NCBI GenBank assembly: GCA_963780185.1
Contig: CAWABA010000001.1
Coordinates: 1 to 64,000 of the forward strand
Source of the DNA: Candidatus Bathyarchaeota archaeon
Lineage (GTDB): Archaea > Thermoproteota > Bathyarchaeia > Bathyarchaeales > Bathycorpusculaceae
DNA: 64,000 nt
Direction: 5' to 3'
The number at the start of each line of letters is the position of its first letter. The first letter of the stretch is position 1. Of the stretch, positions 1 through 64,000 are shown in pieces. The notes under the pieces are model-generated. The model saw nothing but the letters and a program-made list of their open reading frames with translations, did no database searches and had not been told where the DNA came from. The position numbers and the translations under genes are program-made.

Positions 1-1
1 G

Positions 2-178
2 GCGAAGCCAATCAACTATATCTCTGTGGAGTCGGTGGATGATTACAGCAAGAAAGTGGTGGCGCTTGGCGGCAAAATCGTTGTGCCGAAGATGAAGATC
101 ACTGGGATCGGTTGGTGGGCGCTGGCGCTGGACCCTGAAGGCAACTACTTCGGCCTGCTGGAGTACATGCAGAAGTAA
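2..178 (+). CDS. VOC/glyoxalase family protein, 3' end (partial at window edge)
   Basis: Frame 2 reads AKPINYISVESVDDYSKKVVALGGKIVVPKMKITGIGWWALALDPEGNYFGLLE...*, a typical VOC C-terminal pattern (GGKIV, DPEGN). Confidence 0.8.
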   Translation, partial: AKPINYISVESVDDYSKKVVALGGKIVVPKMKITGIGWWALALDPEGNYFGLLEYMQK

Positions 179-627
179 AACAGAAAACGCTATTCTCCTC
201 TTAAAAATGTAAACACCGCTTAAATGGTTGTTTGCTTGTCTATTTGGCTCTGCTAGATGCGCCTAACATGTTTCTTTGGGTGAAATTGCCCTTTGCGCCC
301 AACTAACCTTCTATACGTCAACGCGTTTTAAGCTCTAAATCAAGAAATCAACTCAAAACAAACCCCAAGCAAAACCTCCGAGGACGAAAGGGTACCCCAT
401 TTTTACATCAAAAAACAAAGGTAAAAAATGTTTCCCAAAAGCCGACCGACGGGGGGAGGGGGTCATAGTATTTGTGACAAAAACAACCACAAATATGGTT
501 CTGTTCTGCTCGTTGGGTTGAATGCTAAAAATGTCAAAATAGCCCTGTTTTTGAGTTAAATATGTACATAAAGCTGATAAACCCCTTTTTTCACTACATC
601 CCCAATTAAGGCGAGAAGGGAGTAACG

Positions 628-2112
628 ATAGGCTGCGGTATCTTCGGAGCAAAAAACTTTGAAAACCAAACGGTCTTTCCATATGTGTATTGGGGGCTCC
701 GCGCCCAGAACCATCGCGGTCACCAAAGCCACGGGTTTCTAACCTACGACACCAAGTTTCATGTTTGCAAAAGCTTGGATTTGGTTCCGAGGCTCAAAAA
801 CGAGGCTATACATGAATGGTTCGACCGTCTGCCTGGGTCAGTAGGCATAGGCAACGTTCGGTACACTACCTCGGGGAAATGCGATGACACCTCAATCATC
901 GAGGGCACGCAGCCGGTATTCGCTTCTTCAGGCGGAATAAAACTTGCCTTGTCATTTAACGGCAACATCGTTAACACTTTGCCGCTTAAGAAAGAAATGA
1001 TGGAAAACTTTTCAGATTTCTACTTTAACTGCGACTCAGACGTTGTCTGCCACAAACTGCTCCTCGGACTAAAGCAGGGCAAAGACTTAGCGTCTGCGGT
1101 TCGAGCTGTCATGGAAAGCCTCGACGGTGCATTCTCCGTAACGGGATTGACAGGCGACGGCGAATTCTTTGCATTCAAAGACCCGCACGGAATAAAACCC
1201 CTCTGCGCTGGACATGACCCACAAAGCGCAACAGTCGCGTTCTGCTCTGAAACCGTCGGGTTAGACATGAACGGCTTCATACGGGATTTTGAATTAAAAC
1301 CCGGCGAATTGGTTACCGCTTCAAAAGACGGATTCAAACGCACACAAATCATCCAAAACCCACGCGCCGCCTTCTGCTGTTTTGAATACGCTTATTTTGC
1401 TAGGCCCGACTCAAGGTTCGACGGCAAATATGTTTATGAAATCCGAGAGGACTTTGGAAGAAACATCGTTAGAGAGTTTCCTGATGTGGTTCGGGACAGC
1501 GACATCATAATGTCTGTGCCTGAAACAGGCGACGACCCCGCTATGGGCGTCCATGAAGAGTCAGGTCTGCGTTGGGAACGGGCATCGAGGCGGCACCGCT
1601 ACGTTACTGAACGAGCCTTTATACTTCTTAACACGGAGCGCTTCTCAACTATCGACAAGAAAATCAACATTTTAGGCTCCAAAGTAGACGGCAAACGCGT
1701 CATAATAACCGAGGACAGCATAGTACGCGGAGACACAACAAAAGTCATCATAGACAAACTGCGAAAGGCAGGAGCCAAAAAAGTCTACGTCTTCGTCACC
1801 TTCCCCAGAATCATCGGCCCATGCTTCTACGGCATCGACATGTCAACTTACGGGCAACTCATCGGCTCCAAACACAGCGTGGAGCAAATCGCCAAAATCA
1901 TCGGCGCAGACCAAGTATGCTACCAGTCGATTGAAGCATTAGTTAAAGCGACGGAGCAAACAGAAAATGAACTCTGCATGGCATGTATCACTGGTAAGTA
2001 CCCTACGCCCTGTGCTCAAAAAATGGCTGACGCTATGAAAAAGAGGTTCCTTGAAGGCTACGAGGAAAAATCAAGAATCTACGAAACCGAAGAAGTAGAG
2101 CCTAAAGAGTAA
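628..2112 (+). CDS. purF: amidophosphoribosyltransferase; start probably upstream of the track ORF (685), at a non-canonical codon
   Basis: QNHRG, GNVRYTTSG, FNGNIVN, FEYAYFARPDS, EDSIVRGDT (PRT loop), CFYGIDM and CxxC motifs. The Ntn-nucleophile motif CGIFG is in frame at 634-648, upstream of GTG 685; ATA at 628 follows an SD-like AGAAGGGAG. Confidence 0.93.
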   Translation: MGCGIFGAKNFENQTVFPYVYWGLRAQNHRGHQSHGFLTYDTKFHVCKSLDLVPRLKNEAIHEWFDRLPGSVGIGNVRYTTSGKCDDTSIIEGTQPVFASSGGIKLALSFNGNIVNTLPLKKEMMENFSDFYFNCDSDVVCHKLLLGLKQGKDLASAVRAVMESLDGAFSVTGLTGDGEFFAFKDPHGIKPLCAGHDPQSATVAFCSETVGLDMNGFIRDFELKPGELVTASKDGFKRTQIIQNPRAAFCCFEYAYFARPDSRFDGKYVYEIREDFGRNIVREFPDVVRDSDIIMSVPETGDDPAMGVHEESGLRWERASRRHRYVTERAFILLNTERFSTIDKKINILGSKVDGKRVIITEDSIVRGDTTKVIIDKLRKAGAKKVYVFVTFPRIIGPCFYGIDMSTYGQLIGSKHSVEQIAKIIGADQVCYQSIEALVKATEQTENELCMACITGKYPTPCAQKMADAMKKRFLEGYEEKSRIYETEEVEPKE

Positions 2113-2164
2113 CCTATGTCTTTGGCGTTGCCTTGTGGTGTTGCAGTAACACGGTGTAACCTTT

Positions 2165-3580
2165 ATGGATAAAATAGGCGTACTCGTAGTTTCGTACGGC
2201 GCAAGAGAAGTCGCTATGGTTGATGCTTTGCTGCAAAGCAAACGTTACCAAGTGGAACTCTACATCGCTGACAAGCAACGCAACCCCTTTAACGCGGAAA
2301 AAGCAGCAAAACACGTCGTCATCCCGAGCCTTGACGTAGCGGAAATATGCAAGTTCGCCCAAGCAAACAAAGACAAAATCGATTTTGCTCTGGTCGGGTC
2401 AGAAAAACCCATAATAGACGGTGTCCGCGACCAAATCGAAAAAGCCACAGGCATACCCGTCGTCTGTCCAAAGCAGAAGTACGCCATAGAAGAGAGCAAA
2501 GTAGAGCAGCGCCAACTCTTCGCCGAAATAGCGCCAGAAGCTAATCCACGGTTCAAAGTTTTCAGCCCCGCAGACTACAAGGGAACCGCCGACGTCAAAG
2601 GCGCGGTTTACCGCTGGCTAGACGAACTTGACAATCAGGCAGTTGTCAAACCCGACAAGCCTGCCCTGGGAAAAGGTGTGGGCGTCTGGGGCGACCACTT
2701 CGCCAACCGCGAAGAGCTTTTTGAGCATTTCATGTCCAACTTCAAGTACGGCAACGTTATAATTGAGGAGAAAATCGACGGGGAAGAATCCAGCTTCATG
2801 GCTTTCTGCGACGGCAAACACTTCATTGCGCTTCCCGACACACGGGACTACAAACGCGCCTTCGACGACGACCGCGGACCAAACACAGGCGGCATGGGCT
2901 CCTACAAAGACGCCGACGGCAAACTGCCCTTCTTGACAGATGCTGATCGGGAAGCTGAGCTTGCGTTGGGCAACAGGATTTTCAAAGGGTGGAAAGCCAA
3001 AATCAAAGATGACTCCGCGCTCAGAGGTGTCCCGCTTTATCTCGCCTTCATGCATACTGGCCAAGGAATCAAAGTTCTTGAGATTAATAGTCGCCCAGGC
3101 GACCCAGAAATAATTAACCTGCTTGCGCTGATTCAGGACGATTTTGTCGATGTCTGCTTCAAAATGATTGAAGGAAAATTGACAAGCATCAAAATGGAGA
3201 AGGCAGCATCCGTTTTAACCTATAAAGTTCCGCTTGACTACGGGGGCTACTCTGAGGTCTTCCCGAAAAAAGCCGACAAGGCTGAGGCGGACACTCCTGT
3301 TGACCTCTTAAAAGCTGAAGCATTAACTAAAAAATACGGCAGCCACATCCGCGTTTACCCCGGCTCTATGGAGATAAGAGATGGCAAAAACTACGCTCTC
3401 AAATCCCGCGCCGTCGGCGTCTTAGGCATCGGCGAAACAATTGAAGAAGCACGCAACATCAGCCTTGAAGGAGCCAAAGCAATCAGCGGCGGCGGACTAT
3501 GGAACAGAACCGACGTTGCCTCAAAGCAGCATATTGCAAAAGCCATTCGTCACATGGAGAATTTGAGGCGCAAGGCGTGA
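2165..3580 (+). CDS. purD: phosphoribosylamine--glycine ligase
   Basis: VVKPD..ALGKGV, IEEKIDGEESS, DYKRAFDDDRGPNTGGMGSY and EINSRPGDPE motifs; directly follows purF. Confidence 0.92.
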   Translation: MDKIGVLVVSYGAREVAMVDALLQSKRYQVELYIADKQRNPFNAEKAAKHVVIPSLDVAEICKFAQANKDKIDFALVGSEKPIIDGVRDQIEKATGIPVVCPKQKYAIEESKVEQRQLFAEIAPEANPRFKVFSPADYKGTADVKGAVYRWLDELDNQAVVKPDKPALGKGVGVWGDHFANREELFEHFMSNFKYGNVIIEEKIDGEESSFMAFCDGKHFIALPDTRDYKRAFDDDRGPNTGGMGSYKDADGKLPFLTDADREAELALGNRIFKGWKAKIKDDSALRGVPLYLAFMHTGQGIKVLEINSRPGDPEIINLLALIQDDFVDVCFKMIEGKLTSIKMEKAASVLTYKVPLDYGGYSEVFPKKADKAEADTPVDLLKAEALTKKYGSHIRVYPGSMEIRDGKNYALKSRAVGVLGIGETIEEARNISLEGAKAISGGGLWNRTDVASKQHIAKAIRHMENLRRKA

Positions 3581-4659
3581 AACGCATCTTCATTTCCGAC
3601 TGCGAGGGACCAATCAGCAAAAACGACAACGCCTTCGAGTTAGCCTCAAACTTTATTCCAAACGGCGATAGGCTTTTCACGAACGTAAGCAAATACGACG
3701 ACGTGTTAGCTGACGTTTTACACAAACCCGGCTACTCGGCTGGAAGTACCCTGAAGCTTATTTTGCCTTTCTTCAAAGCATACAGCGTGTCGGACAAGAT
3801 GATGGACGAGTTCTCAGCCGACAATATTTTGTTAATCGCTAACAGCCAAACCACGCTCTGCCATGTGCAGGCAGTAGCCGACGCCTTCATTGTTAGCACT
3901 AGCTACGAACACTACATCAAAGCCCTATGCAAAGCCACGGAATTCCCCTACAAAAACACGTACTGCACTCACGTTAGCCTCGACAAATACGGTATCTCCC
4001 CGCGGGAAAGAGGACGATTAAGAGAAGTAGCGCAGGAAATCGCCAAAATGAAAACCATTGACATCCCGCCGACAGCAAAAGCCACAGAAGATTTTTCGCC
4101 AAGCGACCAAGCAACTATTGTACGTTTAAACGAAGTCTTTTGGAATGAAATCCCAAAGATGTTCGTCGGCAAATTCATCAAAGACGTCGTTACCGTCGGC
4201 GGGGAACAAAAAGCCGAGGTAATCCGAGACGCAACAAAACGCCTTGGCAAAGAACTGGCAGACGTCATGTACGTGGGCGACAGCATCACCGACGTGGAAG
4301 CCTTCAAGCTTGTACGAGCCAACGGCGGCTTAACAGTTTCGTTCAACGGCAACGGCTACGCGGTTAAGGACGCTGAAGTCGCGGTTCTGTCCGAAAGCAA
4401 TCTTGTAACAGCTGTCATCGCGGATTTATTTTGCAGGTTTGGAAAAGAAAAAGCCTTCAACGCGGTTCAGAACTGGAATCATGAGGCAATCAAGGAAAGC
4501 GGGGTTGATTCTTCGTTGTTTGGGCTGCTTTCAAGTTTGTATCCTGATGTCTTACCTAAAGCTAAAATAGTGACGGCTCAAAATATGGAAATGCTCATAA
4601 GAGAAAGCAGCGATTTTAGAAAGAAAGTGCGTGGAATAGCCGTTGGGAAACTCGGGTAA
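3577..4659 (+). CDS. HAD-superfamily hydrolase (COG4030/EhaR-like)
   Basis: GTG 3577 overlaps the purD stop (GTGA); FISDCEGPISKNDNAFEL (motif I), VSTSY (motif II), YVGDSITD (motif IV), SFNGNGYA. Confidence 0.75.
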   Translation: MKRIFISDCEGPISKNDNAFELASNFIPNGDRLFTNVSKYDDVLADVLHKPGYSAGSTLKLILPFFKAYSVSDKMMDEFSADNILLIANSQTTLCHVQAVADAFIVSTSYEHYIKALCKATEFPYKNTYCTHVSLDKYGISPRERGRLREVAQEIAKMKTIDIPPTAKATEDFSPSDQATIVRLNEVFWNEIPKMFVGKFIKDVVTVGGEQKAEVIRDATKRLGKELADVMYVGDSITDVEAFKLVRANGGLTVSFNGNGYAVKDAEVAVLSESNLVTAVIADLFCRFGKEKAFNAVQNWNHEAIKESGVDSSLFGLLSSLYPDVLPKAKIVTAQNMEMLIRESSDFRKKVRGIAVGKLG

Positions 4660-4660
4660 A

Positions 4661-5569
4661 ATGACCAAAGCGGAAATAGAAGATACATATGCGGAAGCTT
4701 TCACAGGACTTTTTTGCCGCCTAATAGTTACCGCCGACGATGAGGAAACCCTGCGTAAGGCTGCTGAAGATTCGACTGCAACCCCCTCTGTTGTAATCGG
4801 CAGAACGGAAGGCGGTGTCGAAAGATATCTCACCCGAAACGAAACCCCCGACCAACGTTTAGGCGCAATTTTGCAGTTCTGGGGAGAAATCAACCCTAAA
4901 AAAACCTTTGAGCAATCCCTCAAAAAGTTCGAGACTGAACTTTCCTACCGTATTCGCCAAGACATCTTGGTAAAACCATTCACCGCCGTCTACGACGCCC
5001 TGCCAAACGCCGAGGGCAAACTGGATATGATGGAGACTGTTGGGCACTGCGGCGACGGCTACGAGTGGGTTGAGAAACGCTTTGGCAGAGAAGTCATCGT
5101 GGTTCCTTTGATGGTTCCCGACTTCGTCATAGAACGCTACTTAGGATACGGCCGCGGAGTTATGGGCGGCAACTTTTGGGTCCTGTGCAAAACCAAACAA
5201 GCCCTAAAATCGGCAGGCGAGAAAGCCTTAGCAGCCATCCACAAGGTGCCCGGCGTAGTGACGCCTTTCGATGTATGCTCAGCAGGTTCCAAGCCTGAAA
5301 CTCATTTTCCCAAGATTGGACCCACCACGAACCACCTTTACTGCCCGTCGCTTAAGGAGAGGTTAGGCAAGGAATCCTGTGTTCCCGACGGCGTAGGCTA
5401 CATAGCTGAAGTAGTTTTCGACGGGGCGTCTTTAGAAGCTGTTAAGCAGGCGACCAAGGTAGGAATCGAAGCCGTGCTTGGCGTTGATGGCGTGGTGAAG
5501 GTTTCTGCAGGCAACTACGGGGGCAAACTGGGTGAGTATAAAATAATTTTGAAGGAGTTGTTTTCATGA
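4661..5569 (+). CDS. ftr: formylmethanofuran--tetrahydromethanopterin N-formyltransferase homolog
   Basis: IEDTYAEAF, ETPDQRLG, RIRQDIL, GDGYE, GVMGGNF, SAGSK, GPTTNHLYCPSL and VSAGNYGGKLG are Ftr signatures; ATG 4661 follows the HAD stop with a 1-nt gap. Confidence 0.88.
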   Translation: MTKAEIEDTYAEAFTGLFCRLIVTADDEETLRKAAEDSTATPSVVIGRTEGGVERYLTRNETPDQRLGAILQFWGEINPKKTFEQSLKKFETELSYRIRQDILVKPFTAVYDALPNAEGKLDMMETVGHCGDGYEWVEKRFGREVIVVPLMVPDFVIERYLGYGRGVMGGNFWVLCKTKQALKSAGEKALAAIHKVPGVVTPFDVCSAGSKPETHFPKIGPTTNHLYCPSLKERLGKESCVPDGVGYIAEVVFDGASLEAVKQATKVGIEAVLGVDGVVKVSAGNYGGKLGEYKIILKELFS

Positions 5570-6483
5570 CAAAGTTTGATGTTGTAGGTTTCGGAGCGCT
5601 CAACGTTGACATGCTCTTCAAAGTCGAGCGGTTGGCACGAGCGGAGGAGGAAAGTTTCGTTCAAGATTACACTGAGGCTTGCGGTGGCTCAGCAGCAAAT
5701 ACTATTGTTGGGCTGGCAAGACTCGGCTGCAGAACTGGCTTTATAGGCAAAGTGGCGGATGACCGGGAAGGCAAACTGCAAATTGACTGTTTCAAAAATG
5801 AAGGCGTCGACACAGGAGGCGTCGTCCAAGCGAAACATGGCAAGAGCGGGTCGGTTATGGGGTTCGTTGACAAGAAAGGCGCAAGAGCCCTCTACATCAA
5901 CTCGGGAGTCAACGACGCAATCGAGCCTCGGGAAATAAACTACGGCTACGCTTTTGGGACAGAATTTCTGCATTTCTCATCGTTTGTCGGCGAAAAATCT
6001 TTTCGTGCACAAAAAAAGCTCTTAGGAGCCCTTCCCAACAACGTTAAAGTTAGCTTTGACCCGGGCTCAGTGTACGCCCAGAAGGGGTTCGCAGCTGTTG
6101 AGCCGATAATTCGAAGTTCCTACCTCTTCATGCCTAACGCCGGCGAACTTGAACTCCTAACAGGGGAAGATGACGTCCGCAAAGGCGCCGACTTGATTCT
6201 TGATGCAGGCGTCAAAGTCGTCGCAGTTAAGCTTGGAGATAAAGGCTGCTACGTCACTGATGGAGTAGAACGGCTAAGAATCGAGCCATTCAAAGTCAAA
6301 GTCGTCGATACCACTGGAGCGGGGGACGCTTTCTGCGCGGGATTCCTCTACGGATTAATCAAAAACAAGAGCCTCTTCGAATGCGGGCGATTTGCCAATT
6401 TTGTCGCTTCAAGATGCGTCACCGCGATGGGTGCCCGCTCAGCTTTGCCTTATACTAAAGATTTACAGGAATTTTTTGGTTAA
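5566..6483 (+). CDS. PfkB/ribokinase-family kinase (possible nucleoside kinase)
   Basis: GGSAANT, FIGKVADD..G, SFDPG, PNAGE, VVDTTGAGDAFCAGF; ATGA overlap with ftr. Confidence 0.88.
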   Translation: MTKFDVVGFGALNVDMLFKVERLARAEEESFVQDYTEACGGSAANTIVGLARLGCRTGFIGKVADDREGKLQIDCFKNEGVDTGGVVQAKHGKSGSVMGFVDKKGARALYINSGVNDAIEPREINYGYAFGTEFLHFSSFVGEKSFRAQKKLLGALPNNVKVSFDPGSVYAQKGFAAVEPIIRSSYLFMPNAGELELLTGEDDVRKGADLILDAGVKVVAVKLGDKGCYVTDGVERLRIEPFKVKVVDTTGAGDAFCAGFLYGLIKNKSLFECGRFANFVASRCVTAMGARSALPYTKDLQEFFG

Positions 6484-7284
6484 GCTGTCGATTATGCTTT
6501 GGAAGATTAGTTTTCCGTCGCCGTATTGAAGCATCTGTTGTTGGCGTGTCCAGTCGGGTTGCTGCCACCAATACATGGCTCTTTCTGGGTGAGGCATGAG
6601 CCCGAAGATGTTTCCTTCCTTGTTGCATACGCCTGCGATGTCGTAGAAGGCGCCGTTGGGGTTAGCTGGGTATTTGCCGTCGGCGACTTTGCCGTCTTTG
6701 TCGCAGTAACGGAAAACAACCATGTCGTTGTCGACTAGTTCCGCAAGTAAGGTTTCTTCTTTTTCTTTGGGGAAAAGCAGTCTGCCTTCGCCGTGGGCAA
6801 TCGGCATCCGCAACACTTGGCCAGAGGCGACTTTGTTTGTGAAGGCGCATTTTCCGCGGTTTTCATGCTTGAGGTAAATCCATTGGCATTTGAAGCCTGC
6901 AGGTTCATTGGTTGTCAAGGTGGCTTCGGGGTAGGCGCTTACGCCTTTGAACCCTGGAAGTAACCCGTACTCGACCATTATTTGGAAGCCGTTGCATATG
7001 CCCAGCATCGGTCTGCCTTCGTCGATGAAGGTTTCCATTTCTTTGCCCAGCTTGGCGCTTAGATGACGTGCGAAGATTACTCCTGAACGCACGTAGTCGC
7101 CAAACGAGAAGCCGCCTGGAAAAACCAACACCTGATAATCAAGCAGGCTGTGCAGTTTCGCCAGTTCGTTAACGTGTAGGATGTCGGCTTGAATGCCGAG
7201 TTCTTGGAAAGCCCGCTGGGTTTCCGCGTCACAGTTGGTTCCGCCGACCCGCATAACGCAGACTTTGATTTCTTCCTGCTTCAT
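6463..7284 (-). CDS. purQ: FGAM synthase glutaminase subunit
   Basis: GGTNCD, PGGFSFGDY, LGICNGFQ, PIAHGEG, NPNGA, GLMPHPER; ATG 7284 after GGAGG SD. Confidence 0.95.
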   Translation of the reverse strand: MKQEEIKVCVMRVGGTNCDAETQRAFQELGIQADILHVNELAKLHSLLDYQVLVFPGGFSFGDYVRSGVIFARHLSAKLGKEMETFIDEGRPMLGICNGFQIMVEYGLLPGFKGVSAYPEATLTTNEPAGFKCQWIYLKHENRGKCAFTNKVASGQVLRMPIAHGEGRLLFPKEKEETLLAELVDNDMVVFRYCDKDGKVADGKYPANPNGAFYDIAGVCNKEGNIFGLMPHPERAMYWWQQPDWTRQQQMLQYGDGKLIFQSIIDSLTKKFL

Positions 7285-7285
7285 C

Positions 7286-9667
7286 TTAGGAACCTCCGCC
7301 AAACGTTTTCTTCCAGCTGCGCCGTAGCTCGGCAAGGGAAGCGTCAACAACGGTTTTCGTTTTCAATCCGTTTATGACCAGTCGCTCGTCTTTGGTTACT
7401 GTGCCGATTTGGATGCAGGATTTGTCTTTCATCATCGACTCAAAGTCTTCCTTGTCTTGCTCTGACACTTCTAGCAGAAAACGGCTGTTCGACTCAGAAA
7501 ACAACACAAAATCGTCGCGTTCTAAACCTCTGCCAGGCACTTTGTCTAAATCCAGTTGTAAACCGTATCCGCCTGCAAACGCCATCTCTGCCGCCGCTAC
7601 CGCCAAGCCGCCTTCTGAGAGGTCATGGCATGACCTAACTAAACCCGAGTCTATGGCTTTGGTTACGGTTCTGAAGGTGCGTTTGGCTTTGGCGCCTTTG
7701 ACTTTGGGGACGCTTGCGCCCAAGTAGCCTTTGAGTTTGTAGTATTCTGAGCCGCCGAGTTCGTTTTGTGTTTCGCCTATGATGTAGAGTAGGTTGCCTA
7801 GCGCTTTCAGATCCATCGAAGTGACGTACTGGAGGTTGGGGACGATGCCTACCGCCGTAATCAGCAGCGTAGGCGTGACTGGACCCATCGGGGACTCGTT
7901 GTAGAGGCTGTCTTTTCCCGAGATAAACGGCGTTTTAAACGCCACAGCAAAGTCATAGCATGCTTCACAAGCCCGAACCAGAGAGCCTAAACGCTCCGGC
8001 TTCTCAGGGTTGCCCCAAGTGAAGTTGTCAAGAAGCGCGATTCTTCTGCCCCCCACCGCAACGTTGTTTCGCACTGCCTCATCAATGGCTGAAGCCGCCA
8101 TCCAATACGGGTCAATCTTGCCGTAATTCGGGTTCATGCCGCAGGAAATCGCTAAGCCTTTCCACGAATCGTTAAGAGGCTTGAGGACGGCTGCGTCGTT
8201 TGGTCCAGCGTAGACTCCCTGAAGGGGTTTGAGTGTTGTGTTGCCTTTGACTTCGTGGTCGTAGGTGCGTATGACGCTTTCTTTGCTGGCGATGTTGGGC
8301 GCCGCAAGCAGCTCAAGCAGGGTGTCGGTGAGGTTTTCGGGCGCAGAAAACTGAGGTTCCGTGAAGTTTTGCTTTTCGATGGTGGCTGTTTTCATGCTTT
8401 TGCATGGGTTAAACAGGAAAGCCATGTCCATGTCAGCAACTTTCTCGCCGTTGAAATTAAGCTGGAGCCGACGCTCAGTTGTGAGTGTACCGATCGCCGT
8501 TGCCTCCACGTCTTCTTTTGCGAAAACCTCCATAACACGCTCCAAGTTTTCAGGCGGAACCGTTATGAGCATTCTTTCTTGTGATTCTGAAATGTAAATT
8601 TCCCAAGGCGCCAAACCGCGATGTTTCAGCGGCACCTTGCCCAGGTCGATGGTTACCCCGCAGTCGAATCTTTCGGCTGTCTCGCCAACGGCTGACGATA
8701 ATCCGCCTCCGCCAAGGTCGGTTGTCGCCGACGCAAGCTGCAGGTCGCGGATATCAATTATCGCTCTTTTCACTTTTTCTTCTTCAATCGGGTCGGCGAT
8801 TTGCACGGCTGGACGGGAAATTTCCTCTGATTTCTCGGTTAGTTCTGCGGAAGCGAAGGTTACGCCGTGGATTCCGTCGCGTCCCGTTTTTCCACCTGCT
8901 AAAACCAAGATGTGTTCTGGCTTGGCGTTTTTTGTGAATTTTGCAAGCGGCAGGAGCCCTATGCATCCGCAGTACACGGTGACGTTGCCTGTGTAGCTTT
9001 CGTCGAAGTATATTGCGCCGTTGACTGTGGGGATTCCCATGTTGTTTCCGTAGGCGCTGATGCCTGCGGTTACGCCCATGTAAACGTATTTTGGGTGTTT
9101 TATGCCTGCGGGAAGCTTGTTGTAATCGTAGTCGAGTGGTCCGAATCCTAAAACGTCGGTGCAGGCAATTGGGTCAGCCCACACGCCGAGGATGTCTCGG
9201 ATGACTCCGCCGACTCCCGTGGCTGCTCCGCCGAAAGGTTCTACAGCGGATGGGTGATTGTGAGTTTCAACTTTTGCTGCGATGCCGTAGCCGAGGTCGA
9301 AGCGGACTATGCCTGCGTTGTCTTCGAAGACGCTGAAGCACCAGGGCGCCTTGATTTGTTTGGTGGCTTTTGCAATGTAGGTTTTGAAGAGGCTGTCGAT
9401 TTCTTTGCCGTCCAAAACGATTTTTCCCTTGAAAGTTTTATGGTAACAGTGCTCGGACCATGTTTGACTGATGGTTTGCAACTCCACGTCTGTTGGGTTT
9501 CTGCCTTCGGCTTTGAAGTAGGCTTGGCTGCTCTTCATTTCTTCAAGGCTCAACCCTAACGCTAATTCGTCGCTGGCTTCAACGAGTTGCTGGTCGTTGG
9601 CTTCGGCTAGGGCTGCTTCGTAGAGGGCATAGTCCGTTTTTCGTGGGCGGTAGATGTCGGAGTTCAT
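7286..9667 (-). CDS. purL: FGAM synthase synthetase subunit
   Basis: WSEHCYHKTF, KVETHNHPSAVEPFGGAATGVGGVIRD, GRDGIHG, SESQERM, ISGKDSLYNE, HDLSEGG. Confidence 0.96.
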   Translation of the reverse strand: MNSDIYRPRKTDYALYEAALAEANDQQLVEASDELALGLSLEEMKSSQAYFKAEGRNPTDVELQTISQTWSEHCYHKTFKGKIVLDGKEIDSLFKTYIAKATKQIKAPWCFSVFEDNAGIVRFDLGYGIAAKVETHNHPSAVEPFGGAATGVGGVIRDILGVWADPIACTDVLGFGPLDYDYNKLPAGIKHPKYVYMGVTAGISAYGNNMGIPTVNGAIYFDESYTGNVTVYCGCIGLLPLAKFTKNAKPEHILVLAGGKTGRDGIHGVTFASAELTEKSEEISRPAVQIADPIEEEKVKRAIIDIRDLQLASATTDLGGGGLSSAVGETAERFDCGVTIDLGKVPLKHRGLAPWEIYISESQERMLITVPPENLERVMEVFAKEDVEATAIGTLTTERRLQLNFNGEKVADMDMAFLFNPCKSMKTATIEKQNFTEPQFSAPENLTDTLLELLAAPNIASKESVIRTYDHEVKGNTTLKPLQGVYAGPNDAAVLKPLNDSWKGLAISCGMNPNYGKIDPYWMAASAIDEAVRNNVAVGGRRIALLDNFTWGNPEKPERLGSLVRACEACYDFAVAFKTPFISGKDSLYNESPMGPVTPTLLITAVGIVPNLQYVTSMDLKALGNLLYIIGETQNELGGSEYYKLKGYLGASVPKVKGAKAKRTFRTVTKAIDSGLVRSCHDLSEGGLAVAAAEMAFAGGYGLQLDLDKVPGRGLERDDFVLFSESNSRFLLEVSEQDKEDFESMMKDKSCIQIGTVTKDERLVINGLKTKTVVDASLAELRRSWKKTFGGGS

Positions 9668-9915
9668 CGCTGGTCCTCAAAGGTTACAGTGTAGTTGTCT
9701 TTGGTTGGGTTTGCGAGGAGGCGTTTGCTCATTTCTTCCGTTTTCGCCTTTGCCTCTGCAGCCGTTGCTACGTCAAATGTGACGGTGTAGACTTTGCTTA
9801 CGTCTACGGCTTCTACTTTGTAGCCGAGTTCTTTTAGAAGATGTGCTGTTGTTTCTCCTTCAGGGTTGCTGTGGCCTGGCTTTAGGCTAACTTCGATTTT
9901 GGCTCGATATTTCAT
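9664..9915 (-). CDS. purS: FGAM synthase PurS subunit
   Basis: MKYRAKIEVSLKPGHSNPEGET...LLANP; 83 aa; stop overlaps the purL start. Confidence 0.92.
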   Translation of the reverse strand: MKYRAKIEVSLKPGHSNPEGETTAHLLKELGYKVEAVDVSKVYTVTFDVATAAEAKAKTEEMSKRLLANPTKDNYTVTFEDQR

Positions 9916-9972
9916 AAAACCGTAAATATCGCTAGAGGATTTAAACGCTTTCGACAAAAAAACCGCAAGACT

Positions 9973-11052
9973 TTACGTCAAAACCAGCCTTTTGTTTTTG
10001 TAAGTTACCTCAACCGTGTGCCTGCCAGTTACTTTACCTATCAATTCAGGCTTTCCGCCGTCTTGCTCCAGCATGCTCATGGCTTTGTCGACTTCCGATT
10101 TGTCAACAATTATACCAAAACCCCAACCCATGTTGAACGTTTTGAACATTTCCTCGTCCGAAACGCGGTAACCAAGCTCAGACGCGGTTCTTTGGATTAA
10201 TCCGAATATGGGTTGCGGTTTGAAGTTGGTGAATTCGAAGCCTATTCCAGGTGAGTAATTGGCGAGGTTGGTGAATTTCATGTAGCCGTCGCCTGTGATG
10301 TGTACTGCCGCCTTCACTTTGACTTTGCTGGCTACTTTAAGAAGCGGCTTAACATAGATTTTCGTCGGCACCAACGTTTCAAGCACAACTTCCCGATCCA
10401 AGCCTTCTGGAACATCGTTCGGCTCGTATTTTCCTCCCCACTGCTTAAACAGGATTTTCCTCACCATCGTTAAGCCGTTGCTATGCAGTCCGCTGCTTGC
10501 TAAACCGATTATCGGGTCTTCTGGCTTGATGTTTTCGCCAGTTATGATTTCTTGCCGCTCCACAGTGCCGACCGAGGCAACAACCATGTCGAAGCCTGCG
10601 TTGTCAACTAAGCCCTTTATTATTTCTGCTACGTCGCCTGTTTCGCCGCCTGTAACTGGGCACTCCGCTTCAGCCGCACCCTGAATAATTCCTTTCAGCC
10701 ACTCATTTACAAGGAAGGGTTCACTGGCTTGCGCGTGAATGTTGTCGGCTATTGCGAGGGGTCGGGCTCCTGAACGGATAACGTCGTTGACAGCCATCGC
10801 CACCGCGTCGACGCCTATGGTGTCATATTTGCCTGCTAGTTGCGCGAGAAGAACTTTGGTGCCTACACCTTCGATGACGAGGTCTAGGAAGGTGTTTTCT
10901 CCGACTGGAAAAATGTTGCCGTAGGGCAGACGCATCACGTTGCCGAAGCGGCTGTGCTTGTAGGTTTCCTGCAGGTTTTTTAGGGCTTTTTTTGATTCGA
11001 CGCGTTGTGCTCGGTTTACGCCTGCGTCGGTGTAAGTGAAGTTTTTAGGCAA
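9973..11052 (-). CDS. purM: AIR synthetase (phosphoribosylformylglycinamidine cyclo-ligase)
   Basis: TYTDAGV, EGVGTK, GGETG, GLASSGLHSNG, HITGDG, EMFKTFNMGWG. Confidence 0.95.
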   Translation of the reverse strand: MPKNFTYTDAGVNRAQRVESKKALKNLQETYKHSRFGNVMRLPYGNIFPVGENTFLDLVIEGVGTKVLLAQLAGKYDTIGVDAVAMAVNDVIRSGARPLAIADNIHAQASEPFLVNEWLKGIIQGAAEAECPVTGGETGDVAEIIKGLVDNAGFDMVVASVGTVERQEIITGENIKPEDPIIGLASSGLHSNGLTMVRKILFKQWGGKYEPNDVPEGLDREVVLETLVPTKIYVKPLLKVASKVKVKAAVHITGDGYMKFTNLANYSPGIGFEFTNFKPQPIFGLIQRTASELGYRVSDEEMFKTFNMGWGFGIIVDKSEVDKAMSMLEQDGGKPELIGKVTGRHTVEVTYKNKRLVLT

Positions 11053-11550
11053 GCTCTCGTTCTCCTCGGTATTCTTTATTATACCTTAGAAATAACGATT
11101 ATGCTTGCTTTGAAGCCGCGGTTATGTAGGTTTGGTTTTTTGGCTGATTAACACGAGGCTTTTTAGGGGTTGAATGGTTTATGAAGTAAGCGTTTTGGTT
11201 TTTCTCTGTTTTTTCGTTGCGACTTTCCCCCAGGAATAAGTTGAGACTTTTTTCTGGTTGCTTTCCGCGTTGCTTTTTTGGTTTGGGGCTTGAATTGCTT
11301 GCAGGTTTGGTCGTGTCGGGTCGTGTTCTATGTTGCTGGATGGGCGGATGCGACTTTTCCATGTTGACGGCATTGTCGGTTATGGGCGAATCGGGTTTCA
11401 GGTGCGGTGGGTTTTGGAGCCGTAACGGAAAGATTCGAGGTTTTCGCGGCTGCGGCTTTCGGGATGGGCGGCTGTGGCGTCCTCGTGACATGTAGAAGAG
11501 AGTCATTCTCTATATTTTAGCCACCAATTTCAATTACTGCATCACTCCAC

Positions 11551-11595
11551 GCGGTCGTACTCTAGCTTGGTTAGGACATCAGGTTTTTAACCTAA
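11551..11595 (+). repeat. degenerate copy of the 5' part of tRNA-Gly (att-like remnant)
   Basis: GCGGTCGTACTCTAGCTTGGTTAGGACATCAGGTTTTTAACCTAA matches 12894-12938 at 40 of 45 positions; the anticodon position reads TTT instead of CCC; there is no T-arm or acceptor 3' strand. Confidence 0.8.
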
Positions 11596-12893
11596 TGAGC
11601 CAAGTTTTAAGTTGACCAAAGTGCACTTGTATTATGGAAAAAGAGGGAAAGAGAGGGTTAAAGGAAGAGGCAGTGTTTTCTGGAATAGGAAATCAAGAAG
11701 AAATGACATTAAAGTAACGGTGCGACCCAACCAGCTGTAAACACACAATATATTTCTGTCCATTCCTCTCTGTTTATAGGATGTTTAAGTTAAAACTGTT
11801 CAGGACAGCAAGAATATTTATCGCATATTTGCTTCAATGCAGAAGATAAAGCGTATTTAGAGCATAGACAATTGGAAAATGTTAAATTTAGATAAGCGCA
11901 AGGTTGTTTGGGAATCTTTGATAAAAGAATATAAAATAGTATATCGTTCAGCGGATGAGCATGTCTTTGAAGGTATGTAAAATCGCAATTTGAGAAAGAG
12001 ATAAATGACTTAGCTCTCAATGATTGGGAAATCAAATCTTTTAAGATAGATGTAATATCCCCAACTGAAACACCAAGTTATGTTAGTGCATATGCATTGT
12101 TAGAAAGGGATGCTCTCCCTTAATCCATTTTTGGATAACGCTCCAAAATTAATTCTTAATGTTTAGTTAAGCCTGACTGGTTTATTGAGCATTTGAAAAG
12201 CTAGAGTTGGACAATAAAATCTTTAAACCAACAGAATACAAATGCAGTTTAAGTTAGAGGTCGTTCAAAATGGCATTTCCAGACATACTCAGACAATATC
12301 AAACGAACATCAGAAAAGACCTTGAAGCAAAGGGTCTAAACGTTGTATTTGAGATAACAAACTATAATCATGACGCTATGGCAATAGAGTATAGTCTGTA
12401 CAGTAAGAACCCAGATGAAGAAGTGCCTAAAGAAGCCCAAAAGATAGTGGATGATTATTTGCAGTCCTCTAGGCAATTTGTAAGTAGGTCCTTTAGGAAA
12501 TCGCCTTGGGGCTAGCAACGTTCCAAAATTAATTGTTGGTAGAACTTTATATCCAAAGTTGACCACTTCAGGGGACCAAATCTTTGGAGTATGAAAAGTT
12601 GAAGATTAAGTGTATAAGGTTTGAATGCGAAATCTGTTCCAAGTTGGCTTCCATCCAAGTCTTCTACAATAAAGCTGGAATAATCAAATATGCCGGGGCA
12701 AGGCATTACTCAGGGCAGCTTAATGGGAAGCCCCAGTTTGAGTATCACCAGCAGTCTCTTGCCTGCATTCAGAGAAAACTTAATGAAATGCCTAAAGAAG
12801 AGAATACCAGCTTAACCAACAGTGGTCACATTGGTCAAGTTTCTAATGTTGACCTAGAAAAGATTGGGAATAGCTCCAATTTGGAAAAAAAGG
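11596..12893. mobile_element. small AT-rich islet between the tRNA-Gly 5' remnant and the intact tRNA-Gly
   Basis: Visibly more AT-rich than its flanks; bounded by tRNA-derived direct repeats; only short hypothetical ORFs; no integrase recognised. Confidence 0.5.
12270..12515 (+). CDS. small hypothetical protein
   Basis: 81-aa ATG ORF with GAGGT SD and protein-like composition. Confidence 0.55.
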   Translation: MAFPDILRQYQTNIRKDLEAKGLNVVFEITNYNHDAMAIEYSLYSKNPDEEVPKEAQKIVDDYLQSSRQFVSRSFRKSPWG

Positions 12894-13015
12894 GCGGTCG
12901 TAGTCTAGCTTGGTTAGGACATCAGGTTCCCAACCTGACAACCCGGGTTCAAATCCCGGTGACCGCACCAAACCAAACTTGTGCATTACTAATGCATAAA
13001 CTTATATTTTTGTAA
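12584..13015 (+). CDS. hypothetical CxxC protein whose frame runs through the tRNA (3' part probably not genuine)
   Basis: CEIC...ARHY...FEYH N-terminal domain; the C-terminal part is translated tRNA-Gly sequence. Confidence 0.4.
   Translation: MEYEKLKIKCIRFECEICSKLASIQVFYNKAGIIKYAGARHYSGQLNGKPQFEYHQQSLACIQRKLNEMPKEENTSLTNSGHIGQVSNVDLEKIGNSSNLEKKGGRSLAWLGHQVPNLTTRVQIPVTAPNQTCALLMHKLIFL
12894..12970 (+). tRNA. tRNA-Gly(CCC), intron-less, CCA encoded
   Basis: Acceptor stem GCGGTCG/TGACCGC plus ACCA; anticodon arm TCAGG-TTCCCAA-CCTGA; T-arm CCGGG-TTCAAAT-CCCGG. Confidence 0.95.
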
Positions 13016-13040
13016 TGCACACTTTTCCTTTGATGACTTA

Positions 13041-14261
13041 ATGATTCTCAAAGAGACTCTAAGAAGCATAGTCAAAACGCAACAAAGAGACCTTGAATCC
13101 TTAACCTACGGTATTCCCCGAGCGTTAGCCAGCGATATAGACCTCAATGTACCCTTCGCCATAATCTTGTCAGGAATAAGGCGATGCGGAAAAAGCACGT
13201 TACTCCGACAAACAATGAAAAAAGCAAATGGTAAGTATTATTTTAATTTTGAAGATCCGAAAGCAACCACTTTTGAGCTTAATGATTTCCAAAAATTGAC
13301 TGAAGTGTTCAGAGAAGAGTGGGGCGAAAGCGATTTTTACTTTTTCGATGAAATTCAAAACGTCGAAAAATGGGAGCTTTTTGTAAGAACGATGCTGGAT
13401 AAAGGCAAGCATTTCCTAATCACTGGTTCAAACGCTTCACTGATGAGCAAAGAGCTCGGAACAAGACTTACAGGCAGGCATCTTAGACAAGAGCTATTCC
13501 CATTCTCCTACTGTGAATTTCTCGCTTTCAAATCCAAAAAAGCGGGTTCTGAGACTTTCAATGAATACTTGCAAAAAGGCGGATTTCCAGAATATTTAGA
13601 ATTCGGCAGAGGGGAAATTCTTCAGGAGTTGCTCAACGACATAATCATGCGAGACATCGTCGTTCGACACAAACTTAGAAGCTCCAAGTCGATAAAAGAG
13701 ATGGCGCTTTTTTTGGTTTCAAATGTAGGCGTCGAGTTTTCCTATAATGGTCTTGCCAAAGCCTTTAGCCTTGGTTCAACCAATAGCGCCATTTCGTTTG
13801 TTTCATACTTAGAAGATAGCTACCTTTTGTTTACTGTTCCCCAGTTCAGTTATTCTCTAAAGAGGCAATCTGTGAATCCTAAAAAAGTTTACATGATCGA
13901 TAACGGATTGACTGATGTCAATTCAGTTTCTTTCTCTTCAAATAAAGGAAGAATGCTGGAAAATTCGGTTTTCTTGGATTTGCGCAGGAGTGGAAAAGAA
14001 ATATTCTACTTTAAAGGAAAGAAGGAATGCGATTTCGTAATAAAATGCAAGAATAAGGTCACTGAAGCCATCCAAGTGTGCTATGACTTGAATGAAGACA
14101 ATAAAGGAAGAGAAATCGAGGGTTTGATGGAGGCGCTTACAACGCTTGGTTTATCACAGGGGTTAATTTTGACATCTGACCAAGAAGACGTTCTCAAAAT
14201 TGACGGAAAAACTATCACCGTTGCCCCCGCCTGGCGCTGGATGACTGCTGCAGCTCGGTAG
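13041..14261 (+). CDS. AAA+ ATPase, AAA_14/DUF4143 family (COG1373) with C-terminal nuclease-like motif
   Basis: GIRRCGKST Walker A, FFDEIQ Walker B, ITGSN, LTGR, GGFPE, KKVYMIDNG, ENSV, ECDFV...IQV. Confidence 0.88.
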   Translation: MILKETLRSIVKTQQRDLESLTYGIPRALASDIDLNVPFAIILSGIRRCGKSTLLRQTMKKANGKYYFNFEDPKATTFELNDFQKLTEVFREEWGESDFYFFDEIQNVEKWELFVRTMLDKGKHFLITGSNASLMSKELGTRLTGRHLRQELFPFSYCEFLAFKSKKAGSETFNEYLQKGGFPEYLEFGRGEILQELLNDIIMRDIVVRHKLRSSKSIKEMALFLVSNVGVEFSYNGLAKAFSLGSTNSAISFVSYLEDSYLLFTVPQFSYSLKRQSVNPKKVYMIDNGLTDVNSVSFSSNKGRMLENSVFLDLRRSGKEIFYFKGKKECDFVIKCKNKVTEAIQVCYDLNEDNKGREIEGLMEALTTLGLSQGLILTSDQEDVLKIDGKTITVAPAWRWMTAAAR

Positions 14262-14320
14262 GACATCAGGTTCCCAACCTGACAACCTGGGTTCAAATCC
14301 CGGTGACCGCACCAAACCAA
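14259..14320 (+). repeat. 62-bp direct repeat of the tRNA-Gly 3' part plus AACCAA (attR-like)
   Basis: Identical to 12915-12976 except one C>T change; its first three bases are the ATPase stop codon. Confidence 0.9.
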
Positions 14321-14533
14321 CCTGCACGTGGCACAGCTGCTTATTTTTTAAAGTGTATCGACGAATTGTATCGTCTTTCTGTATCGACGGTTGACTCTAT
14401 AATGTGGTAGTCGACAAACATTGGTCCACCTGCTTAACCTAAGCCGCTCGCCTAAAAGGCGGTTTTAGCAAAAGACAAAAGAGCCACGTTTATCTGAATA
14501 ACTGTAGGTGTCGATATTCCTTCAGGTTTTCTG

Positions 14534-14785
14534 ATGCTTCCCGTTCCTTCATCTAACCCGCCTCAGCCATACGTGAAGTGCCCAAACTGCGGGTCACAGG
14601 TAACGGCGAACTCTAACTACTGCAACTTCTGCGGCACATCCCTGCATCAACCAGTTCTGCTGAAAATCTGCCCTCGATGCAACACAAAGATTCCTGTCAG
14701 CGTCAAATTCTGCCCCGAATGCGGGAAAAAACAACCCGTCGAAAACAGCCCGCAGAAACCTGCGGAGCAGGCGGCAAGCCGCTGA
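14534..14785 (+). CDS. double zinc-ribbon protein
   Basis: CPNCG..YCNFCG and CPRCN..FCPECG. Confidence 0.8.
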   Translation: MLPVPSSNPPQPYVKCPNCGSQVTANSNYCNFCGTSLHQPVLLKICPRCNTKIPVSVKFCPECGKKQPVENSPQKPAEQAASR

Positions 14786-14864
14786 TAGTTTTGCCTGCAA
14801 ATAATTGCTTTTGCAGTTAGGTGTATTAGGGGGTTAATCTTTCTTTGATTGAGGCTGTTTTGAT

Positions 14865-15767
14865 ATGTCAACGGATTCAGAAGACTTCAAAGTGACGCCT
14901 GGCAAAAAAGTCAGCTTGAAAGATTACGATTCAGGTTGGATTCCGAAATGGGCTAAGAAACTGGAGGAAAAAGAGGACAAAAAAGCGGTTAAACTGCAGG
15001 CACAGGAAATGCTTGAATTTAACCGACAGAAACTGGTAAAGATGCAGGATCTGTTTTGGGCAAACAGCACTTACTCGATGCTTATCGTTCTCCAAGGCAT
15101 GGATGCGGCGGGAAAAGACGGCACTATACGACACGTCATGTCGGGGGTTAACCCTCAGGGATGCCAAGTTACAGGTTTCAAAGCCCCGTGCGAAGATGAG
15201 TTGATGCATGATTTTCTCTGGCGGAACTCGAAGGCTCTTCCAGAAAAGGGCATCATAGGCATTTTTAACCGTTCATACTACGAAGACGTGCTAATCGTTA
15301 AGGTTCGACCAGAAGTTCTGCAGAGGGAGAAGCTGCCGCAGACGCTGATGGGAAAGCAGGTTTGGAATCAGCGGTACGAGGACATAAACATGTTCGAGCG
15401 CCACTTGGTTCGGAACGGAACGGTTGTGTTGAAGTTTTATCTGAATCTTTCAAAGGAACATCAGAAACAGCGGCTACTCAAGCGGCTTGAAGACCCCGAC
15501 AAGAACTGGAAGTTCTCAGTGAACGATCTTTCCGAACGCTCAAAATGGGCTGATTACTTGGAGGCATACGAAGAAATGCTTAATGCAACGAGCACCGAGT
15601 GGGCGCCATGGTACATCATTCCCGCCGACAAGAAATGGGTCACACATGCATCAATCTCCGAAATTATAGTTTCCCAAATCAAGAAACTTGACTTAAAATA
15701 CCCCGTCTTAAGCAAGGACCAACTTGCGGCGCTGGAGAAGGCAAAGGCTGAGCTTAAAAAAGAGTAA
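14865..15767 (+). CDS. ppk2: polyphosphate kinase 2 family (class III-like) polyP:nucleotide phosphotransferase
   Basis: LQGMDAAGKDGTI, GVNPQG, HDFLWR, FNRSYYEDVL, KNWKFS, APWYIIPADKKW. Confidence 0.93.
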   Translation: MSTDSEDFKVTPGKKVSLKDYDSGWIPKWAKKLEEKEDKKAVKLQAQEMLEFNRQKLVKMQDLFWANSTYSMLIVLQGMDAAGKDGTIRHVMSGVNPQGCQVTGFKAPCEDELMHDFLWRNSKALPEKGIIGIFNRSYYEDVLIVKVRPEVLQREKLPQTLMGKQVWNQRYEDINMFERHLVRNGTVVLKFYLNLSKEHQKQRLLKRLEDPDKNWKFSVNDLSERSKWADYLEAYEEMLNATSTEWAPWYIIPADKKWVTHASISEIIVSQIKKLDLKYPVLSKDQLAALEKAKAELKKE

Positions 15768-15778
15768 ACGACGCAGCT

Positions 15779-17365
15779 CTACGGGTTTGGGGTGGGCGTG
15801 ACGACGCAGTGGACGTCCAACTGTTTTTTGAAGGCTTCGTAGAACGCCTGCTTGTTCTGGATAACGCTCCACTCTTCGAAGCTGCAGTCCGAGTCAGAGT
15901 AGAACGTTAGCAAAACTTGGTCTTTGTTAACTTTAACAAATTCAGCCTTCTTAACTAACCCAGTGTGGCTTCGATCAAGCTTCTCTGCGAATCTTAGAAA
16001 CGTCGATAGAATGGCGATGCTCTGCTTGGTTTTTTCGTCCAGCCCCGACGCTTTCATGGCTTTTTTTGAAGGCAATTTTTTCCTGTGGAATCTTGCGATG
16101 TTGCCCATTATCTGGGTTTCTTTGCGGTCAAAACCGAGGAGTTCAGCGTTGCAGATGATGTATTGGGAGTGAAGTTGATGGTCGTTGAATGAGAGGAAGT
16201 CGCCGACGTCATGCAGCAAAGCAGCGTACCTTAAAAGTTCTTTTTCGTTCTCTCCCATGCTGTGAAGCCCAATTGCTTTGGCGCTGTCGAAAAGCTGAGT
16301 AGACAACGCGGCTACGGCTTCGGAGTGTTTTTCATCGAAGTTGCAGGATCTTCCCAAATGCAAGGCGCTTCGGTTGCGCATCGGGGTCTTTTGGAGTTCA
16401 CGGAAACCCTCATACTTCGACAAGTAATCGACGAGCAACCCATCCCGCAGCTCACGGTGGCTAACGTTGATCTCTTCCAAGCCTAACTCCTCCATAACCG
16501 CCTCCATTATGGCTGCCCCCGCAATTATGATGTCGGCTCGGTCAGGGTTGATGGCTGGCAGTCTTCTTCTTTCTTCAAGCGGCAGGAAGCAGAGGAGGGG
16601 CGCCAACTTTTTCAGGTTTTTCCTTGATAACGTTAACCCGTTGCCGTTGGCGTTCTTCTTGATTACTTTGTTTGTGATTTCCGCCAAGTTAATGATTGTG
16701 CCTGATGATCCCCATGCCAGCCTGACTCCGTTCTCTTGGACTTTTGCCTTGGCTACTCGGACCTTGCTGCATGCGTATTGTTTTATCTGTTTGTAAGTGC
16801 TGTTTGCCACTGGCCCAGCCCATCCTTCGCCTATGAACCGAGCAGTCAGCCTAATCGCTCCTAGCCTGAGGCTGTTCGCGTAAAAGCATTGGTATTGGTT
16901 TCCGATGCAGATTTCTGTGCTGCCGCCTCCCAAATCTATGAAGACGGCTTTTTCCTCGCCGATGTCTACCCCGCTTGACACGCCGAGGCAGATTAAGCGG
17001 GCTTCCTCCTCGCCTGAAATCACTTTCACGTTGAGCCCAGTTTCTTCGAGGAGTTTTTGGAGAAATTCAGATTGGTTTTGCGCTTCCCGAATCGCCGAAG
17101 TTCCCACGGCTATTATTTCAGTGGCGCCGTAGGTTTTGGCTAATTCAACGAATTTTCCGCAGACAAAGATGGCGCGTTCCATCGCGGCTGGTTTAAGCAG
17201 GTTGTCTTTGAATTCGTCTTCGCCTAAACGGACAACTTCTTTCTCTTGGCTGATAATGGTGTAGGAGAAATTTGGGTTTATTCTTACAACTAACAGGCGA
17301 GCGGCGTTTGTGCCGATGTCTACGAAACCGACTATTTTCTCAGCAGTTTTCACCGACTCTTCCAT
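15779..17365 (-). CDS. ppx: exopolyphosphatase Ppx/GppA with C-terminal HD domain
   Basis: DIGTNAARL, GTSAIREA, ISGEEEARL, DLGGGSTE, LRDGLL, AALLHDVG, ARFHRK. Confidence 0.92.
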   Translation of the reverse strand: MEESVKTAEKIVGFVDIGTNAARLLVVRINPNFSYTIISQEKEVVRLGEDEFKDNLLKPAAMERAIFVCGKFVELAKTYGATEIIAVGTSAIREAQNQSEFLQKLLEETGLNVKVISGEEEARLICLGVSSGVDIGEEKAVFIDLGGGSTEICIGNQYQCFYANSLRLGAIRLTARFIGEGWAGPVANSTYKQIKQYACSKVRVAKAKVQENGVRLAWGSSGTIINLAEITNKVIKKNANGNGLTLSRKNLKKLAPLLCFLPLEERRRLPAINPDRADIIIAGAAIMEAVMEELGLEEINVSHRELRDGLLVDYLSKYEGFRELQKTPMRNRSALHLGRSCNFDEKHSEAVAALSTQLFDSAKAIGLHSMGENEKELLRYAALLHDVGDFLSFNDHQLHSQYIICNAELLGFDRKETQIMGNIARFHRKKLPSKKAMKASGLDEKTKQSIAILSTFLRFAEKLDRSHTGLVKKAEFVKVNKDQVLLTFYSDSDCSFEEWSVIQNKQAFYEAFKKQLDVHCVVTPTPNP

Positions 17366-19674
17366 ATCAGCACCAATTTCTTTGAGAAGACCCCTTCAAA
17401 CAAATCTTTCTTCTTATTAAAAGCCCGCTCTTCCAGCGTTAATTTTGTTTCGGATAAGCATTCGACAGTTATCTTTTTTGTGCCCATTTTAAGGTTTACT
17501 GATCTCACGTTTGATTGGTGAGTGTAATCTAAGCCGTCTGCCGCGCGTAAAAGACTGGATAGAACCTTTATGACTTTTACGGTTTCGCGGTCTAAACCCC
17601 GCAGGTTGAAGTGTTTTTGTTTAGGCAAACCCTTGCGATGATAACGCGCCACGCTTGCCACAATCCGTCGCTCCCGAGACGAAAAAGGCAACTGCGTGTT
17701 GTTGAGGATAAGTCTGGCTGTTACTTTATGGTGCCCCTGTCTGCCCTCCAGCAAGCCTGCATCATGCATTATGGAAGCACATTCAAGCCAGCATCTTTCA
17801 CGTTCACCCAAATTATGCAGCTTGGCTAATCCATCGAAGAAGTCTAAAGCAAGCTTGGTGACCTGCCTGCAGTGGGCTAAGTCTTGCCCGTATCCTTTGG
17901 CAAATTCTTTGGACGCGTCGACTTTTGCTTTGCAGTTTTCAAGTGCAGCCTTTTCTCTGGCGGCGTCTTCCTCAAGTATTTCGTCGATAGAAACGCCTTG
18001 AAGCAGCATCTGGGAAAAGCTTTCAGGTAAACCTTTTCTCCTAAGAGCGTCGGCGGCGGCTTCAACATCATAATCTACACGAATCATCTCGACCTTGAAG
18101 GGATTAAACTTCAAAATTGCGTAGGCTGCTTGATGGTTTGCGTCGCCGGGTCTTCCTACGCTTCCAGGGTTGACGAAGGAGGCTCCATCTACTTTCCGAC
18201 AGAGTTGCACATGAGAGTGCCCCACGATTATCACGTCGGCTTTCGCGGCTTCGGCGAGTTTTTTTAGCCGTTCAATTGGAGTGTCCTCGGTAATGTGTTC
18301 ATCAATCGATTCGGGGCTTCCATGTGTTACGAGCAGTTTCACGCCTCCGATTTGGAGCCTGAGTTCTCGCGGCAAGGAGCTAAGGTAGCTTTGGCATGAT
18401 TTGGCTAGCTCTTTTTTGGTGAAGTTGAAAGCAGCCCTTTTTTCGCTTTTGGCTTTGGGTTCGCTTTCGATGACTTCGGCATCATAGTTTCCCAGAACGC
18501 TTAGAACGTTTTTTTCGCATAGCAGCTCAACAACATCGTTCGGGTAGGCGCCGTATCCTATGGAGTCTCCTGCGTTGAGGAAAAGATCGACGCCTCGTTC
18601 TTCAGCGTCTTGAATAACCGCTTCTAAAGCTTGGAGATTAGCATGGACGTCTGAGAGCACCGCGATTTTAGCATCTGGGTTCGCCAGAATCTGGCTTGTT
18701 TTTTCCTCATTCACTGTTGATCCCTCTTTGGTCGTTGCCTTGAGTTGTTCAAAAAAGTTTTGTTTTTGGTTTTCTTCCCAAAGCTGAACAAAGCTTCCAT
18801 AATGATCTTTTCTCTGGGCTACTATGTAAGCCAGAAAACTCTGTATTGCTTGCTCAAACTTTGCGGCGTCGAATTTTTTGTCGGCTTTCGCTTTGGTTGC
18901 CTCGATGAATTTGGGTAAACTGTCGATCCAGACTTCCAGGTCATGTTTTTCGCCCAGTATGTCTTGGTAGGTTTTTACTGTTTCGATTTCGTTTTTCAGC
19001 TTGTCTTTGTATAGTGGCGCGAAGAACTCCATGGTGTAGCGAAGCTTCTTTGCATGAATCCTCATTTCATGATGCTTCTGGTTTGCGTTCTCTACATGGA
19101 CATATTTTTCCAGCGAAAGAAAATCGTCAAGTCTGAAGCATATTTGCCAAAGGGCTTTTTTAAGCACTTGATCGGGGTTAAAAGTCAGGTTTGGCTTTTC
19201 CGCGAGGACTTTTCCGCAGAAGCCGCCCATGGTTTCCAAAACATCTGACGCCTTAAGCTTGTCTATCCCGCTGGTGACCAAAGGCTGAACCGCATCTCTG
19301 TTGCTTACGCGGTCGCGGAGCAGGATGTTAACGTATTTTTTTTCTTCCGAGCCGATGTTTTTTAAGTATTTTTTCACGAATGCTATTTGGACGTCAAGGT
19401 CTCTTGCCTCTCCAAGCAGGCGAGTGACTTTTTTTATTTTTTTTGTCCATTTTTTGTATTTCTTGCGTGGAAAACAGGGTTCGAACAACGGCAGTGCGGC
19501 TCTGATTTTGCGTGAGGTGACGCGTGTTTTGTGGACGCATTCTATGTCTTGGTTCTCTATGACGCCGTCAACACTTTCTTCGAACCCGCCGAGCAAATCG
19601 ACGATTGCTTTGCAGCCGAATTGGCAGTAGCTTGTGTCGGCGTCACGTTTGCTGCTTTTAGGTGGGGCGTTCAT
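17350..19674 (-). CDS. CHAD + calcineurin-like metallophosphoesterase + Ppx-type HD domain fusion
   Basis: CHAD: VHKTRVTSRKIR, LGEARDLDV, HEMRIHAKKLRY, QDILGEKHD. Metallophosphoesterase: SDVHAN, GDSIGYG, GNYD, HGSP, GHSH, NPGSVG. HD: IMHDAG, ARYHRK, ADGLD. Confidence 0.85.
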   Translation of the reverse strand: MNAPPKSSKRDADTSYCQFGCKAIVDLLGGFEESVDGVIENQDIECVHKTRVTSRKIRAALPLFEPCFPRKKYKKWTKKIKKVTRLLGEARDLDVQIAFVKKYLKNIGSEEKKYVNILLRDRVSNRDAVQPLVTSGIDKLKASDVLETMGGFCGKVLAEKPNLTFNPDQVLKKALWQICFRLDDFLSLEKYVHVENANQKHHEMRIHAKKLRYTMEFFAPLYKDKLKNEIETVKTYQDILGEKHDLEVWIDSLPKFIEATKAKADKKFDAAKFEQAIQSFLAYIVAQRKDHYGSFVQLWEENQKQNFFEQLKATTKEGSTVNEEKTSQILANPDAKIAVLSDVHANLQALEAVIQDAEERGVDLFLNAGDSIGYGAYPNDVVELLCEKNVLSVLGNYDAEVIESEPKAKSEKRAAFNFTKKELAKSCQSYLSSLPRELRLQIGGVKLLVTHGSPESIDEHITEDTPIERLKKLAEAAKADVIIVGHSHVQLCRKVDGASFVNPGSVGRPGDANHQAAYAILKFNPFKVEMIRVDYDVEAAADALRRKGLPESFSQMLLQGVSIDEILEEDAAREKAALENCKAKVDASKEFAKGYGQDLAHCRQVTKLALDFFDGLAKLHNLGERERCWLECASIMHDAGLLEGRQGHHKVTARLILNNTQLPFSSRERRIVASVARYHRKGLPKQKHFNLRGLDRETVKVIKVLSSLLRAADGLDYTHQSNVRSVNLKMGTKKITVECLSETKLTLEERAFNKKKDLFEGVFSKKLVLIWKSR

Positions 19675-21820
19675 TCCAGATGCCTCGGTTCTTGATTAGC
19701 CAAGCTTGAGAGTCGATGATTTGCTCTCCGTCTTTGGGTTTTACTCTTTCGTAGGTTCCATCTGGAAGCAGCCTTCTCGCTTTAACGTTGTCGCAGAGAT
19801 GGATTTTAAGCATGTTTTCGAAGAGGGCGCGGCGTAGGTACGGGTCGGGCACGCATAAGAGGACTTCGATTCGTTCGTTGAGGTTTCTAAACATCATATC
19901 TGAGCTGCCGATTAAAACTTCATCTTCTATCTCTCCGCGGAAATAGTAGATTCGGGCGTGCTCAAGGAAGCGTCCCACGATGGATATTACCGAAATGTTG
20001 TCGCTTACTCCCTGAATTCCCGGTCGCAGGCAGCATAAACCCCGCACGTTGAGGTCAACCTTGATCCCCGCCATCGACGCCTTATACAACGCCTGGATGA
20101 TTTCTGTTTCCTCAAGATTGTTCAGTTTAAGAGCTAAGTATCCTTTCCCCGTTTTCTGATGAAAACTAATTTCTTTTTCGATGCGCCTCAAAACTTCCTT
20201 TTTAAGCGTTTTAGGTGCCACAAGTAGGTTTCTGAACTCTTTTTCTTGGAGCCCATTTATGATGATGTTGAAGAGCTCGTTAAGTTCCAAGCCAACTTCT
20301 GGGTTCGCCGTTAGGTAGCCGATGTCGCCGTAGATTTTCGCGGTTACGGAATTGTAGTTGCCTGAGCCGATGTGTGAGATCCTTACGGTTTCGCCGTCTT
20401 CTTTTTTGACGATTAGGCAGAGTTTTGCGTGAACCTTGAACTTGGGAAAATTGTAAACGGCGTTTATTCCGCCTTGCCTCAGCTTAGAAACGAGGCGGAT
20501 GTTGTTTTCTTCGTCGAATTTGGCTTTCAACTCTACTATCGCGGTGACTTTTTTGCCTTTTTCAGCCGCCTCAATCAACGCGTCTACAACTGGCGAGTTG
20601 TGGTCCATGCGGTACATTGTAATGCAGATTTCTAAGACATTTCTGTCCCGCGCAGCCTCCCGCAGAAGATTAACGATGACGTCGAAGCTGTCGTAGGGGT
20701 GGTACAGGACGAAGTCTTGTTTGGTTATGCTTGCAAGGATGTTTTTTTCAGGGGCCAGAAGAGGCGAGACGCAGGGGAGAAAAGTTTTGTCTTTGAGGTC
20801 TGGGTTATTTATTTTCAACAGCTGCCAGAGATCAACCAGCCCGAGCGGCCCATCAAACTCGTAGGCTAAGTAATCTGGCAACCCCAAAGCTGTGGCTATC
20901 GCTTCTTTAATGGCTGCAGGCACTTTTCTTTCAAATTCTAGCCTGCTTGGGAACCCAACTTTTCTGGTCGAAAGACTCTTCTTTACGGAGTAGAGGAAAT
21001 CTGCTGATTCCTCCATTAAAATGGCTATTTCTCCGTTCCGTGTAAGCCTAAACTGGTACGCCGTGAGGTTTTTTTCGTTTGGAAAAATTATGTCTAAATT
21101 GTTCGCCATCAGGTCTTCGACAAAAACGAAGTTGTACTCTACTTCTTGGCTGTAGACGCTTTTTGGGATTCTTATGAGCCTTCCGAACTCTTCGGTGGGG
21201 ACATCAACCAGGGAGAAGGCGTCTTGCTTAGCGAAGCCTTGCACGTAAAGGGTTATGTGAAGATTCTCGATTGATGTGTTGTCGAAGCCCTCTTTGGTTT
21301 TGACGAAAGGAAGAATAGATTGCTTGAGGAATGCACGCAGGTTTTCTTTATCTTTTAAGCCTAAGTCGTTGAATTTCCAGATGAAAATTCTTTCCTTCGC
21401 TAGGGCAGGAAGAAGCTCGTTTCTCCAGCAAGCCGCATGCTTCCCAATCAAGGGAACTATCTCTTTTCGGGTAGCCTCAATCTGTTCCAACGCAGACATG
21501 CCGTCCATCGATTTTTCGGTTGATCCTGAGTTGACTTTTTTCATAAGTCGGGGAATCCGCGTCATGAAAAACTCGTCGAGGTTACTGCCGCAGATGGCGA
21601 TAAATTTAACCCTTTCAAGGAGGGGATGCCTGAGGTCCAGTGCTTCTTCAAGGACGCGCACGTTAAATCTTATCCAGCTGAGTTCCCGATTTAAGAAGTA
21701 GCTTGGGTTATCCAACTGCTTTTTCTGGCTTGGGACAGTTTTTGCTTCGGAGTCAGCGTTCGGATTAGGCAAAAGTCCTTTCTCTGACACGTTTTCGACG
21801 GTTACCGTTTGGTCAGTCAT
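19658..21820 (-). CDS. ppk1: polyphosphate kinase 1
   Basis: NRELSWIRFN.RVL, SNLDEFFM.R, YHPYDSF, VELKAKFDEENN, KVHAK, GSGNYN, SIVGRFLEHAR, SSDMM.RNL. Confidence 0.95.
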   Translation of the reverse strand: MTDQTVTVENVSEKGLLPNPNADSEAKTVPSQKKQLDNPSYFLNRELSWIRFNVRVLEEALDLRHPLLERVKFIAICGSNLDEFFMTRIPRLMKKVNSGSTEKSMDGMSALEQIEATRKEIVPLIGKHAACWRNELLPALAKERIFIWKFNDLGLKDKENLRAFLKQSILPFVKTKEGFDNTSIENLHITLYVQGFAKQDAFSLVDVPTEEFGRLIRIPKSVYSQEVEYNFVFVEDLMANNLDIIFPNEKNLTAYQFRLTRNGEIAILMEESADFLYSVKKSLSTRKVGFPSRLEFERKVPAAIKEAIATALGLPDYLAYEFDGPLGLVDLWQLLKINNPDLKDKTFLPCVSPLLAPEKNILASITKQDFVLYHPYDSFDVIVNLLREAARDRNVLEICITMYRMDHNSPVVDALIEAAEKGKKVTAIVELKAKFDEENNIRLVSKLRQGGINAVYNFPKFKVHAKLCLIVKKEDGETVRISHIGSGNYNSVTAKIYGDIGYLTANPEVGLELNELFNIIINGLQEKEFRNLLVAPKTLKKEVLRRIEKEISFHQKTGKGYLALKLNNLEETEIIQALYKASMAGIKVDLNVRGLCCLRPGIQGVSDNISVISIVGRFLEHARIYYFRGEIEDEVLIGSSDMMFRNLNERIEVLLCVPDPYLRRALFENMLKIHLCDNVKARRLLPDGTYERVKPKDGEQIIDSQAWLIKNRGIWNERPT

Positions 21821-22115
21821 ACAATAAAACTAGTGCGATTCTACCTAATCAAGTAATCTAAATTGCATGTTTTTCCTGCGTGTGGAGGTTTTGTTGTTCA
21901 GCGGTCTTGCTTCCTTGGAAGATCGGTAGTTTCTGCGCACTTTGCTCGGCGAATCCTAAATGTCTCATATTCGAAAAGTGGAGTTTTTTTGTTCATGCCT
22001 TTATTCCCCGAAATATCTTCGTAAGTCTAAGGCGATAGCTGTCTTAAGGTCTCTGTAAATAGACTCTATAGTTTATATAGGAAGGGTTAAATTCCGCTTC
22101 GAATAACTAAAACAC

Positions 22116-22574
22116 ATGAATTCTTTAACTCTTAAACAAAAAGGCTTCGCAGATTTCGTTCCTTTGAAAGGACTGCCCTTTTCCAGCCTTCCCTTCAACA
22201 AAAGCAGCGTTCTAGTTCTAGCTGACAGCACACTATCAGGAAAGCCAACTTCAGACATATTGTACATTGGCAAGTCAAAGAAGCCAACCAAAAGAGTCTT
22301 CGGCGGCTACCTTGCTGGTTTCGGCGGAAAAATAACCAGGAAAATCAGTTCAAAGTTGCTTGATGATGGCTACATCGAAAAAGTCGCGGTAAGTTGGATG
22401 CTGACTGAGGATCCGAAGGCAGCGCAGGAAGAATTGCTAGAGAGCTTCAAGAAAGAACACGGCCAATACCCAGCTTGGAATGTCGCAAACAAAAGTTCCC
22501 AAGACACTAAGCCGATCGCTAAAAAAGCTGCAAAAGTCAAGTCCGCTCGTAAACCTGCCAAAACTACGCCCTAA
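22116..22574 (+). CDS. hypothetical protein with GIY-YIG-like motif and basic tail
   Basis: ILYIGKS..R and E.LL..F...HG.YPAWN pattern; Lys/Ala-rich C-terminus. Confidence 0.55.
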   Translation: MNSLTLKQKGFADFVPLKGLPFSSLPFNKSSVLVLADSTLSGKPTSDILYIGKSKKPTKRVFGGYLAGFGGKITRKISSKLLDDGYIEKVAVSWMLTEDPKAAQEELLESFKKEHGQYPAWNVANKSSQDTKPIAKKAAKVKSARKPAKTTP

Positions 22575-22591
22575 AACCTAATTTCCCGCTT

Positions 22592-23128
22592 TCAAGTTTT
22601 GTCTTTAACTGTTGAATAATGCTGGATTAAATCTGCAGTGGACCATGGTAGGCAGTCTTCTTTTTTAAACCCTAAGAGCGCGGCATACTTGTGAATTAAA
22701 CCAGTGTTTTCGGCTTCTATCTCCATGAATTCAGGAATGTATCCGTACTTGCCAAAGTAATGGTCAATATCAAAACGTGCATGGTCAAGCGTATAGCTGA
22801 TTCTGTGCTTCTCATTGCTTTCAGTTAAGGCTAAACCGAGGTTTTCCAAGATTTTTGTGGCTGTGTCCAAATCTGAGATTTCAACGGAGTATTCATCGGC
22901 AGTTTTAGCTTCTTTGTCTACATGAACCTTCTTGTAGGTTAATTCCGCCTTATCGGCTTCTTTCCTTAAGCGCAGCACATCTTTGGCTTTGGTTATTCTG
23001 TCGTCTTTGAAGTCGAAGAACAACGTTTGGATGTCGCCGTCGAAAACCTTTTTCGCACCCAAGGCGATTAGCGTTTGCTCAATTTTTTTTCGGTTAATTT
23101 CTAGAATTTTGGCTTCTATTTCCTGCAT
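22592..23128 (-). CDS. CYTH-domain protein (class IV adenylate cyclase-like / triphosphate tunnel metalloenzyme)
   Basis: EIEAK N-terminal ExExK motif, LRLR, LTYK, EKHR, FMEIE. Confidence 0.88.
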   Translation of the reverse strand: MQEIEAKILEINRKKIEQTLIALGAKKVFDGDIQTLFFDFKDDRITKAKDVLRLRKEADKAELTYKKVHVDKEAKTADEYSVEISDLDTATKILENLGLALTESNEKHRISYTLDHARFDIDHYFGKYGYIPEFMEIEAENTGLIHKYAALLGFKKEDCLPWSTADLIQHYSTVKDKT

Positions 23129-23219
23129 AACTCCAAATGAAGAATATGGCGGTTATAAACATGCTTGCTCCCTGAAAATCCGTCGTCTTTACACTAACGG
23201 GCTCATGAACGTGTCGTGC

Positions 23220-23375
23220 TTAGGCGCATTGCATTGTTTTGACGGTGACATGGTTTGTTTTTTTGATGACTTGATGGTCTAGTCCGCAAACTGGGCAGAA
23301 AATAACTTCAAAGTTTGAGAAGTTCTCGGGGTAAACGTTGAATTTTTTTTCGCAACCCACACATTTTACTTTCAA
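23220..23375 (-). CDS. small zinc-ribbon protein (LysW-like fold)
   Basis: CVGC...CPVCG; TTG 23375 after GAGGTG SD. Confidence 0.6.
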   Translation of the reverse strand: MKVKCVGCEKKFNVYPENFSNFEVIFCPVCGLDHQVIKKTNHVTVKTMQCA

Positions 23376-23391
23376 AGTTTTCACCTCAACT

Positions 23392-23607
23392 CTAACTTCC
23401 CAGAGCAGCCGGTTTGTTCTGGTTCTCTGGGTCTTGCTGGTCAAATTCAAAAGGCTCAAGCTGCAAGACGTGGTTTTTTCGGATGGTCATGTACTCGATT
23501 CCGCAGATTGGGCAGGGCACTAATTCGTATTCGTCAACGTGGTCAAATTCGAAGGTTTCTTTGCAATCTGGGCAGATGAAAGTGTTTGAGCTGTTGATTT
23601 TTTGCAT
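23392..23607 (-). CDS. small zinc-ribbon protein (LysW-like fold, no EDWGE tail)
   Basis: CPDC...ELVPCPICG; ATG with upstream GGTGGGG. Confidence 0.65.
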   Translation of the reverse strand: MQKINSSNTFICPDCKETFEFDHVDEYELVPCPICGIEYMTIRKNHVLQLEPFEFDQQDPENQNKPAALGS

Positions 23608-23891
23608 GTTCCTTTTTCCCCACCTGTGATGTGGGCTTTGGCAAACTTAAGAAATGTCTTGGTAGATTGTAGTAACTATATAGAAGACGCTTAATTTCTT
23701 TTAACACAAAGCTCTCTTTCTCCCGCAACCTACCCCCTCGGCTCCTTGAATGATCCAAATAGGTGCCTCTAGAGGAGAGTCAAATAGACAAGCCACCAAG
23801 CAATTTTTGGAGGTGCAGTAGGTTGCGCTTTTTTCGGGCTGGAAAAAAGTTAAGGCTAAAAGAAATGCCGCTTGTTTTTCGCTGACTTTGG

Positions 23892-25325
23892 TTATTCGCT
23901 TGTGTCTTTCGGCTGAGTTGAGGTTTCTTTTTTATCGTATAGGTCGGGGTTTATTTTCGCGATTGATTGCCTTATTAAGTCACAGTAGTTCTTAACTGCC
24001 CTTTCTTGTTCTTCAAGCACCTTGTTAAGGCTCATTATCTCTTTACCAAGCTGCTCCCTTTCAACTTTAAGAGACGCCTCTAAATCCTGAACTCTCTTTC
24101 CAACATCTGAGATTTTGCTTAGGTATTCAGCAACTGCCCCTGTCGGTTGAGTTGTTTGGCTTTCCCAGTTTTCGTAAATGCCCAGTATTTGGGTTGTGGC
24201 TGCGGCTTGGATTGTTTTTTCCGGTGCCGTTTTGGCTGTTGGGGTGAGTTGTTGGGTGCTTGGCTGCTCTAAGCTGGATTTTTCAAGCGGCACGGTTATT
24301 GTCGGGTAGGTTTGGGTAGCTGGCATTTCTGGCATTTGTGTTCCGATTTTCGGTGTTGGTTTTCGTCTAAGGAAACCCACAAGTAATGTGAAAGTGAAAA
24401 AGCCTGTTGCTACTAAGAGCCACGAGAACAAGCTTATGGAGTTTTCAACAAAGGGGTTGGGTGTCGGAGTGGGTGTGGCTGTTGGTGTCGGCGAAGGGGT
24501 AGGAGTAGGCGAGGCTGTGCTGTTGCTGGCTACGGTGAAATAGACATTTTGGTTTTCGGCTGCGGGAATGTTTGTGCCGTTGTAGGTTCCTGAGTATATT
24601 GCTACATTGATTGTTCCCCAACCTAAAGCTGCATTGTCAGGTATTTGGAGGGCAGCTTCGACTTGGGTTTGATTTGAGCTTGCAATCTGGCTGTTGAGAA
24701 TTTCTGTTTGGTTAATACTTTGGCTTGTCGAGTCTTGCATGTTAATCGTGACGTTTGCTGTTTGGGCTGGTCCCTTGTTGCTCATTGTCGCTTGAACTGT
24801 AACGGTGCTGCCTGGAGAAAAGACCGTTTGATTCTGACCATGCGAATCTAGCAGACTTATTGAAGCGGCTTCTATGTTCCATTGTGTAGTAAAGCTTGAG
24901 CTTTTTGGCTGTGCGTTGTTAACCGTTGCGGTGACGTTCCATGTTCCGATTAGGGCATCTTCGTTTTGTCCTTCTATTGGCAGTCGGAAGGAAAATTCAG
25001 CTTGGCCGTTTGTTGTGGTGGTTTCTATTCTTGTGATCTTTGTCGGGTCAGCGGAGGGACCAACAATGTTGAAGGAGACAAGTACATCGGGTTGCGAAGC
25101 ATTGTTGTATGTCACGGTTGCGCGTACTCTGATTGGATCAAACGGTTGGAACGCAGTGGCTGTTGTGTTTTGATTGTTTAATATTTGCAGTTTTATCGCC
25201 CATGGGTTAGTTGTTGTTTGTGCGTGTGTTGTTTGGATGGTTTGAATAAGGGCAAGGGATAAGATTAGAATTGGCAGAACATACGCCAGATGCTTGTATA
25301 TTTTTTTTGCTTTTAGATGTGTCAA
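23892..25325 (-). CDS. single-pass surface protein: signal peptide, two Ig-like domains, PT linker, TM helix, cytoplasmic coiled coil
   Basis: Hydrophobic N-terminus ending ..THA; FRLP...IGTWNVTATV and LQIPDNAALG..; SPTPTPSPTPT; LFSWLLVATGFFTFTLLVGFLRRK; heptad-rich tail. Confidence 0.75.
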   Translation of the reverse strand: MTHLKAKKIYKHLAYVLPILILSLALIQTIQTTHAQTTTNPWAIKLQILNNQNTTATAFQPFDPIRVRATVTYNNASQPDVLVSFNIVGPSADPTKITRIETTTTNGQAEFSFRLPIEGQNEDALIGTWNVTATVNNAQPKSSSFTTQWNIEAASISLLDSHGQNQTVFSPGSTVTVQATMSNKGPAQTANVTINMQDSTSQSINQTEILNSQIASSNQTQVEAALQIPDNAALGWGTINVAIYSGTYNGTNIPAAENQNVYFTVASNSTASPTPTPSPTPTATPTPTPNPFVENSISLFSWLLVATGFFTFTLLVGFLRRKPTPKIGTQMPEMPATQTYPTITVPLEKSSLEQPSTQQLTPTAKTAPEKTIQAAATTQILGIYENWESQTTQPTGAVAEYLSKISDVGKRVQDLEASLKVEREQLGKEIMSLNKVLEEQERAVKNYCDLIRQSIAKINPDLYDKKETSTQPKDTSE

Positions 25326-25347
25326 TCGTTTTCCCTTTTTTCTGTTT

Positions 25348-26730
25348 CTAGCTTCCTTTCATTCTCTTGTTCAGGTAGTTTCTAAGCAACAATGCCCCGA
25401 TGCATAGCGCAAGATACATCGTTATAAGGACTGTAGCTGCGGCAAATGCAAGGCTCCACGAATAAAACACGACATTCGAACCGTTACTTCCTGCAACGTT
25501 CGCCATGTTGCCCATTATGTTGCTGCTTCCAGGTGAACTCTTAATGAAAACGGTTAATGATGGGAGTTGTTGACGAAAATTAAAAATATACCACCAATGG
25601 GCAGGCAAAGCATACGTGTTCGCTCCCGAATAAGTCGATATTAAGATTAAGGTTTCTCCGAGGGCAACTCCGATTCCTAACAAAATACCAGTTATAATGC
25701 CTGGCAACGCAGCATACAGGGTTACTATCCTTGCTGTCTGCCACTGAGTGGCTCCAAGCGCAAACGACGCTTCCCTGTACGACCTCGGCACGGACTTCAT
25801 GGATTCTTCCGCAACACGAATGTTCCATGGAAGCGCCATAAATGACAGTGATATTGCCGCGGCCCAGAGGCATTGGTCCCACTGCAAGGTTACCGTGAAT
25901 ATGGCGAACCCAATTATAGCAATGACGACGGAAGGTGAACCTGCAAGAGTTTCAATGAACAAGCGAATTATGCTCACTAGCCTATTTTGCGAGGAATATT
26001 CTGCAAGGTAAATTGCTGCGCCGATTCCTATTGGGACAGCTACGAACTCGCAAAAGATCACTACAAGCAGAGAACCGATTGCATAACTTAATACGCCCCC
26101 CGTTGAACCAATCGGTTGCAGTCCCCAGCATATTCTGCTTACATTTGAAATGTTAAGATTCATCGAAGTGAAAAATTGCAAAGATAAGAAAGGTGAAGCC
26201 ATCACAACTACGAATGCAACCATGACAACTACAACGCTGGCGCAAATAATTGCGGAAAGGCGCAAGCCGAGCTTCACTACGTTCTCCATTACAACCGGCG
26301 AATCCATTGTTTGATTTTTACGTCTTCTTCCGTGGAGCGTTTCAAGCGTTGCCGATATGCCGGTTAAAAGCGCGATTGGAATTGTGAAGTAAATAGGCAG
26401 CGCGTTTACGACAATTAGTAACGCTGCTATTGCAAACGTCGCAATCGACAGTTTCCAGCCTAACGAATGTCCTTCCCAAAGCAAATACGCTGAGCAAAAC
26501 AGGACAAGGCTTACCAGCATCATTAGCAACGAAAACATTATGACGGAAACATAATCATCAGCAGTTAACAGGGAAAAAGTCAAACCTTCCATGCCGTTGA
26601 TAAGGTGGATCATGCCTGGCGTCAAAGAGATAATGGCGGAAATGAAAAGCAGGGTTCCTGTCAGCAAGTTTTCCTTTTTCTTGTTTCCAAAGAAATTGGA
26701 AACTTTTGCTAACGTTGACCTAAAATTCAT
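25348..26730 (-). CDS. pstA: phosphate ABC transporter permease PstA with extra N-terminal membrane domain
   Basis: GAAIYLAEY, LAGSPSVVIA, EESMKSVP.SYREASFALGATQWQT (EAA loop), ALGET. Confidence 0.9.
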   Translation of the reverse strand: MNFRSTLAKVSNFFGNKKKENLLTGTLLFISAIISLTPGMIHLINGMEGLTFSLLTADDYVSVIMFSLLMMLVSLVLFCSAYLLWEGHSLGWKLSIATFAIAALLIVVNALPIYFTIPIALLTGISATLETLHGRRRKNQTMDSPVVMENVVKLGLRLSAIICASVVVVMVAFVVVMASPFLSLQFFTSMNLNISNVSRICWGLQPIGSTGGVLSYAIGSLLVVIFCEFVAVPIGIGAAIYLAEYSSQNRLVSIIRLFIETLAGSPSVVIAIIGFAIFTVTLQWDQCLWAAAISLSFMALPWNIRVAEESMKSVPRSYREASFALGATQWQTARIVTLYAALPGIITGILLGIGVALGETLILISTYSGANTYALPAHWWYIFNFRQQLPSLTVFIKSSPGSSNIMGNMANVAGSNGSNVVFYSWSLAFAAATVLITMYLALCIGALLLRNYLNKRMKGS

Positions 26731-26736
26731 TTTTGG

Positions 26737-27672
26737 TCACTCCATCCTGCTTTTGCCCCGATTAGCCATTATCATTCTTGCTGCAATCAGTAACGCGCCG
26801 ATGATCACAAAGAGAATGAATCCTACGGCGTAAATGCTCGGTCCAGGGCTAGCGGTTTGATCCAATGAACTTTGGTAGCCATTTTCCATGATTATGGAGA
26901 GCGTTTTGGTTTGAATCAGAGGATTCAAAATCAAAAGTGAGGGGGATTGCATAAGCGTTTGATTTATCGCGCCATTCAGTACCCAGTTGAGCGCGACCAT
27001 TTCGCCCATAGCAGCCGCGAGCGCTAATAGAACTGAAGTGACGATTTTGGGCATTGCGCTGGGTATTAAGACTTCCTTGGTGGTCTGCCATCTAGTGGCC
27101 CCTAATCCCAAAGATGCTTCTCGCAACTCATTTGGCACTGCTCTTAACGCGTCCTCTGAAATTGTTGCAATTATAGGAAAAGACATTACCATCAGAATTA
27201 TCCACCCGAATAAAATGCAGCCCTGAAATTGCAACCCGCTTTGAACATGCAAAAAATGAGTGAACGTGTAACTATAAGAGGAAGGGGTGACTAAAAGTTG
27301 CCAGCCTATTAATCCAATAACTATTGAGGGAAAACCGTCTAGCACTTCCAGAGATGTTTTTGTAAAGTTTCTAACTCTCATATCGGCAAATTCCGCCATG
27401 TAAATTGCACATGGAAGCCCAATAATCAACGCTAATACGGTTGCACCCAAAGCGAGATAAACGGTTGATCCCATAGCTATGAGAATCTGGTTGCCGGGAC
27501 CAACAACTGTTCCATCAAATATTGAAATTCCATGGAAAAAGAAACCAGTTACAGCCGGGCCCCCCATGAACGTTAAGTAGCCAATTATGGACAAAACCAG
27601 AACTATCGAAAAAGCTGCGCAAAGGAACAGGGTTGACTTGACCAGCCTTTCTTTCAGTAGTTTGCTCATCAA
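26737..27672 (-). CDS. pstC: phosphate ABC transporter permease PstC
   Basis: AIYMAEFA, LDGFPSIVIG, SEDALRAVPNELREASLGLGATRWQT, AMGEM. Confidence 0.9.
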   Translation of the reverse strand: MMSKLLKERLVKSTLFLCAAFSIVLVLSIIGYLTFMGGPAVTGFFFHGISIFDGTVVGPGNQILIAMGSTVYLALGATVLALIIGLPCAIYMAEFADMRVRNFTKTSLEVLDGFPSIVIGLIGWQLLVTPSSYSYTFTHFLHVQSGLQFQGCILFGWIILMVMSFPIIATISEDALRAVPNELREASLGLGATRWQTTKEVLIPSAMPKIVTSVLLALAAAMGEMVALNWVLNGAINQTLMQSPSLLILNPLIQTKTLSIIMENGYQSSLDQTASPGPSIYAVGFILFVIIGALLIAARMIMANRGKSRME

Positions 27673-27907
27673 TAACCCCCGCTTTTCCTTCTTCGCAACC
27701 GTGAAAAAAGCTGGAAGCTGGCAAGATAACGCTTTTCTATTTAGAATTGATAGTCTACGTAGAAATACGCTTGTAACAAGTTACCCCTCTCCTAAGACTA
27801 TAGGCTAAATTGTTCACTGTAAACTACGTCGGCAAGCTAGATATCTGCTAAGCCCGAACTTATGCTCAGAACGCGAAATCGTTCACTAGAAAGGAGAGAA
27901 ATACAAA

Positions 27908-29596
27908 TTGAATAGAACACAAAAATCATTAGTATCTATGTTAGTTTTAGCAATTCTGGCATTTTCAACAGGCGCAGCATTAGTAAACGCAGCCGCAGTA
28001 ACACAATACAGTCAGCTTTCATGGGCACAAAATTCACTGGTTACTCCAGGTACATTGACGATCTATGGTTCAAGCACAGTCGGTCCGATTGCAACAGAAG
28101 AAATTAACCAAGGGGGTTTCGTAAACTACTGGAACACTTTGGTTTCAAACAACGTAGGTTGGGGCACCGCAAGTGCTCTTGACCTCAACGCAGTCAGCCT
28201 CGCTCAGGACGGCAGCGGAACTGCAATCCCAGCATTATCATATGCAACGGGCAGCGCTGACCTTGCCGAAATGTCAAAACCACCAAGCAGCGGCGAATGG
28301 CAAACCAAAGGCATGGACAACTTACAGCTTTATGCAGTCGGCGTTGACAGTGTCGCAATCGTGGTCGATCCAACGATGACTTGGTTCCCAACTAGCCTCA
28401 CCACAAACCAAGTGGCACAACTATTCGTAGACACAACTTCTGGCACTTCTAACGGAGCTTCTTCACCCGTAAACAGCCCACAAATCACATGGGCGGACGG
28501 TGTAACTAACGGAACACAAGTTAACCAAGGAACACAAGGCAGCACAGGTACAACAGCAAAATACGTCACATGGGGAGATTTCCTCACTGCTTACTACGCA
28601 CCAAATCCCATTCCAAGCACAGTTCCAACAAGTGTCTTGACACAGAACATTAACCGCGCTGTCAGAGATCCTACCTCTGGAACCTTTGACTGCTTCAACA
28701 ACTACTTCGCAGTACCAAACGGCTACCAATTTGCGTACAAAGCACCTCCAGCAGGATCAGCCGACTTAACAAGCACAGTAACAACGGTTCAGGGCTCACA
28801 AGAAATGGCTCCATTCACTTACTGTAAAGAAAACTCAGATATCTACAACACAGTTAAGGCAGGCAACGCAATAGGCGGCGACTACATCGGCTTCATATCA
28901 CTGGGCTACCTCCAAACCTACGGCAATCACGGCGCAAACATGATCGGCCTCAACATCGCATTCAACATGGCTACAGTAGCACAAGGACAAACATCGCCCC
29001 TCATCAAATACTATGGCACTTCTGGCACACAGGGTTTCGTCGGAAGCTCAGTTCTTGCCTCTTGGGGTTCACCTGTCACACCAACCGACGCTAACGTCAT
29101 CTGGGCATACACGGGAAACCAAGGTTCTGCCACCGGTAAATACGAGGCATGGAGATGGCTATGGGAACTTGCACCTGGCGCAATCCCGTCAACTGGTCCA
29201 CTGTTATCCGCAGGCGTTTGGATTTCATACATGATGGCAGATAAAACTACCACCACCGGCATGGTTGCAGTAACACCCGGCACTGGAACCAGCAACTTTG
29301 TTGCAGACCAAAACTACATCTCACTCGACCGTGACGACATGGCAGGTCCAGCGAATAACGTAATCGACTCTAACCTAAACTCATACACACCCAAGGCAAC
29401 TCAGACTCAGACAATCCCCGACGGCAAAGTCAACATGAACGACATCAGCTACTTCGTGACAGCTTACATTGCATACAACTCACAGCACATCTACAACCCA
29501 TACGCCGACATGGACGCAAACGGGCACATCAACATGAACGATGTCTCATCATTCGTTTCAACCTACATAGCATACTACGGAACCTACATCAAATAA
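27908..29596 (+). CDS. pstS: phosphate-binding protein PstS-like with C-terminal dockerin
   Basis: Signal peptide; IYGSSTVGP, GSGTAI, DLAEMS, VGVDSVAIVV, R..TSGTFDCF, IGFISLGY; C-terminal duplicated Ca-binding repeats DGKVNMNDISYF / DMDANGHINMNDVSSF; divergent from pstC. Confidence 0.85.
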   Translation: MNRTQKSLVSMLVLAILAFSTGAALVNAAAVTQYSQLSWAQNSLVTPGTLTIYGSSTVGPIATEEINQGGFVNYWNTLVSNNVGWGTASALDLNAVSLAQDGSGTAIPALSYATGSADLAEMSKPPSSGEWQTKGMDNLQLYAVGVDSVAIVVDPTMTWFPTSLTTNQVAQLFVDTTSGTSNGASSPVNSPQITWADGVTNGTQVNQGTQGSTGTTAKYVTWGDFLTAYYAPNPIPSTVPTSVLTQNINRAVRDPTSGTFDCFNNYFAVPNGYQFAYKAPPAGSADLTSTVTTVQGSQEMAPFTYCKENSDIYNTVKAGNAIGGDYIGFISLGYLQTYGNHGANMIGLNIAFNMATVAQGQTSPLIKYYGTSGTQGFVGSSVLASWGSPVTPTDANVIWAYTGNQGSATGKYEAWRWLWELAPGAIPSTGPLLSAGVWISYMMADKTTTTGMVAVTPGTGTSNFVADQNYISLDRDDMAGPANNVIDSNLNSYTPKATQTQTIPDGKVNMNDISYFVTAYIAYNSQHIYNPYADMDANGHINMNDVSSFVSTYIAYYGTYIK

Positions 29597-29630
29597 AATC
29601 ACGAAACCGCGATGAAAGGAGAACTAAAAC

Positions 29631-31973
29631 ATGAACATCAAAAAGCTTAAACCAAAACAAATAGTGGCCCTGGCACTGGCCCTTTTTATGGTCGTGCCAA
29701 CGCTACTTGTAGCGATGCCTATCGTCAAAGCTACCAACCCAATACCCTACCTGAGTATTGTTCCGCATGGACAGACCACAGGTAGTCAAGGCACAACCAA
29801 CTTTGCTGCTCTAACTACAGGTCAAACCTTTTCCGTTGACGTGCGAGTGGACAATTACTTTGGCACTAACATAGGCGGTGCAAACGACGGAGTCAGCTAC
29901 GTAAGCTACACGGTCCATTGGGATCCCACTGTCCTGAAAGAAACAACCAAATCTGACATCTCTTGGCTTCCTGACCAATCAAACATGGGTGACGTCGCTG
30001 TGGATAACACGAACGGCTACCAGACAATCGGTCAACTATGCTTCGGCTCAGACTCACAAGAAGCCGCTGACAGCTCAACTGGATCAGTATCAGCTACTCT
30101 AACCTTCCAAGTGCTTTCAACTGGCTCAACTGGCCTTACGCTTCAGCCAAGTGATGTTGGCGTTGCGTACCTTAGGGCACCAGAAACAGTCGACAACGCA
30201 AACCACGATGTCATCGGAACACTCACATACAACGCGCTATACAACCCAGTAACAGCCATCAGCCTGTACCAATCAGGAACAAGCACCAACATAATCCAGC
30301 TCTCAGGAAACCCAATCGGGCAAAGCTTCACCGTTGACGTATACATCAACAACCCGCTTGCAGTAAACATTTGGTCATGGAACTTAGGCGTTACATGGAA
30401 CGCAGCCGCACTACAATTGACACAAATATCGGAAGGATCTTTCATGATTGGCGGAACCTCCACAATGTTCGTACCAGGCTACGTAGACAACAATGCAGGC
30501 AACACCCCACAGGGAATCAGCGACGTTTACCTCGACGACGTAACAACAAACGCACCCGCAGGCGTCTTAGCAACTTTAACCTTCCAAGTGATAAACTACG
30601 CAAACAGCAACATAAATCTGGTTGCAGGAATCCCAACCCTTCAAACAATCACAGGAAACACCCCCAGCGCAATCACACCAGCACCAGTCCTCAGCAACGC
30701 ACAATACATCACAAGTCCACCCCCAGCACCAACAAGCCCAGTTGCAAAAATCGCAAATCCAGACACAAGCCCAATAACCGTCTACACAAACGGCTATACA
30801 ATCCCCAACAGCTTCAACCCGAATGCACCCATTGACCTTAGCGCCTCACAGTCATTGCCCGGAAACGACGTTGTTCCAAACCCCAGCACACCTACATTCG
30901 CAATCTCAACCTATCAATGGACTGTCACCCAAGGAAGCAGCCTCTTAACCCTAACGAACCCATCTGCCGAAGCAATAAGCTTCAACGCACCAACAGTTTC
31001 CTCGCTGACCACTTTCACCTTGCAACTCGTAGTCTCAACCGCAGCAAACGCAGGTGACCAACTCTACAACCCAGTTAGCACCCCAGTCACATTATCATTC
31101 ACAGTCGCACCACCATACACAAACCCCAACAGCAACGGAGCACAAGTAGACCTCTACGTCGTAAACCCAACAACCGGAACAACAACAAACCCCATAGAGC
31201 TTCCAAACGGAGCAGGCGCCAACGCAGCATGCGACGCTTTCGGTCCACAAGAACAGATGAACCTTGCCGCATTCGTAACATTCAACGGTGCGTCAGTAGC
31301 TAACAAAGAAGTAGCCTTCCAGATTTCAGACAACCATGGCAACGTAATCGCAACCGTAACCGCATTAACCGGCGAAAACGGAATTGCAACAACAAGTTAC
31401 CGACTCCCATGGTTTGACGGCAGCTACACAAGCGGACCCCAAAGCGAATTCGGAACCTGGAACGTATATGCATCAGTTGAAGTTCAGCAAACAATCGTAA
31501 GCGACACAATGCCATTCGACTTCGGCGACATAATCAGCATCACCGGCGTAACAGTTGCCTCAAGCATCCTACCCAGAAGCACAACCACCACAACAACCGA
31601 CAACTCATTAACCGTTGGTCTTTCAGGAATCTCCAACCAGCTACAAGCCTACTACATAACCTACACAGTGTATGACGCAGGAAACGTACCAATCGCAACA
31701 GGCCTGATCCAAGGCACAATGGCAGCAGCAACATACACAGGCACAGGATCAGCAGCAACAGCAGGAACATTCACCGTCACATCAAGCACAGCAAGCAAAA
31801 GTGCCTCATTCGCGATTCCATCATATGCATTCGTCGGCGGCGCAACAGTCAAAGTTGACGTATTCAACGCAGACCCACTCAACGCACAAAACAAAGCTAA
31901 CCCAGCAAACAACGCAATCGCATACTGCCCAGAAGTACCAGCAACCTTCACAATAGCGATACCCTTCAGTTAA
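29631..31973 (+). CDS. secreted scaffoldin-like protein: two cohesin-like domains, PKD-like domain, two Ig-like domains, no TM anchor
   Basis: GQTFSVDVRVDN..VHWDPTVL..ATLTFQVLSTGST and GQSFTVDVYIN..WNAAALQLTQISEGSF..GVLATLTFQV (cohesin pattern); LSASQS..YQWT (PKD-like). Confidence 0.72.
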   Translation: MNIKKLKPKQIVALALALFMVVPTLLVAMPIVKATNPIPYLSIVPHGQTTGSQGTTNFAALTTGQTFSVDVRVDNYFGTNIGGANDGVSYVSYTVHWDPTVLKETTKSDISWLPDQSNMGDVAVDNTNGYQTIGQLCFGSDSQEAADSSTGSVSATLTFQVLSTGSTGLTLQPSDVGVAYLRAPETVDNANHDVIGTLTYNALYNPVTAISLYQSGTSTNIIQLSGNPIGQSFTVDVYINNPLAVNIWSWNLGVTWNAAALQLTQISEGSFMIGGTSTMFVPGYVDNNAGNTPQGISDVYLDDVTTNAPAGVLATLTFQVINYANSNINLVAGIPTLQTITGNTPSAITPAPVLSNAQYITSPPPAPTSPVAKIANPDTSPITVYTNGYTIPNSFNPNAPIDLSASQSLPGNDVVPNPSTPTFAISTYQWTVTQGSSLLTLTNPSAEAISFNAPTVSSLTTFTLQLVVSTAANAGDQLYNPVSTPVTLSFTVAPPYTNPNSNGAQVDLYVVNPTTGTTTNPIELPNGAGANAACDAFGPQEQMNLAAFVTFNGASVANKEVAFQISDNHGNVIATVTALTGENGIATTSYRLPWFDGSYTSGPQSEFGTWNVYASVEVQQTIVSDTMPFDFGDIISITGVTVASSILPRSTTTTTTDNSLTVGLSGISNQLQAYYITYTVYDAGNVPIATGLIQGTMAAATYTGTGSAATAGTFTVTSSTASKSASFAIPSYAFVGGATVKVDVFNADPLNAQNKANPANNAIAYCPEVPATFTIAIPFS

Positions 31974-31975
31974 GA

Positions 31976-32017
31976 ATGGTTTGAAAAAACCATCTATCTT
32001 TTCTTTTTTGTTTTCTC
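31976..32017 (+). terminator. GAAA-tetraloop hairpin plus T-tract after the pstS-scaffoldin pair
   Basis: ATGGTTT-GAAA-AAACCAT (31976-31993) followed by CTTTTCTTTTTTGTTTT. Confidence 0.6.
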
Positions 32018-32117
32018 TAAATTTTGTTCAATTCAATTCTGTAACTCAATTTCTGTTAAGAAAAACGCGACTGGTTTCCTCATACTGACAGATTCTTTGG
32101 AGATTCTCCGGATTTCG

Positions 32118-32169
32118 TCTATATAGAGCATGCTGTTCTCAATATTTTATTTTGGATAGGGCTAAATAA
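32118..32169 (+). promoter_or_regulatory. duplicated promoter cassette, copy 1
   Basis: TCTATATAGAG..TGCTGTTCTCAATATTTTATTTTGGATAGG(G)CTAAATAA is near-identical to 34609-34659. Confidence 0.75.
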
Positions 32170-32214
32170 ATTCAGTTAGGAGTTAACTTAGCAAAGAAGG
32201 GAGAGACGTGTTAT

Positions 32215-33252
32215 ATGAAAAAACTCGCAGTGGCATTTTTTCTCGTAGTCATCGTTTTGGCAAGCATGATGGTGCAGGTTAAAGCATCTTCAATAGTAAC
32301 TCTTAAAGTCAATCCTGACCAAAACAATGCCACCCAATTCCCATACAACGTTTATTCGTTGTTGACCTTAAATGAGACCCTATCGTACAACAACATTCAA
32401 TCCGTAACTTACCCAAGTGACGGACTCGTCGGAGTCCAAATTCAAGATCCAACAGGCGCCACGACAGTAATAAGAACCCTTTCAACCGGCATTACAGTTC
32501 CATACAGCATACCCGCAACGGTCAGTCAAGCATACCTAAGCAACGGTCAAGAACAACAAATCAACAGCATAGGAATGCCCGGTGCGCTGAATCCTGTTAT
32601 CCCAATGCTCTACTTCAGCGTCACCAACAACTTGAACACAATCCAATCGATCTTAGTCACCTTCAACGTATACGACAGCGCCGGAGTACCAATCGCCGAA
32701 GCGTCTCAACCAATGAGTAACGTCGCAGCAACTTCCTCCTCAGAGGCGATTTTAGATTTCCAGATTCCATCATGGGCTCATTACGGAACAGCTTACGCTT
32801 ACGTGGACGTTTTCAATACGTGGCCCAGCCAAGGCGGTGTCCCGCTTGGAGAGGAAAAAGCCTTCCAGTTCACCATAACTGGCAGCACGCCATTCCAAGG
32901 AACTCCTCCTACGACTTTCAGTTTGAATGGTCCTCCCTGCGAGAACTTCAACATGACATTCAGGCTGCCTAAAAGTTCTGTTCCAGGCAGCTACACCGCT
33001 TATTCTTCTACAAATTACCTTGGGGTCGCTGGATCTCAAGTCACGCCTTTTTCAGTGGCGCTGCTTGATGACCTAAACGGTGATGGACACGTTAACTTTA
33101 ACGATGTTTCAACCTTTGTCTCGATGTACATAGCTTACTATTCCTCGTCTCACACGTACTCTGCGGCGATAGACTATGACCATAATGGTCGAATAAACTT
33201 CAACGACGTGAACCTCTTTGTCCATTACTACATACAGTACTGGAGCTCGTAG
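32215..33252 (+). CDS. secreted Ig-like protein with C-terminal dockerin
   Basis: Signal peptide (..QVKA); FQIPSWAHYG.AY.YVDVF; dockerin DDLNGDGHVNFNDVSTF / DYDHNGRINFNDVNLF. Confidence 0.8.
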   Translation: MKKLAVAFFLVVIVLASMMVQVKASSIVTLKVNPDQNNATQFPYNVYSLLTLNETLSYNNIQSVTYPSDGLVGVQIQDPTGATTVIRTLSTGITVPYSIPATVSQAYLSNGQEQQINSIGMPGALNPVIPMLYFSVTNNLNTIQSILVTFNVYDSAGVPIAEASQPMSNVAATSSSEAILDFQIPSWAHYGTAYAYVDVFNTWPSQGGVPLGEEKAFQFTITGSTPFQGTPPTTFSLNGPPCENFNMTFRLPKSSVPGSYTAYSSTNYLGVAGSQVTPFSVALLDDLNGDGHVNFNDVSTFVSMYIAYYSSSHTYSAAIDYDHNGRINFNDVNLFVHYYIQYWSS

Positions 33253-33256
33253 ATTC

Positions 33257-34546
33257 ATGACCAAAAAAATCATCTGCCAACTGACAATCATCCTCATCCT
33301 GTCCTTCTCCATTATCTCATTGATTCCCAACGCCAAAGCTCAAACGCAACCAACACTTTCTCTTACCCCCTCAACAGTTCCCATCACACAACTCAGCCAA
33401 ACTTTCACTTTAGATGTCTCAATTTCTAACGTCCAAAACCTTTGGCAATGGGACGCCGCAATCGCTTGGGACCCCACGGTCCTAACTCTTCTTAACACCC
33501 CGCAAGAAGGAGCTTTCATGACGCAGGCGGGCACCACGATGTTTATTGCTATCCCTCCAGGAAATGGAACAGTCTCAGATATTGACGATACACTAATGAC
33601 TTCAACTGGAGCAAGCGGAAACGGGATCTTGGCGATACTCCACTTCCAAGTAATAGGGCAAAGTGCAACGACATCCGTTCTGCTTGACAACATCACCCTT
33701 GAAGGTCCCCTTCCAGCTGGATCAACCACGGGAACAGCGCATCCAGTGATAACGCCAACATCCACTTCTTCAACTGCGACAATCACCTTTGTATCAGGCG
33801 GCGCCCCCGCAGCTAACGCCGGCACGGACCAAACAGTACAGCAGGGAACAACAGTTACGTTCGATGGCTCAGGGTCGGTCTCGTCAGGGTCCTCTCCGGC
33901 GTATTCTTGGTCATTCATGGATGGCGGCGTCAAAAAAACTCTCACAGGCGTAGCTCCAACCTACACGTTTAGCACTCCAGGCGTATACGTCGTCACCCTA
34001 GCCCTCATGGACTCAAACGGCAACAGCACCTCCACGGTAACGATAAAAGTGCAAAGCAACAGCAAACCAGTCGCAGTAATCGCCATAGACGGCTTCAGCC
34101 AAGGGCAATCTGCCACCGTCGGGCAACCAATTACTTTCAACGGCACAAAAAGCAACGAAGCCAACAACGGAACGATAGCAAGATACCTGTGGGACACTGG
34201 AGATTGTTCATCAGGTACAAACGCAACTTTAACCCACACTTACTTGGTGCCGGGAACCTTCAATGTGACATTAACAGTTTTTGACGCAACCGACCTCAAC
34301 GGCACCGCGTGCATCCAACTCATCGTCGCGAAAAACCCAAACCAAACCCCAACTCCCACACCTAGCACTACAACGCAAACACAAACCTCCAGCCCCGACC
34401 CAACCTCAACATCAACTCCCACTGCAACGCCTCCATCAAACTACAATCCTCAAACAAGCTTACCGACAGCTGTTTTGGCAATCGTGGTAATAACTACAAT
34501 TGCAGTATTCGGCGGCTCAACGGTTTGGCTACGAAAAAGAACTTAG
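33257..34546 (+). CDS. membrane-anchored cohesin + two PKD domains, PT linker, C-terminal TM
   Basis: QTFTLDVSISNVQNLWQW...WDPTVL...EGAFM...GILAILHFQV; ANAGTDQTV..VTFDGSGS..YSWSF and GQPITFNG..YLWDTGD (PKD); AVLAIVVITTIAVFGGSTVWLRKR. Confidence 0.78.
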   Translation: MTKKIICQLTIILILSFSIISLIPNAKAQTQPTLSLTPSTVPITQLSQTFTLDVSISNVQNLWQWDAAIAWDPTVLTLLNTPQEGAFMTQAGTTMFIAIPPGNGTVSDIDDTLMTSTGASGNGILAILHFQVIGQSATTSVLLDNITLEGPLPAGSTTGTAHPVITPTSTSSTATITFVSGGAPAANAGTDQTVQQGTTVTFDGSGSVSSGSSPAYSWSFMDGGVKKTLTGVAPTYTFSTPGVYVVTLALMDSNGNSTSTVTIKVQSNSKPVAVIAIDGFSQGQSATVGQPITFNGTKSNEANNGTIARYLWDTGDCSSGTNATLTHTYLVPGTFNVTLTVFDATDLNGTACIQLIVAKNPNQTPTPTPSTTTQTQTSSPDPTSTSTPTATPPSNYNPQTSLPTAVLAIVVITTIAVFGGSTVWLRKRT

Positions 34547-34608
34547 CGGAAAACGCCAGAAGGGACAACTTCAACTTCTTTTAACAAAATTCTTTTTCGC
34601 TTGATTTT

Positions 34609-34659
34609 TCTATATAGAGTCTGCTGTTCTCAATATTTTATTTTGGATAGGCTAAATAA
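34609..34659 (+). promoter_or_regulatory. duplicated promoter cassette, copy 2
   Basis: Near-identical to 32118-32169. Confidence 0.75.
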
Positions 34660-34701
34660 CGTTAGTTTGAAGATAAAACACGGAAAAGGGAGAGAAATTG
34701 T

Positions 34702-35493
34702 ATGAAGAAATTCGTGTCAGTATTTTTCATCGTCGCATTCGCTTTAACTATCTGTATTGTGGTTGAGCCTTCACATGCAGCCACGACAACGACAATAACC
34801 GTTGACTCAAGCACCCAACAGTTTCCATCAGCCAAAGTTGGAGACACCATCCAAGTCAATATTTTGATAAACAACGTACAAGGTCTCTGGGCTTGGGACT
34901 TACCTGACATAATGTTTAATCCTGCGGTCTTGAACATAACCGGGATTACTGAAGGACCATTCCTGAAAGCTGCAGGTCAAACCATGTTCTTATGGACCTC
35001 AAGCTCCGCCCTTGCCTTCAGCCAAGGCGACATACCAGACACTGCAGACACACTGATGGAGTACACCACCGCAAGCGGAAGCGGAGTCCTCGCAACACTA
35101 TCCTTCAAGGTTCTGTCCCTAGGCACATCGCAGATTACTTTCAGCCAAACAACCCTATTAAGTTCAACAAACCTTGGATCAATCTCTAGCCCTAACTATC
35201 AGCAGATTAACTGCACAGCCACCGATGCTACAATAAGCGTAGGAGTTACTTCTATCCCCACAGCAAGCCCCACGCCAAGCCCAAGTTCCAGTCCAACTTC
35301 CAGCCCAGCAGCTGCCTCATCGCCTACGGCTTCGACAACTCACGACGCTCCATCTTCAAGTGATCCATCGGCAACCCCAATCTCGCAAAAAGTCCCAGAA
35401 TTCCCAGTTATGTCAATCCTGATTGGCGTTTTGGCGGTTGCAACTATCTCAGCGGTGCTGGCAGGTAAAAAAGCTAAGTTTAATACGAAATAG
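34702..35493 (+). CDS. cohesin protein with S/T/P linker and PEF-CTERM-like sorting signal
   Basis: VGDTIQVNILINNVQGLWAW...FNPAVL.ITGITEGPFL...GSGVLATLSFKVLSLGTSQI; ends VPEFP + hydrophobic helix + KKAK. Confidence 0.8.
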   Translation: MKKFVSVFFIVAFALTICIVVEPSHAATTTTITVDSSTQQFPSAKVGDTIQVNILINNVQGLWAWDLPDIMFNPAVLNITGITEGPFLKAAGQTMFLWTSSSALAFSQGDIPDTADTLMEYTTASGSGVLATLSFKVLSLGTSQITFSQTTLLSSTNLGSISSPNYQQINCTATDATISVGVTSIPTASPTPSPSSSPTSSPAAASSPTASTTHDAPSSSDPSATPISQKVPEFPVMSILIGVLAVATISAVLAGKKAKFNTK

Positions 35494-35813
35494 CTTTTTG
35501 CCAATTTATTTAGTTTTTTCCAAACTCCGATTTGGAACTTGCCCTTTTCACCTAAGACTTCAAATTTTCAAAAATCACGAAAATAAATATTCCAATGATC
35601 CCGTTTTCCTTCAAGAGAGCACGAAACTTCCGTTTTATATATTCTAAAAAGAATCTATATTGATTCCATAATCTATTTGGCTAAAGTAAAATAGTTAACG
35701 ACCCGTTACTCCCCTCAAAAGGGAGCGCTTCGATTGTTTCGCGAAAGACGTGTTGTGAGCTTTACCGCTCAGTTTGCAGTAACACGTTCACCTGTCTTCA
35801 ATGGGGGGTATAG

Positions 35814-37464
35814 TTGAAGCGCAAAAACTTAGTTGGTTTGGCGCTGGTTTGTATCGTGGTTGCTTCAGTTTTTGCCTTAACTACGCGTTTCATTGATGCC
35901 CAAACTGCTCCAGTTCTAAGCATCGTGCCCACGGGCGCGAGCGGCGCATCGGGCACCACAATTATTTCGTCTCAAGCAGTCGGCACCACTTTTTCTGTTG
36001 ACGTTCGTTTAGACAACTACGCAAGCGTTAATGTTGGAGGCGCCAACAATGGTGTGAGTGAGATAAGCTATCTGGTACATTGGGATCCTGCAGTTCTGAC
36101 GGAAACAAATTTAGTTCATAATTCTTGGCTTCCTGACCAATCAAAGATGGGTACTTTACCTGTCGACAATACAAATGGCTATCAGACTGTTGGCCAGATT
36201 TGCTTCGGCTCGGATTCTCAAGAGACTGCTGACAGCTCAACGGGGTCAGTGTCTACTACCCTAACGTTCAAGGTGCTCTCTGCTGGTACAACCGCTCTTA
36301 CTCTTGCGCCAAGCGACGTCGGCGTCCCATACCTTTCTGCTCCATCGACAGTCGATAATAAAAACCACGACGTAACGGGAACAATCACATTTGACGCGCA
36401 GTACGGATTATCAACTTCACCTACGCCCATAACTTCTATCCCTCCCAGTCCCACGCCAACACCTGGGTCAGTTTACAGTCCGACCGCTGTCGTCTCAACT
36501 CAAAACGGAACAGTGTTCCAAACGGGTAGTCAAATAGTTCTGGACGGCAGTTCCTCAACGCCCGGATCGGACAACCAAATATGTCCAATAACGAATTATG
36601 CTTGGCTGGTTCAATATCCTGATGGTTCCCGATTCAACGCGGCCAGTGGCTCCATTGTATCGATCGTCGTGAACACTACAACGTCTCTTCGAGTAAACCT
36701 GATAGTAACAGCAAAAGATGTTAACACGTCCCCTAGCCCTCAATACGTGAACACCTCAGCAACAAGCATTTGGATAAATGTTGAACTGCCTCAACAAATG
36801 ACAAAACTTGACGTTTTCACCAATAAAGGCGGGACTGGACCAAATACGTCCAGCGGACCCTTTGGGCCTCAAGAACTGGTTCGATTATTCGCCTATGTTT
36901 CCTTCAACGGAGACTCCTCAACCCAACGAAAACGTTGTATTCACCGTGATTAATCCTAACGGGACAATTATCTCTGTACAGGCAACACTCACTAATTCAT
37001 CGGGTTATGCCTATTCGGACTACAGAACGCCGAACATTGGGACATCAAATTTTGGGACATGGACTGTTTTGGCTTCTGTAGATGTCAATCAAGTAGTAAT
37101 GACTGACTCAGTTACTTTTGAATACAATTACCTTGTCACCGTTAACGACATAACGTTGCCTGCAAGCGTCCACCGGCAATCCTCCGTGACCATCAATTTA
37201 GCTATTCAAAACACCGAAAACTACACGTCCTCAGCAACCATCACCATAACGGTTTACGATCAAAACGACGTACCGATTTACTCCTACCTGACTACCGTAA
37301 ACAACTTGGCTAACACAGGGTCAATTTCAACAACATTCACCATTCCCTCAACAGCTTTTGTCGGGCAAGCAACAGTTTACGCCAACGTTTTAACCACTAA
37401 TCCTTTGTCTGGCGGAGTTCCTTTCTGCCCTGAACGAACAGCAAATTTCCAAATAATATCCTAG
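35814..37464 (+). pseudogene. cohesin + PKD-like + two Ig-like domain protein, split by one frameshift near 36912
   Basis: ORFs 35814-36953 and 36808-37464 join into a paralog of 29631/37501 (FNG|TPQPNENVVF) if one base is removed; could be a sequencing error. Confidence 0.7.
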
Positions 37465-37500
37465 GCGAAAAAAAAAATGAAGTCTCGGGAGATGAACTGA

Positions 37501-38757
37501 ATGAAACGCAAATCACTGATGTGCTTAATCTTAATTGTCATAGTAGTTTTTTCTGTTTTTTCTATGACTACCCGCTTTATCGACGCCGTGAATAATCCAG
37601 TTTTAAGCGTCGTCCTTTCAGGTACTACGAGCACAAATTCTATTTCCTCAGCCGTTGGAGCAACTTTCAATGTTGACGTCCGCGTCGATAATATCGGCAG
37701 TGTAACTCCAGGCGTAAATTGCGTCAGTTACGGTTTAACTTGGAACCCTGCGGTTCTATCATGCACAGCTAAAAGCGATAATTCTTGGTTGCCCAGCCAA
37801 TCAAGTATGGGCGATTTGCCCCTTAACAGCACAAGCGGGATGGAAATCATCGGTCAAATTGCCTTCGACATAAGTAACCCTGCGGCTTGTGCAACAACTG
37901 GCGGCGTAAGCGTCAACTTTACCTTTCAAGTAGTCTCAGCGGGCACCTGCACTATTGGGCTTCAGCCCAGCGACGTCGGCGTCGCATACCTCACCTATCC
38001 AGATAGCCAAGGCAATAGTCATAATGTCGTCGGAACCACAACATTGAACGCAACGTTCACTTCGTCGGCTCCATCCAATTCTTTAGTTAACATCGACGTA
38101 TTCACCAGTAAAGGCGGCGTCGGCAAGAGTGCAAGCGGCGGGGCATACGGACCCCTTCAAATGGTCCCGACTTACGCCCTAGTTACTTATGGTGGCGCTT
38201 CAATGCCTAACGAAAATGTCATGTTCACCATACTTGACGCAAACGGAACCTCTTACTATAGGCAAGGCGTCACAAACGAAAGCGGCGTCGCGACGATTCA
38301 ACCCAGCTTTCGGCTTCCCGCACCCGATTATGGTTCTCCTCATACAAGCTTTGGAAAATGGTCAATAACTGCTTCAGTCACCGTGTCGGGAGCAACAATG
38401 AGTGACAATGTAACATTTACTTTCGCCTACTTGACCGGCATAGGAAACGTAACAATCCCAGCCAGTACCCACAGAAACGAATCCCTACCAATTCAACTCA
38501 CAATAAACAATCAGGAGATTTCTGCCCAATGGACAAAGCTAAGCATTACGCTGTTTGACCATGCAGGCGCGCCCATCGGCTCCTCCATCATAACGGCATC
38601 TGGGCAAACAGAAAATATCACCGTCGTGGACGCAGCCATCACTATACCCTCATGGGCATTCACCGGGCAAGCAACCGCATACCTGTGTCTGCTCTCTAAT
38701 TCAACAAACGTTCCATTAGCCCCCGAAAGTACAGCAAAGTTCAACATCCTATCCTAA
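37501..38757 (+). CDS. secreted cohesin + two Ig-like domain protein
   Basis: GATFNVDVRVDN..WNPAVL..SWLPSQSSMG..QPSDVGVAYL; DVFTSKGG, FRLP..FGKWSITASV, TIPSWAFTGQATAY. Confidence 0.78.
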   Translation: MKRKSLMCLILIVIVVFSVFSMTTRFIDAVNNPVLSVVLSGTTSTNSISSAVGATFNVDVRVDNIGSVTPGVNCVSYGLTWNPAVLSCTAKSDNSWLPSQSSMGDLPLNSTSGMEIIGQIAFDISNPAACATTGGVSVNFTFQVVSAGTCTIGLQPSDVGVAYLTYPDSQGNSHNVVGTTTLNATFTSSAPSNSLVNIDVFTSKGGVGKSASGGAYGPLQMVPTYALVTYGGASMPNENVMFTILDANGTSYYRQGVTNESGVATIQPSFRLPAPDYGSPHTSFGKWSITASVTVSGATMSDNVTFTFAYLTGIGNVTIPASTHRNESLPIQLTINNQEISAQWTKLSITLFDHAGAPIGSSIITASGQTENITVVDAAITIPSWAFTGQATAYLCLLSNSTNVPLAPESTAKFNILS

Positions 38758-38939
38758 ATCCAAGGAAAAATCGTGTGATTTCAACCACATAGACACTATA
38801 TTTTTCCTTTTTTCTCAAAGGAACTATTTTCTAAATTTCAAAACCTCTGACTCTATTGAGTCTATTTGGATAATGGGTAAATAGTTTTGCGGCGGGAAGA
38901 CTTCAGGAGAGGACGAAAGGCAAACGAAAGAGGCTTAAT

Positions 38940-39352
38940 ATGCGGAATGTCGTTTTGGCAGCTCTTTTAATTTTTCTTATAATGACTTCAACCATTTACG
39001 TGGACGGGGCTTTTTTCTCTCAAGCACATCAAGTCACAGTCAACGCCGCAACGACATACCACTTTGTTGCAACTGGTTCTCCCGCTTCAGTGACCGCTGG
39101 GCAGTGAAAGGCGCCTCCGACGGGGCATCAGGCACGGCACATTTGACAGTAAAAAATGTGGTTTTAACAGCGGATTTGAATCACGACGGCAAAGTCGACA
39201 GCCTTGACCTCATGTACTTTGTTTATGCTTACAACAATTTTGGTGAAAACGGGATTGTTGGCCCCATCTGCGATTTTAACCATGACGGGCAAATAAACTT
39301 CCATGACTTGGTGTTATTCGTACTTGCTTACATAGCATACGAGAAAAGCTAA
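38940..39352 (+). pseudogene. remnant of a secreted dockerin protein (signal-peptide ORF 38940-39107 plus out-of-frame dockerin ORF 39104-39352)
   Basis: MRNVVLAALLIFLIMTSTI...HFVATGSPASVTAGQ* followed by ADLNHDGKVDSLDL / CDFNHDGQINFHDLVLF. Confidence 0.65.
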
Positions 39353-39808
39353 AAAGCCAGCCATAACCTGACGCAGTCAAACATCAATCCAGATAAGTTG
39401 CCCATAGCTTTCTATCTCAGGCGTGCGTTGTTTAATTCAACTATTTAGATCACTAAGAAAAAATGAACGCTAAAACATACTATGATTTGTCTTTAGATTA
39501 TATGTGAAACTTTTAAGAACATTAAAAGCCTATGACATTTTGAACCCGCAAAGATGCAATGTCCCCTAGAAAACAGATAAGGTTCGGCGAGTCAGCCTTC
39601 AACAGCCACCACAAAAAATCCCTGAGATTGGCATCTCAAATCCTAACTCATATGTTGGAAGTTAGATTCGCCGAACAACTATTTTTAGTAACCACGTAAA
39701 TAATTCCAAATTAACCCAAATACGTTCTGAACAACCCGCCCATAAATCGGGCTGAATAAATTGATTTTCGGAAGATTAGTTCTATCTTGTAGGTGCTTTT
39801 TCAACTAA

Positions 39809-40336
39809 TTACTTTGGCAACCCTGCTTGAGAATCAAATCTTGCAAAAAGAAAATAAACCAAAATTCCATCTACAAACAACCCTGCAAACGATGCGGGTG
39901 CACCAACTGCTCCCAAATACAGAAACTGAACAAACTGGAAGCAAGCGGCCAACGCAAACATCGCCAACGCAGTAAAGCGAGCAAGCCTATGTCTAACCCA
40001 AAGTCCCAATCCTACAAGCAGAAGGTCCAGCCCGATAAGCCATGAAACTAATCCGATTGTTGACGTGCTCAAATTGGCTAGTTGCCCGATGTAAAATGGG
40101 ATTCCAGGTACCCAGTTGACGGAAGAAACTACCGTTTGGACTGCCTGACTTGATGCGCCTTTGACCGTCAAAATTAGGAAAAGCCCACCGATGATTAAAA
40201 CTACTCCGAATGTTATGACTAATTTGCTGATTAAATCGGTGATGAGTGGGCGGTCTGACGTGTACTTTCTGAGCTTGTTTATTGCGTCGGTAACTGGGGA
40301 AATATAGTCTTTTACTCCTTGCTGCATCTTTATCAC
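39809..40336 (-). CDS. four-TM membrane protein, translationally coupled to phoU
   Basis: Four hydrophobic segments; GLGLWVRHRLAR motif; start overlaps the phoU stop. Confidence 0.7.
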   Translation of the reverse strand: MIKMQQGVKDYISPVTDAINKLRKYTSDRPLITDLISKLVITFGVVLIIGGLFLILTVKGASSQAVQTVVSSVNWVPGIPFYIGQLANLSTSTIGLVSWLIGLDLLLVGLGLWVRHRLARFTALAMFALAACFQFVQFLYLGAVGAPASFAGLFVDGILVYFLFARFDSQAGLPK

Positions 40337-41388
40337 ACGAGTATTGAATCTACTGTTAAGTTCAGCACGATTTCGGCGATGTCGCAGGAATATTCAGCTG
40401 TTCTTCTGATGCTTTCAATAATCAGTCGCAGACTTGCGATGTCTTCAGTGTCGATTTGGGATGATGCAACCGCTTCCCGCTCTAAAATCCCAACTTCCTT
40501 AATGCTTTCTATGATTGTTTCAGCTCGGTTGTAATCTTGCCTGAAAAGTGACTCCATTGCAGTATCAAACATTTTAATCGCTACAGCGCTCATTTTCTCT
40601 ATTTTTCCTGAAACATCGCTGTCCAATTTGTGTTTGAGCGTCAACACGTTTTCAGCTATCTTAACAGCGTGGTCTGCGGTTCGTTCAACGGACTTGGTCA
40701 CGAGACGGTAACCCAAGCAGTCTTTGCCGCTTGCAAGACCAATTTCTTTGCTTACACGGGGGTTTTGTATCGCCGTCTTTAACTGCCTTATTACGTAAAG
40801 ATTGAACCTGTCTACTTCATTATCTGTCGTTATTACGTCCTTGAGCGATAAGTTGTCGTTTGAGCCGAGGCATGATATCGCGTCTTTATGCATCGACGTT
40901 GTAATTATGCTCATTCTTCGAAGAGCACTTTGAATGGTCAATTCAGGGTAGCTTAAAAGAACCTGCAGCATCAACTGAACAGAAGTGTCAGTCACGATTT
41001 CGGTTCCAACAAGCATCCGCCGCACAAAAGCCTTCACGTCATGCCTCTGATTGGACGATAAGGATTGTTTATCTGATTTAATATGAATAGAGTTGTAACC
41101 CGACAAATATGCCGACACGATCTTTCTATTGATCATTTCAGTATCATCATTAGCGGAAACCAGAATCGTGGCTTCATCTAGCCTTTTCTGAACTCTTGAG
41201 CTTGGAGGAACAATCGTTAACAATCCGCTTTCTTCTTCATGAAGTTTAATGAAACTTCCCTTTTTCAGTTGATTTTGAGCTATCCAGTTTTTCGGCAGCG
41301 AAATAATATATGTGGAACCACCTGTAAACTGAATTTTCCGTGTTTCATCGTCCACTTTTGCCTGCCACAAACTTAGCCCTTCTCTCAC
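40333..41388 (-). CDS. phoU: archaeal phosphate regulator: AbrB-like N-terminal domain plus tandem PhoU domains
   Basis: RKIQFTGGSTYIISLPKNW (AbrB-like), YLSGY, DNEVDRF, SVERTADHA, SIRRTAEYSCDIAE. Confidence 0.9.
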   Translation of the reverse strand: MREGLSLWQAKVDDETRKIQFTGGSTYIISLPKNWIAQNQLKKGSFIKLHEEESGLLTIVPPSSRVQKRLDEATILVSANDDTEMINRKIVSAYLSGYNSIHIKSDKQSLSSNQRHDVKAFVRRMLVGTEIVTDTSVQLMLQVLLSYPELTIQSALRRMSIITTSMHKDAISCLGSNDNLSLKDVITTDNEVDRFNLYVIRQLKTAIQNPRVSKEIGLASGKDCLGYRLVTKSVERTADHAVKIAENVLTLKHKLDSDVSGKIEKMSAVAIKMFDTAMESLFRQDYNRAETIIESIKEVGILEREAVASSQIDTEDIASLRLIIESIRRTAEYSCDIAEIVLNLTVDSILV

Positions 41389-41590
41389 TTAACCAACAAG
41401 TACGTTTTGCCCTAATTGAATTACATAATAAATCTCTTCGCTAAAGAGATTATATATTAAATTATAATCTATGATGGCTATTGTGGAAACCAATATAACC
41501 CGCACGCTTCCCAGTGACTCCCCGGGGAGAGTAGCATTTCCCATTAAGCAAACAGAATAAACGCTAAATCGGGTAAGGAAAGGAAAAAAC

Positions 41591-42343
41591 TTGGGGAAAG
41601 TCGAGACTAGAAAATTCAATCTTTGGTTTAAAAATAATCACGTCCTCAAAGACATCGATTTAAACATTAAAGAAAACGCTGTCACGGCGATCATGGGGCC
41701 TTCAGGCTGCGGCAAATCGACGCTTCTGCGTTCAATCAACCGCATGAACGATCTCATCAACGGTTGCCGCACAACAGGAGAGATAAGGGTTGACGGACAA
41801 AACGTCTACGCTGACGGCAACAACGTTTACGATTTAAGAAGAAGAATAGGCATGGTTTTCCAAAAACCCAACCCGTTCCCCAAATCCATCTTCGAGAACG
41901 TGGCTTTTGGCCCCCGAATTCACAGCATGGCAAAAGGCGAAAAACTCGATGAACTTGTGGAGAAAAGCCTCAGAGGCGCCGCTTTATGGAACGAGGTCAA
42001 AGATCGACTAAACGAAAGTGCCTTTTGCCTTTCAGGAGGGCAGCAACAGCGGCTTTGCATTGCGCGTGCGTTGGCGGCGGAGCCTGAGCTTATTTTGATG
42101 GATGAGCCGTGTAGCGCTTTGGATCCTGCTGCGACTGCGCGCATTGAATCGCTTGCTGTGGAGCTTAAGCAGAAGTATACTGTTATTATTGTGACTCATA
42201 ATTTGCAGCAGGCGGCTAGGGTGTCTGATTTTACTGCTTTTATGTATGTGGGTGAGTTGGTGGAGTATGATGATACGAAGTCGTTGTTTGAAAACCCGAA
42301 GAGTGAGTTGACTCATAACTATATTACTGGGCAATTCGGTTAG
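41591..42343 (+). CDS. pstB: phosphate ABC transporter ATPase
   Basis: [67 protein letters not shown]. Confidence 0.96.
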
Positions 42344-42429
42344 TCTGCGGCGTTTTGTTTACTTAAAATCCTGTTCGTATTTTCATAAATATTAAGTCTT
42401 AACAGTCATTTACTTGTTTTGGATACACA

Positions 42430-42675
42430 ATGACCATAAACCCAAAAATAACCCACAGAATCAACATACTATTCCACAGCATAGGCTTAAGCTGTTTAGG
42501 CGGAGCAATCTTTCTCCAAATCCTCGTCTTCTCAAACATCCTCCTGCAAGGCTACTTCCGCGCAGTAGAAACCAACATCTCAATCCTTTCCCTTGAAACT
42601 ACATTGGCCGTCTTCGCAGCCATCTATTTTGTTTACGTCTACCAAAAAATCATCCGCAACGCCCTAACTAACTAG
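42430..42675 (+). CDS. small two-TM membrane protein
   Basis: 81-aa ORF with two hydrophobic helices. Confidence 0.6.
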   Translation: MTINPKITHRINILFHSIGLSCLGGAIFLQILVFSNILLQGYFRAVETNISILSLETTLAVFAAIYFVYVYQKIIRNALTN

Positions 42676-42930
42676 CTCGCACATTTTATTTTGACGTCGC
42701 CCGCGTCGATGACATAATTGGCGTTGACTTCTATTGACTAGAAACGACTACTACAAACTATTAGCAACTAAAACTGACTCAACCTGAAAACATCTCAAGC
42801 CCCAAACCAAAAAACCAGATCAAACCACAAAGAAAAAAACTGAAGCGCACCAGACTCAAACAACGCGTCCCGCCATACGGAAAGGTTATTACTTTTAGAG
42901 CGGCTTCAATCGTAGCTGGAGAAATGAAAA

Positions 42931-43692
42931 GTGCCCCTCGCATTTATTATCGGAACCGCAGGCTCAGGCAAATCCCTGTTCACAGCAGCCTTCAGCGAAT
43001 GGCTGAAGATGTCAAAACAAGACGTCGCCGTCGTCAACTTGGACCCAGGCGCGTTGAAGCTTCCATACTCGCCCGACGTTGACGTCCGCAACTACGTTGA
43101 TGTAGGCGACTTGATGGAAAAATATGGGTTAGGACCCAACGGCGCCTTGATTATGGCGGCTGATTTAATCGCTGACGAAATCGAGAACCTGAACCGCGAC
43201 ATAGCGGAAGCCCACGCTGACATCGTTTTGGTGGATACTCCTGGTCAAATGGAGTTGTTCGCTTTCAGAGCCAGCGGACCCTACATCGTGGACGAGTTAA
43301 CCAAGGAGCCTAAAGCATTAATTTACCTCTTCGACGCCGTATTCTCCATAAATCCGATGAACTACGTTTCAAACATGTTTCTTTCCGCCGCAGTTTACAA
43401 CCGATTCTTCCATCCGCAGCTGCATGTTCTTTCGAAGACTGATTTGCTTCCTAAAAAAGATGTGCAGTCGATTGCTTCTTGGTCAGCTAACCCGCGGGCG
43501 CTTGAGGACGCGATTGAAGAGAAACTGCAGGGGACAAAACGTCTCTTCAGCCGCAACATGATGCAGGCTATTAACAGGCTTGGCTTAACGTTTCTGTTGA
43601 TGCCTCTTTCGTCAAAAACAAACGAAGGCATGACTAACATCAACACCACACTTGAACGCATACTAAACCAAGGCGAAAAATACACCACTTAA
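42931..43692 (+). CDS. GPN-loop GTPase
   Basis: GTAGSGKS, VNLDPG, YGLGPNG, DTPGQMELF, SKTD. Confidence 0.92.
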   Translation: MPLAFIIGTAGSGKSLFTAAFSEWLKMSKQDVAVVNLDPGALKLPYSPDVDVRNYVDVGDLMEKYGLGPNGALIMAADLIADEIENLNRDIAEAHADIVLVDTPGQMELFAFRASGPYIVDELTKEPKALIYLFDAVFSINPMNYVSNMFLSAAVYNRFFHPQLHVLSKTDLLPKKDVQSIASWSANPRALEDAIEEKLQGTKRLFSRNMMQAINRLGLTFLLMPLSSKTNEGMTNINTTLERILNQGEKYTT

Positions 43693-43694
43693 AC

Positions 43695-44330
43695 TTACGC
43701 GGGAAGCAGCGTCCAGCCCGCGGCGAATGCTCCCCTTTTAGCTCGCAAAGATGAGTCAGCGCCAGCGATGATTATGACGTCGTTGTCTTGGGGTGCAAGT
43801 TGCTCAAGAATCTGCGTTGCAGCTTTAGGGTAGTCTTTTTCTATGCAGTCGCTGACCGATTGAATCTGCAAGTGGCCTTTTTTGAAAACAAGAACTAAGG
43901 CTTTTCTGGCGCCCGCAATGATGGCGGCGTCTCTCTGGTCGATTCCCGATTTCACCTTGTTTCCGCTGTTTTTAACTAAAAAAGCGAAGTTAAATTCAGA
44001 TTGGCTTAATTCTGTTTTGGGGATTTCGACGCGTTTGGGGAAGACTTGTTCAAAGTGACGCCAAGTCTCTTTTCCTTTTTCTGTTAGGTTACATCCGCCT
44101 TTGCTGGTTTCAATCAGCTCGGCGGTTCTGAGCCTGTTTATTATTGTGCGCACGGCTCCGTCGCCAACGCAAAGTTTCTTAGCTAACGTGTTTCTGCCCA
44201 ATGGCTTCTGTGACATTAGCTCCAGCGCGTAGAAAATGTGAAAGACGGTGAAGGTTGTTGATGGTCCTGGAGCTTTTTTTCCTGCGATTTCCTGTATGAA
44301 TTTTTTTAATGATGCAACCATTTTTCGCAC
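43695..44330 (-). CDS. wHTH + DUF4443-like protein
   Basis: GP...F..FH; LGR..L...L.VGDGAVRT HTH; GIDQRDAAIIAGA. Confidence 0.7.
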   Translation of the reverse strand: MRKMVASLKKFIQEIAGKKAPGPSTTFTVFHIFYALELMSQKPLGRNTLAKKLCVGDGAVRTIINRLRTAELIETSKGGCNLTEKGKETWRHFEQVFPKRVEIPKTELSQSEFNFAFLVKNSGNKVKSGIDQRDAAIIAGARKALVLVFKKGHLQIQSVSDCIEKDYPKAATQILEQLAPQDNDVIIIAGADSSLRAKRGAFAAGWTLLPA

Positions 44331-44367
44331 TGCTCTAACATAGCGTTGACTGGGTTTTTATAATTTG

Positions 44368-44763
44368 TTAAAGGCTTAGGCAGGTTGGCTTCGATAAGCA
44401 ATTGGCGGATACTTCGACAAGCGCTCCTGTCTTCAATTCGCAGGCGATTGTGGCGCGGGCGGGGAATTCGCTGTCGAAGAACTTCGCGTATTCAGTGTTG
44501 AATTGGTCAAACAGTGTCATGGAAGAAAGGTAAACTGTGGTTGAAACAACATCTTTCATTGTGTATTGTGCCGCTTCCAAAATGGCTTTAATGTTCTCCA
44601 TGACCTGCGTGGTCTGTGACGCTATGTCCACGGCGACTATCTTGCCTTGGTTTGGGTTAATCGGCAGTTGCCCCGAGACAAATAGCAATTTGCCCGCTTC
44701 CACTGCTTGGCTGTATGAACCCACAGGTTTTGGAGCTTTCAGGCTGAAAACTGTCTTTTTCAT
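44368..44763 (-). CDS. ridA: RidA/YjgF family enamine deaminase
   Basis: APKPVGSYSQAV, FVSGQLP, FN.EYA.FF...PAR, VEV. Confidence 0.88.
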   Translation of the reverse strand: MKKTVFSLKAPKPVGSYSQAVEAGKLLFVSGQLPINPNQGKIVAVDIASQTTQVMENIKAILEAAQYTMKDVVSTTVYLSSMTLFDQFNTEYAKFFDSEFPARATIACELKTGALVEVSANCLSKPTCLSL

Positions 44764-44921
44764 CTTATCCCTCTCTTGTTGTGCCGTCTCGGGATTAAAA
44801 TTGTTTTTTGCTTTGACGCATGTCGAAGATTTGTGTTTAGTTGCTTGCTCGTAGAAAGATTTTTAAGAAAAACGGCAAGTATCTTATGTTCCATTAACAA
44901 CTTGGATGGAAAGCGATTCCT

Positions 44922-46127
44922 ATGAGAATAAACGGAAAATACTTGTTCACTTCAGAATCTGTTGGCGAAGGGCACCCAGACAAAGTAGCAGACCAAATAT
45001 CTGACAGCGTACTTGACGCAATCTTCACAAATGACCCCAAAGCAAGAGTTGACTGCGAAACTCTCGTCATGCAGGGAACCGTGATGATTACAGGTCAAAT
45101 CACCACTTGCACCTACGTTGACATACCGAAAATTGTCCGCCAAACCCTCAAAGAAATCGGGTTCGACAACGCCAAGGACGGCTTAGACTGGGAAACCTGC
45201 GGCATCTTGGTTTCGTTGACGGCGCAGTCTGCCGACATCTCCCGAGGAGTTAACGAATCGAAAGGTCACGAGCAAGGCGCAGGCGACCAAGGCATGGTTT
45301 TCGGCTACGCAACCAACGAGACAAAAGAGCTTATGCCGCTGCCGATTATGCTGGCGCATAAACTTGTTAAGCGTTTGGCTGAATGCAGAAAAACAAAGCT
45401 TATTCCATGTCTGCGTCCTGACTGCAAGTCTCAGGTTACTGTGGAATACGTTAATGGCAAGCCTAAATGTGTAAAAACCGTGGTTATCGCTGCACAAAAC
45501 AACGGTTCGCTTGAAGATGCCGCTCTTAAGAAGGAAATTATTGAAAAGGTCATCAAGAACGTTATCCCCCCAAACATGCTGGCGGAGGACGTCAACTACG
45601 TTATCAACGGCACAGGCAGATTCGTTATCGGCGGAACTCTCGCGGATTCAGGGTTAACTGGAAGAAAAATCATCGTTGACACGTACGGCGGCGTTGGAAG
45701 CCACGGAGGCGGATGCTTCAGCGGCAAAGACCCATCAAAAGTCGACCGTTCAGGCTGCTACATGGCAAGGTACATAGCGAAAAATATTGTTGCCGCAGGA
45801 TTAGCTGATCAATGCGAAATACAAATTTCGTATGCCATCGGCGTTGCACAACCAATCTCCGTGCTGGTCAACACTTATGAAACTGGGAAACTGCCTGACT
45901 CAAAAATTCTCGAACTCATAAACAAGCACTTTGACATGAGACCTAAAGCCATCATCGACCAACTGAACCTGCTTCGACCCATCTACAAGAAAACTGCGTG
46001 TTTCGGGCACTTCGGAAGAGAAGAAGCAGACTTCGCATGGGAAAAAACCGATAAAGTCGACGTTCTCAAAAAGAACTGGAAAACGCCAAAAAAGCGTAAA
46101 CCAGAAACCCCATTTTCATTCTATTGA
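44922..46127 (+). CDS. metK: S-adenosylmethionine synthetase, bacterial/eukaryotic type
   Basis: FTSESVGEGHPDK, GAGDQG, PDCKSQVT, DSGLTGRKIIVDTYGG, GGGCFSGKDPSKVDRS, GHFGR. Confidence 0.95.
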   Translation: MRINGKYLFTSESVGEGHPDKVADQISDSVLDAIFTNDPKARVDCETLVMQGTVMITGQITTCTYVDIPKIVRQTLKEIGFDNAKDGLDWETCGILVSLTAQSADISRGVNESKGHEQGAGDQGMVFGYATNETKELMPLPIMLAHKLVKRLAECRKTKLIPCLRPDCKSQVTVEYVNGKPKCVKTVVIAAQNNGSLEDAALKKEIIEKVIKNVIPPNMLAEDVNYVINGTGRFVIGGTLADSGLTGRKIIVDTYGGVGSHGGGCFSGKDPSKVDRSGCYMARYIAKNIVAAGLADQCEIQISYAIGVAQPISVLVNTYETGKLPDSKILELINKHFDMRPKAIIDQLNLLRPIYKKTACFGHFGREEADFAWEKTDKVDVLKKNWKTPKKRKPETPFSFY

Positions 46128-46131
46128 ATAA

Positions 46132-46948
46132 TTAGTTTTCCACGGTGGCTTTTCCGCCGTTTTCTTCAACCAAATTGGCAAGTTCACGCATCGCTTTAGC
46201 CAGCATTTCTTTCGGTTTTTCCTCCGCTTTTGCTGCTATTGTCAGGTGGATTTCGATGTGGGATTTACTCTCGCCGCCCATAGGATGCGACTTGATGTAA
46301 ACCCCGCTGTTGGCAGCCATAACCTTGTCAATTAGCGGCGCCAACTGCGACTCCATGATGTCTTCCAGAAACAGGCTTCTTTCGCAAAAAACTCGGTCGC
46401 CCACAGCCATCTTAAGCAGCGGCGCAATGGTCTGCGTAAAAATTGCTTCCATTTCCGACGGCACGCCTGGCAGCACAAACAAAACCGTTCCCTTCAGGTC
46501 CACTCGGACGCCGGGCGCGGTGCCAACAGGGTTGTTGATGGGCTCAGTTTTTTCTGGCAAAGTCGCCATTTTAACTCGGGCAGGAGTCATGTCGCTAGCG
46601 GCAGGTTTCTTTTTTTGGCGTATTCTACGTGTCTTGCTTTTACCATCGCTAACGCTCTCTTCATTGACTTCCAATTTTCGGTGCAAAAGCCTTCGCTACG
46701 CCTTGCAGAGTTTTGTCGTCAAAAGTTGGGCCTAATCCGCCCGTGGAAATAATAAACTGTGGTTTCCTTTCTAAGGCTTCGCAAAACACATCGGCCATTT
46801 CCTCAACAATGTCCTGCACAACTGTTATGCGCTTAACGTTTACGCCAAGATTTGTTGCCTGTTTACCCAGCCAATATGCATTTGTGTTAACTACTTTGCC
46901 AATCAGTAACTCGTTGCCAACGCAGATTATTTCCATTTCCACAGTCAT
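46132..46948 (-). pseudogene. CinA-like molybdopterin-binding-domain protein with frameshift(s)
   Basis: EIICVGNELLIG.VVNTNA, STGGLGPTFDD in one frame; KMA.LP...NPVGTAPG, LPGVPSEM in another; break near 46690 in a T run. Confidence 0.75.
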
Positions 46949-47090
46949 TGGTTCTTCGCCATTTTTGTTGCGTTTAGAATAGGGTTGTATTCTTTTATAC
47001 CGTTTGCTTTGAGGGTTAGCGGTGGGAAGTTCCCGAAATGCTTTTATGTGCATAACACTAACTTGCCAACTCCGAAGGAGACCTCATCGG

Positions 47091-49508
47091 ATGTACCCTA
47101 AATCCAAAAACAAAAAGGCACTTGCCTCTTTCCTATTCCTAATCCTATTTACCTCAACAATGGCGATTTTCGGAGCATTAAGCACAATGCAGTTTGCCCA
47201 CGCAGCCGCCTACCCCATAACCATTTACAGGTACGACGCCCCAAACAGCCTAACCAACCCAACAAACCCGTCGCAAACAATCAGCGTCCCTGACTTGGCG
47301 GCTCTATCGTCCAGCTTCATCACTGGCTACGGCGGTTTTTACCAGTCTAACCAGCACGCAACAGCCTACGCGCAGTACACGGGTCTTCCCGTCTCTTATC
47401 TTTGCAACCTAATCGGGATTAACGCAAACTACAAAGTCAACGTAACTGGGGGCTCTGGCAACGCTTTGTTCAGCTACGGTTACGTCATGAATAATGTTGC
47501 TGACCAAACAACTTACGATTCGGCGGGGACTTCGCATGCGGCTCCGCAAAGCGACGTTAACTTGATTCTTGCTATGAGTGGAGGTACGCTTAGCGCATCC
47601 AACGGAGATTTTCCAAGACTTCTGTCCATAAACCAGACGGGTAATCTGCCTCTTGCGGTCAACGGCGCAGGCGGAAAAGGCATAACCACCATCAAAGTCA
47701 TCTATCAGGGTTCAGGAGCCACCATCGTTCCAACAAGCCTAACAGTCGGTTACACCCCCAGTGCAGTCGACGAAGCAGGAAGCCAAACTGTGCAAATAAG
47801 CGGAGTACTGAACAACTCTGCGTCGGGCATTTCAGGCGAGCCGATTACTTTGTTCCGAAACGACACATCGTTTGGCTGGGTTCAAATCGGACAAACCACC
47901 ACTGTTAGCGGCGGCGCCTACAACTTCGGCTGGGTACCAAACGCATCTGTCCCAGTAGGTAACTACCAAATTCAAGCCTCGTTCAGCGGTGACTCACCCA
48001 ACAATTATGCTCCAGCCACCGCTCAGACTCCCGCATCGCCAGGACTCAACGTTGACGCTGTGCTCGTTGCCCCTTCCCTGATTCCATCAGCAGTCGCGGT
48101 TGATCAGGGTCAAATTAGCTACCTCAATATCACCGCGATAAATACGGGTACTTCACCCTACACTTATCAATGGTTTGAGAAGGCTCCAGGCGGCGGCTAT
48201 GCACTAGCTGGGTCAAACTCTGTAAGCTTCAATTTTGTTACTTCAAGCACAACGACCGTTGGCAGCTGGAGCTTCATCCTTCAAGTAACTGACAGCACAG
48301 GCGCATCAGCGAATTCTACCGCTTCACCTATCCCAGTTAGCGTGGCTCCCACTATCGCGGTTGCTCCCACTACCTTGATCGTTATGGATGTCAACCAAAT
48401 GAAGACCTTCACTGCAACAGCATCTGGCGGAACAGGCACCCTGAGCTATCAATGGTATCTAGGTGGTAACGCTGTTTCTGGCCAGACGAGCGCAACCTAC
48501 ATTTTCATCGCCGCCTCTTCTGGTTCACCCCAGATTTACTGCAAGGTAACCAACCAAGCCTCCACCCCAGTTGTTGTCCAGTCAAATATGCCTGCAATCA
48601 CGGTGAATTCAGCGCTTATTCCTCCAACCGCTTCAGCATCTCCCGCATCGGTCACTCAAGGTCAAACCTCAAGTTTGACTCTCGCATCCGTAACAACGGG
48701 TACCTCGCCCTACACTTATCAGTGGCTGCAGACGTCTCCTGGCTCAATTGCAACGCTGATAAACGGCGCCACTTCATCAAGCTATAACTTCGTAACCTCA
48801 GCTACCACGACCACGGGAACTTGGAGTTTCATTTGTGTCATAACTGACAGCGCTGACGCAGGAACCAACTCCACCTTGGTTAATGTCGCTGTTAACGCTC
48901 CATCTCCAACTCCCACAGCCTCGCCGACACCAACCCCAACCCCAACTCCTACTCCGACCACGACCCCTGGTTCAGCGCCGAAGGAGTCTTCAACGGCAAC
49001 TGTCAGTGATGGTTCAGCCACGGTTGACCAAGCGGCAACAACAGGAGTCAAGGTGACAGTCAGTGGTTCTTCACTGCAAAACGGGCAAAAAGTAAACGTC
49101 ACATCCACCGACTATGGCAGCAACCAACCCGCAGGAACAGGCGCAGTGTCAGTCAACGGAGCCTCCTTCTACGACATTAAAGTCTCTTCAAGCAGCACCT
49201 TAGGCTCCGACGTCACTGTTACAGTCGCCATTTCAAACGTGAACTTCACCAGCTCCAGCAGAATTGAATATTGGAGTGGCAGCGCATGGGTTTCCGTTAC
49301 AACAACGTTCACTGTACCCGACACCGTGTCAGGTGCCATACCCGCATCAGCCTTAACAGGAACACCCATACTAGTCGGCACACCAAAATCAAACGCCTCG
49401 CCAAATGATACTTACCTGGCAATAATTGCAGCAGCAATCGCTTTAGTAATAATCCTAGCTGTGGTCTTTCTCGTCATAAAACGAAATGCGAAAAAGACAA
49501 CAAATTAA
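47091..49508 (+). CDS. large surface protein: Moco-oxidoreductase-like N-domain, Ig/PKD-like repeats, PT linker, C-terminal TM
   Basis: Signal peptide; YTGLPVSYL..ILA..PRLL; repeated GTSPYTYQW...SYNF...GxWSF; C-terminal hydrophobic helix + KRNAKK. Confidence 0.7.
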   Translation: MYPKSKNKKALASFLFLILFTSTMAIFGALSTMQFAHAAAYPITIYRYDAPNSLTNPTNPSQTISVPDLAALSSSFITGYGGFYQSNQHATAYAQYTGLPVSYLCNLIGINANYKVNVTGGSGNALFSYGYVMNNVADQTTYDSAGTSHAAPQSDVNLILAMSGGTLSASNGDFPRLLSINQTGNLPLAVNGAGGKGITTIKVIYQGSGATIVPTSLTVGYTPSAVDEAGSQTVQISGVLNNSASGISGEPITLFRNDTSFGWVQIGQTTTVSGGAYNFGWVPNASVPVGNYQIQASFSGDSPNNYAPATAQTPASPGLNVDAVLVAPSLIPSAVAVDQGQISYLNITAINTGTSPYTYQWFEKAPGGGYALAGSNSVSFNFVTSSTTTVGSWSFILQVTDSTGASANSTASPIPVSVAPTIAVAPTTLIVMDVNQMKTFTATASGGTGTLSYQWYLGGNAVSGQTSATYIFIAASSGSPQIYCKVTNQASTPVVVQSNMPAITVNSALIPPTASASPASVTQGQTSSLTLASVTTGTSPYTYQWLQTSPGSIATLINGATSSSYNFVTSATTTTGTWSFICVITDSADAGTNSTLVNVAVNAPSPTPTASPTPTPTPTPTPTTTPGSAPKESSTATVSDGSATVDQAATTGVKVTVSGSSLQNGQKVNVTSTDYGSNQPAGTGAVSVNGASFYDIKVSSSSTLGSDVTVTVAISNVNFTSSSRIEYWSGSAWVSVTTTFTVPDTVSGAIPASALTGTPILVGTPKSNASPNDTYLAIIAAAIALVIILAVVFLVIKRNAKKTTN

Positions 49509-49545
49509 TGAACTTGAAAAGTAAGCAAACTCAAGGAAAACCGCG

Positions 49546-50496
49546 ATGGCTACCAAACAAACCCCTTTCCTTCTAGCTCTGGTAACTGTCATCGTATCAG
49601 CTTGTCTTATTTTCGCCATGTTCAGTTGCCTTCAGCCAGCATACGCAACAACCGCTTGGTCAGTCACCGTTAAACGCTGGGACACCCCGAACAGCCTAAC
49701 AACACCAACTAACTCGCCCACCCAAACCTTGCTGGTCGATGACATCGGCGATTTGGCAAACAGCAGCCTGCAGGTAGTGTCGGGCTATGGTGGGTTTTAC
49801 CAGCAAAACCGCAACCAAACCGCCTATGCCAACTTCACAGGCGTCCCCGTCTCCTATTTCGCCAGCTTGATTGGGATAAACACAAACTACGAAGTCATAA
49901 TCCGAGGAGTAGGCTCCAACGAGTTCGACTACAACATAATAATGAACAATCAAGCCGACGCAAACTCAACATGGGATTCCAACCAAACAGAATATGCCCC
50001 TCCCCAAAACAACATCTGCGTCATACTCGCCTACCTCGCAAACGGCGAATCAATCGACACCTATTTGGGTGACACGGAAGCGCTCAGAACCCTCTCCGTA
50101 AACCCAAATCAAAACCAACCTGGATTGGCAATCCTCGGCGCTGGCGGAAAAACAGCAACCGAAGTGGACATAATCTATCTCGGAACTGGAACACCCTACG
50201 GACCCAATCTTCCCGCTTCCCCATCGCCCACAGCCACGGCTTCACCTTCAGCTTCACCGACATCAACCGCCTCGCAAACACCCGCAGCTTCACCGACAGC
50301 CTCCGCTTCATTTACGGGACAACCAACTCCGGCGGCGGGGGTTCCTTCAACCACGGGTTCAGCTTCACCTAAAGGAGCTGCGCCTAATTCCGAAGGGCTT
50401 GTGATTGTAGCAGCCGTGGTTTTAGTTGCAGTGATTCTGGCGGTTGCTGTGGCGCTGAATCAAATCAAGAAGAAAAACCTGAACACTAAGGTTTAG
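49546..50496 (+). CDS. surface protein paralogous to the N-domain of 47091, S/T/P linker, C-terminal TM
   Basis: DTPNSLT.PTN, GYGGFYQ.N, AYA.FTGVPVSY, VILAY..NGE, GAGGK shared with 47091. Confidence 0.7.
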   Translation: MATKQTPFLLALVTVIVSACLIFAMFSCLQPAYATTAWSVTVKRWDTPNSLTTPTNSPTQTLLVDDIGDLANSSLQVVSGYGGFYQQNRNQTAYANFTGVPVSYFASLIGINTNYEVIIRGVGSNEFDYNIIMNNQADANSTWDSNQTEYAPPQNNICVILAYLANGESIDTYLGDTEALRTLSVNPNQNQPGLAILGAGGKTATEVDIIYLGTGTPYGPNLPASPSPTATASPSASPTSTASQTPAASPTASASFTGQPTPAAGVPSTTGSASPKGAAPNSEGLVIVAAVVLVAVILAVAVALNQIKKKNLNTKV

Positions 50497-51054
50497 TTTC
50501 TTTGGGTTCTGTTTTTTGGTTTGGGCGTTTTGGGAAGGGAAGATGCTGGACGCGGTTCACGATTGCTGAGGAAATGATTCCGCCTGCTCCTCCAAACGTG
50601 AGGTGTATTGCGCCTGCGATGCCTATGCCGGCGATGAGAATGTTGGCGTTCAAACCTATTGCGCTGGTTATGGAGTAGTTTACGAGCATTTTGTCAAAAC
50701 TTCCGAAGGCGCCTAAGAGACATCCTACCAAAACGTTGCCTAAGTGTCCTCTAAATATCAATGCCAAAATGTCCATCGTGAAACCCATTGCGATGTACTC
50801 AAAGACTTCCAGAATGCCCTTATCTGCCATTCCCAGCGTGCCTAACAGCAAACCTGCAATTACTCCGATGAAGGTGCCTGCCCCGAACTTTTTGGTGACG
50901 CCGATGCCTACGACGAATGGGATTACCCAGAACAGCGCCATGTGCCAGGCCATTTCATTGGGGTTTTAAAGTAAGTCATGAGAACGTAGACTAGCGCAGA
51001 CATAAGGGACAGAAAAGTCAGTTCGTAAACCAAAAAGTATTTTCGCCCTTTCAA
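50486..51054 (-). pseudogene. ECF transporter S-component-like membrane protein, one frameshift near 50943
   Basis: TTG 51054 after GAGGTG; MKGRKYFLVYELTFLSLMSALV..KTPMKWPG|HMALFW..K.GAGT.IG; multiple TM helices. Confidence 0.55.
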
Positions 51055-51065
51055 ATTAGCACACC

Positions 51066-51843
51066 TCAACTTGGCACACTCGACTTCAAATTTAGTTGGA
51101 AATCGTTTCCTATCGCTCCGTTAACCGCCACCAAAAGCACGAAGTCATCCTGAACTCTGCCGCCCGTGAAATCAACATAGAATGTTCCGTTCTGGCTGTT
51201 TGTGATAGTTACGTTGCCATCAGGGTTTCTTGGGTTCGGCGTGATGTGAAGCGAGTTTAATCCGCCGCCAGACTTGTCAAATTTCATCAAGTATGTGTCG
51301 TTGCCATAAACATCGAAGGCTGCACCTTCTTTGTTTGAAACTCTCACGTAAATGTGGTTGGAGTCAGACATCTGCGTGGCATTCGCCAAGACACTCGGTG
51401 AACCCGTATCAGCGGTTACACAGTAGCCGCTTGCTCCGTCTCCGTCAGCGCGGTTAGTCCATGAGATTCCCCCGTTTGATTTAATGTACCCATAAACGTG
51501 GAAAGCAGCGGTTCCATGCAAACCCGAAAATGAGTAGTCTACCTTGACGCAGGGGTAAGTTGCGTTCAAATCCGATGTGGCATTCAAATCGACAAACATC
51601 ATGTAAAAGGGCCCGTCCGTGGTGACCTCGACTCCGGGCATAACGGCAAGTTTGGAGGCGTAGGGAACCCATACTTGGGGGCCATAAAGGAAATCCGCGG
51701 CGGAAAACGTTTCATCCAGATGGTAGCTGCCTCCGACTGTGTTTGCTGGTTGACTCAGATAAGCCCATTGGACAGCGAAAACTAATCAAAATAAGTAAGC
51801 CGAAAACCGCAAAAGCCGCTGCCAGCTTGTACTTAAACCGCAA
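51066..51843 (-). pseudogene. secreted/anchored hypothetical protein, one frameshift near 51780
   Basis: MRFKYKLAAAFAVFGLLILIS| then, in the other frame, FAVQWAY... continuous with the 191-aa track ORF (GGGLNSLHIT, GTFYV.FTGGR..DD..LLVAVNG). Confidence 0.55.
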
Positions 51844-51845
51844 AT

Positions 51846-52539
51846 TTACGGCCTCTTAAGAGCAACAAGGAACTCCCCGTGGGGCTCCACGAAAAGTACA
51901 GCTTTACCTTGGATGAAGCTCGGTGTCGCGTTTTTCGGAATCTGCACGTTGCCTTCCTTGACAATTTCTCCTTGAAGGGTTAAAATCTCGTCTATGCCCG
52001 CTCCGATGACCTCTGGAACAGACCTGACGCCTGACAGCTCCCTGTTCTTGCCTTTCAAAAGAAATCTTCCATCATTTTGCAGAGACGCCAAACCGACTCC
52101 TGCAATGGCGCCGATGACTCCGCCTTCGGTTCCGCCTAAACCTTCAAAGCGTATTTGACTATTGTCGGCGACTTGGCGAGCCCGTTCCTGAGTTACGACG
52201 GTGGTTTTGGCGTCGAGACCGAAGGCAACTGCCGAAGCTGTTATCTTGCTGGATTGGGCTATCGCTAATCCAGGATCGCTTCCAACGATAAAATCATCAA
52301 GCATCATCTTTTTGGTTGCGGCAAATATTTCATCCATCGCATCTGCAGGAGCCTCGGCGTGGATCACTGCGCAGCTATTGTGCGATGTAAACGGGATTTC
52401 TGGGATGGATGAAAAGTTGGTGACGCGTGACGCCGAAAATTTGGTGCTTTTTTGCAAGTTCTGTTGCGATGGTTCTTGCAAGTCGTCCTGTTCCTCTTGA
52501 CTCCAATGTGTCCGTGTCGTCTATTCCCACGTAAATCAT
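51846..52539 (-). pseudogene. TiaS N-terminal-like (IDDTD) domain protein, one frameshift near 52403
   Basis: MIYVGIDDTD..SRGTGRLAR...GVTRHQLFIHP|EIPFTSHNSCA, GSDPGLA, GGTEGGVIGAIAGVGL. Confidence 0.65.
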
Positions 52540-52672
52540 TCGATAGCCTCAATTTAATGGGACGATATGTATTTTTAGGCATAACGTTTAACGTACTGAA
52601 CTATTAAACTTGTTGATGTAAAGAGAAAAATAGTCACACCTAAGAAAAGGCCTTTGTCTTTTCTGACTTGGC

Positions 52673-52879
52673 TTATTTTTTCTTGCTTAGGTACCAATTG
52701 AGGTATTCTTTTCTGCGGTTTTGTCTCTGTTCTTCTTCTGTTTCTTCAGCAGGTCTGTTTTTGTCTCTTAGGTCGTTGAGTTCCTGCTGTGTCATTTGTA
52801 GCCCGCAGCTTTTGCAGATGTAGCGTTTGGTACCTATTTCGTAATGACATTCTCCGCCGCATTCAGGACAATATATCAT
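52673..52879 (-). CDS. small zinc-ribbon protein
   Basis: YCPECGG...YICKSCG and EYLNWYL tail. Confidence 0.75.
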   Translation of the reverse strand: MIYCPECGGECHYEIGTKRYICKSCGLQMTQQELNDLRDKNRPAEETEEEQRQNRRKEYLNWYLSKKK

Positions 52880-53097
52880 TTTACCCTTTCTCTTCGCGAA
52901 TTTTATAGGTTAATCGCCTTCGCAAAGATATTAGTCTTCGCCTCAAAATCCCGATTTTTCGCTGATTTTCTTCTCAAAAAGCATCTGCCTTTCTTTTTAG
53001 CCTACGTACTTTTTCAATAATCATCTTGCTTCTTTCAAAAAGCTTTTATAATAAACCAACAGATGCAAGGGGTAATACGTTAATTTGAGGATTGAAA

Positions 53098-53673
53098 ATG
53101 AGCAATGAATATTTAGCTAAACTAGCAAACCCTGCCCCGCTTGGACTACTCGGTTTCGGTTTAACCACCGTTCTACTCAATCTCGCTAATGCTGGCGCTT
53201 TTCCGTTAGACACAATGATTCTCGCAATGGGCATCGCCTACGGTGGAATCGCGCAAATCATTGTTGGTGCAATGGAGTTCAGAAAAGGCAACACTTTCGG
53301 CACCGTCGCGTTCACATCCTACGGCTTATTCTGGTGGAGTTTCGTCTTGCTTTTGCTTCTGCCCAAATTCACAGGGTTCGCAGGACCATCTGCTGCTTCT
53401 CTCGCTGCGTACTTCATAATGTGGGGAATCTTCACATTTGGAATGTTCTTCGGCACACTGAAAGCTAACCGTGCACTGCAATTCGTGTTCTTGAGCCTAA
53501 CAATCTTGTTCGTCATCCTAGCCATATCTCAATATGCTGGAAGCGCTACATTTACAAAGATAACTGGAGTCGAAGGCGTCATCTGCGGATTAAGCGCAGT
53601 CTACCTTGGCATAGCCGAAGTCCTGAATGAATCGCACCAAAAAACTATCCTGCCAATTTGCCCGACTCACTAG
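53098..53673 (+). CDS. satP: acetate uptake transporter (SatP/GPR1/FUN34/YaaH)
   Basis: [33 protein letters not shown]. Confidence 0.92.
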
Positions 53674-53757
53674 AAACCCACAGTTCTTTTTTTATTTTGT
53701 AATAAAACTACTGAAAAACTTATATTCTCAGGAGCTTACCATACCCAGCAATTTAGG

Positions 53758-55725
53758 TTGAGCGAAATGTCAGAATCTAGTTTACCCTTCGACGAGAAGT
53801 ATAGTCCAAGTATCGCAAAATTTTCTAATGGAGAAAAAAGAAAACAAGAATCAGAAAAAGCGCTGAAGAATCCGCAGGCTTACTGGGCTGAGAAGGCAAA
53901 AGCCATCGATTGGTTAAAGCCTTTCAGCAAAGCCCTTGATGATTCAAACCCGCCGTTCTTCAAGTGGTTCCCAGATGGGGAACTAAACATTTGCTATAAC
54001 GCTTTAGACAGGCACATCAAAGGTCCCCGCAAAAACAAGCTTGCTTACATTTGGGAAGGCGAAATGGGTGAAGTAAAAACTTACACTTACTATCAGCTTT
54101 ACCGCGAAGTAAACAAGTTTGCAAAAGCACTCAAAGACCTCGGCGTCAAAAAAGGCGACCGCGTCGCAGTTTTCCTCCCAGTTATCCCCGAGTTGCCAAT
54201 GGCTCTGCTTGCAACCGCAAGAATAGGCGGAGTTCACACTGTAGTCTTTTCAGGATTCAGCGCTGAAGCCTTAGCAGACAGAATAAATGACTGTGGAGCA
54301 AAAGTCCTTATCACGGCAGACGGCTCGTTCCGAAGAGGAAAACCCGTAGGCATCAAAGACAACGCCAACCGTGCAATGCCTCTTATGGCCAACATCGAAA
54401 AAGTAATCGTTGTAAAACGCACTGGTCAACCTGTCCAGATGAAAGAAGGCAGAGACATATGGTACCATGACGCACTGGCAAACGCAGGCGCAAGTGCCTA
54501 CGTGGAACCAGAAAGCATGAAATCCACCGATCCACTGTTCATTCTGTACACTTCAGGAACCACAGGTAAACCAAAGGGTGTTCAGCACGGAATAGGCGGA
54601 TACCTTGTTTGGGCTTACTGGACTCTAAAGTGGGCTTTTGACCCAAATGACGAAGACATTTACTGGTGCGTTGCAGACATCGGCTGGATCACCGGGCACA
54701 CATACAACGTGTATGCACCTCTCAGCCATGGAATCACTGCGTTCCTGTTCGAAGGTACACCAGATTACCCCGGACAAGACCGATGGTGGGACATGATCGA
54801 AAGACACGGCGTAACCATCCTTTACGGCACACCAACCGCTGTCAGAATGTTCATGAAATTCGGCGAACAACTCGTACTAAAACACGACCTAAGCACCCTG
54901 CGAATTTTGGGCTCCGTCGGCGAACCGATAAACCCCGAAGCGTGGAAATGGTACTACCGCGTCATAGGCAAAGAAAGACTCCCGATAATCGACACCTGGT
55001 GGCAAACTGAAACAGGCGGATTCATGATTTCTCCAGCCGCAGGCATAGAACTAACACCTCTAAAACCAGGCAGCGCAACCCTTCCGATGCCGGGAGTCAA
55101 CGCAGACATCTACGATGAGAAAGGGCAGCCAGTGCAAAAAGGCCAGAAAGGTGTGCTAGTACTCAAGTCACCTTGGCCGGGAATGCTTCAGACCATCTGG
55201 AAAGACCCTGACCGCTTCAAGCAAACTTACTACGGAAGATGGCCTGGAATCTACTTCTCAGGCGACTACGCAGTCCGCGACCCAGACGGGTACTTCTGGC
55301 TTCTGGGCAGATCAGATGAAGTTCTCAAAGTAGCAGGACACCGAATCGGCACCGTTGAGCTTGAAAGCGCATTGGTCGCGCACCCAGCAGTTTCTGAAGC
55401 AGCAGTCATGGGCAAAGAAGACGCAGTTAAAGGCGAAGTTCCAGTTGCATTCGTCGTTCTAAGAACCGGATTCACACCATCCGACGAACTCCGCGCCGAA
55501 CTCATAAAACAAATCAGAACCACAATCGGACCCATCGCAACCCCAGACGCAATAGTATTCGTGAACAAGATGCCTAAAACCCGCAGCGGCAAAATCATGC
55601 GGCGACTACTCAAAGCCGTCTTGACAGGAGCACCCCTCGGCGACACATCAACCATTGAAGACGAAGGCTCAATTGAAGACATCAAAGCAACATACAGTGA
55701 ACTGCGAAAGCAGCTCACCAAATAA
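53758..55725 (+). CDS. acs: AMP-forming acetyl-CoA synthetase
   Basis: LYTSGTTGKPKG, ADIGWITGH, GSVGEPINPEAW, DTWWQTETG, PKTRSGKIMRRLL. Confidence 0.95.
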   Translation: MSEMSESSLPFDEKYSPSIAKFSNGEKRKQESEKALKNPQAYWAEKAKAIDWLKPFSKALDDSNPPFFKWFPDGELNICYNALDRHIKGPRKNKLAYIWEGEMGEVKTYTYYQLYREVNKFAKALKDLGVKKGDRVAVFLPVIPELPMALLATARIGGVHTVVFSGFSAEALADRINDCGAKVLITADGSFRRGKPVGIKDNANRAMPLMANIEKVIVVKRTGQPVQMKEGRDIWYHDALANAGASAYVEPESMKSTDPLFILYTSGTTGKPKGVQHGIGGYLVWAYWTLKWAFDPNDEDIYWCVADIGWITGHTYNVYAPLSHGITAFLFEGTPDYPGQDRWWDMIERHGVTILYGTPTAVRMFMKFGEQLVLKHDLSTLRILGSVGEPINPEAWKWYYRVIGKERLPIIDTWWQTETGGFMISPAAGIELTPLKPGSATLPMPGVNADIYDEKGQPVQKGQKGVLVLKSPWPGMLQTIWKDPDRFKQTYYGRWPGIYFSGDYAVRDPDGYFWLLGRSDEVLKVAGHRIGTVELESALVAHPAVSEAAVMGKEDAVKGEVPVAFVVLRTGFTPSDELRAELIKQIRTTIGPIATPDAIVFVNKMPKTRSGKIMRRLLKAVLTGAPLGDTSTIEDEGSIEDIKATYSELRKQLTK

Positions 55726-55797
55726 TTTCTTTTCTTTGTATCTTTTTTGTATCAAAAAATTTCTTAAAGCAACTTACGCAGAGCCTTTTTTGGTTGA

Positions 55798-58608
55798 CTA
55801 AGCGACGGCGGCTGCTTTGGTTTTTTTCTTGGTTGCCTGCTCTGAAACGTCTTGGGTTTGGGCGGTTTGGTTTTTCTCAGCAATATTTGGTTGAACGCCG
55901 CAAATGCTGTCGGGGTCTTCGTTTTTTAGGTTCAATGTTCCTCTAGCGGTTCCGTCGCCGAGGTATTCGAATTTGAAACCCATTTTGCTCATAAGATCCA
56001 TCGCCCGCGCGTTATCAGGAAGCACTATAGCGTAAACCTCTTCCAACCCTTTCTCTTTGGCGATGTCAAGCACGTAATCCACCAGTTTGGTGCCTAGGCC
56101 TAAACCTTGAAATTGGTCGCGTACGATGAAGGCGACTTCCCCGTTTTTCCCGTCGGATTCTATGCTTACGCGGGCGACGCCGAGGATTTTTCTTTGTGGA
56201 CTTTTCACAAGTTCGGCGACTATAGCTATTTCACGGTCGTAGTCTATGTTGCAGTAGCGCACAACTACTTCATGCGGTGTGTCTCTTAGTATCTCAAAGA
56301 ATCTGTAACGTATAGATTCCTCAGAGAACCCTCGGAACATGTCTAGCCACAGCGGTTCATCTTCAGGTTTTATGGGTCTAAGCAGCACTTCTTCCCCGCC
56401 TTTAAGAGACCAGATCGTCTCGTATTTTTTCGGGTACGGGCTAATCAGCATGTGCTCGTGCGGGTCAAATTTTTTGCAGACTGAATCTTTGTTGATGGCG
56501 ATGTGTGCGTCAAGGATGTAGGCTTCTTTCTCGCTTACCAGCAGCGGATTGATGCTGATTTCTTTTATCTGCGGAAAATCCACAAGCAGCTTGGAGAAGA
56601 GAAGCAGAGTTTCAATGACTTTTTTGATTTCAACGGGCGGCGTGTTGCCGTATCCTTTGAGAAGCTTGTAAACCTTGGTTTCTTCCATCATGCGGCGGAC
56701 AAGCGTGATGTTCAGCGGAGGCAGCCCGATGGAGTAATCCTTGAAGAGGTCTAAGCCTGCACCCGACATGCCGAACAAGATTACGGGTCCAAAAACCGGG
56801 TCGGATTTGCCTCCGATTATTAGTTCGTACCCTTTTTCCTCAATCATGTGTTGAATCATAACGCCGATTATCTGCGCGTTAGGCTTGTACGCCAATGCCC
56901 TTTGAATAAGGCTCTGGTAGGCTTCCCGAACCTCCCCCGGCGAATTCACGTTCAAAACAACTCCGCCCGCGGCTCTCTTGCTGGGAATTTGAGGCGAAAG
57001 AATCTTCAACACCACCGGGAACCCGAGTTCCTGCGCGGATGTAACGGCTTCGTCGGCGTTGTGGGCAACTAGGTCTTTTAGGATTGGGAAATTGTAGTAT
57101 TTGAGTATGCTTTTGGCTTCTTCTTCAGTGAGTATGTCTCGGTTTTCGAAAGCGGCGTTTCTAATTATCGCCATAACGGGACGTTTAGGTGGGGAAGCAT
57201 CAAGAGGTAGCTCTTCAGGTGTTTCATAGAGCAACTCGAGGTTTCGTTGGTAATTGTACATGTACATGTAGGTTTTTGTTGCTTGGTCAGGTGTCGAATA
57301 TGTTGGGATGTCGTTGGCGCTGAAGATTTTGTTGGCATGCATCACCGCGTCAAAACCCATGAAAGACGTCAAGATGGTTTTGTTCTTGTACGGCCTGCTG
57401 TTTATGAGGTCAACTATGGCTTGTGCTATTTCAACGGGTTCCGAACCAGCTTGCTGCGTAAAAATAATCAGTATCCCATCTACTGTTTCGTCGTCAAGGC
57501 ATGCTCCAACCGCAGCCCTGTAATAATCCGCTTTGGCATCCCCGACCACGTCGATGGGGTTGCCTTTGCTCCAGAAAGAAGGCAAAACACTGTCAAGCAC
57601 CTCCATGGTTTTATCGCTGAGCTTCGCCAGTTTCCCGCCTCGCGCAATCAAAGCGTCAGTAGCCATTACTCCAGCACCGCCTGCGTTGGTTATTATGGCA
57701 AGTCTTGACCCTTTCGGCAACGGTTGAGTCCCTAAAACCTGGGCAGCATTAAACAAGTCGTTTATTTCTTGGACGCGAACTATACCTGCACGTTTGAAGG
57801 CGGCGTCGTAGATGTCGTCTTCCCCTGCAACTGAGCCTGTGTGGGATGCAGCTGCTCTAGCGCTTTCGGGGTATTTGCCTGCTTTCACCACGATTATGGG
57901 TTTGGTTCTTGAAAAGTGTCTGGCGGCGCTCATGAATTTTCGGGCATCCGTTATCCCTTCGATATACATTATTATGCTCTTGGTTTTCGGGTCAGAACCA
58001 AAATAATCTATTAAATCTCCGAAGTCAACGTCAACCATTGAGCCGACAGAGGCAAAGTTGCTTAACCCGATGTTTTCATGGATTGCCCAATCAAGAATCG
58101 CTGAACCCAACGCGCCGCTCTGAGAGATGAACGCGATGTTGCCTGGCTTAGGCATCCTATCCAAAAAAGAAGCGTTAAGATTTATTCGTGGGCGGATTAC
58201 GCCGATGCAGTTGGGACCAATAACTCGGATGTCATATTTTTTTGCGGTTTCAGCAATCGCTTTCTCTAAGGCTTTTCCTTCAGGGCCCGTTTCTTTGAAT
58301 CCTGCGGAGACGATGATGACGCCTTTCACCTGCGCCTTCCCGCATTGTTCCATTACTTCCTGGACGGTTTTGGCAGGCGTCGCGATGATGGCTAAATCGA
58401 TAGGTTCAGAAATTTGGTCGACTGACTTGAAGGTTTTAACTCCGAAAATCTCGGGTTTTCGAATGTTCACAAAATAATATTTGCCCTCGTAACCCAACTG
58501 ACTAAAATTTTTAGCTAATAAGGACCCTACTGAGCCTTCAACGTCGCTGGCTCCTATTACGGCGACGCTTTGCGGGTTGAAAATCTTGTCGAGATTTTTA
58601 GTGACCAT
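55798..58608 (-). CDS. Pat-type protein: NDP-forming acyl-CoA synthetase domains plus C-terminal GNAT (protein lysine acetyltransferase)
   Basis: SVAVIGAS, IGPNCIG, SQSGALG, ASHTG, NPIDVVGDA, FPVVLKI, DPVFGPVILFG; GNAT LRPIKPEDE, YCNIDYDRE, QGLGLGTKL. Confidence 0.88.
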   Translation of the reverse strand: MVTKNLDKIFNPQSVAVIGASDVEGSVGSLLAKNFSQLGYEGKYYFVNIRKPEIFGVKTFKSVDQISEPIDLAIIATPAKTVQEVMEQCGKAQVKGVIIVSAGFKETGPEGKALEKAIAETAKKYDIRVIGPNCIGVIRPRINLNASFLDRMPKPGNIAFISQSGALGSAILDWAIHENIGLSNFASVGSMVDVDFGDLIDYFGSDPKTKSIIMYIEGITDARKFMSAARHFSRTKPIIVVKAGKYPESARAAASHTGSVAGEDDIYDAAFKRAGIVRVQEINDLFNAAQVLGTQPLPKGSRLAIITNAGGAGVMATDALIARGGKLAKLSDKTMEVLDSVLPSFWSKGNPIDVVGDAKADYYRAAVGACLDDETVDGILIIFTQQAGSEPVEIAQAIVDLINSRPYKNKTILTSFMGFDAVMHANKIFSANDIPTYSTPDQATKTYMYMYNYQRNLELLYETPEELPLDASPPKRPVMAIIRNAAFENRDILTEEEAKSILKYYNFPILKDLVAHNADEAVTSAQELGFPVVLKILSPQIPSKRAAGGVVLNVNSPGEVREAYQSLIQRALAYKPNAQIIGVMIQHMIEEKGYELIIGGKSDPVFGPVILFGMSGAGLDLFKDYSIGLPPLNITLVRRMMEETKVYKLLKGYGNTPPVEIKKVIETLLLFSKLLVDFPQIKEISINPLLVSEKEAYILDAHIAINKDSVCKKFDPHEHMLISPYPKKYETIWSLKGGEEVLLRPIKPEDEPLWLDMFRGFSEESIRYRFFEILRDTPHEVVVRYCNIDYDREIAIVAELVKSPQRKILGVARVSIESDGKNGEVAFIVRDQFQGLGLGTKLVDYVLDIAKEKGLEEVYAIVLPDNARAMDLMSKMGFKFEYLGDGTARGTLNLKNEDPDSICGVQPNIAEKNQTAQTQDVSEQATKKKTKAAAVA

Positions 58609-58771
58609 TCCGATTTAGCCCCTGAATATGTCCAGTGAATACTCTAAATTAAACTAGTCTACCGCAATATTTGATTATTATGAATCCAAAATTAAAAAAC
58701 TGACGCTAAGACGGCTCTTTGCGCGGAAAAGAACGCTTGTTTTTTAGATTGGACAAAAAAATAAAAGAAAA

Positions 58772-59752
58772 TTAGATGGGGTAAGCTCCGCAAACTTTGC
58801 AGAACTGTATTTTGGTTTTGATGTGGCTCTTGCATTTTGGACATTGGATGCCGCCGTTGTCTGGGAAGACGTCTTTGGGTTTGCCGAATTTTTTGCGGAA
58901 GACTTCGTAGTAGAGTAGCTGTTCTTTGTCTTGGATTTCAACGTCGTCTGCTGCTTTGATTGCTGCCTTCTTCTCCGCAAATTCCTTTTCGGTAATCATG
59001 TCGTTGAAGTAGGTTCTCAGCGTTTCTGTTCCTGTTCCTGCTTCAAGAGGCGCTTTAGGTCTCCAGATGACATCCATAGGAATCACGTCTTCGTAGGCTT
59101 TGCGCAGAATCCACTTGCTATATTTTACGCCGTTATACATGTTGATTTTGTATTTGATCGGTAGCTTCATTGCCCATTTCATGAATTCTGGGTCACGGTA
59201 AGGTGCCTTGATTTCCATTCCAAGAGATTCAGCCATGGGATCAGAGGAGAAACCCATTTCCGCCCACATTTCTTCTTGTTTCTTTGCAAACTCCGCTTCT
59301 GACAGGTGGAATTGCCATGGGTAGCCGAAGAGTTCGTCTAGCGCGTCGCCGGTGAATGCTGTTTTGTATCCTTTTGGCTTTAGCAGGGTTAAGCCGATGT
59401 AGACTGGTAGGCTGTTTCTGATTTCCATTGGATCGTATTTTTTGAGTGCTTCGACGACTTTGGGGTAATATTTCATTACGTCTTCTTTGCCGAACTGGTA
59501 GGTCTCTTGTTTTAGGTGTAAGAGCTCAACCATTCGTTTGACGTATTCGGTGTCTTTGGGTTGTCCGTGTTTAAAGGCTAAGGTGAGGCATGGGATGTCG
59601 GGTTTGTATTTTACTGCTTCATAAGCGATTATTTGGGTGTCGGTTCCCGCCGAAAACAAGAAACTGTCCGCCATGTTGTTTTTGACGACTTTGTTTACAA
59701 GCTTTCTGATTTGTGGTAGGAGTTTGTTAACTTCTGAAGGGTCTAGTGCCAT
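58772..59752 (-). CDS. asparagine-synthase C-terminal (N-type ATP pyrophosphatase) domain protein with C-terminal zinc ribbon, no glutaminase domain
   Basis: FSAGTDT (SGGxDS variant), TGDALDELFGY, APYRD, KWILRKA, WRPKAPL; CPKC...FCKVCG. Confidence 0.75.
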   Translation of the reverse strand: MALDPSEVNKLLPQIRKLVNKVVKNNMADSFLFSAGTDTQIIAYEAVKYKPDIPCLTLAFKHGQPKDTEYVKRMVELLHLKQETYQFGKEDVMKYYPKVVEALKKYDPMEIRNSLPVYIGLTLLKPKGYKTAFTGDALDELFGYPWQFHLSEAEFAKKQEEMWAEMGFSSDPMAESLGMEIKAPYRDPEFMKWAMKLPIKYKINMYNGVKYSKWILRKAYEDVIPMDVIWRPKAPLEAGTGTETLRTYFNDMITEKEFAEKKAAIKAADDVEIQDKEQLLYYEVFRKKFGKPKDVFPDNGGIQCPKCKSHIKTKIQFCKVCGAYPI

Positions 59753-59975
59753 ATCTTTCCCTCGCAATTATACCATGCTTGTCATTCCACGGATATTTAA
59801 GCTTACCGACTGCATACAAAAGCCGTGAAAACTTAAACATCTGTGTTGAAAGTGAACAAAATACTGAACAGTCGAGGTCTAACATGCATCAACATCATTT
59901 TGCCCGACAAAACATCACCTTTAAAAGTCAAAAATTGTCAGTCAATAGCTCAGCCCCAACACACAGAGGATCAAC

Positions 59976-60728
59976 GTGAAAGCAAGCATACTCCACATGG
60001 AAATACGCAACACCTTCCAAGCAAACCTAAGCGCAGCCAAAGCAGCAGTCGACAAAGCCTCAAAACAAAAACCAGCAATAATCGCGCTCCCAGAATACTT
60101 CACTGTCCCCAACTGCATGACAGACTTCACCGACGCACAAAAAATCTCCGAAGAAACCTGCGAAGAAACCCTCATTTTCCTGCAAAAAGAATCAAAACAA
60201 ATCGGCGACATCTACCTCCTCGGCGGCTCAGTTCTCCAAGAAGACAGTGGACAATACTACAACACAAGCACCCTGTGGAAGAGTGGCTCTCTTTTAGCTA
60301 AATACAAAAAAATAAACCCCATAAAAGCCGAAATCAACGCCGGCGTTGCCCGAGGCAGCCAACCCGTCGTAGTTGACACGGAAATCGGCAAAATTGGGCT
60401 GCTCGTTTGCGCTGACTCGTTTGACCCTGCCCTTGTCAAGCAGGTGGCGTCGATGGGTGCGGAAATCATTTCTCTTCCAGTTGCAGCAATGGGCACTCAT
60501 CCCGTGGTGAAGGGTCACCCGTTAACCGAGGGGATCGCGCGTACCTACGGCATGTTCTTGCTTAAGGTGGGAAACGTGTGTTCAAGCATGAGAGGCGGAA
60601 GAAGCGCAATCATCGCTCCATGGGGCATCCTAGGCGAAGTTACCGACGCGCCGAAAGACTCGATTTTAACCCGAGACCTCGACATGCAGCGGCTAAAAGA
60701 ATACCGCGCCAAACTCAGTAAAGCTTAG
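59976..60728 (+). CDS. carbon-nitrogen hydrolase (nitrilase family)
   Basis: E-K-C triad: ALPEY, YKKIN, LVCAD; G.SAIIAPWG. Confidence 0.88.
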   Translation: MKASILHMEIRNTFQANLSAAKAAVDKASKQKPAIIALPEYFTVPNCMTDFTDAQKISEETCEETLIFLQKESKQIGDIYLLGGSVLQEDSGQYYNTSTLWKSGSLLAKYKKINPIKAEINAGVARGSQPVVVDTEIGKIGLLVCADSFDPALVKQVASMGAEIISLPVAAMGTHPVVKGHPLTEGIARTYGMFLLKVGNVCSSMRGGRSAIIAPWGILGEVTDAPKDSILTRDLDMQRLKEYRAKLSKA

Positions 60729-61599
60729 CCCAACCGTCGACGATTCGGCTCATTTCCTTAAAATCATATTTCTCGAACCAATCCCGTAACTCACGGTTTT
60801 GAACAGCAAACCTGCAGACTTGCCTCGCGTTCTCAGAATCATGCACCAGCAGCAAAACAGCATCCAACTTGAGTTTGGAAATGTAAGCCACCGTTTTGAG
60901 TAAAACTTCAAGTTTTTCGTCTGTGGGCATTTCAGCACTTAACTCAACTACAACAGGCTTCTTCAAAGACGAAGCAAAATCCCTCGCCAGCATGATAGTC
61001 CAGTAATTAGTCAAGTAATCCCGCGATGAAAGCGGCACATGAAAATACTCAACCAACCCCGCAATAGCATCCAAATCCAAGCCGTACCGTTCTTTAGCAA
61101 GCACTGGGTCTGGGTAAATTTCCACTGCGAAAGTTCCCTTCACCAGTTCTTTGGCTTCTTGCAGAAAATTTGTAATTGTTTGGGCTCTCCACTGCGTCCA
61201 ATTTAAGCCGCTTTGCCTCCACAGCTCAACGCATCGGGGGCAGACACAGTATTCTTGGTTGGGGAAATGGTAAAGATTCAACGTGACGCCCAAAATGTTT
61301 TCTTTGCTTAGGCTTTCAATGTAATTCATCGCTTTAGCCCTGTAAGCTGGATGGGTAGGGCAAACAAAATCAAACGCCAAGTTTGAACGCCTGTTTCTGC
61401 GTAGTGCTGGACCAGTGTTTGACATGGCAACTAAGGTTGGGTCTTCACGTATCGCTTTAGCGTCACAAAAAACCGTAACATCGTTCTGCATGCCCTTCGC
61501 GGCTGGGAAACATTGTCCATCCGCCCATTTTGAGTAGTAAACGTGAATGTCGTAGCCCTCGACTTTCTCGGGCTTGTACGTAACTAAGCCTATCTGCAT
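60715..61599 (-). CDS. hypothetical protein, probable TIM-barrel with Cys cluster
   Basis: FVCPTHPAYR, YCVCPRC, WRAQTITNF, RYGLD pattern; paralog begins at 63819. Confidence 0.6.
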   Translation of the reverse strand: MQIGLVTYKPEKVEGYDIHVYYSKWADGQCFPAAKGMQNDVTVFCDAKAIREDPTLVAMSNTGPALRRNRRSNLAFDFVCPTHPAYRAKAMNYIESLSKENILGVTLNLYHFPNQEYCVCPRCVELWRQSGLNWTQWRAQTITNFLQEAKELVKGTFAVEIYPDPVLAKERYGLDLDAIAGLVEYFHVPLSSRDYLTNYWTIMLARDFASSLKKPVVVELSAEMPTDEKLEVLLKTVAYISKLKLDAVLLLVHDSENARQVCRFAVQNRELRDWFEKYDFKEMSRIVDGWAKLY

Positions 61600-61660
61600 A
61601 CTTCTCTATTTGATGCACGCAAACAATATATTCTTGGCGCTTTCTTAAATCTTGATTCAA

Positions 61661-61870
61661 ATGGGCAAACTCCAGAAACAGGCTATTCTCATTGATACCG
61701 CTAAATGCACACCTTGCGCAGGGCTCATTTGCGTCGGCGTTTGCCCTCAGGGCGTTTTCGAAGAAGGCAAAAATAGGAAGCCGCAGATTGTTGATGTTGT
61801 CGAATGCACCAAATGTGGTGTCTGCGTGAATCTTTGCCCAGCAAAAGCCATTACTATAAGCAAACCCTAA
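61661..61870 (+). CDS. 4Fe-4S dicluster ferredoxin
   Basis: CTPCAGLICVGVCP and CTKCGVCVNLCP. Confidence 0.88.
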   Translation: MGKLQKQAILIDTAKCTPCAGLICVGVCPQGVFEEGKNRKPQIVDVVECTKCGVCVNLCPAKAITISKP

Positions 61871-61895
61871 CAGGTGGTTAAGGCGGCGGGCTTGC

Positions 61896-62936
61896 ATGGA
61901 ACAGTTTAACCTTGCAGACAATGTGAGGCTTGTCATCAAAGAAAATGTACTAGCCGTAATTTGTGATAGTCCTTTAAAGACAGTTAGTTCAGCATTCTAT
62001 CAAGGCGGGCATAACCAGCTTAAAGCTGTCCTCAATGTAGGGGTGCCGGACGGATACAATGACCGCTCCTTGCACCTTGACCCGCTGGAACTAATCACCT
62101 CATCCGCAGCCAAACTTGGCTTAACCAAAGATTACCTTGCCATGGTCACAGCCGCCAAAATCCAAAACTACAGCCTCGTCACCAAAAAACTCGAAGACTT
62201 CTCAGTAAGCGTCGCAGCAACGGCGGGCTGCAAACACGGAGAATCCTCCGGAGAAGAAATGAACGTGGCGGAAATCGGCGGAGGCACCATAAACGTCATC
62301 GTCTTCATCGATGCTGACCCGTCAGATAGCTGCATGGTAGCATCCGTCATCACCGCAACCGAGGCAAAATCCGCAGTTCTCCGAGACTTCGATATCCGCA
62401 GCTTCTACACTGGCGACTCCGCAACAGGGTCAATAACCGACAGCGTCTCAGTGGTCACAAACGGCAAAGGCAAAGCAATCAACTACGCTGGTCCCGCATC
62501 GAAGCTAGGCAAAGCCGTTGGGTATTGCACCCGAAAAGCCGTTGCGGAAGCCCTCGTCAAGCAGGAGCCGTTTTGGGCAAGCCGAACAGTGCTGGACAGG
62601 CTCAAGGAGAGGCATCTTCCGCTGGAAAAGCTTGCGGCTGAAGTATCCAAAATCGAAGGCTTAAAGGTTGACGCCTCGGGTTTGGCTGAATTTCTAAAGA
62701 ATAACCCAGTTAGCCTCGCTTACCTGTTAGCTGCTGCAAAGATGGATGACGACGTAAAAAAGAACCTGTTGCCAGCGGAACTTGGCGATGCGGTTGAGCT
62801 GAGCAAATGCTTCGGCAACCCAGACTGTATCGCGGCTGATTGCTCTAAACTGCCTCGTTACGAGGAAGTTGATTTGCCTCCCTTCCTAAAACAAGCGTTA
62901 ATCAGAATCGTCAAGGCGGCTCTTATCAAGCATTAG
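61896..62936 (+). CDS. cbiZ: adenosylcobinamide amidohydrolase with C-terminal extension
   Basis: SSAFYQGG, MVTAA, ATAG, GTINVIV, TATEAKS.VL, ATGSITD, GPASKLG. Confidence 0.8.
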   Translation: MEQFNLADNVRLVIKENVLAVICDSPLKTVSSAFYQGGHNQLKAVLNVGVPDGYNDRSLHLDPLELITSSAAKLGLTKDYLAMVTAAKIQNYSLVTKKLEDFSVSVAATAGCKHGESSGEEMNVAEIGGGTINVIVFIDADPSDSCMVASVITATEAKSAVLRDFDIRSFYTGDSATGSITDSVSVVTNGKGKAINYAGPASKLGKAVGYCTRKAVAEALVKQEPFWASRTVLDRLKERHLPLEKLAAEVSKIEGLKVDASGLAEFLKNNPVSLAYLLAAAKMDDDVKKNLLPAELGDAVELSKCFGNPDCIAADCSKLPRYEEVDLPPFLKQALIRIVKAALIKH

Positions 62937-63041
62937 TTGATCCAATGTTGAGATTAGTTTGCGGTACTATTCCACAATAGTACATTCCCTTACAAATAGT
63001 AATAAAAACGGGTAGGCAAATACGTCTGAAGGGAACCCAGC

Positions 63042-63734
63042 TTGAATTTGCGCAAAGCCTCGCTCGCATTAACATTGGCGTTCGTTATTGCTTTTTCATG
63101 CGTAGCTCTGATTCAACTGGAAAAACACAACTCATCAAGTTTCAAACTGAATGCCCCTTTCAACTCTAAATTCCCTGGGCAGGGTCATTCTGAATCAGTT
63201 TTCGCCGCGACCAGTTACGTATCCAGTCAAGGCGCCCTCGAAGACAAAGCCAAAGAATCGCCTCTCCCACTAATCAACAATTCAACACGTGCTGAAGTGT
63301 ACGACTTCATTGACACAAACCCAGGCATCCAGTTTAGGGGCATATGCGCGGGACTAAACATAGCAATAGGGACTGCCGAGTTTCATTTAGGTGTCCTCAA
63401 AAAAGCTGGTTTAATCTCGTTTATTCGTGACGGGAAATATAAACGGTTTTTCGTAACGAAAAAATTCTCGCTGAAGGAAATGGAGTTTATTTCTCTTCTA
63501 AGACATGAAACTCCGAGAAAGATTCTTGAGCGAATTAACGCCGAGACCGCAATTTCTCACTGCAAATTGGCCTCGCAGTTGTCAATTACTTCGCAGGGGC
63601 TAACTTGGCAGATGAATAGGCTAAGAGAAGACGGAATCATCAACGGAAGAATCGATGGGGTAAAAGTCACGTATACCTTAAATGAGGCGTGCCTCCCGAT
63701 GTTAGCCAACCTCCTCTCTCTGACACGGGAATGA
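63042..63734 (+). CDS. tandem wHTH transcriptional regulator with N-terminal hydrophobic segment (COG3398-like)
   Basis: R..VYDFI..NPGIQFR.I...L....GT..FHL.VL; second HTH (LTWQMNRL..DGII). Confidence 0.75.
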   Translation: MNLRKASLALTLAFVIAFSCVALIQLEKHNSSSFKLNAPFNSKFPGQGHSESVFAATSYVSSQGALEDKAKESPLPLINNSTRAEVYDFIDTNPGIQFRGICAGLNIAIGTAEFHLGVLKKAGLISFIRDGKYKRFFVTKKFSLKEMEFISLLRHETPRKILERINAETAISHCKLASQLSITSQGLTWQMNRLREDGIINGRIDGVKVTYTLNEACLPMLANLLSLTRE

Positions 63735-63818
63735 TTCGCAGCCCTTTGTTGAAAAGACTTAAATAACTTGCGAATTTTATTCGGTAGGTAAAACAAAAGT
63801 TACAATGGTGTATCGAAC

Positions 63819-64000
63819 TTGAAATTTGGCGTATTTCTCTATCAACCCGAGCCTGTTGAAGGCGTCGACTACAACTTTTACCGACTAAAATCCGAATCAG
63901 GAATCGTCGGAAAACCAAACCCTGAAATGTACACTAACATCGCATGCTTCGGCGACAACTTTATGGCTGCAAAAAAGCCAGACTGGGTCTCCGTAAGCTC
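63819..64000 (+). CDS. hypothetical protein, 5' part (paralog of 60715-61599), truncated by window edge
   Basis: MKFGVFLYQPEPVEGVDYNFYRLKSESG...NIACFGD...PDWVSVS aligns with MQIGLVTYKPEKVEGYDIHVYYSKWADG...DVTVFCD...PTLVAMS. Confidence 0.6.
   Translation, partial: MKFGVFLYQPEPVEGVDYNFYRLKSESGIVGKPNPEMYTNIACFGDNFMAAKKPDWVSVS

Follow-up and report, generated by a model that had tools for sequence, protein, structure and literature searches.

The purine operon and its Ftr homolog

The stretch of DNA analysed, hereafter the window (64,000 nt), belongs to the genome of a soil archaeon of the Bathyarchaeia (2.75 Mb in 13 contigs, 93.5% complete). ORF prediction and family scans of the window placed purF-purD-HAD-ftr-pfkB in this order on the + strand, convergent with purQ-purL-purS-purM on the − strand:

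628–2112, + strand: purF, amidophosphoribosyltransferase (step 1); ORF listed from GTG 685; 313 bits with TIGR01134, cut-off of 350 not reached
2165–3580, + strand: purD, GAR synthetase (step 2), maker of the proposed substrate; GARS_N, GARS_A and GARS_C domains; 244 bits with TIGR00877
3577–4659, + strand: HAD-IB-like protein of the EhaR / AF1437 family, from family scans; ORF listed from 3499
4661–5569, + strand: Ftr2, divergent Ftr paralog and candidate GAR formyltransferase; ORF listed from TTG 4643
5566–6483, + strand: pfkB, PfkB ribokinase-like kinase, EhaT homolog; 181 bits with PF00294
6463–7350, − strand: purQ, glutaminase subunit of FGAM synthase (step 4), user of the proposed product; 316 bits with NF002252, above the cut-off of 298
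7286–9667, − strand: purL, FGAM synthase (step 4); 699 bits with TIGR01736
9664–9957, − strand: purS (step 4), from family scans
9973–11,052, − strand: purM, AIR synthetase (step 5); 262 bits with TIGR00878, above the cut-off of 236

The initial annotation had described a purine cluster with an ftr homolog in a tightly coupled purD-HAD-ftr-pfkB run, and this arrangement was confirmed by the ORFs and family scans, each of the junctions purD/HAD, HAD/ftr and ftr/pfkB being a 4-nt overlap or a 1-nt gap. Its earlier start for purF, at position 628, is sensible as well. Indeed, the frame upstream of GTG 685 encodes the PurF nucleophile (cysteine) motif IGCGIFG and no ATG, GTG or TTG was found in frame there, so that ATA 628 is probably the start codon. 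The HAD gene likely starts at GTG 3577, a position that forms a GTGA overlap with the end of purD and matches the N-termini of HAD homologs. For ftr the likely start is ATG 4661, 1 nt past the HAD stop, yielding a 302-aa form as in most relatives, and pfkB begins with ATG 5566 in an ATGA overlap with the end of ftr. As claimed for the surroundings of the operon, no match to the fwd and mch families was found among the 30 ORFs of at least 200 aa in the rest of the window.

The HAD-like protein carries the motifs DxEGP, STSY, K and GDSITD, and its AF2 model (pLDDT 91.6) has 1Y8A as top PDB match, followed by SerB, ThrH and MtnX. It shares 41% identity (E 8e-105) with the product of the gene preceding Ftr2 in the Methanobacterium eha operon, and PfkB shares 45% identity (E 1e-95) with that of the gene following Ftr2 in Methanobacterium. 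The best equivalog match of PfkB was ribokinase (171 bits, cut-off 300).

The step-3 gap and a distinct Ftr clade

The PurN family (PF00551) gave 0 matches genome-wide; PurT was likewise not found in the genome, its best match (51 bits, cut-off 502) lying in a 920-aa ATP-grasp frame that, as a guess, is probably carbamoyl-phosphate synthase. Since neither PF00551 nor PurT was found while purF and purD are present in one copy each, the step-3 gap is real, and the lack of purN and purT pointed out for the cluster holds for the whole 93.5%-complete genome. A second, canonical Ftr (Ftr1), for which the initial annotation had proposed to check, was found at 285 kb of contig C1, adjoining eRF1, and FwdA and Mch were both found on contig C6, away from the purine operon. 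The identity between Ftr2 and this Ftr1 is about 36%.

Ftr2 has the full-length, two-lobe architecture common to Ftr (PF01913, 149 bits; PF02741, 177 bits), and its residues 7–307 align with the A. fulgidus enzyme 1M5H (E 6e-51); the other solved Ftr structures are 1FTR/2FHJ (M. kandleri) and 1M5S (M. barkeri). Family scans detected only Ftr domains in the protein and no homology to PurN or PurT. With the subfamily model NF002554 it scored 331.8 bits, above the cut-off of 297. Its assignment as a canonical Ftr1 equivalog was rejected, the score with TIGR03119 being 227 bits (cut-off 292.6) and the protein falling outside the clade of the characterised enzymes. In the tree, Ftr2 and Ftr1 form separate clades (SH-aLRT 98 and 99), which bears out the proposal that the operon copy represents a clade of its own, and a profile of Ftr2 gave 323–471 bits for Ftr2-type and at most 290 bits for Ftr1-type proteins. 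Because a canonical Ftr1 lies elsewhere in the genome, the clades are separate and the profile scores are split, Ftr2 is, on sequence grounds, not the catabolic Ftr.

The Ftr2 clade also includes EhaS of the Methanobacteria and the named but uncharacterised "Ftr2" proteins of Methanothermobacter, Archaeoglobi (Archaeoglobales), M. kandleri and ANME-1. One Ftr2-type (392–434 bits) and one Ftr1-type copy each were found in Methanobacterium, Methanobrevibacter, Archaeoglobus, ANME-1 and Methanophagales. In the test of the Eha context, Ftr2 reached 430 bits on the Ftr2 profile, and homology with EhaR, EhaS and EhaT was found. In the portions available of the literature naming them (PMC9012536, PMC3087415), EhaS/Ftr2 are not tied to purine synthesis.

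We take the catalytic glutamate of Ftr to be Glu245 in M. kandleri numbering. E256 of Ftr2 (numbering of the 308-aa ORF) aligns with the corresponding Glu246 of A. fulgidus (1M5H), and this glutamate is present in 39 of 39 Ftr2 sequences and in at least 90% of the 35 Ftr1 sequences; 26 other positions likewise reach at least 90% conservation in each clade. Several residues are diagnostic of Ftr2 (1M5H numbering first, 308-aa ORF numbering second): G93 is replaced by R105, F124 by C136, F167 by W179, G209 by E219 and A218 by P227. Moreover, Ftr2 has lost the PGG loop near residue 199 and carries a 9-residue insert past W80. Its gene also differs from that of Ftr in lying in a purine operon rather than among C1-pathway genes. 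The bacterial FhcD (formyltransferase/hydrolase complex, 6S6Y) is another Ftr-family enzyme outside methanogenesis, but it is a weaker match (E 3.5e-26), acts with methylofuran in the FhcABCD complex and groups with Ftr1. Fusions to FwdA-like or FwdC-like domains occur in some proteins on the Ftr1 side, whereas no such partners adjoin Ftr2.

Conservation of the linkage and distribution against PurN and PurT

Conservation of the linkage between ftr and the pur genes stood within the Bathyarchaeia and failed outside them. Among 80 Bathyarchaeia loci with Ftr2 74–91% identical, HAD was found in 80, purD in 78, pfkB in 78 and purF in 76, the missing neighbours being mostly at the ends of short contigs. 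At 8 more distant Bathyarchaeia loci, HAD adjoins Ftr2 in 7 and purD was seen in 6, the contig of the seventh HAD-Ftr2 locus beginning at HAD. Outside the Bathyarchaeia, purD lies within 5 kb of Ftr2 in 0 of 72 named loci, and purM in 3 of 72.

Bathyarchaeia lacking Ftr2 have either a PurT-like gene or a PurN-like gene immediately following purD. In family f7 of the Bathyarchaeia (G068), a PurN-like gene lies 2 nt past purD, the slot of HAD-ftr2-pfkB in our genome, which fits the GAR-transformylase role put forward for Ftr2; within family f6 the Ftr2 operon is found in genus g18, a PurT-like gene in genus g17. PurN would share with Ftr2 the proposed GAR reaction with a pterin-bound formyl group, although its fold is unrelated and its donor is N10-formyl-tetrahydrofolate. 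PurT serves the same step in archaea without folates, but it is an ATP-grasp enzyme using free formate and ATP, while Ftr2 has no nucleotide-binding domain.

The predicted anti-correlation of the purine-linked clade with purN/purT was strong in three phylum samples (201 + 151 + 181, 533 genomes in total), whose counts overstate the independent events because the genomes within each sample are related. In the Thermoproteota sample (201 genomes), Ftr2 occurs in 22 genomes and, cut short by the end of a contig, in 1 more; these 23 are all Bathyarchaeia, and 0 of 23 have PurN or PurT. The other 5 Bathyarchaeia comprise 2 with a PurT-like gene and PurD, 2 with a PurN-like gene and 1 without PurD. 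A further 23 genomes of this sample have only Ftr1: 11 carry PurN, 9 a PurT-like gene and 3 neither, 2 of the latter being without PurD. Among 151 genomes from the phylum to which a Methanobacterium genome belongs, Ftr2 was found in 149, PurN in 0 and PurT in 0. Among 181 Halobacteriota, the phylum to which an Archaeoglobus genome belongs, Ftr2 was found in 75, with PurN in 4/75 and PurT in 0/75, whereas PurN or PurT occurs in 101 of the 106 genomes without Ftr2; 5 of the 181 lack all three. Ftr2 and PurN/PurT are thus almost mutually exclusive, by counts among related genomes.

A candidate for GAR formylation and its alternatives

The lack of a GAR formyltransferase has been reported since 2011 for Archaeoglobi, four Methanobacteria and M. 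kandleri, in the part available of PMC3261824, and uncharacterised Ftr2 paralogs are recorded for these lineages as well as ANME-1 in the accessible text of PMC9012536. The lineages of the Ftr2 clade are those reported to be without the enzyme. As it lies in a purine operon and occurs almost only where PurN and PurT are lacking, Ftr2 is a strong candidate for step 3. The proposal of the Ftr homolog for this step is supported computationally, every computational test suggested for it having turned out favourable. From the observed gene order, homology, clade structure and distribution we infer the reaction, donor and acceptor: the best reading, which we hold to be fairly probable, is that Ftr2 formylates GAR with formyl-H4MPT or formyl-methanofuran as donor.

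According to this reading, archaea without PurN and PurT would rely on Ftr2 for the third step of de novo purine synthesis. Retaining the Ftr fold and catalytic glutamate, Ftr2 would take the formyl group of a methanogenic C1 carrier and pass it to GAR, whose primary amine would accept it to give FGAR, and the ATP-driven PurLQS would then draw the reaction onward. N5-formyl-H4MPT would be somewhat the likelier donor, with GAR replacing methanofuran, and formyl-methanofuran the alternative. The HAD-like and ribokinase-like genes would belong to the same purine/C1 module, step 3 being explicable without them. The long-missing archaeal GAR formyltransferase step gets a testable candidate in Ftr2. 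Formyl-H4MPT has a low group-transfer potential. Brown et al., in the part available of PMC3261824, held it unlikely as a formyl donor, which counts against the best reading. In favour of that reading, the same source reports that in M. stadtmanae C2 of acetate enters purine C8 even when formate is present.

An alternative, unlikely although compatible with the full Ftr architecture, the conserved glutamate and the NF002554 score, makes Ftr2 an ordinary isoenzyme of formylmethanofuran:H4MPT formyltransferase that serves anabolism. It would move formyl groups between carriers so that, e.g., formate is released for PurP, and GAR would be formylated by some formate-dependent ligase or by a second PurP. 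Our genome, like the Archaeoglobus and Methanophagales genomes examined, indeed carries two adjacent purP genes, and formate is a purine precursor in Methanothermobacter according to the portions available of PMC3087415 and bioRxiv 10.1101/2022.12.30.522236; however, a single PurP was found in the one Methanobacterium genome checked. A carrier-to-carrier enzyme is not expected to vanish exactly where PurT or PurN occurs, nor to give way to a PurN-like gene in the operon. In particular, the 11 Halobacteriota with PurT but no PurN are likewise formate-dependent, yet all are without Ftr2. The score under the TIGR03119 equivalog cut-off is also against an ordinary isoenzyme.

Formylation of GAR by Ftr2 as a one-enzyme model, favoured by the computational tests, leaves unexplained the conserved module of HAD-like protein, Ftr2 and PfkB (EhaR, EhaS, EhaT), whose flanking members accompany Ftr2 across three phyla. 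The three proteins might act jointly on another ribose-containing substrate (a cofactor or salvage intermediate), the anti-correlation with PurN/PurT then reflecting shared ancestry and H4MPT-only C1 metabolism instead of the GAR step; we consider this improbable. The trio co-occurs in Bathyarchaeia, forms the last part of the eha operon in Methanobacteria and is seen in the order HAD-PfkB-Ftr2 in two Halobacteriota genomes; PfkB retains ribokinase-type motifs; the HAD-like gene occurs in 67/75 Halobacteriota with Ftr2 against 9/106 without; and in some Halobacteriota FBPase, PFK and aldolase genes are flanked by HAD and Ftr2. On the other hand, the three genes are separable, because family f7 retains HAD-like and PfkB, adjoining FolD and a split purH, although it lacks Ftr2, and Ftr2 is solitary at most Archaeoglobaceae and ANME-1 loci. 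Moreover, H4MPT-using lineages with a PurT-like gene are without Ftr2, which disfavours a general H4MPT housekeeping role.

In Methanothermobacter the three proteins are annotated as parts of Eha, an energy-converting hydrogenase, but it is very improbable that they truly serve Eha as subunits or accessory proteins. For such a role, Kaster et al. regarded the Methanothermobacter homologs as Eha subunits, co-transcription with ehaA-R is reported for M. thermautotrophicus (both in the part available of PMC3087415), and the gene order is identical in two Methanobacteria genomes examined. Against it, none of the scanned window ORFs matched a hydrogenase or polyferredoxin family, the scanned neighbourhoods of Halobacteriota loci showed no hydrogenase genes, all three belong to soluble-enzyme families, and the trio that closes the eha operon in Methanobacteria lies here inside a purine operon, between purD and purQ.

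Gene order of the purine locus and the step-3 gap

ORF calling and family scans resolved positions 628-11052 into two convergent gene sets:

Plus strand: purF, purD, a HAD-IB-like gene, an Ftr homolog (4661-5569) and a PfkB kinase
Minus strand: purQ, purL, purS and purM

The plus-strand genes appear to be packed for translational coupling. The GTG at 3577, start of the HAD-like gene, overlaps the purD stop as GTGA, in agreement with the N-termini of HAD homologs; the ftr ATG at 4661 lies 1 nt past the HAD stop and yields a 302-aa Ftr, the length found in most relatives; and the ftr stop is overlapped by the pfkB ATG at 5566. The gene order and the tight junctions (overlaps or a 1-nt gap) described in the initial annotation were thus confirmed. 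The purF start at 628, also proposed there, proved necessary, since the first ATG, GTG or TTG comes only after the in-frame CGIFG nucleophile motif (window 595-700), so that translation probably starts at the ATA at 628, which is preceded by a GGAG-like stretch. ORF callers restricted to common starts would shorten purF to an apparent Cys-less PurF'; this identity is ruled out, as CGIFG is read in the same frame shortly before that start. Related loci point to a Bathyarchaeia archaeon of soil or peat metagenomes.

Step 3 of purine synthesis (GAR to FGAR) is known to be carried out by PurN (PF00551 family) or PurT (TIGR01142). In the genome harbouring the locus (2.75 Mb, 13 contigs, 93.5% complete), purF and purD are each single-copy, profile search retrieved no PF00551 match, and nothing resembling PurT was found (top score 51 bits against a cut-off of 502). 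The step-3 gap, initially noticed in the window, is real in this genome. A second, canonical Ftr is encoded on contig C1 at 285 kb, beside eRF1, and shares 36% identity with the operon Ftr, which is thus an extra paralog; we refer to the operon copy and its clade as Ftr2, and to the canonical formylmethanofuran:H4MPT formyltransferase as Ftr1. FwdA and Mch are found on contig C6 and, as previously observed for the surroundings of the locus, 30 further window ORFs gave no match to a fwd or mch family. The FwdA match (C6:316494-318148) is split across two frames with internal stop codons, which would reflect a frameshift or an error of assembly, or else a defective subunit A of formylmethanofuran dehydrogenase.

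The Ftr2 clade and its conserved residues

In a tree of 50%-identity representatives, a 19-row group containing the operon copy was separated with support 99 from a 40-row group containing the other copy. A profile built from 12 Ftr2-type sequences (A1) cleanly discriminated the two types, with scores of 323-471 bits for Ftr2-type and at most 290 bits for Ftr1-type proteins, and one copy of each type was found in all five named genomes checked (Archaeoglobus sp., Methanobacterium sp., Methanobrevibacter thaueri, ANME-1 GoMg1 and one Methanophagales genome). An 81-row tree, obtained by a quick search without bootstraps, comprised an Ftr2 clade of 39 rows (SH-aLRT 98) and an Ftr1 clade of 35 rows (SH-aLRT 99). 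In line with the suggestion at the outset that purine-linked copies might form a clade, the operon Ftr falls in a separate clade (support 98-99).

A third, long-branch group of 7 rows was also present in the 81-row tree, two of its clusters bearing Asgard (Promethearchaeota) labels. The Ftr-like proteins P0176, P0184, P0197, P0198, P0237 and P0246 belong to this group, outside Ftr1 and Ftr2, and the P0176 cluster contains proteins labelled as hypothetical proteins of Promethearchaeota. Among long Ftr-family representatives (460-655 aa), none was fused to PfkB or HAD, so that fusion evidence does not support a three-gene module; two carry FwdA-like or FwdC-like (amidohydrolase, GXGXG) domains, and the remaining ones (592 and 460 aa) consist of Ftr domains alone. 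The two fused proteins, P0165 and P0170, fall on the Ftr1 side and look like single-chain formyltransferase/hydrolase arrangements.

The Ftr2 clade corresponds to the uncharacterised "Ftr2" that Chadwick et al. report in ANME-1, ANME-2a/b, Archaeoglobales, M. kandleri and M. marburgensis (PMC9012536). A scan of named loci extended it to Geoglobus and Ferroglobus, and to genomes labelled Hadarchaeota, Hydrothermarchaeota, Altiarchaeota, Hodarchaeota and Methanocellales. Methanobacteria Ftr2 (loci L207 and L210) were nested within Bathyarchaeia Ftr2 (support 94-97), apart from those of other Euryarchaeota, a hint that the HAD-Ftr2-PfkB module was transferred between these lineages. In one Bathyarchaeia genome of family f8 (G177, 98% complete), Ftr2 fragments were found at contig ends without any Ftr1-type match, and this genome may possess only the purine-linked copy.

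The catalytic glutamate, E256 here and E246 in 1M5H, is conserved at 90% or more in both the Ftr2 and Ftr1 clades, as are 26 further positions. Specific to Ftr2, with at least 92% conservation, are R105 for G93, C136 for F124, W179 for F167, E219 for G209, P227 for A218, W80 and the loss of a PGG loop; an insert follows W80. The newly invariant arginine would be what a phosphate-bearing substrate such as GAR needs.

Distribution of Ftr2, PurN and PurT

The Ftr2 profile and the models PF00551 and TIGR01142 were run against identical sets of genomes. Among 201 Thermoproteota genomes (completeness at least 80%), Ftr2 was detected in 22 and in one more (G108) whose copy is cut by the contig end right after the HAD-like gene; these 23 genomes all belong to Bathyarchaeia and lack both PurN and a PurT-like gene. 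The five Bathyarchaeia without Ftr2 were G002 and G116, having PurD and a 457-460-aa protein with PurT as top models (259 and 245 bits, under the cut-offs), G036 and G068, having a PurN-like gene, and G020, without PurD. Another 23 Thermoproteota with Ftr1 alone encode PurN (11), a PurT-like protein (9) or neither (3), two of the last three being without PurD and the third being 80% complete. In the phylum of the Methanobacterium genome, Ftr2-type proteins occur in 149 of 151 genomes, with no PF00551 match and no PurT at E 1e-50 or better in any of the 151. Within Halobacteriota, the phylum of the Archaeoglobus genome, 75 of 181 genomes possess Ftr2, 4 of them together with PurN, none with PurT and 71 with neither, whereas 101 of the 106 genomes without Ftr2 have PurN or PurT; around the HAD-like genes of the five having none of the three, no Ftr2 was found. 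The anti-correlation anticipated in the initial annotation was indeed recovered, PurN or PurT being present in 0/23, 0/149 and 4/75 Ftr2 genomes, and the raw Fisher p of 7e-39 for Ftr2 versus PurN/PurT greatly overstates independence, because the sampled genomes are related to one another.

The informative cases are local swaps within two Bathyarchaeia families, f6, in which one genus has Ftr2 and another PurT, and f7, changed over to a PurN-like gene. In G068 (f7), a purF-like gene is followed by purD and, after a 2-nt gap, by a 278-aa PurN-like gene (best model TIGR00639, 76.6 bits, under its cut-off), occupying the slot held by HAD-ftr2-pfkB in the window and in the genome G028.

Linkage to the purine genes was only partly conserved. 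The five-gene run is kept within Bathyarchaeia, where HAD (80), purD (78), pfkB (78) and purF (76) were present at 80 loci, with losses mostly at the ends of short contigs, and it was recovered in 7 of 8 more distant loci (HAD next to Ftr2 in 7, purD in 6). Outside Bathyarchaeia, on the other hand, none of the 72 named Ftr2 loci has purD within 5 kb and 3/72 have purM, and in Archaeoglobus, ANME-1 and Methanophagales Ftr2 lies amid unrelated genes. The case thus rests mainly on distribution, not on cross-phylum synteny.

Companion genes and the proposed reaction

In Methanobacterium and Methanobrevibacter, Ftr2 is among the last genes of the eha hydrogenase operon, flanked by a 341-350-aa protein without Pfam match and a PfkB kinase, homologous to the HAD-like (41% identity) and PfkB (45%) proteins of the window; the HAD-like, Ftr2 and PfkB homologs of Methanobacteria are indeed the genes designated EhaR, EhaS and EhaT. 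Kaster et al. take EhaS and EhaT as hydrogenase subunits on the ground of co-transcription (PMC3087415). The order HAD-PfkB-Ftr2 was found in two Halobacteriota genomes, and in Archaeoglobus HAD and PfkB are together, with Ftr2 elsewhere. In three Halobacteriota, the HAD-like gene and Ftr2 flank FBP aldolase/phosphatase (FBPase), PFK and class II aldolase-like genes, at the following loci:

L229:6930-10840
L233:7148-13591
L234:7442-12240

Such sugar-phosphate/gluconeogenic neighbours may link the module with the supply of pentoses or C1 units.

Among Halobacteriota, 67/75 genomes with Ftr2 and 9/106 without it carry the HAD-like gene, and among the 201 Thermoproteota it occurs in Bathyarchaeia only. 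The PurN-type family f7 retains it, with PfkB-FolD, beside a split purH, and the PurT-type genomes G002 and G116 lack it; the HAD-like/PfkB pair therefore tracks carrier-dependent C1/purine metabolism and not Ftr2 itself. The predicted HAD-like model (pLDDT 91.6) most resembles AF1437 of A. fulgidus, itself uncharacterised (1Y8A, TM 0.74/0.90); phosphoserine phosphatases, ThrH and MtnX come next, and the invariant motifs DxEGP, STSY, K, GDSITD and FNGN indicate a working phosphotransferase site. This protein may, in line with its predicted SerB-like fold and with its absence from PurT-type genomes, be a phosphoserine phosphatase supplying serine-derived C1 units; in a crude motif screen, the genome showed just one other HAD-type ORF. 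PfkB keeps ribokinase-type motifs and passed no equivalog cut-off. Joint structure prediction of the HAD-like protein (residues 26-386), PfkB and Ftr2 scored 0.00, which carries no weight either way. As a bolder extension, the HAD-like and ribokinase-like proteins (EhaR, EhaT) would be further unrecognised steps of a carrier-dependent purine/C1 module.

With gene order, clade, distribution and the conserved catalytic residue as its observed basis, we consider Ftr2 reasonably likely to be a GAR formyltransferase, as proposed in the initial annotation, and every computational test run came out in favour of this reading. We also lean, if slightly, towards a third, structurally unrelated class of GAR transformylase, taking the C8 formyl directly from N5-formyl-H4MPT or formyl-methanofuran. 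GAR would take the methanofuran position in Ftr2, its glycyl CH2-NH2 resembling the aminomethyl group of methanofuran; N5-formyl-H4MPT made by Mch would pass its formyl to GAR, and PurLQS with ATP would pull the reaction forward. Such an amide-to-amine transfer is plausible because the Ftr reaction is near equilibrium. Formyl-methanofuran as an alternative donor would fit the Eha link, since Eha is thought to supply reduced ferredoxin to anabolic CO2 reduction. In M. stadtmanae, according to Brown et al., purine C8 derives from acetate C2 even with formate present (PMC3261824), which fits a carrier-bound donor better than free formate. The two adjacent purP genes of the genome cover the second formylation, and the idea that the second PurP is a general GAR ligase is weakened by the single PurP of the one Methanobacterium genome checked.

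For several major archaeal groups, the step-3 enzyme has figured as unidentified since 2011 or earlier; Brown et al., who list it as missing, set methanopterin aside as donor (PMC3261824). The enzyme was still called unidentified in 2022 by Chadwick et al., whose accessible text describes both the missing step and the Ftr2 paralogs and draws no connection between them (PMC9012536). Full-text searching, covering literature other than subscription journals and supplements, found no link of Ftr2 or EhaS to GAR, and retrieved Chadwick et al. as the sole relevant paper under the names ftrII/Ftr2. Among the groups with the gap are methanogens of rumen and gut (Methanobrevibacter, Methanosphaera), Methanothermobacter as used in industry, sulfate-reducing Archaeoglobus and the methane-oxidising ANME-1; with one defined candidate that can be assayed directly, the gap becomes open to experiment. 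Should Ftr2 prove to be the GAR formyltransferase, step 3 would be filled in Methanobacteria, Archaeoglobi, Methanopyrus, ANME-1 and the present Bathyarchaeia, as well as in metabolic models of methanogens and Bathyarchaeia, and purine synthesis would be coupled directly to the H4MPT/methanofuran C1 pool. It would also account for the co-transcription of these genes with the anabolic hydrogenase Eha in Methanobacteria, re-assign EhaS from hydrogenase subunit to purine enzyme, and correct a widespread annotation, the genes being all named formylmethanofuran--H4MPT formyltransferase or Eha subunits. Ftr2 would then be a methanogen-specific essential enzyme, without counterpart in animals or most bacteria.

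Other features were observed elsewhere in the window. A polyphosphate cluster (14865-21820) comprises PPK2, Ppx/GppA, a CHAD-metallophosphatase-Ppx fusion and PPK1. An S-adenosylmethionine synthetase of the bacterial/eukaryotic MetK type (PF00438, PF02772, PF02773) is encoded at 44922-46127; archaea usually carry another type of this enzyme. Finally, a run of large plus-strand ORFs (27908-38757), most without Pfam match and including PKD and cohesin domains, coincides with a strongly negative GC skew (-0.22 to -0.14).

Follow-up and report, generated by a model that had tools for sequence, protein, structure and literature searches.

A Pst importer whose phosphate-binding protein carries neither a lipobox nor a transmembrane anchor is encoded in the window analysed here (a stretch of 64,000 nucleotides from a Candidatus Bathyarchaeota archaeon), in which PstS ends in a dockerin and is followed by genes for cohesin-bearing surface proteins. 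We consider it rather probable that a cohesin-dockerin bond, in place of a lipid or a membrane-spanning helix, holds PstS at the cell surface. In silico support for this reading comes from the identity of the modules, the lack of any other anchor, the conserved gene linkage, natural gene fusions and a docking model.

Organization of the pst locus

The genes pstA and pstC are followed by the divergently oriented gene of the PstS-dockerin protein, by seven genes for secreted proteins and by phoU and pstB. This order confirms the first-pass annotation, which had placed seven secreted genes between pstC/pstA and phoU/pstB. In two of the seven genes, a frameshift divides the reading frame. A polyphosphate island (14865-23128) lies upstream of the pst block. 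Genes are designated by their start positions (33257 has the listed ORF start 33218), and scores for TIGR00974, TIGR02138, TIGR02136, TIGR00972 and TIGR04296 were judged against the curated NCBIfam cut-offs.

14865-15767, + strand: PPK2 (Pfam, above cut-off)
15779-17365, - strand: Ppx/GppA (Pfam, above cut-off)
17350-19674, - strand: CHAD-metallophosphoesterase-Ppx domain III protein (Pfam, above cut-off)
19658-21820, - strand: PPK1 (Pfam, above cut-off)
22592-23128, - strand: CYTH protein (Pfam, above cut-off)
23892-25325, - strand: conserved membrane protein adjoining pstA (MG2 28.6 bits, below cut-off)
25348-26730, - strand: pstA permease (Pfam BPD_transp_1 77 bits; TIGR00974 is the best match, although its 171.8 bits fall short of the 193.45 cut-off)
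26737-27672, - strand: pstC permease (Pfam BPD_transp_1 67.2 bits; TIGR02138 is the best match, although its 164.9 bits fall short of the 196.45 cut-off)
27908-29596, + strand: PstS with N-terminal signal peptide and C-terminal dockerin (nucleotides 29378-29593), assigned by fold, profile and HMM
29631-31973, + strand: secreted CohA-CohB protein, unanchored (Pfam Cohesin 27.1 bits, cut-off 24.1)
32215-33252, + strand: secreted Ig-like protein with terminal dockerin and two canonical Ca loops (Dockerin_1 21.9 bits, below the cut-off of 22.9; family HMM 98.4)
33257-34546, + strand: membrane-anchored cohesin (A2 HMM 126.2 bits; PKD_4 114.9 bits)
34702-35493, + strand: anchoring cohesin (Pfam Cohesin 37.5 bits)
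35814-37464, + strand: CohA, linker and two MG2-like domains in two ORFs, 35814-36953 and 36808-37464 (A3 HMM 213.3 bits)
37501-38757, + strand: secreted CohA with two MG2-like domains (A3 HMM 216.6 bits; Pfam Cohesin only 15.5 bits)
38940-39352, + strand: small secreted dockerin protein (A4 HMM 79.5 bits)
39809-40336, - strand: small membrane protein, polytopic, whose gene overlaps the start of phoU (gene call, no family assignment)
40333-41388, - strand: PhoU-family regulator with N-terminal AbrB/MazE-like domain (PhoU 77.8 bits, MazE_antitoxin 38.5 bits)
41591-42343, + strand: pstB ATPase (TIGR00972 395 bits, cut-off 343.2)

For comparison we used 18 related loci on 17 contigs, nearly all titled Bathyarchaeia or Bathyarchaeota, in which PstS is 33-52% identical. 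Polyphosphate genes likewise precede the pst block in L007-L009, L012-L014, L017 and L018, and L003 contains only a truncated pstC. The protein encoded next to pstA starts with a signal peptide, which precedes two MG2/Ig-like beta-sandwich domains; a Pro/Thr linker then leads to a transmembrane helix (296-320) and a cytoplasmic tail, which is probably a coiled-coil. It is related to the C-terminal double domain of 37501 (BLASTP 9.75e-09), and its orthologues, intact or in fragments, flank pstA in 17 of the 18 loci, L011 having none. For the 39809-40336 protein no Pfam or NCBIfam model scored above cut-off; its L011 orthologue is located between the cohesin genes and pstB.

The gene at 27908 is the sole pstS adjoining pstC and pstA. 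Its product is weakly matched by sequence models (TIGR02136 31.6 bits at a cut-off of 206.6; no Pfam match to PBP_like_2), and structural modelling predicts the fold of a phosphate-binding protein. When the AlphaFold2 model (pLDDT 88.2, pTM 0.87) was compared with the PDB, Foldseek returned 58 matches at E<=1e-3, and those listed to rank 43 were all PstS/DING phosphate-binding proteins. The PstS family profile matched five PDB sequences, each of which bears the name of a phosphate-binding or an ABC substrate-binding protein, and the alignments displayed span the segments GSST, SG(T)A and R..SGT. Position 124 is Lys in the window protein and Arg in at least 90% of the family.

The signal peptide and the lack of a lipobox or transmembrane anchor, both described in the first-pass annotation, were borne out. 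The single hydrophobic segment of PstS lies at the N-terminus (residues 6-32). With no Cys before residue 262, the protein has no lipobox, and no transmembrane or other hydrophobic helix was found at the C-terminus. In none of 95 PstS homologues does a Cys occur within residues 15-40, and none ends in a hydrophobic tail. Thus, PstS has no visible anchor besides its dockerin. Cleavage of the signal peptide was judged by eye, and it counts against a cohesin tether that an uncleaved signal anchor would hold PstS without any cohesin.

Cohesin proteins and their linkage to PstS

When modules were counted with family-alignment HMMs (A2, A3 and A4 among them), the totals were exactly six cohesin domains, of which 29631 has two and 33218, 34702, 35814 and 37501 have one each, and exactly three dockerins (PstS, 32215 and 39104-39352), which agrees with the earlier count of at least six cohesins and two dockerins beyond PstS. 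No protein of the locus carries more than two cohesins. A Pfam search, proposed at the same time, gave a mixed picture: Cohesin exceeded its cut-off for 29631 and 34702, and Dockerin_1 stayed below it for PstS and 32215.

The 29631 protein comprises CohA (~34-209; 204.9 bits), CohB (~214-352; 140.3 bits), a PKD-like domain (~409-474) and two MG2-like domains (~527-780). Its AlphaFold2 model is an all-beta string (pLDDT 74.9), for which Foldseek retrieved multi-Ig/MG proteins and the cohesin dyad 3l8q, with 7ptp on top and low TM scores. A one-base frameshift near 36905-36920 separates 35814 from 36808, and BLASTP alignments to 29631 and 37501 run on across both frames. The 37501 protein has no anchor, a C-terminal hydrophobic segment being absent. 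The three CohA proteins (29631, 35814/36808, 37501) have neither anchor nor dockerin and so lack a visible means of retention at the cell, which counts against the tether reading.

Two cohesins are membrane-anchored, as had been claimed. In the first (33257; Pfam Cohesin not matched), a signal peptide is followed by CohB, two PKD domains and a Ser/Thr/Pro linker, and a transmembrane helix (412-439, numbered from 33218) lies at the C-terminus; in all 13 listed orthologues the C-terminus is a hydrophobic stretch and then a basic tail. The second (34702) has CohB after its signal peptide, then a Ser/Thr/Pro linker, and carries a PEF-CTERM-like sorting signal (PEF, transmembrane helix, basic tail) that scores 20.3 bits with TIGR04296, below the cut-off of 25; the same tripartite signal occurs in 9 of 17 listed relatives. 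As for the dockerin proteins, 32215 shares 54% identity with the PstS dockerin and has full-length orthologues in 13 loci. In 38940/39104, a frameshift near 39100 separates the signal peptide frame (38940-39107) from the dockerin frame (39104-39352), which has two canonical loops.

Compared with the PDB, the CohB profile gave 21 matches at E<=0.01, each of them named as a cohesin, a scaffoldin or a cellulosome-anchoring protein (best 3l8q, 5.1e-20), and the best 14 of 16 CohA matches were cohesin-module chains (top 5.3e-07). In the related loci, cohesin and dockerin orthologues exceed the Pfam cut-offs. Judged by these profiles, the modules of the locus are genuine cohesin and dockerin homologues.

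The linkage between PstS and cohesin genes is conserved. Downstream of PstS, the 18 loci together contain 103 cohesin domains in 163 kb; upstream, they contain 4 in 168 kb. The arrangement is thus beyond chance. At least one cohesin domain follows PstS in 17 loci, in line with the expectation of the first-pass annotation for Bathyarchaeia; the exception (L014) is a paralogue immediately upstream of another pstA block. L011 has a minimal set within pst, with phoU and pstB flanking: PstS-dockerin, a CohB-dockerin adaptor (Dockerin_1 43 bits) and a CohB-PKD-TM protein (Cohesin 44.2 bits). Moreover, two natural PstS-dockerin-Coh-Coh fusions were found, P0068 (also L005 5744-8257) and P0242.

The cohesins might, however, form a general surface display or envelope scaffold for many dockerin proteins, with PstS as one client or none and a position within pst that reflects shared ancestry or co-regulation. 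We regard this as an unlikely alternative. In a protein library, our dockerin profile matched 5632 representatives when the limit was E<=0.001 and 458 when it was E<=1e-10. Cargo was scanned in 55 of the best 150 (those of at least 250 aa with one or two matched stretches; taxa not given) and included GH5 (2), GH26 (1), another glycosyl hydrolase (1), PQQ beta-propellers (8) and polysaccharide-lyase-like, NosD-like, Kelch and CARDB/BsuPI proteins; PBP_like_2 was present in only 2 of the 55. Since dockerins of this type are also found on unrelated cargo, the cohesins of the locus need not be dedicated to PstS. PQQ-CohB-dockerin and CARDB-dockerin-BsuPI proteins are also encoded near the pst block in related loci, and the MG2-like strings resemble S-layer/macroglobulin-type beta-sandwich arrays, of which the 7ptp match is an example. 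On the other hand, the library matches carry no taxa and do not place the other cargoes in the same genomes. The clustering of cohesins directly downstream of PstS, the retention in L011 of only PstS-dockerin and two cohesin proteins, the two fusions and the lack of another visible anchor on PstS all speak against this alternative.

The PstS dockerin and its docking model

The PstS dockerin (residues ~498-562) scored 94 bits with a purpose-built family HMM and 19.7 bits with Pfam Dockerin_1, below the cut-off. A profile of 50 modules retrieved solved dockerins on top when compared with the PDB (6kg9, 1.1e-07; 2y3n_B, 1.2e-06), with both repeats covered, and EF-hand calcium-binding proteins were also among the matches. 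The first-pass annotation had assigned a dockerin with two Ca-binding repeats. The dockerin stood, but only the second loop is canonical, the first being without its leading Asp positions. Degeneration of this first loop extends to all 95 homologues; none of them has two canonical loops, and in 35 neither loop is canonical. Therefore, calcium-dependent folding as in clostridial dockerins is doubtful.

These loops, together with the low Pfam score, would fit a decayed, non-binding dockerin that serves stabilisation, dimerisation or PstCA contact, PstS being membrane-held via an uncleaved signal anchor. The confident AlphaFold2 model (pLDDT 92-98 over residues 500-560, at the pTM given above) would be compatible with packing of the module on the PstS body, and two other dockerins of the locus have canonical loops. 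Under such circumstances the cohesins would bind only these two canonical dockerin proteins and might have a role in adhesion or in the cell envelope. We consider such decay improbable, because conservation between PstS-type and canonical modules is strong in both helices and in their aromatic pattern. The module is present in 93 of the 95 homologues, in 92 of which the match ends at most 15 residues from the C-terminus, and it is kept in the PstS-dockerin-cohesin fusions.

The docking model points in the same direction. One of the 18 possible dockerin-cohesin pairs was modelled, the PstS dockerin with the 34702 cohesin and two Ca ions, and it passed its controls with a score of 0.68, the best of the three controls reaching 0.23; the proposal of the first-pass annotation that PstS would dock onto a cohesin of the locus is thus supported for this pair. 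The mark applied is attained by 58 of 80 solved complexes and by 2 of 110 mismatched pairs. Contact agreement between runs was at least 91%, partner pLDDT was at least 74, and the predicted contacts involve both dockerin helices. Likeness to solved cohesin-dockerin complexes may explain this result.

A misreading of beta-sandwich and EF-hand-like motifs as cohesin and dockerin, to which the several Pfam scores under cut-off and the EF-hand proteins among the PDB matches might point, is hardly credible in view of the two cohesins above the Pfam cut-off, the profile matches to solved cohesins and over both repeats of solved dockerins, the orthologues exceeding Pfam cut-offs and the synteny of the related loci.

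Related systems and the proposed tether

With conventional PstSCAB systems, in which PstS is a lipoprotein or periplasmic, the locus shares pstS, pstC, pstA, pstB, phoU and the PstS fold. It differs in a PstS of ~560 aa that has insertions and a dockerin but no lipobox, and in ~10 kb of surface-protein genes between pstS and phoU/pstB. The clostridial cellulosome has homologous cohesin and dockerin modules and both anchored and unanchored cohesin proteins; the best PDB matches were type II cohesins of ScaB and SdbA, and the L011 adaptor carrying cohesin plus dockerin is a further likeness. Unlike the cellulosome, the locus has solute-binding cargo, at most two cohesins per protein, a transmembrane helix and a PEF-CTERM signal as anchors instead of SLH or sortase, and a position within a transporter operon. 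Pfam scans of the locus detected no CBM and, as the first-pass annotation had noted, no CAZyme domain.

We know of no transporter linkage described for the cohesin-dockerin pairs of Archaeoglobus fulgidus. These pairs are, like ours, archaeal and not linked to cellulose, and their binding has been verified according to PMC9012536 (its references 167, 168).

The initial statement that no description of such a system was known goes too far. In ANME archaea, dockerin-bearing proteins are commonly ABC-transporter substrate-binding proteins, found beside scaffoldin-like multi-cohesin proteins (Chadwick et al. 2022, PMC9012536). This paper highlights NikA/OppA and TroA types, and its dockerin section does not discuss PstS, but its S4 Data contain an ANME-2a PstS (TIGR02136, 252.9 bits) whose C-terminus carries a type I dockerin, as well as a cohesin that has a PGF-type anchor. 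Both systems are archaeal and known from genomics alone, with C-terminal dockerins on secreted ABC-importer binding proteins and multi- or anchored cohesins in the same genomes. In contrast to our locus, where the cohesins lie within the pst cluster in an arrangement conserved across 17 contigs, the dockerin section of that paper reports no transporter-cohesin operon linkage. Our locus further differs in its lineage, Bathyarchaeia, and in the degenerate first loop of its PstS dockerin.

For the cohesin-dockerin tether we propose the following scenario. PstS would be secreted, its signal peptide presumably cleaved, and would bind phosphate. Its dockerin would insert into a CohB-type cohesin of the same locus, of which two would be fixed in the membrane, 33257 by its C-terminal helix and 34702 by its PEF-CTERM signal, probably after archaeosortase processing. 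The long Ser/Thr/Pro linkers would let tethered PstS reach PstCA. The unanchored cohesins (29631, 35814/36808, 37501) and the dockerin proteins 32215 and 38940/39104 probably provide extra docking sites or cross-links, by which PstS could outnumber the permease. Scaffolding of PstS in multiple copies is plausible, although the largest protein offers two cohesins at most and the three CohA proteins are without anchor and dockerin. The locus may be regulated by phosphate.

What is new compared with known dockerin-tagged binding proteins is the operon-embedded and conserved cohesin set. Together with this set, the exchange of an anchor for a dockerin in PstS suggests that a cellulosome-style tether serves nutrient uptake in these archaea.

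Layout of the pst locus and identity of PstS

The first-pass annotation had placed a PstS-dockerin protein and a cohesin/dockerin array inside a pst locus, and this arrangement was borne out with two corrections. Genes are named here by their start coordinates.

Genes of the pst locus and of the region upstream of it
23892–25325, minus strand: membrane protein gene, at the pstA-side end of the region 23892–42343
after 23892–25325, minus strand: pstA and pstC, best NCBIfam matches, below the cut-off
27908–29596, plus strand: PstS, divergent from pstA/pstC and followed by seven secreted genes
3' of the secreted genes, within 23892–42343: small membrane protein, then AbrB-PhoU regulator (minus strand), then pstB
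pstB: 395 bits, exceeding the NCBIfam cut-off
upstream of the locus: polyphosphate island with PPK2, Ppx/GppA, CHAD-phosphoesterase, PPK1 and a CYTH protein

It can be seen that pstC, pstA and pstB accompany PstS, as they do in the related loci. RNA and tRNA scans gave no match inside the locus.

PstS scored 31.6 bits with TIGR02136 and did not reach the curated cut-off of 206.6. PF12849 (PBP_like_2) gave no match at E ≤ 0.1 in the Pfam search, and this annotation is present, in precomputed form, on many PstS homologues. A phmmer search of PDB sequences with the window protein alone returned nothing at E ≤ 1 and thus, a family profile and a fold search were required to establish its identity. 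From an alignment of 83 of the 95 homologues found, AlphaFold2 produced a model (pLDDT 88.2, pTM 0.87) for which Foldseek gave 58 PDB matches at E ≤ 1e-3, and those listed down to rank 43 were all PstS or DING phosphate-binding proteins. By these two methods, the protein has a type II periplasmic-binding fold and is closest to solved PstS structures. The family profile matched five PDB sequences, every one named as a phosphate-binding or ABC substrate-binding protein, and the alignments displayed span three conserved segments (GSST, SG(T)A and R..SGT). Across the 83 sequences G54, S55, S103, G104, D118, S123, S257 and G258 are invariant; the invariant segments align with solved phosphate-binding proteins and are candidates for contacts with phosphate. 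Lys replaces the Arg of the family at position 124 of the window PstS. PstS has one hydrophobic segment, which is N-terminal; a C-terminal hydrophobic helix is absent, the first Cys is residue 262, and an early Cys or a hydrophobic tail was found in none of the 95 homologues.

Elsewhere in the window, a stretch of low GC content (12000–14300; 0.39 vs about 0.47–0.50 in the surroundings) holds a tRNA-Gly(CCC) (12894–12970) and an AAA_14/DUF4143 ATPase gene (13041–14261). This stretch may be an element integrated beside the tRNA, and the ORF 12584–13015, which overlaps the tRNA, is probably spurious. A gene for formylmethanofuran-tetrahydromethanopterin formyltransferase (4643–5569, plus strand), which is consistent with the archaeal H4MPT pathway, lies amid purine-synthesis genes. 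Two paralogous proteins of 828 and 316 aa are encoded at 47022–50496 (plus strand). Over about 209 residues the two share 45% identity; each has a hydrophobic segment at its N-terminus and a TM helix at its C-terminus, and neither a Pfam family nor a cohesin or dockerin was matched in the HMM scan.

Cohesins, dockerins and membrane anchors

BLASTP comparison among the secreted proteins separated two cohesin classes. CohA comprises the first domain of 29631, 35814 and 37501, and CohB the second domain of 29631, 33218 (the start listed for the ORF of gene 33257) and 34702. A double MG2/Ig-like domain is common to 29631, 36808, 37501, the membrane protein 23892 and part of 32215. Atlas look-alikes of this double domain and of the N-terminal domain of 32215 were generic beta-sandwich leads only (scores ≤ 0.90).

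The Pfam check proposed in the first-pass annotation gave a mixed outcome. The Cohesin cut-off (PF00963, 24.1 bits) was passed by 29631 (27.1) and 34702 (37.5), but 35814 (18.7) and 37501 (15.5) stayed below it and 33218 gave no match, and the Dockerin_1 cut-off (PF00404, 22.9 bits) was reached neither by PstS (19.7) nor by 32215 (21.9). Profiles of the two cohesin classes resolved the partial Cohesin results since both match solved cohesins. For CohB (67 sequences), 21 PDB matches at E ≤ 0.01 were obtained, all named cohesin, scaffoldin or cellulosome-anchoring, and the best was the ScaB dyad 3l8q (5.1e-20). For CohA (24 sequences), the best 14 of 16 PDB matches were cohesin-module chains (top 5.3e-07). 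The Dockerin_1 cut-off was passed by relatives (43 bits in the related locus L011, 25.0–28.1 bits in seven others), and a profile built on 50 modules (window plus related loci) had solved dockerins as its best PDB matches (6kg9, 1.1e-07; 2y3n_B, 1.2e-06), with both repeats spanned and EF-hand proteins appearing lower. Because of these matches to solved cohesins and dockerins, we rejected the idea that the modules are chance artefacts.

The HMM scan found six cohesin domains in the window and no others, and the family HMMs, run on all six frames, found exactly three dockerins, which fits the first-pass annotation (at least six cohesins, and two dockerins besides that of PstS). The dockerin of 32215–33252 is 54% identical to the PstS module; in the small gene 38940–39352, the signal peptide and the dockerin sit in different frames. 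In the AlphaFold2 model, two helices (510–525 and 543–560) are predicted within the ~65 C-terminal residues of PstS. The dockerins of 32215 and 39104 (the second ORF of the small gene) have two canonical Ca loops each, and that of PstS has one, its first loop lacking the leading acidic positions. Two canonical loops occur in none of the 95 PstS homologues; 60 keep a single one and the other 35 lack any. Thus, PstS does end in a dockerin, but the two Ca-binding repeats ascribed to it do not hold since the first loop is degenerate.

The AlphaFold2 model of 29631 is a string of all-beta domains (pLDDT 74.9; second cohesin about 85–95). Foldseek with this whole 780-residue multi-domain model returned mainly generic Ig/MG domain strings with low TM scores, and the cohesin dyad 3l8q_B stood at rank 36 (TM 0.35 to the target). 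The top match was an S-layer one, and given the generic nature of the matches we did not count it in favour of an S-layer role.

Two cohesin proteins appear membrane-anchored, in agreement with the first-pass annotation. The product of 33257–34546 ends in a TM helix, as do all 13 orthologues listed. That of 34702 has a C-terminal PEF followed by a TM helix and a basic tail, a signal also present in 9 of the 17 relatives listed; it scored 20.3 bits with TIGR04296 (PEF-CTERM; cut-off 25), and no archaeosortase was seen within the window. A hydrophobic-segment check found no C-terminal anchor in 29631, 32215, 36808 and 37501.

All seven secreted genes described previously are present, but two of them carry frameshifts: the small gene, its dockerin put out of frame near 39100, and 35814/36808, one gene split by a one-base frameshift near 36905–36920. 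A third frameshift of the window, at about 46670, splits a MoCF_biosynth (molybdopterin-binding) gene (46132–47053, minus strand) into two overlapping ORFs, with profile positions 1–84 in 46661–47053 and 102–143 in 46132–46686. Since a housekeeping gene is affected here, the frameshifts of the cohesin locus may likewise stem from indels in the assembly instead of decay.

Related loci and other carriers of the dockerin

One scan of species-representative genomes gave 18 related loci on 17 contigs, with PstS 33–52% identical to that of the window. Fifteen of the 17 contigs are titled Bathyarchaeia or Bathyarchaeota, and the nearest organism-named PstS relatives are likewise. Two loci (L010, L011) carry the full archaeal-type gene set under bacterial MAG titles (Limnocylindrales, Acidoferrum); their genes are close to those of the window (e.g. 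phoU of L011, 3e-123), so that binning errors are likely. Phmmer mapping revealed a recurring order: a 23892-like gene, pstA and pstC, then the divergent PstS-dockerin gene, followed by Coh-Coh-MG2, Ig-dockerin, CohB-PKD-TM, CohB-anchor and more Coh-MG2 genes. By HMM counting, the 163 kb downstream of PstS hold 103 cohesin domains and the 168 kb upstream hold 4, counts of which some are inflated by frameshift fragments. In this survey, of the kind which the first-pass annotation had called for, PstS was accompanied by at least one downstream cohesin domain in 17 of the 18 loci. L014 was rejected as a counter-example: its PstS-dockerin is a second paralogue just upstream of another 23892/pstA block, which extends past the end of the stretch examined. 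In L005, L007, L008 and L016, many genes (including PstS, pstC and cohesin genes) are spread over several ORFs; these look like indel-rich assemblies, by which domain counts are slightly inflated.

The scaffold may be shared with other dockerin cargo instead of being dedicated to PstS. The dockerin profile matched 5632 representatives at E ≤ 0.001 in a library of 1.84 billion proteins. Among 55 of the best 150 (those of at least 250 aa with one or two matched stretches), the carriers include PstS itself, cohesin-bearing proteins, PQQ propellers, GH5 and GH26 proteins, a further glycosyl hydrolase, and proteins of the lyase-like, NosD-like, Kelch and CARDB/BsuPI kinds. Judged by this varied cargo, the module serves as a general surface tag in these organisms or in relatives of theirs, the library being without taxa. 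A word-index search with the 32215 dockerin region returned three near-identical proteins only and was uninformative about cargo. In contrast, a PstS-linked role is favoured by the tight placement of the cohesins inside pst and by the minimal locus L011, in which phoU, pstA and pstC come first, followed by PstS-dockerin, an adaptor of CohB and dockerin, CohB-PKD-TM, a small membrane protein and lastly pstB. The same holds for PstS-dockerin proteins fused to two cohesins, of which there are two on different contigs (library proteins P0068, also in L005, and P0242).

Large secreted PQQ-type beta-propellers with a dockerin occur near pst in L012 (1602–4610), L018 (8583–10688) and L013 (18502–21339). 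In L012 and L018 these proteins have a CohB cohesin as well, and similar proteins are frequent among the dockerin matches. A conserved protein of about 350–380 aa with CARDB, an internal dockerin and BsuPI (protease-inhibitor-like) is encoded in L004 (269–1330), L014 (9536–10609), L016 (3770–4861) and L001 (4271–5419), in several loci upstream of the 23892-like gene; it is absent from the window.

Probable tethering of PstS by a cohesin-dockerin bond

We modelled one of the 18 possible pairs, the 34702 cohesin (26–175) with the PstS dockerin (491–562) and two Ca. The prediction scored 0.68 vs 0.23 for the best of three controls, the runs share at least 91% of contacts at a partner pLDDT of at least 74, and both dockerin helices contact the cohesin. 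In the calibration, 58 of 80 solved complexes and 2 of 110 mismatched pairs reached the mark, without the custom alignments and the riding ligand that were both used for our pair. Solved structures include many cohesin-dockerin complexes, so that the pass indicates likeness and is not proof of binding.

Taken together, we consider tethering of PstS by a cohesin-dockerin bond the best reading and a reasonably probable one. The first-pass annotation went further and had PstS docked in multiple copies on a surface scaffold; judged from sequences and models, this part of the proposal is possible, and we advance a dedicated, phosphate-linked scaffold that holds many PstS above PstCAB only tentatively. 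In such an assembly, the anchored and the free cohesin proteins would be cross-linked by the two small dockerin proteins, and the MG2-like domains, which the membrane protein 23892 beside pstA has too, might also act as cross-links. The scaffold would hold many PstS molecules over the PstCAB permease of a periplasm-less cell.

The clostridial cellulosome has dockerin-bearing CAZymes and a CBM scaffoldin with many cohesins. The locus, in contrast, encodes at most two cohesins per protein, and the Pfam scan found neither CAZyme domains, as the first-pass annotation had stated, nor CBMs. Thus, it is not a cellulosome, although GH5 and GH26 proteins from other parts of the library do bear the same dockerin type.

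The earlier statement that no description of such a system is known goes too far. According to the parts of Chadwick et al. (2022; PMC9012536) consulted, the dockerin proteins of ANME archaea are frequently binding proteins of ABC transporters (NikA/OppA and TroA types), scaffoldin-like proteins have up to five cohesins, and S4 Data includes a PstS of ANME-2a that ends in a type I dockerin. The passages of PMC8542988 consulted were irrelevant to a PstS-dockerin/cohesin system. In the portions of the literature covered, we found no description of PstS-dockerin with cohesin genes inside a pst operon, nor of cohesin-dockerin systems in Bathyarchaeia. The concept therefore has precedent, and what is new is the conserved, operon-embedded variant.

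Archaea without a periplasm need tethered solute-binding proteins, and the tethers known to us for such proteins consist of a lipid anchor or a transmembrane helix. If true, a cohesin-dockerin tether for PstS that is conserved and encoded in the operon would be a third and modular mode, and would explain how the number of binding proteins per permease can be raised without membrane crowding. It would give widespread non-cellulosomal archaeal cohesin/dockerin modules a concrete, testable function, with a small and defined test set (three dockerins vs six cohesins), would bear on how Bathyarchaeia acquire phosphorus, and may offer new orthogonal pairs for protein engineering. If the scaffold exists as well, it would be the first cohesin-dockerin machine for inorganic nutrient capture encoded in a transporter operon. 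It would then be a conserved feature of a whole class of archaea that are abundant in soil and peat and uncultured.

Follow-up and report, generated by a model that had tools for sequence, protein, structure and literature searches.

How is a binding protein kept beside its transporter when it carries neither a lipid nor a membrane anchor of its own? One locus within the 64,000 nucleotides of Bathyarchaeia DNA analyzed here (the window) raises this question: pstA and pstC, on the minus strand, are followed by a gene for a phosphate-binding protein (PstS) that ends in a dockerin, then by a run of secreted genes, and then by phoU and pstB. A preliminary description had put secreted cohesin and dockerin genes between pstC/pstA and phoU/pstB, a gene order that we can affirm, and had read the whole as a phosphate-scavenging analogue of the cellulosome. 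We arrive at a plainer reading, and as a full explanation, we hold it to be probable: the locus would encode a second, accessory Pst importer in a Bathyarchaeia archaeon, with a dockerin in place of the membrane anchor of PstS, in addition to the conventional Pst copy that the same genome has on contig C6 (locus L001).

Table 1. Features of the locus and its flank, by position in the window; in the text, genes are named by their first nucleotide
Feature	Position	Strand	Basis or remark
Polyphosphate cluster: ppk2-like, ppx-like, CHAD-metallophosphoesterase-HD, ppk1, CYTH	14865..23128	.	adjoins cassette
Signal peptide, Ig-Ig (MG2-like), TM helix, cytoplasmic tail	23892..25325	-	TM 299-317
PstA permease	25348..26730	-	best TIGR00974, 171.8 bits (cut-off 193.45)
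PstC permease	26737..27672	-	best TIGR02138, 164.9 bits (cut-off 196.45)
Two conserved upstream elements, divergent pstC/pstS gap	27728..27845	+	27728-27765 and 27798-27845
PstS, signal peptide and C-terminal dockerin	27908..29596	+	PstS ~residues 40-480, dockerin ~499-562; AF2, Foldseek, PF00404
Main scaffold: cohesin 1, cohesin 2, PKD-like, Ig-Ig tail	29631..31973	+	PF00963 27.1 bits, two stretches
Ig-Ig module and intact dockerin	32215..33252	+	PF00404 25.4 bits; Ig-Ig HHalign 99.1%
Cohesin, PKD, PKD, Pro/Thr linker, TM anchor	33218..34546	+	PF00963 25.9 bits; PKD_4 114.9 bits; TM 418-436
Cohesin, Ser/Pro/Thr linker, PEF-type C-terminal anchor	34702..35493	+	PF00963 37.5 bits
Cohesin-PKD-like-Ig-Ig, one gene	35814..37464	+	ORFs 35814-36953 and 36808-37464; one-base frameshift near 36915
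Cohesin (class 1) and Ig-Ig tail, no anchor	37501..38757	+	AF2 pLDDT 87.9
Remnant of large dockerin-tagged surface protein	38940..39352	+	signal-peptide ORF at 38940; dockerin 39104-39352
Four-TM protein, function unknown, conserved beside phoU	39809..40336	-	
AbrB/MazE-PhoU-PhoU regulator	40333..41388	-	PF04014, PF01895
PstB ATPase	41591..42343	+	TIGR00972 395 bits (cut-off 343.2)

A Divergent PstS and Its Dockerin

The product of 27908 has a single hydrophobic segment (residues 8-26), and it lacks a lipobox because its only two Cys residues lie inside the mature domain, which bears out the earlier remark that this PstS homolog has a signal peptide without lipobox or TM anchor. Is it a phosphate-binding protein? 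Single-sequence searches gave no periplasmic-binding match in Pfam and no match in the PDB, and the domain was recognized by profile and fold searches: the first 10 profile matches are phosphate ABC binding proteins, and with the AF2 model (pLDDT 86.7, pTM 0.87), the top 39 among the Foldseek matches listed, down to rank 49, are all phosphate-binding (PstS, PBP, or DING; best E 5e-12). As modeled, the protein has a type II periplasmic-binding fold whose nearest neighbors are phosphate-binding proteins. Its score against TIGR02136, 31.6 bits under a curated cut-off of 206.6, marks a divergent PstS; shorter homologs do pass PF12849, and PstA and PstC, like PstS, fall under their own NCBIfam cut-offs. 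Nine phosphate ligands are predicted (S55, S56, T57, S103, S123, R253, S257, G258, and T259), onto which S11, T12, S13, S41, S59, R125, S129, G130, and T131 of Clostridium perfringens PBP-1 map by way of homolog P0092 and alignment A1. All nine are kept or conservatively changed, and they are invariant or at least 90% conserved among homologs. Judged from sequence and model, the domain would bind phosphate in an all-Ser/Thr/Arg pocket like that of PBP-1.

The C terminus is a dockerin, as had been proposed, and so it is in 92 of 94 PstS homologs, their C termini judged by eye. The model has the duplicated loop-helix repeat (helices 510-525 and 543-560), and the PF00404 score is 23.1 bits against a cut-off of 22.9 (19.7 in a whole-protein scan), the three dockerins of the genome scoring 23.1, 25.4, and 29.6. 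The proposed pair of complete Ca-binding repeats does not hold up: loop 1 (QTIPDGKVNMND) is degenerate and without its position-1 Asp, and the tail falls short of the two complete loops that define type I in the criterion quoted from PMC12484212. That Asp is absent from 64/64 PstS dockerins and present in 78/78 others; in loop 2, the position-12 Asp is missing in 13 of the 64.

Cohesins, Anchors, and Linkers

What could such a tail dock onto? Pfam and profile scans of the whole 2.75-Mb genome find six cohesins and three dockerins, every one of them within the locus, so their clustering is not chance. Two of the cohesins are in 29631, and 33218, 34702, 35814, and 37501 have one each; no chain has more than two, and the anchored chains have one apiece. 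The PF00963 cut-off of 24.1 is passed by 34702, 33218, and 29631 (as a whole protein) and not by 35814 (18.7-21.5) or 37501 (15.5), the weakest by Pfam. Structure prediction had been suggested as a check of the cohesin fold, and 37501 folds as a cohesin: its residues 31-191 superpose on 6kgc_A with a VIA-align Z of 15.7 (rmsd 2.3 Å, 138/144 residues aligned), and the top 16 rows of a structure search with this domain are all cohesin entries, the archaeal 2xdh among them. Foldseek with the three-domain model returned mostly generic multi-Ig matches. Domain 1 of 29631 and the cohesin of 35814 are 44-61% identical to the class of 37501, and the profile of this class matches cellulosomal scaffoldin cohesins.

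Seven secreted genes with at least six cohesins and two more dockerins had been counted. The six cohesins stand; the third dockerin belongs to a deletion remnant, and two of the ORFs are one frameshifted gene. The remnant matches the two ends of a 1110-aa relative, residues 5-90 in frame 3 and 1007-1089 in frame 2, the middle being deleted, and its dockerin scores 29.6 bits in one PF00404 scan and 41.1 in another. Both halves of 35814..37464, when frames are compared, align to 37501 and 29631, and the counterparts in relatives are intact at ~550 aa; the frameshift is either real or an assembly error. Contigs of two DNA runs cover 18/30 and 14/30 bins thinly and list no indel, in pieces that span neither the frameshift nor the deletion junction.

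Two cohesins had been called membrane anchored. For 33218, the TM helix is there; for 34702, the PEF-CTERM label is approximate, the C terminus having a VPEF motif and a TM segment and scoring 20.3 bits against TIGR04296 (cut-off 25), the only match to that family. The genome has one exosortase-family gene (PF09721, above cut-off) and 17 PEF-like C termini by pattern, one or two of them probably spurious. The main scaffold, 29631, has one hydrophobic segment and neither anchor nor dockerin. A candidate membrane anchor for the unanchored scaffolds is 23892, on which the preliminary description did not remark: its Ig-Ig module is homologous to the scaffold tails (HHalign 99.7%), and genes of its type are present in 26/26 assessable loci with Ig-tail scaffolds and in 0/6 loci with a cohesin-dockerin adaptor, a second dockerin class. 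The two arrangements are mutually exclusive (26 vs. 6 loci), the six adaptor loci representing only about two lineages. The Ig-Ig-dockerin protein 32215 is probably a linker between scaffold and anchored cohesin; in the ESM Atlas, the best match to its Ig-Ig module, 0.84, is a lead only. Complex prediction for the PstS dockerin (residues 496-562) and cohesin 1 of 29631, both entered as alignments, scored 0.06 where the mark was 0.32, with controls that did not fold either, and so speaks neither for nor against docking.

Transporter and Regulation

The cassette PstA has an N-terminal hydrophobic extension of ~150 aa, its 38 relatives running to 425-491 aa; the canonical PstA on C6 has 293 aa and lacks these residues; homology between the extension and the four-TM protein was ruled out (HHalign 0.2%). 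The two elements upstream of pstS, found by pattern in 28/42 (first) and 37/42 (second) other loci, are probably promoter or regulator sites. Matrices built without the window score its elements at 42.6 and 70.8 bits, and the next genome matches reach 10.5 and 14.6. A motif common with the conventional pst operon was ruled out, as that promoter is not among the top matrix matches. The second-best match, at just 14.6 bits, lies upstream of a DUF47/PhoU_div gene and is a weak lead. Within the polyphosphate cluster, CHAD, ppk1, and CYTH have a Pfam basis, and ppk2 and ppx are named from sequence; at least one polyphosphate gene lies beside the cassette in 8/11 extended genome loci. An Rfam scan of 10000-46000 found tRNA and no other family.

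What Relatives Keep and What They Exchange

A survey of relatives for pstS-dockerin beside cohesin genes had been called for, and the linkage is conserved: a cohesin ORF lies at most 700 nt downstream of, or is fused to, pstS-dockerin in 59/63 assessable copies, P0068 and P0098 being PstS-dockerin-cohesin-cohesin fusions. Compact loci have just two or three cohesins. The counts of adjacency, co-occurrence, dockerin type, and cohesin class were made after 27 locus ids had been set aside: the short copies L002-L011, two loci of other systems (L001 and L015), the merged L012/L013, and 13 repeats or overlaps (L017, L018, L019, L021, L024, L027, L030, L033, L043, L054, L055, L062, and L068). Two matches in bacterial-labeled assemblies do not count as signs of a transfer to bacteria: the flanking genes of L026 are 53-68% identical to those of this archaeon, and the flanks of L025 hold too few genes for a judgment.

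Two types of dockerin are distinguished, and within a locus they match. The type equals that of PstS in 26/26 Ig-Ig-dockerin genes, in 33/36 cargo genes, and in all 23 far-side dockerins (beyond pstC/pstA) of 12 loci; two large cargo dockerins are of the type opposite to their own locus. On the trees of the PstS domain, PstC, and PstA, the type switches 10-11 times, and strong branches force at least 7-10 of these switches; within PstS, the signal is concentrated at residues 509-548, the break falling where PstS meets the dockerin. By best BLAST to the domains of the window, 49 class-1 cohesins fall in F-type loci and 1 in an S-type locus. The split by type is as strong across the whole downstream block, with its Ig domains, as in the cohesins (17.6-18.3 vs. 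11.4-19.9 identity points), so some of the matching could arise from linkage and recombination, with no selection for binding needed.

Other Readings

Might PstS be docked for some other end? The locus could be an adhesion or surface-coat island under phosphate control, with the docked PstS an adhesin, buffer, or sensor that delivers little phosphate to PstCAB, and this we consider unlikely. The cargo is rich in Ig, beta-propeller, beta-helix, and InlB repeats, and among 30 proteins of relatives' loci (mostly dockerin-bearing), no enzyme family passes its cut-off (Polysacc_lyase, 20.9 vs. 29.9 bits) and no phosphatase, phytase, nuclease, or CAZyme cargo was recognized. A conventional PstS is kept in 10/10 carriers checked, as it is on C6. 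Pseudomonas aeruginosa under phosphate limitation has adhesive appendages rich in PstS/DING, a role for PstS outside the cell and beyond transport (PMC2242829; PMC3949141); these differ in being bacterial and Hxc-secreted, and the abstract of PMC2242829 mentions no cohesin or dockerin. Cell contact has been suggested for ANME cohesins and dockerins in a passage of Timmers 2017 (PMC5244752). Against the adhesion island, wherever a locus is long enough to show it, pstC and pstA almost always adjoin pstS-dockerin, even in compact loci free of cargo; the phosphate ligands are invariant or nearly so; and a homologous cassette with up to three cohesins per chain, beside an OppA-type SBP_bac_5-dockerin gene of other genera in 17 of 20 picked loci, accompanies a whole oppBCDF operon.

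PstS might instead be let go and recaptured, loading phosphate afar (on mineral or in biofilm) and returning to type-specific cohesins much as siderophores and hemophores return, a shuttle that we find quite improbable. The lack of any covalent or TM anchor suits it, the degenerate Ca loop peculiar to PstS dockerins could weaken binding, and the two types alternate among close relatives as lock-and-key variation would; yet cohesin-dockerin bonds are described as strong, archaea included, in the sections of PMC9012536 on these modules, which cite archaeal pairs reported to bind, PstS-cohesin fusions exist, and a 60-kDa protein would be costly for one phosphate. Very unlikely indeed is a locus with the right folds and no docking, where the tail lies against PstS or has another partner and the genes are mere island neighbors: degenerate loop 1, borderline Pfam scores, an AF2 model that is confident across the PstS/dockerin junction with no flexible linker, and block-wise linkage that can mimic coevolution would allow it, and what speaks against it is the adjacency with its fusions, the 26 loci with 0 PstS vs. 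Ig-Ig-dockerin mismatches despite at least 7 switches, the far-side dockerins, and the confinement of the genome's every cohesin and dockerin to the locus.

Comparison with Known Systems

For ANME archaea, dockerin-tagged binding proteins on scaffoldins were proposed by Chadwick et al. 2022 (PMC9012536), whose text names NikA/OppA and TroA with C-terminal dockerins, to be localized by multi-cohesin proteins, and whose S4 Data hold an ANME-2a protein, HOHHFJHI_01811, that joins TIGR02136 (residues 2-279) to a dockerin (284-339). An archaeal secreted binding protein with a C-terminal dockerin, accompanied by multi-cohesin proteins, is what we find here as well. The lineage is another one, and the ANME PstS is canonical (252.9 bits by TIGR02136), unlike the divergent one here; section 32 of that paper is without PstS, gene linkage, anchors, dockerin types, and an Ig-Ig linker, and in our case, a single conserved locus unites the transporter with its regulator, scaffolds, and anchors. 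The preliminary statement that no such system was known from any description must be given up for dockerin-tagged ABC binding proteins, one PstS-dockerin included, and can be kept for the locus itself. The literature on dockerins and cohesins in Bathyarchaeia, with PstS, with substrate-binding proteins, and outside cellulosomes does not describe it, subscription papers (e.g., Peer et al. 2009) and bioRxiv supplements lying outside that scope. A noncellulosomal cohesin of Archaeoglobus fulgidus (PDB 2xdh) is likewise archaeal, at Z 14.9 to the 37501 model. It belongs to a small isolated gene pair that is not known to have a client or a transporter link.

With cellulosomes (Acetivibrio/Clostridium thermocellum, A. 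cellulolyticus, Ruminococcus), which are built from scaffoldin, adaptor, and anchoring scaffoldin, the locus shares the cohesin fold (Z 14-15.7), the dockerin repeat, anchored and unanchored cohesin proteins, and, in compact loci of relatives, a second dockerin class on adaptors. It differs in that dockerin-bearing carbohydrate-active enzymes are not recognized in the locus or in relatives' cargo, that the many-cohesin scaffoldin with a substrate-binding module is absent (no chain exceeds two cohesins, and Pfam finds no CBM), that the client is a transporter binding protein, and that the anchors are TM or PEF-type rather than SLH or sortase. The preliminary description saw no CAZyme domain, and there is none by Pfam in the locus, where Pfam also recognizes no glycoside hydrolase or CBM, nor does it do so in the cargo examined. 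Its phosphate analogue of the cellulosome is an overstatement: no catalytic cargo is recognized, and because the cassette also accompanies OppA-type proteins, it is better read as a general tether for ABC binding proteins. The conventional archaeal PstSCAB-PhoU on C6 has the same PstS fold, PstC, PstA, PstB, and AbrB-PhoU regulator; its PstS has an N-terminal hydrophobic anchor and a Pro/Thr linker in one chain, whereas in the cassette, the anchor and the binding domain are divided between proteins.

A Proposed Mechanism

How might the tethered importer work? By their signal peptides, PstS and the scaffold proteins would be exported, and the PstS dockerin would then bind cohesins of its own locus, a step well supported by predicted folds, adjacency, fusions, and matched types. 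The docking proposed earlier survives in this form; its multiple copies on a scaffold stay a conjecture, no chain here offering more than two cohesins. Among the cohesins, class 1 is the likeliest to be bound, and PstS probably docks onto the anchored ones as well: with their flexible Pro/Ser/Thr linkers, 33218 and 34702 would keep it at the membrane in a geometry like the TM-linker-PstS of C6, so that docked PstS could reach PstCA-PstB. Co-occurrence suggests that 29631, 35814, and 37501 attach by their Ig-Ig tails to 32215, 23892, or both, which would add a few more sockets, and variable dockerin-tagged surface proteins may share the same ones. The cassette would be a lineage-wide tethering device for ABC binding proteins, here in a version for phosphate that PhoU probably controls along with the polyphosphate genes. 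Counting against this explanation, this genome has a frameshift in one cohesin gene and a deletion in one cargo gene.

One can imagine more, at rather long odds: phosphate starvation could induce a fiber or lattice of Ig-Ig scaffolds on 23892 that carries many PstS as a phosphate antenna, and the exchanged types could be private lock-and-key codes against capture of secreted binding proteins by neighbors. If so, Bathyarchaeia would have a modular, plug-in nutrient-receptor surface for phosphate and peptides, with strain-level switching of specificity.

What the Tether Would Mean

What cohesins and dockerins do outside cellulosomes is called an open question in the passages of PMC5244752 and PMC9012536 that take it up. 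In this locus, the client can be named, a dedicated transporter and regulator accompany it, the anchors are defined, and specificity comes in two natural types, which opens matched and mismatched pairs to tests on small recombinant domains. Designed scaffolds, too, could make use of an orthogonal cohesin-dockerin pair. If our reading is true, docking would join lipid and TM anchors as a third means of keeping ABC binding proteins on an archaeal cell, and since relatives of the scaffold gene occur in 113 of 332 genomes of the family, the tether may be widespread in a group that is abundant and uncultured.

Results

A predicted phosphate-uptake locus that holds all of the genome's cohesins and dockerins

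Three dockerins and six cohesins were found in the whole of this 2.75-Mb, 93% complete genome with Pfam and locus-built profiles, and because every one of them falls inside the single locus tabulated here, their clustering is not due to chance; the earlier count of at least six cohesin-like domains holds. GC at the locus (0.42-0.49) is the same as in the remainder of the window, which is the beginning of contig C1, and 16 of 18 named records of related loci carry the label Ca. Bathyarchaeia or Bathyarchaeota, so that the organism is probably one of the Bathyarchaeia. The locus is also seen in two bacteria-labelled assemblies (L025 and L026), the latter probably mis-binned archaeal sequence, given its archaeal-looking flanks.

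Features of the cassette locus, its surroundings and related sites (window positions unless a locus or contig is named; genes by ORF start)
Feature	Position	Strand	Content
tRNA-Gly	12894-12970		just upstream of AAA ATPase gene and phosphate island
Polyphosphate cluster	14865-23128		ppk2-like, ppx-like, CHAD-metallophosphoesterase-HD fusion, ppk1, CYTH; directly upstream of cassette locus
Minus-strand group		-	23892 (Ig-Ig-TM), pstA (25348-26730), pstC
Two conserved elements	27728-27845		intergenic pstC/pstS
Small inverted repeat	about 27872-27886		GAACG-N4-8-CGTTY, just before pstS ribosome site
Plus-strand group, in order		+	27908 (pstS-dockerin), 29631 (two-cohesin scaffold), 32215 (Ig-Ig-dockerin), 33218, 34702, 35814/36808, 37501, remnant 38940-39352
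After remnant			four-TM gene and phoU (-), then pstB (+)
CinA-like gene (named from sequence)	46132-47053		apparently two ORFs
Further secreted, Ig-rich, TM-anchored proteins	47022-51641		next to ECF-type S-component-like gene (named from sequence)
Conventional pst operon	L001:4285-10146 (G000:C6)		pstS-pstC-pstA-pstB-phoU, AbrB-PhoU regulator
Contractile-tail-like cluster adjoining it	L001:12364-16567		sheath, tube, tail-assembly-like ORFs (named from sequence)
Weak second match of upstream elements	G000:C11:203174		upstream of DUF47 gene
Opp-linked locus of a family member	L015:813-19546 (G288)		SBP_bac_5-dockerin, oppBCDF, same scaffold genes

The cassette is often flanked by phoU, pstB and polyphosphate genes, and may be under phosphate control. 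The polyphosphate cluster is a frequent companion, and the inverted repeat recurs in 30 of 43 loci. The tRNA-Gly is a possible integration site. PstA carries a conserved hydrophobic N-terminal extension of about 150 aa; homology between it and the adjacent four-TM protein was considered and rejected. The CinA-like gene is seemingly split, so the assembly may contain further single-base errors.

The binding protein and its docking modules

As a single sequence, 27908 is weak in searches (TIGR02136, 31.6 bits) and matches nothing in the PDB. A profile from 83 homologs has phosphate-binding proteins as its first matches, and the structural matches listed for the AlphaFold2 model (pLDDT 86.7) are all PstS, PBP or DING down to rank 49. 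The nine phosphate ligands described for C. perfringens PBP-1 (PMC5381212) map to S55, S56, T57, S103, S123, R253, S257, G258 and T259, all invariant or nearly so among homologs. Profile, fold and ligands bear out the preliminary description of 27908 as a PstS homolog, and, the signal peptide being its sole hydrophobic segment, it was rightly said to lack a membrane anchor.

Three cohesin genes exceed the Pfam cut-off, and the dockerins reach or exceed it. Structure prediction, which had been proposed as a check, gave a phosphate-binding-protein fold for 27908 and a cohesin fold for the weakest cohesin, 37501: its residues 31-191 match cohesins at Z 15.7 and 2.3 Å rmsd, the best 16 structural matches being cohesin entries, and its tail is modelled as two Ig/MG-like sandwiches. 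PstS does end in a dockerin, as claimed, but not one with two complete Ca-binding loops, since loop 1 lacks its position-1 Asp in 64/64 copies; the residue is present in 78/78 other dockerins. (A dockerin with two loops is described in PMC12484212.) Two further dockerins had been reported, and both were detected, but one, in the remnant, is part of a deleted gene; a single gene is split between ORFs 35814 and 36808. This leaves the genome with two intact dockerin proteins and five or six cohesins. Four large cohesin-bearing proteins (P0136, P0142, P0150 and P0193) have in common with PstS the dockerin and the segment that precedes it; the tail of one scores above cut-off for a Polysacc_lyase family (45.1 bits), and others give weak LamG-like matches.

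Linkage and anchoring among relatives

By eye, 92 of 94 PstS homologs end in a dockerin. Among the 63 loci retained once duplicates were removed, a cohesin ORF lies within 700 nt downstream of, or is fused to, 59/63 assessable pstS-dockerin copies, so the linkage expected of Bathyarchaeia relatives is there; two exceptions are additional copies, the main copy of the locus adjoining a cohesin in both cases, and in the other two (L029, L053) the available DNA of the locus holds no cohesin. In P0068, PstS, dockerin and two cohesins form one protein with no signal peptide between them, and P0098 is similar. The system is patchy: of 332 family genomes, 27 have a full-length or split match, 24 of these belonging to its own genus, and a single-protein query of 301 class genomes gave nothing outside the family. 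Conventional PstS is also present in this genome and in 10/10 carriers tested.

Two cohesin proteins (33218 and 34702) are anchored in their own right; the remaining three carriers lack an anchor, and share instead the Ig-Ig tail common to 32215 and 23892 (HHalign 96-99.7%). Where loci are long enough, 26/32 have 23892 and Ig tails without an adaptor, whereas in 6/32, representing about two lineages, both are missing and a cohesin-dockerin adaptor is present, its dockerin belonging to another class. These appear to be alternatives for one link.

Two dockerin types

We typed dockerins by a single residue, position 10 of repeat 2, which we take from cellulosome work to be a recognition position: large hydrophobic is F (43 loci), small is S (20 loci). 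The type of PstS is matched by Ig-Ig-dockerin genes in 26/26 loci, by cargo genes, the variable surface proteins of these loci, in 33/36 cases (one of the mismatches comes from a gene truncated by the end of its locus) and by dockerins beyond pstC/pstA in 23/23 cases over 12 loci, all counts being over relatives and hence non-independent. FastTree trees place 11 type changes on the PstS domain, 10 on PstC and 10 on PstA, of which strong branches force at least 7, 10 and 9, respectively. Within PstS there is next to no type signal up to residue 500; it peaks at 509-548, across both repeats. Our reading is that the dockerin probably moves with the scaffold block rather than with its own binding domain. 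F loci contain 49 cohesins closest to window class 1 and S loci a single one, a difference that reflects divergence, not absence, because the best-BLAST reference genome is F-type. The block's Ig domains split by type as strongly as its cohesins, so type matching owes something to linkage.

Discussion

The cassette is real and conserved, and what is it for? We think it probable that PstS is docked locally, a model built on observed folds, residues, anchors, linkage and type matching, and one in which we infer every binding step as well as the delivery of phosphate. The PstS dockerin would bind cohesins of its own locus, the anchored cohesins would keep PstS close to PstCAB via flexible linkers, and Ig-tailed scaffolds would supply a few extra sockets, used also by variable surface proteins. 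That the cassette is instead an adhesion layer, which would fit the Ig, beta-propeller, beta-helix and InlB-repeat domains carried by 30 proteins from relatives' loci, mostly dockerin-bearing, strikes us as unlikely. We give still less credence to PstS as a shuttle that is released and recaptured, and least of all to a PstS that does not dock to cohesins.

Parts of this picture have precedents. Chadwick et al. 2022 (PMC9012536) describe, in ANME, scaffoldin-like proteins as well as NikA/OppA and TroA binding proteins that bear dockerins, and their S4 Data hold one PstS-dockerin entry, unnamed in section 32; Timmers et al. 2017 (PMC5244752) call ANME cohesins and dockerins plentiful and their role unknown, and Zaborina et al. 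2008 (PMC2242829) report appendages rich in PstS. The claim that no such system had been described thus stands for the locus, on which, as on Bathyarchaeia cassettes, a search that covered few subscription papers returned no paper, but not for its components. New with respect to the literature searched are the operon-level link to Pst, the swappable types, with a break where PstS joins its dockerin, and the existence of two alternative routes to anchoring.

The proposal of a phosphate-scavenging analogue of the cellulosome goes too far: none of the 30 proteins has an enzyme family above cut-off, and the cassette also serves OppA-type binding proteins. In its working it resembles a cellulosome's anchoring tier, without itself being a cellulosome. 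In one family member, the scaffold genes of the cassette stand behind a dockerin-tagged OppA-type binding protein and oppBCDF, and homologous cohesin/Ig-Ig cassettes are linked to such genes in many further genera of the family; relatives of that Opp-linked scaffold gene occur in 113/332 family genomes and 42/70 genera, and cohesins in 185/332 genomes. In loci of other genera (L105-L124), hand-picked from strong matches and biased accordingly, 17 of 20 contain a dockerin-bearing family-5 binding protein (13 recognised by BLAST and another 4 by Pfam). With such clients in other genera, the cassette is, we conclude, a tether of general use that has phosphate as one of its clients.
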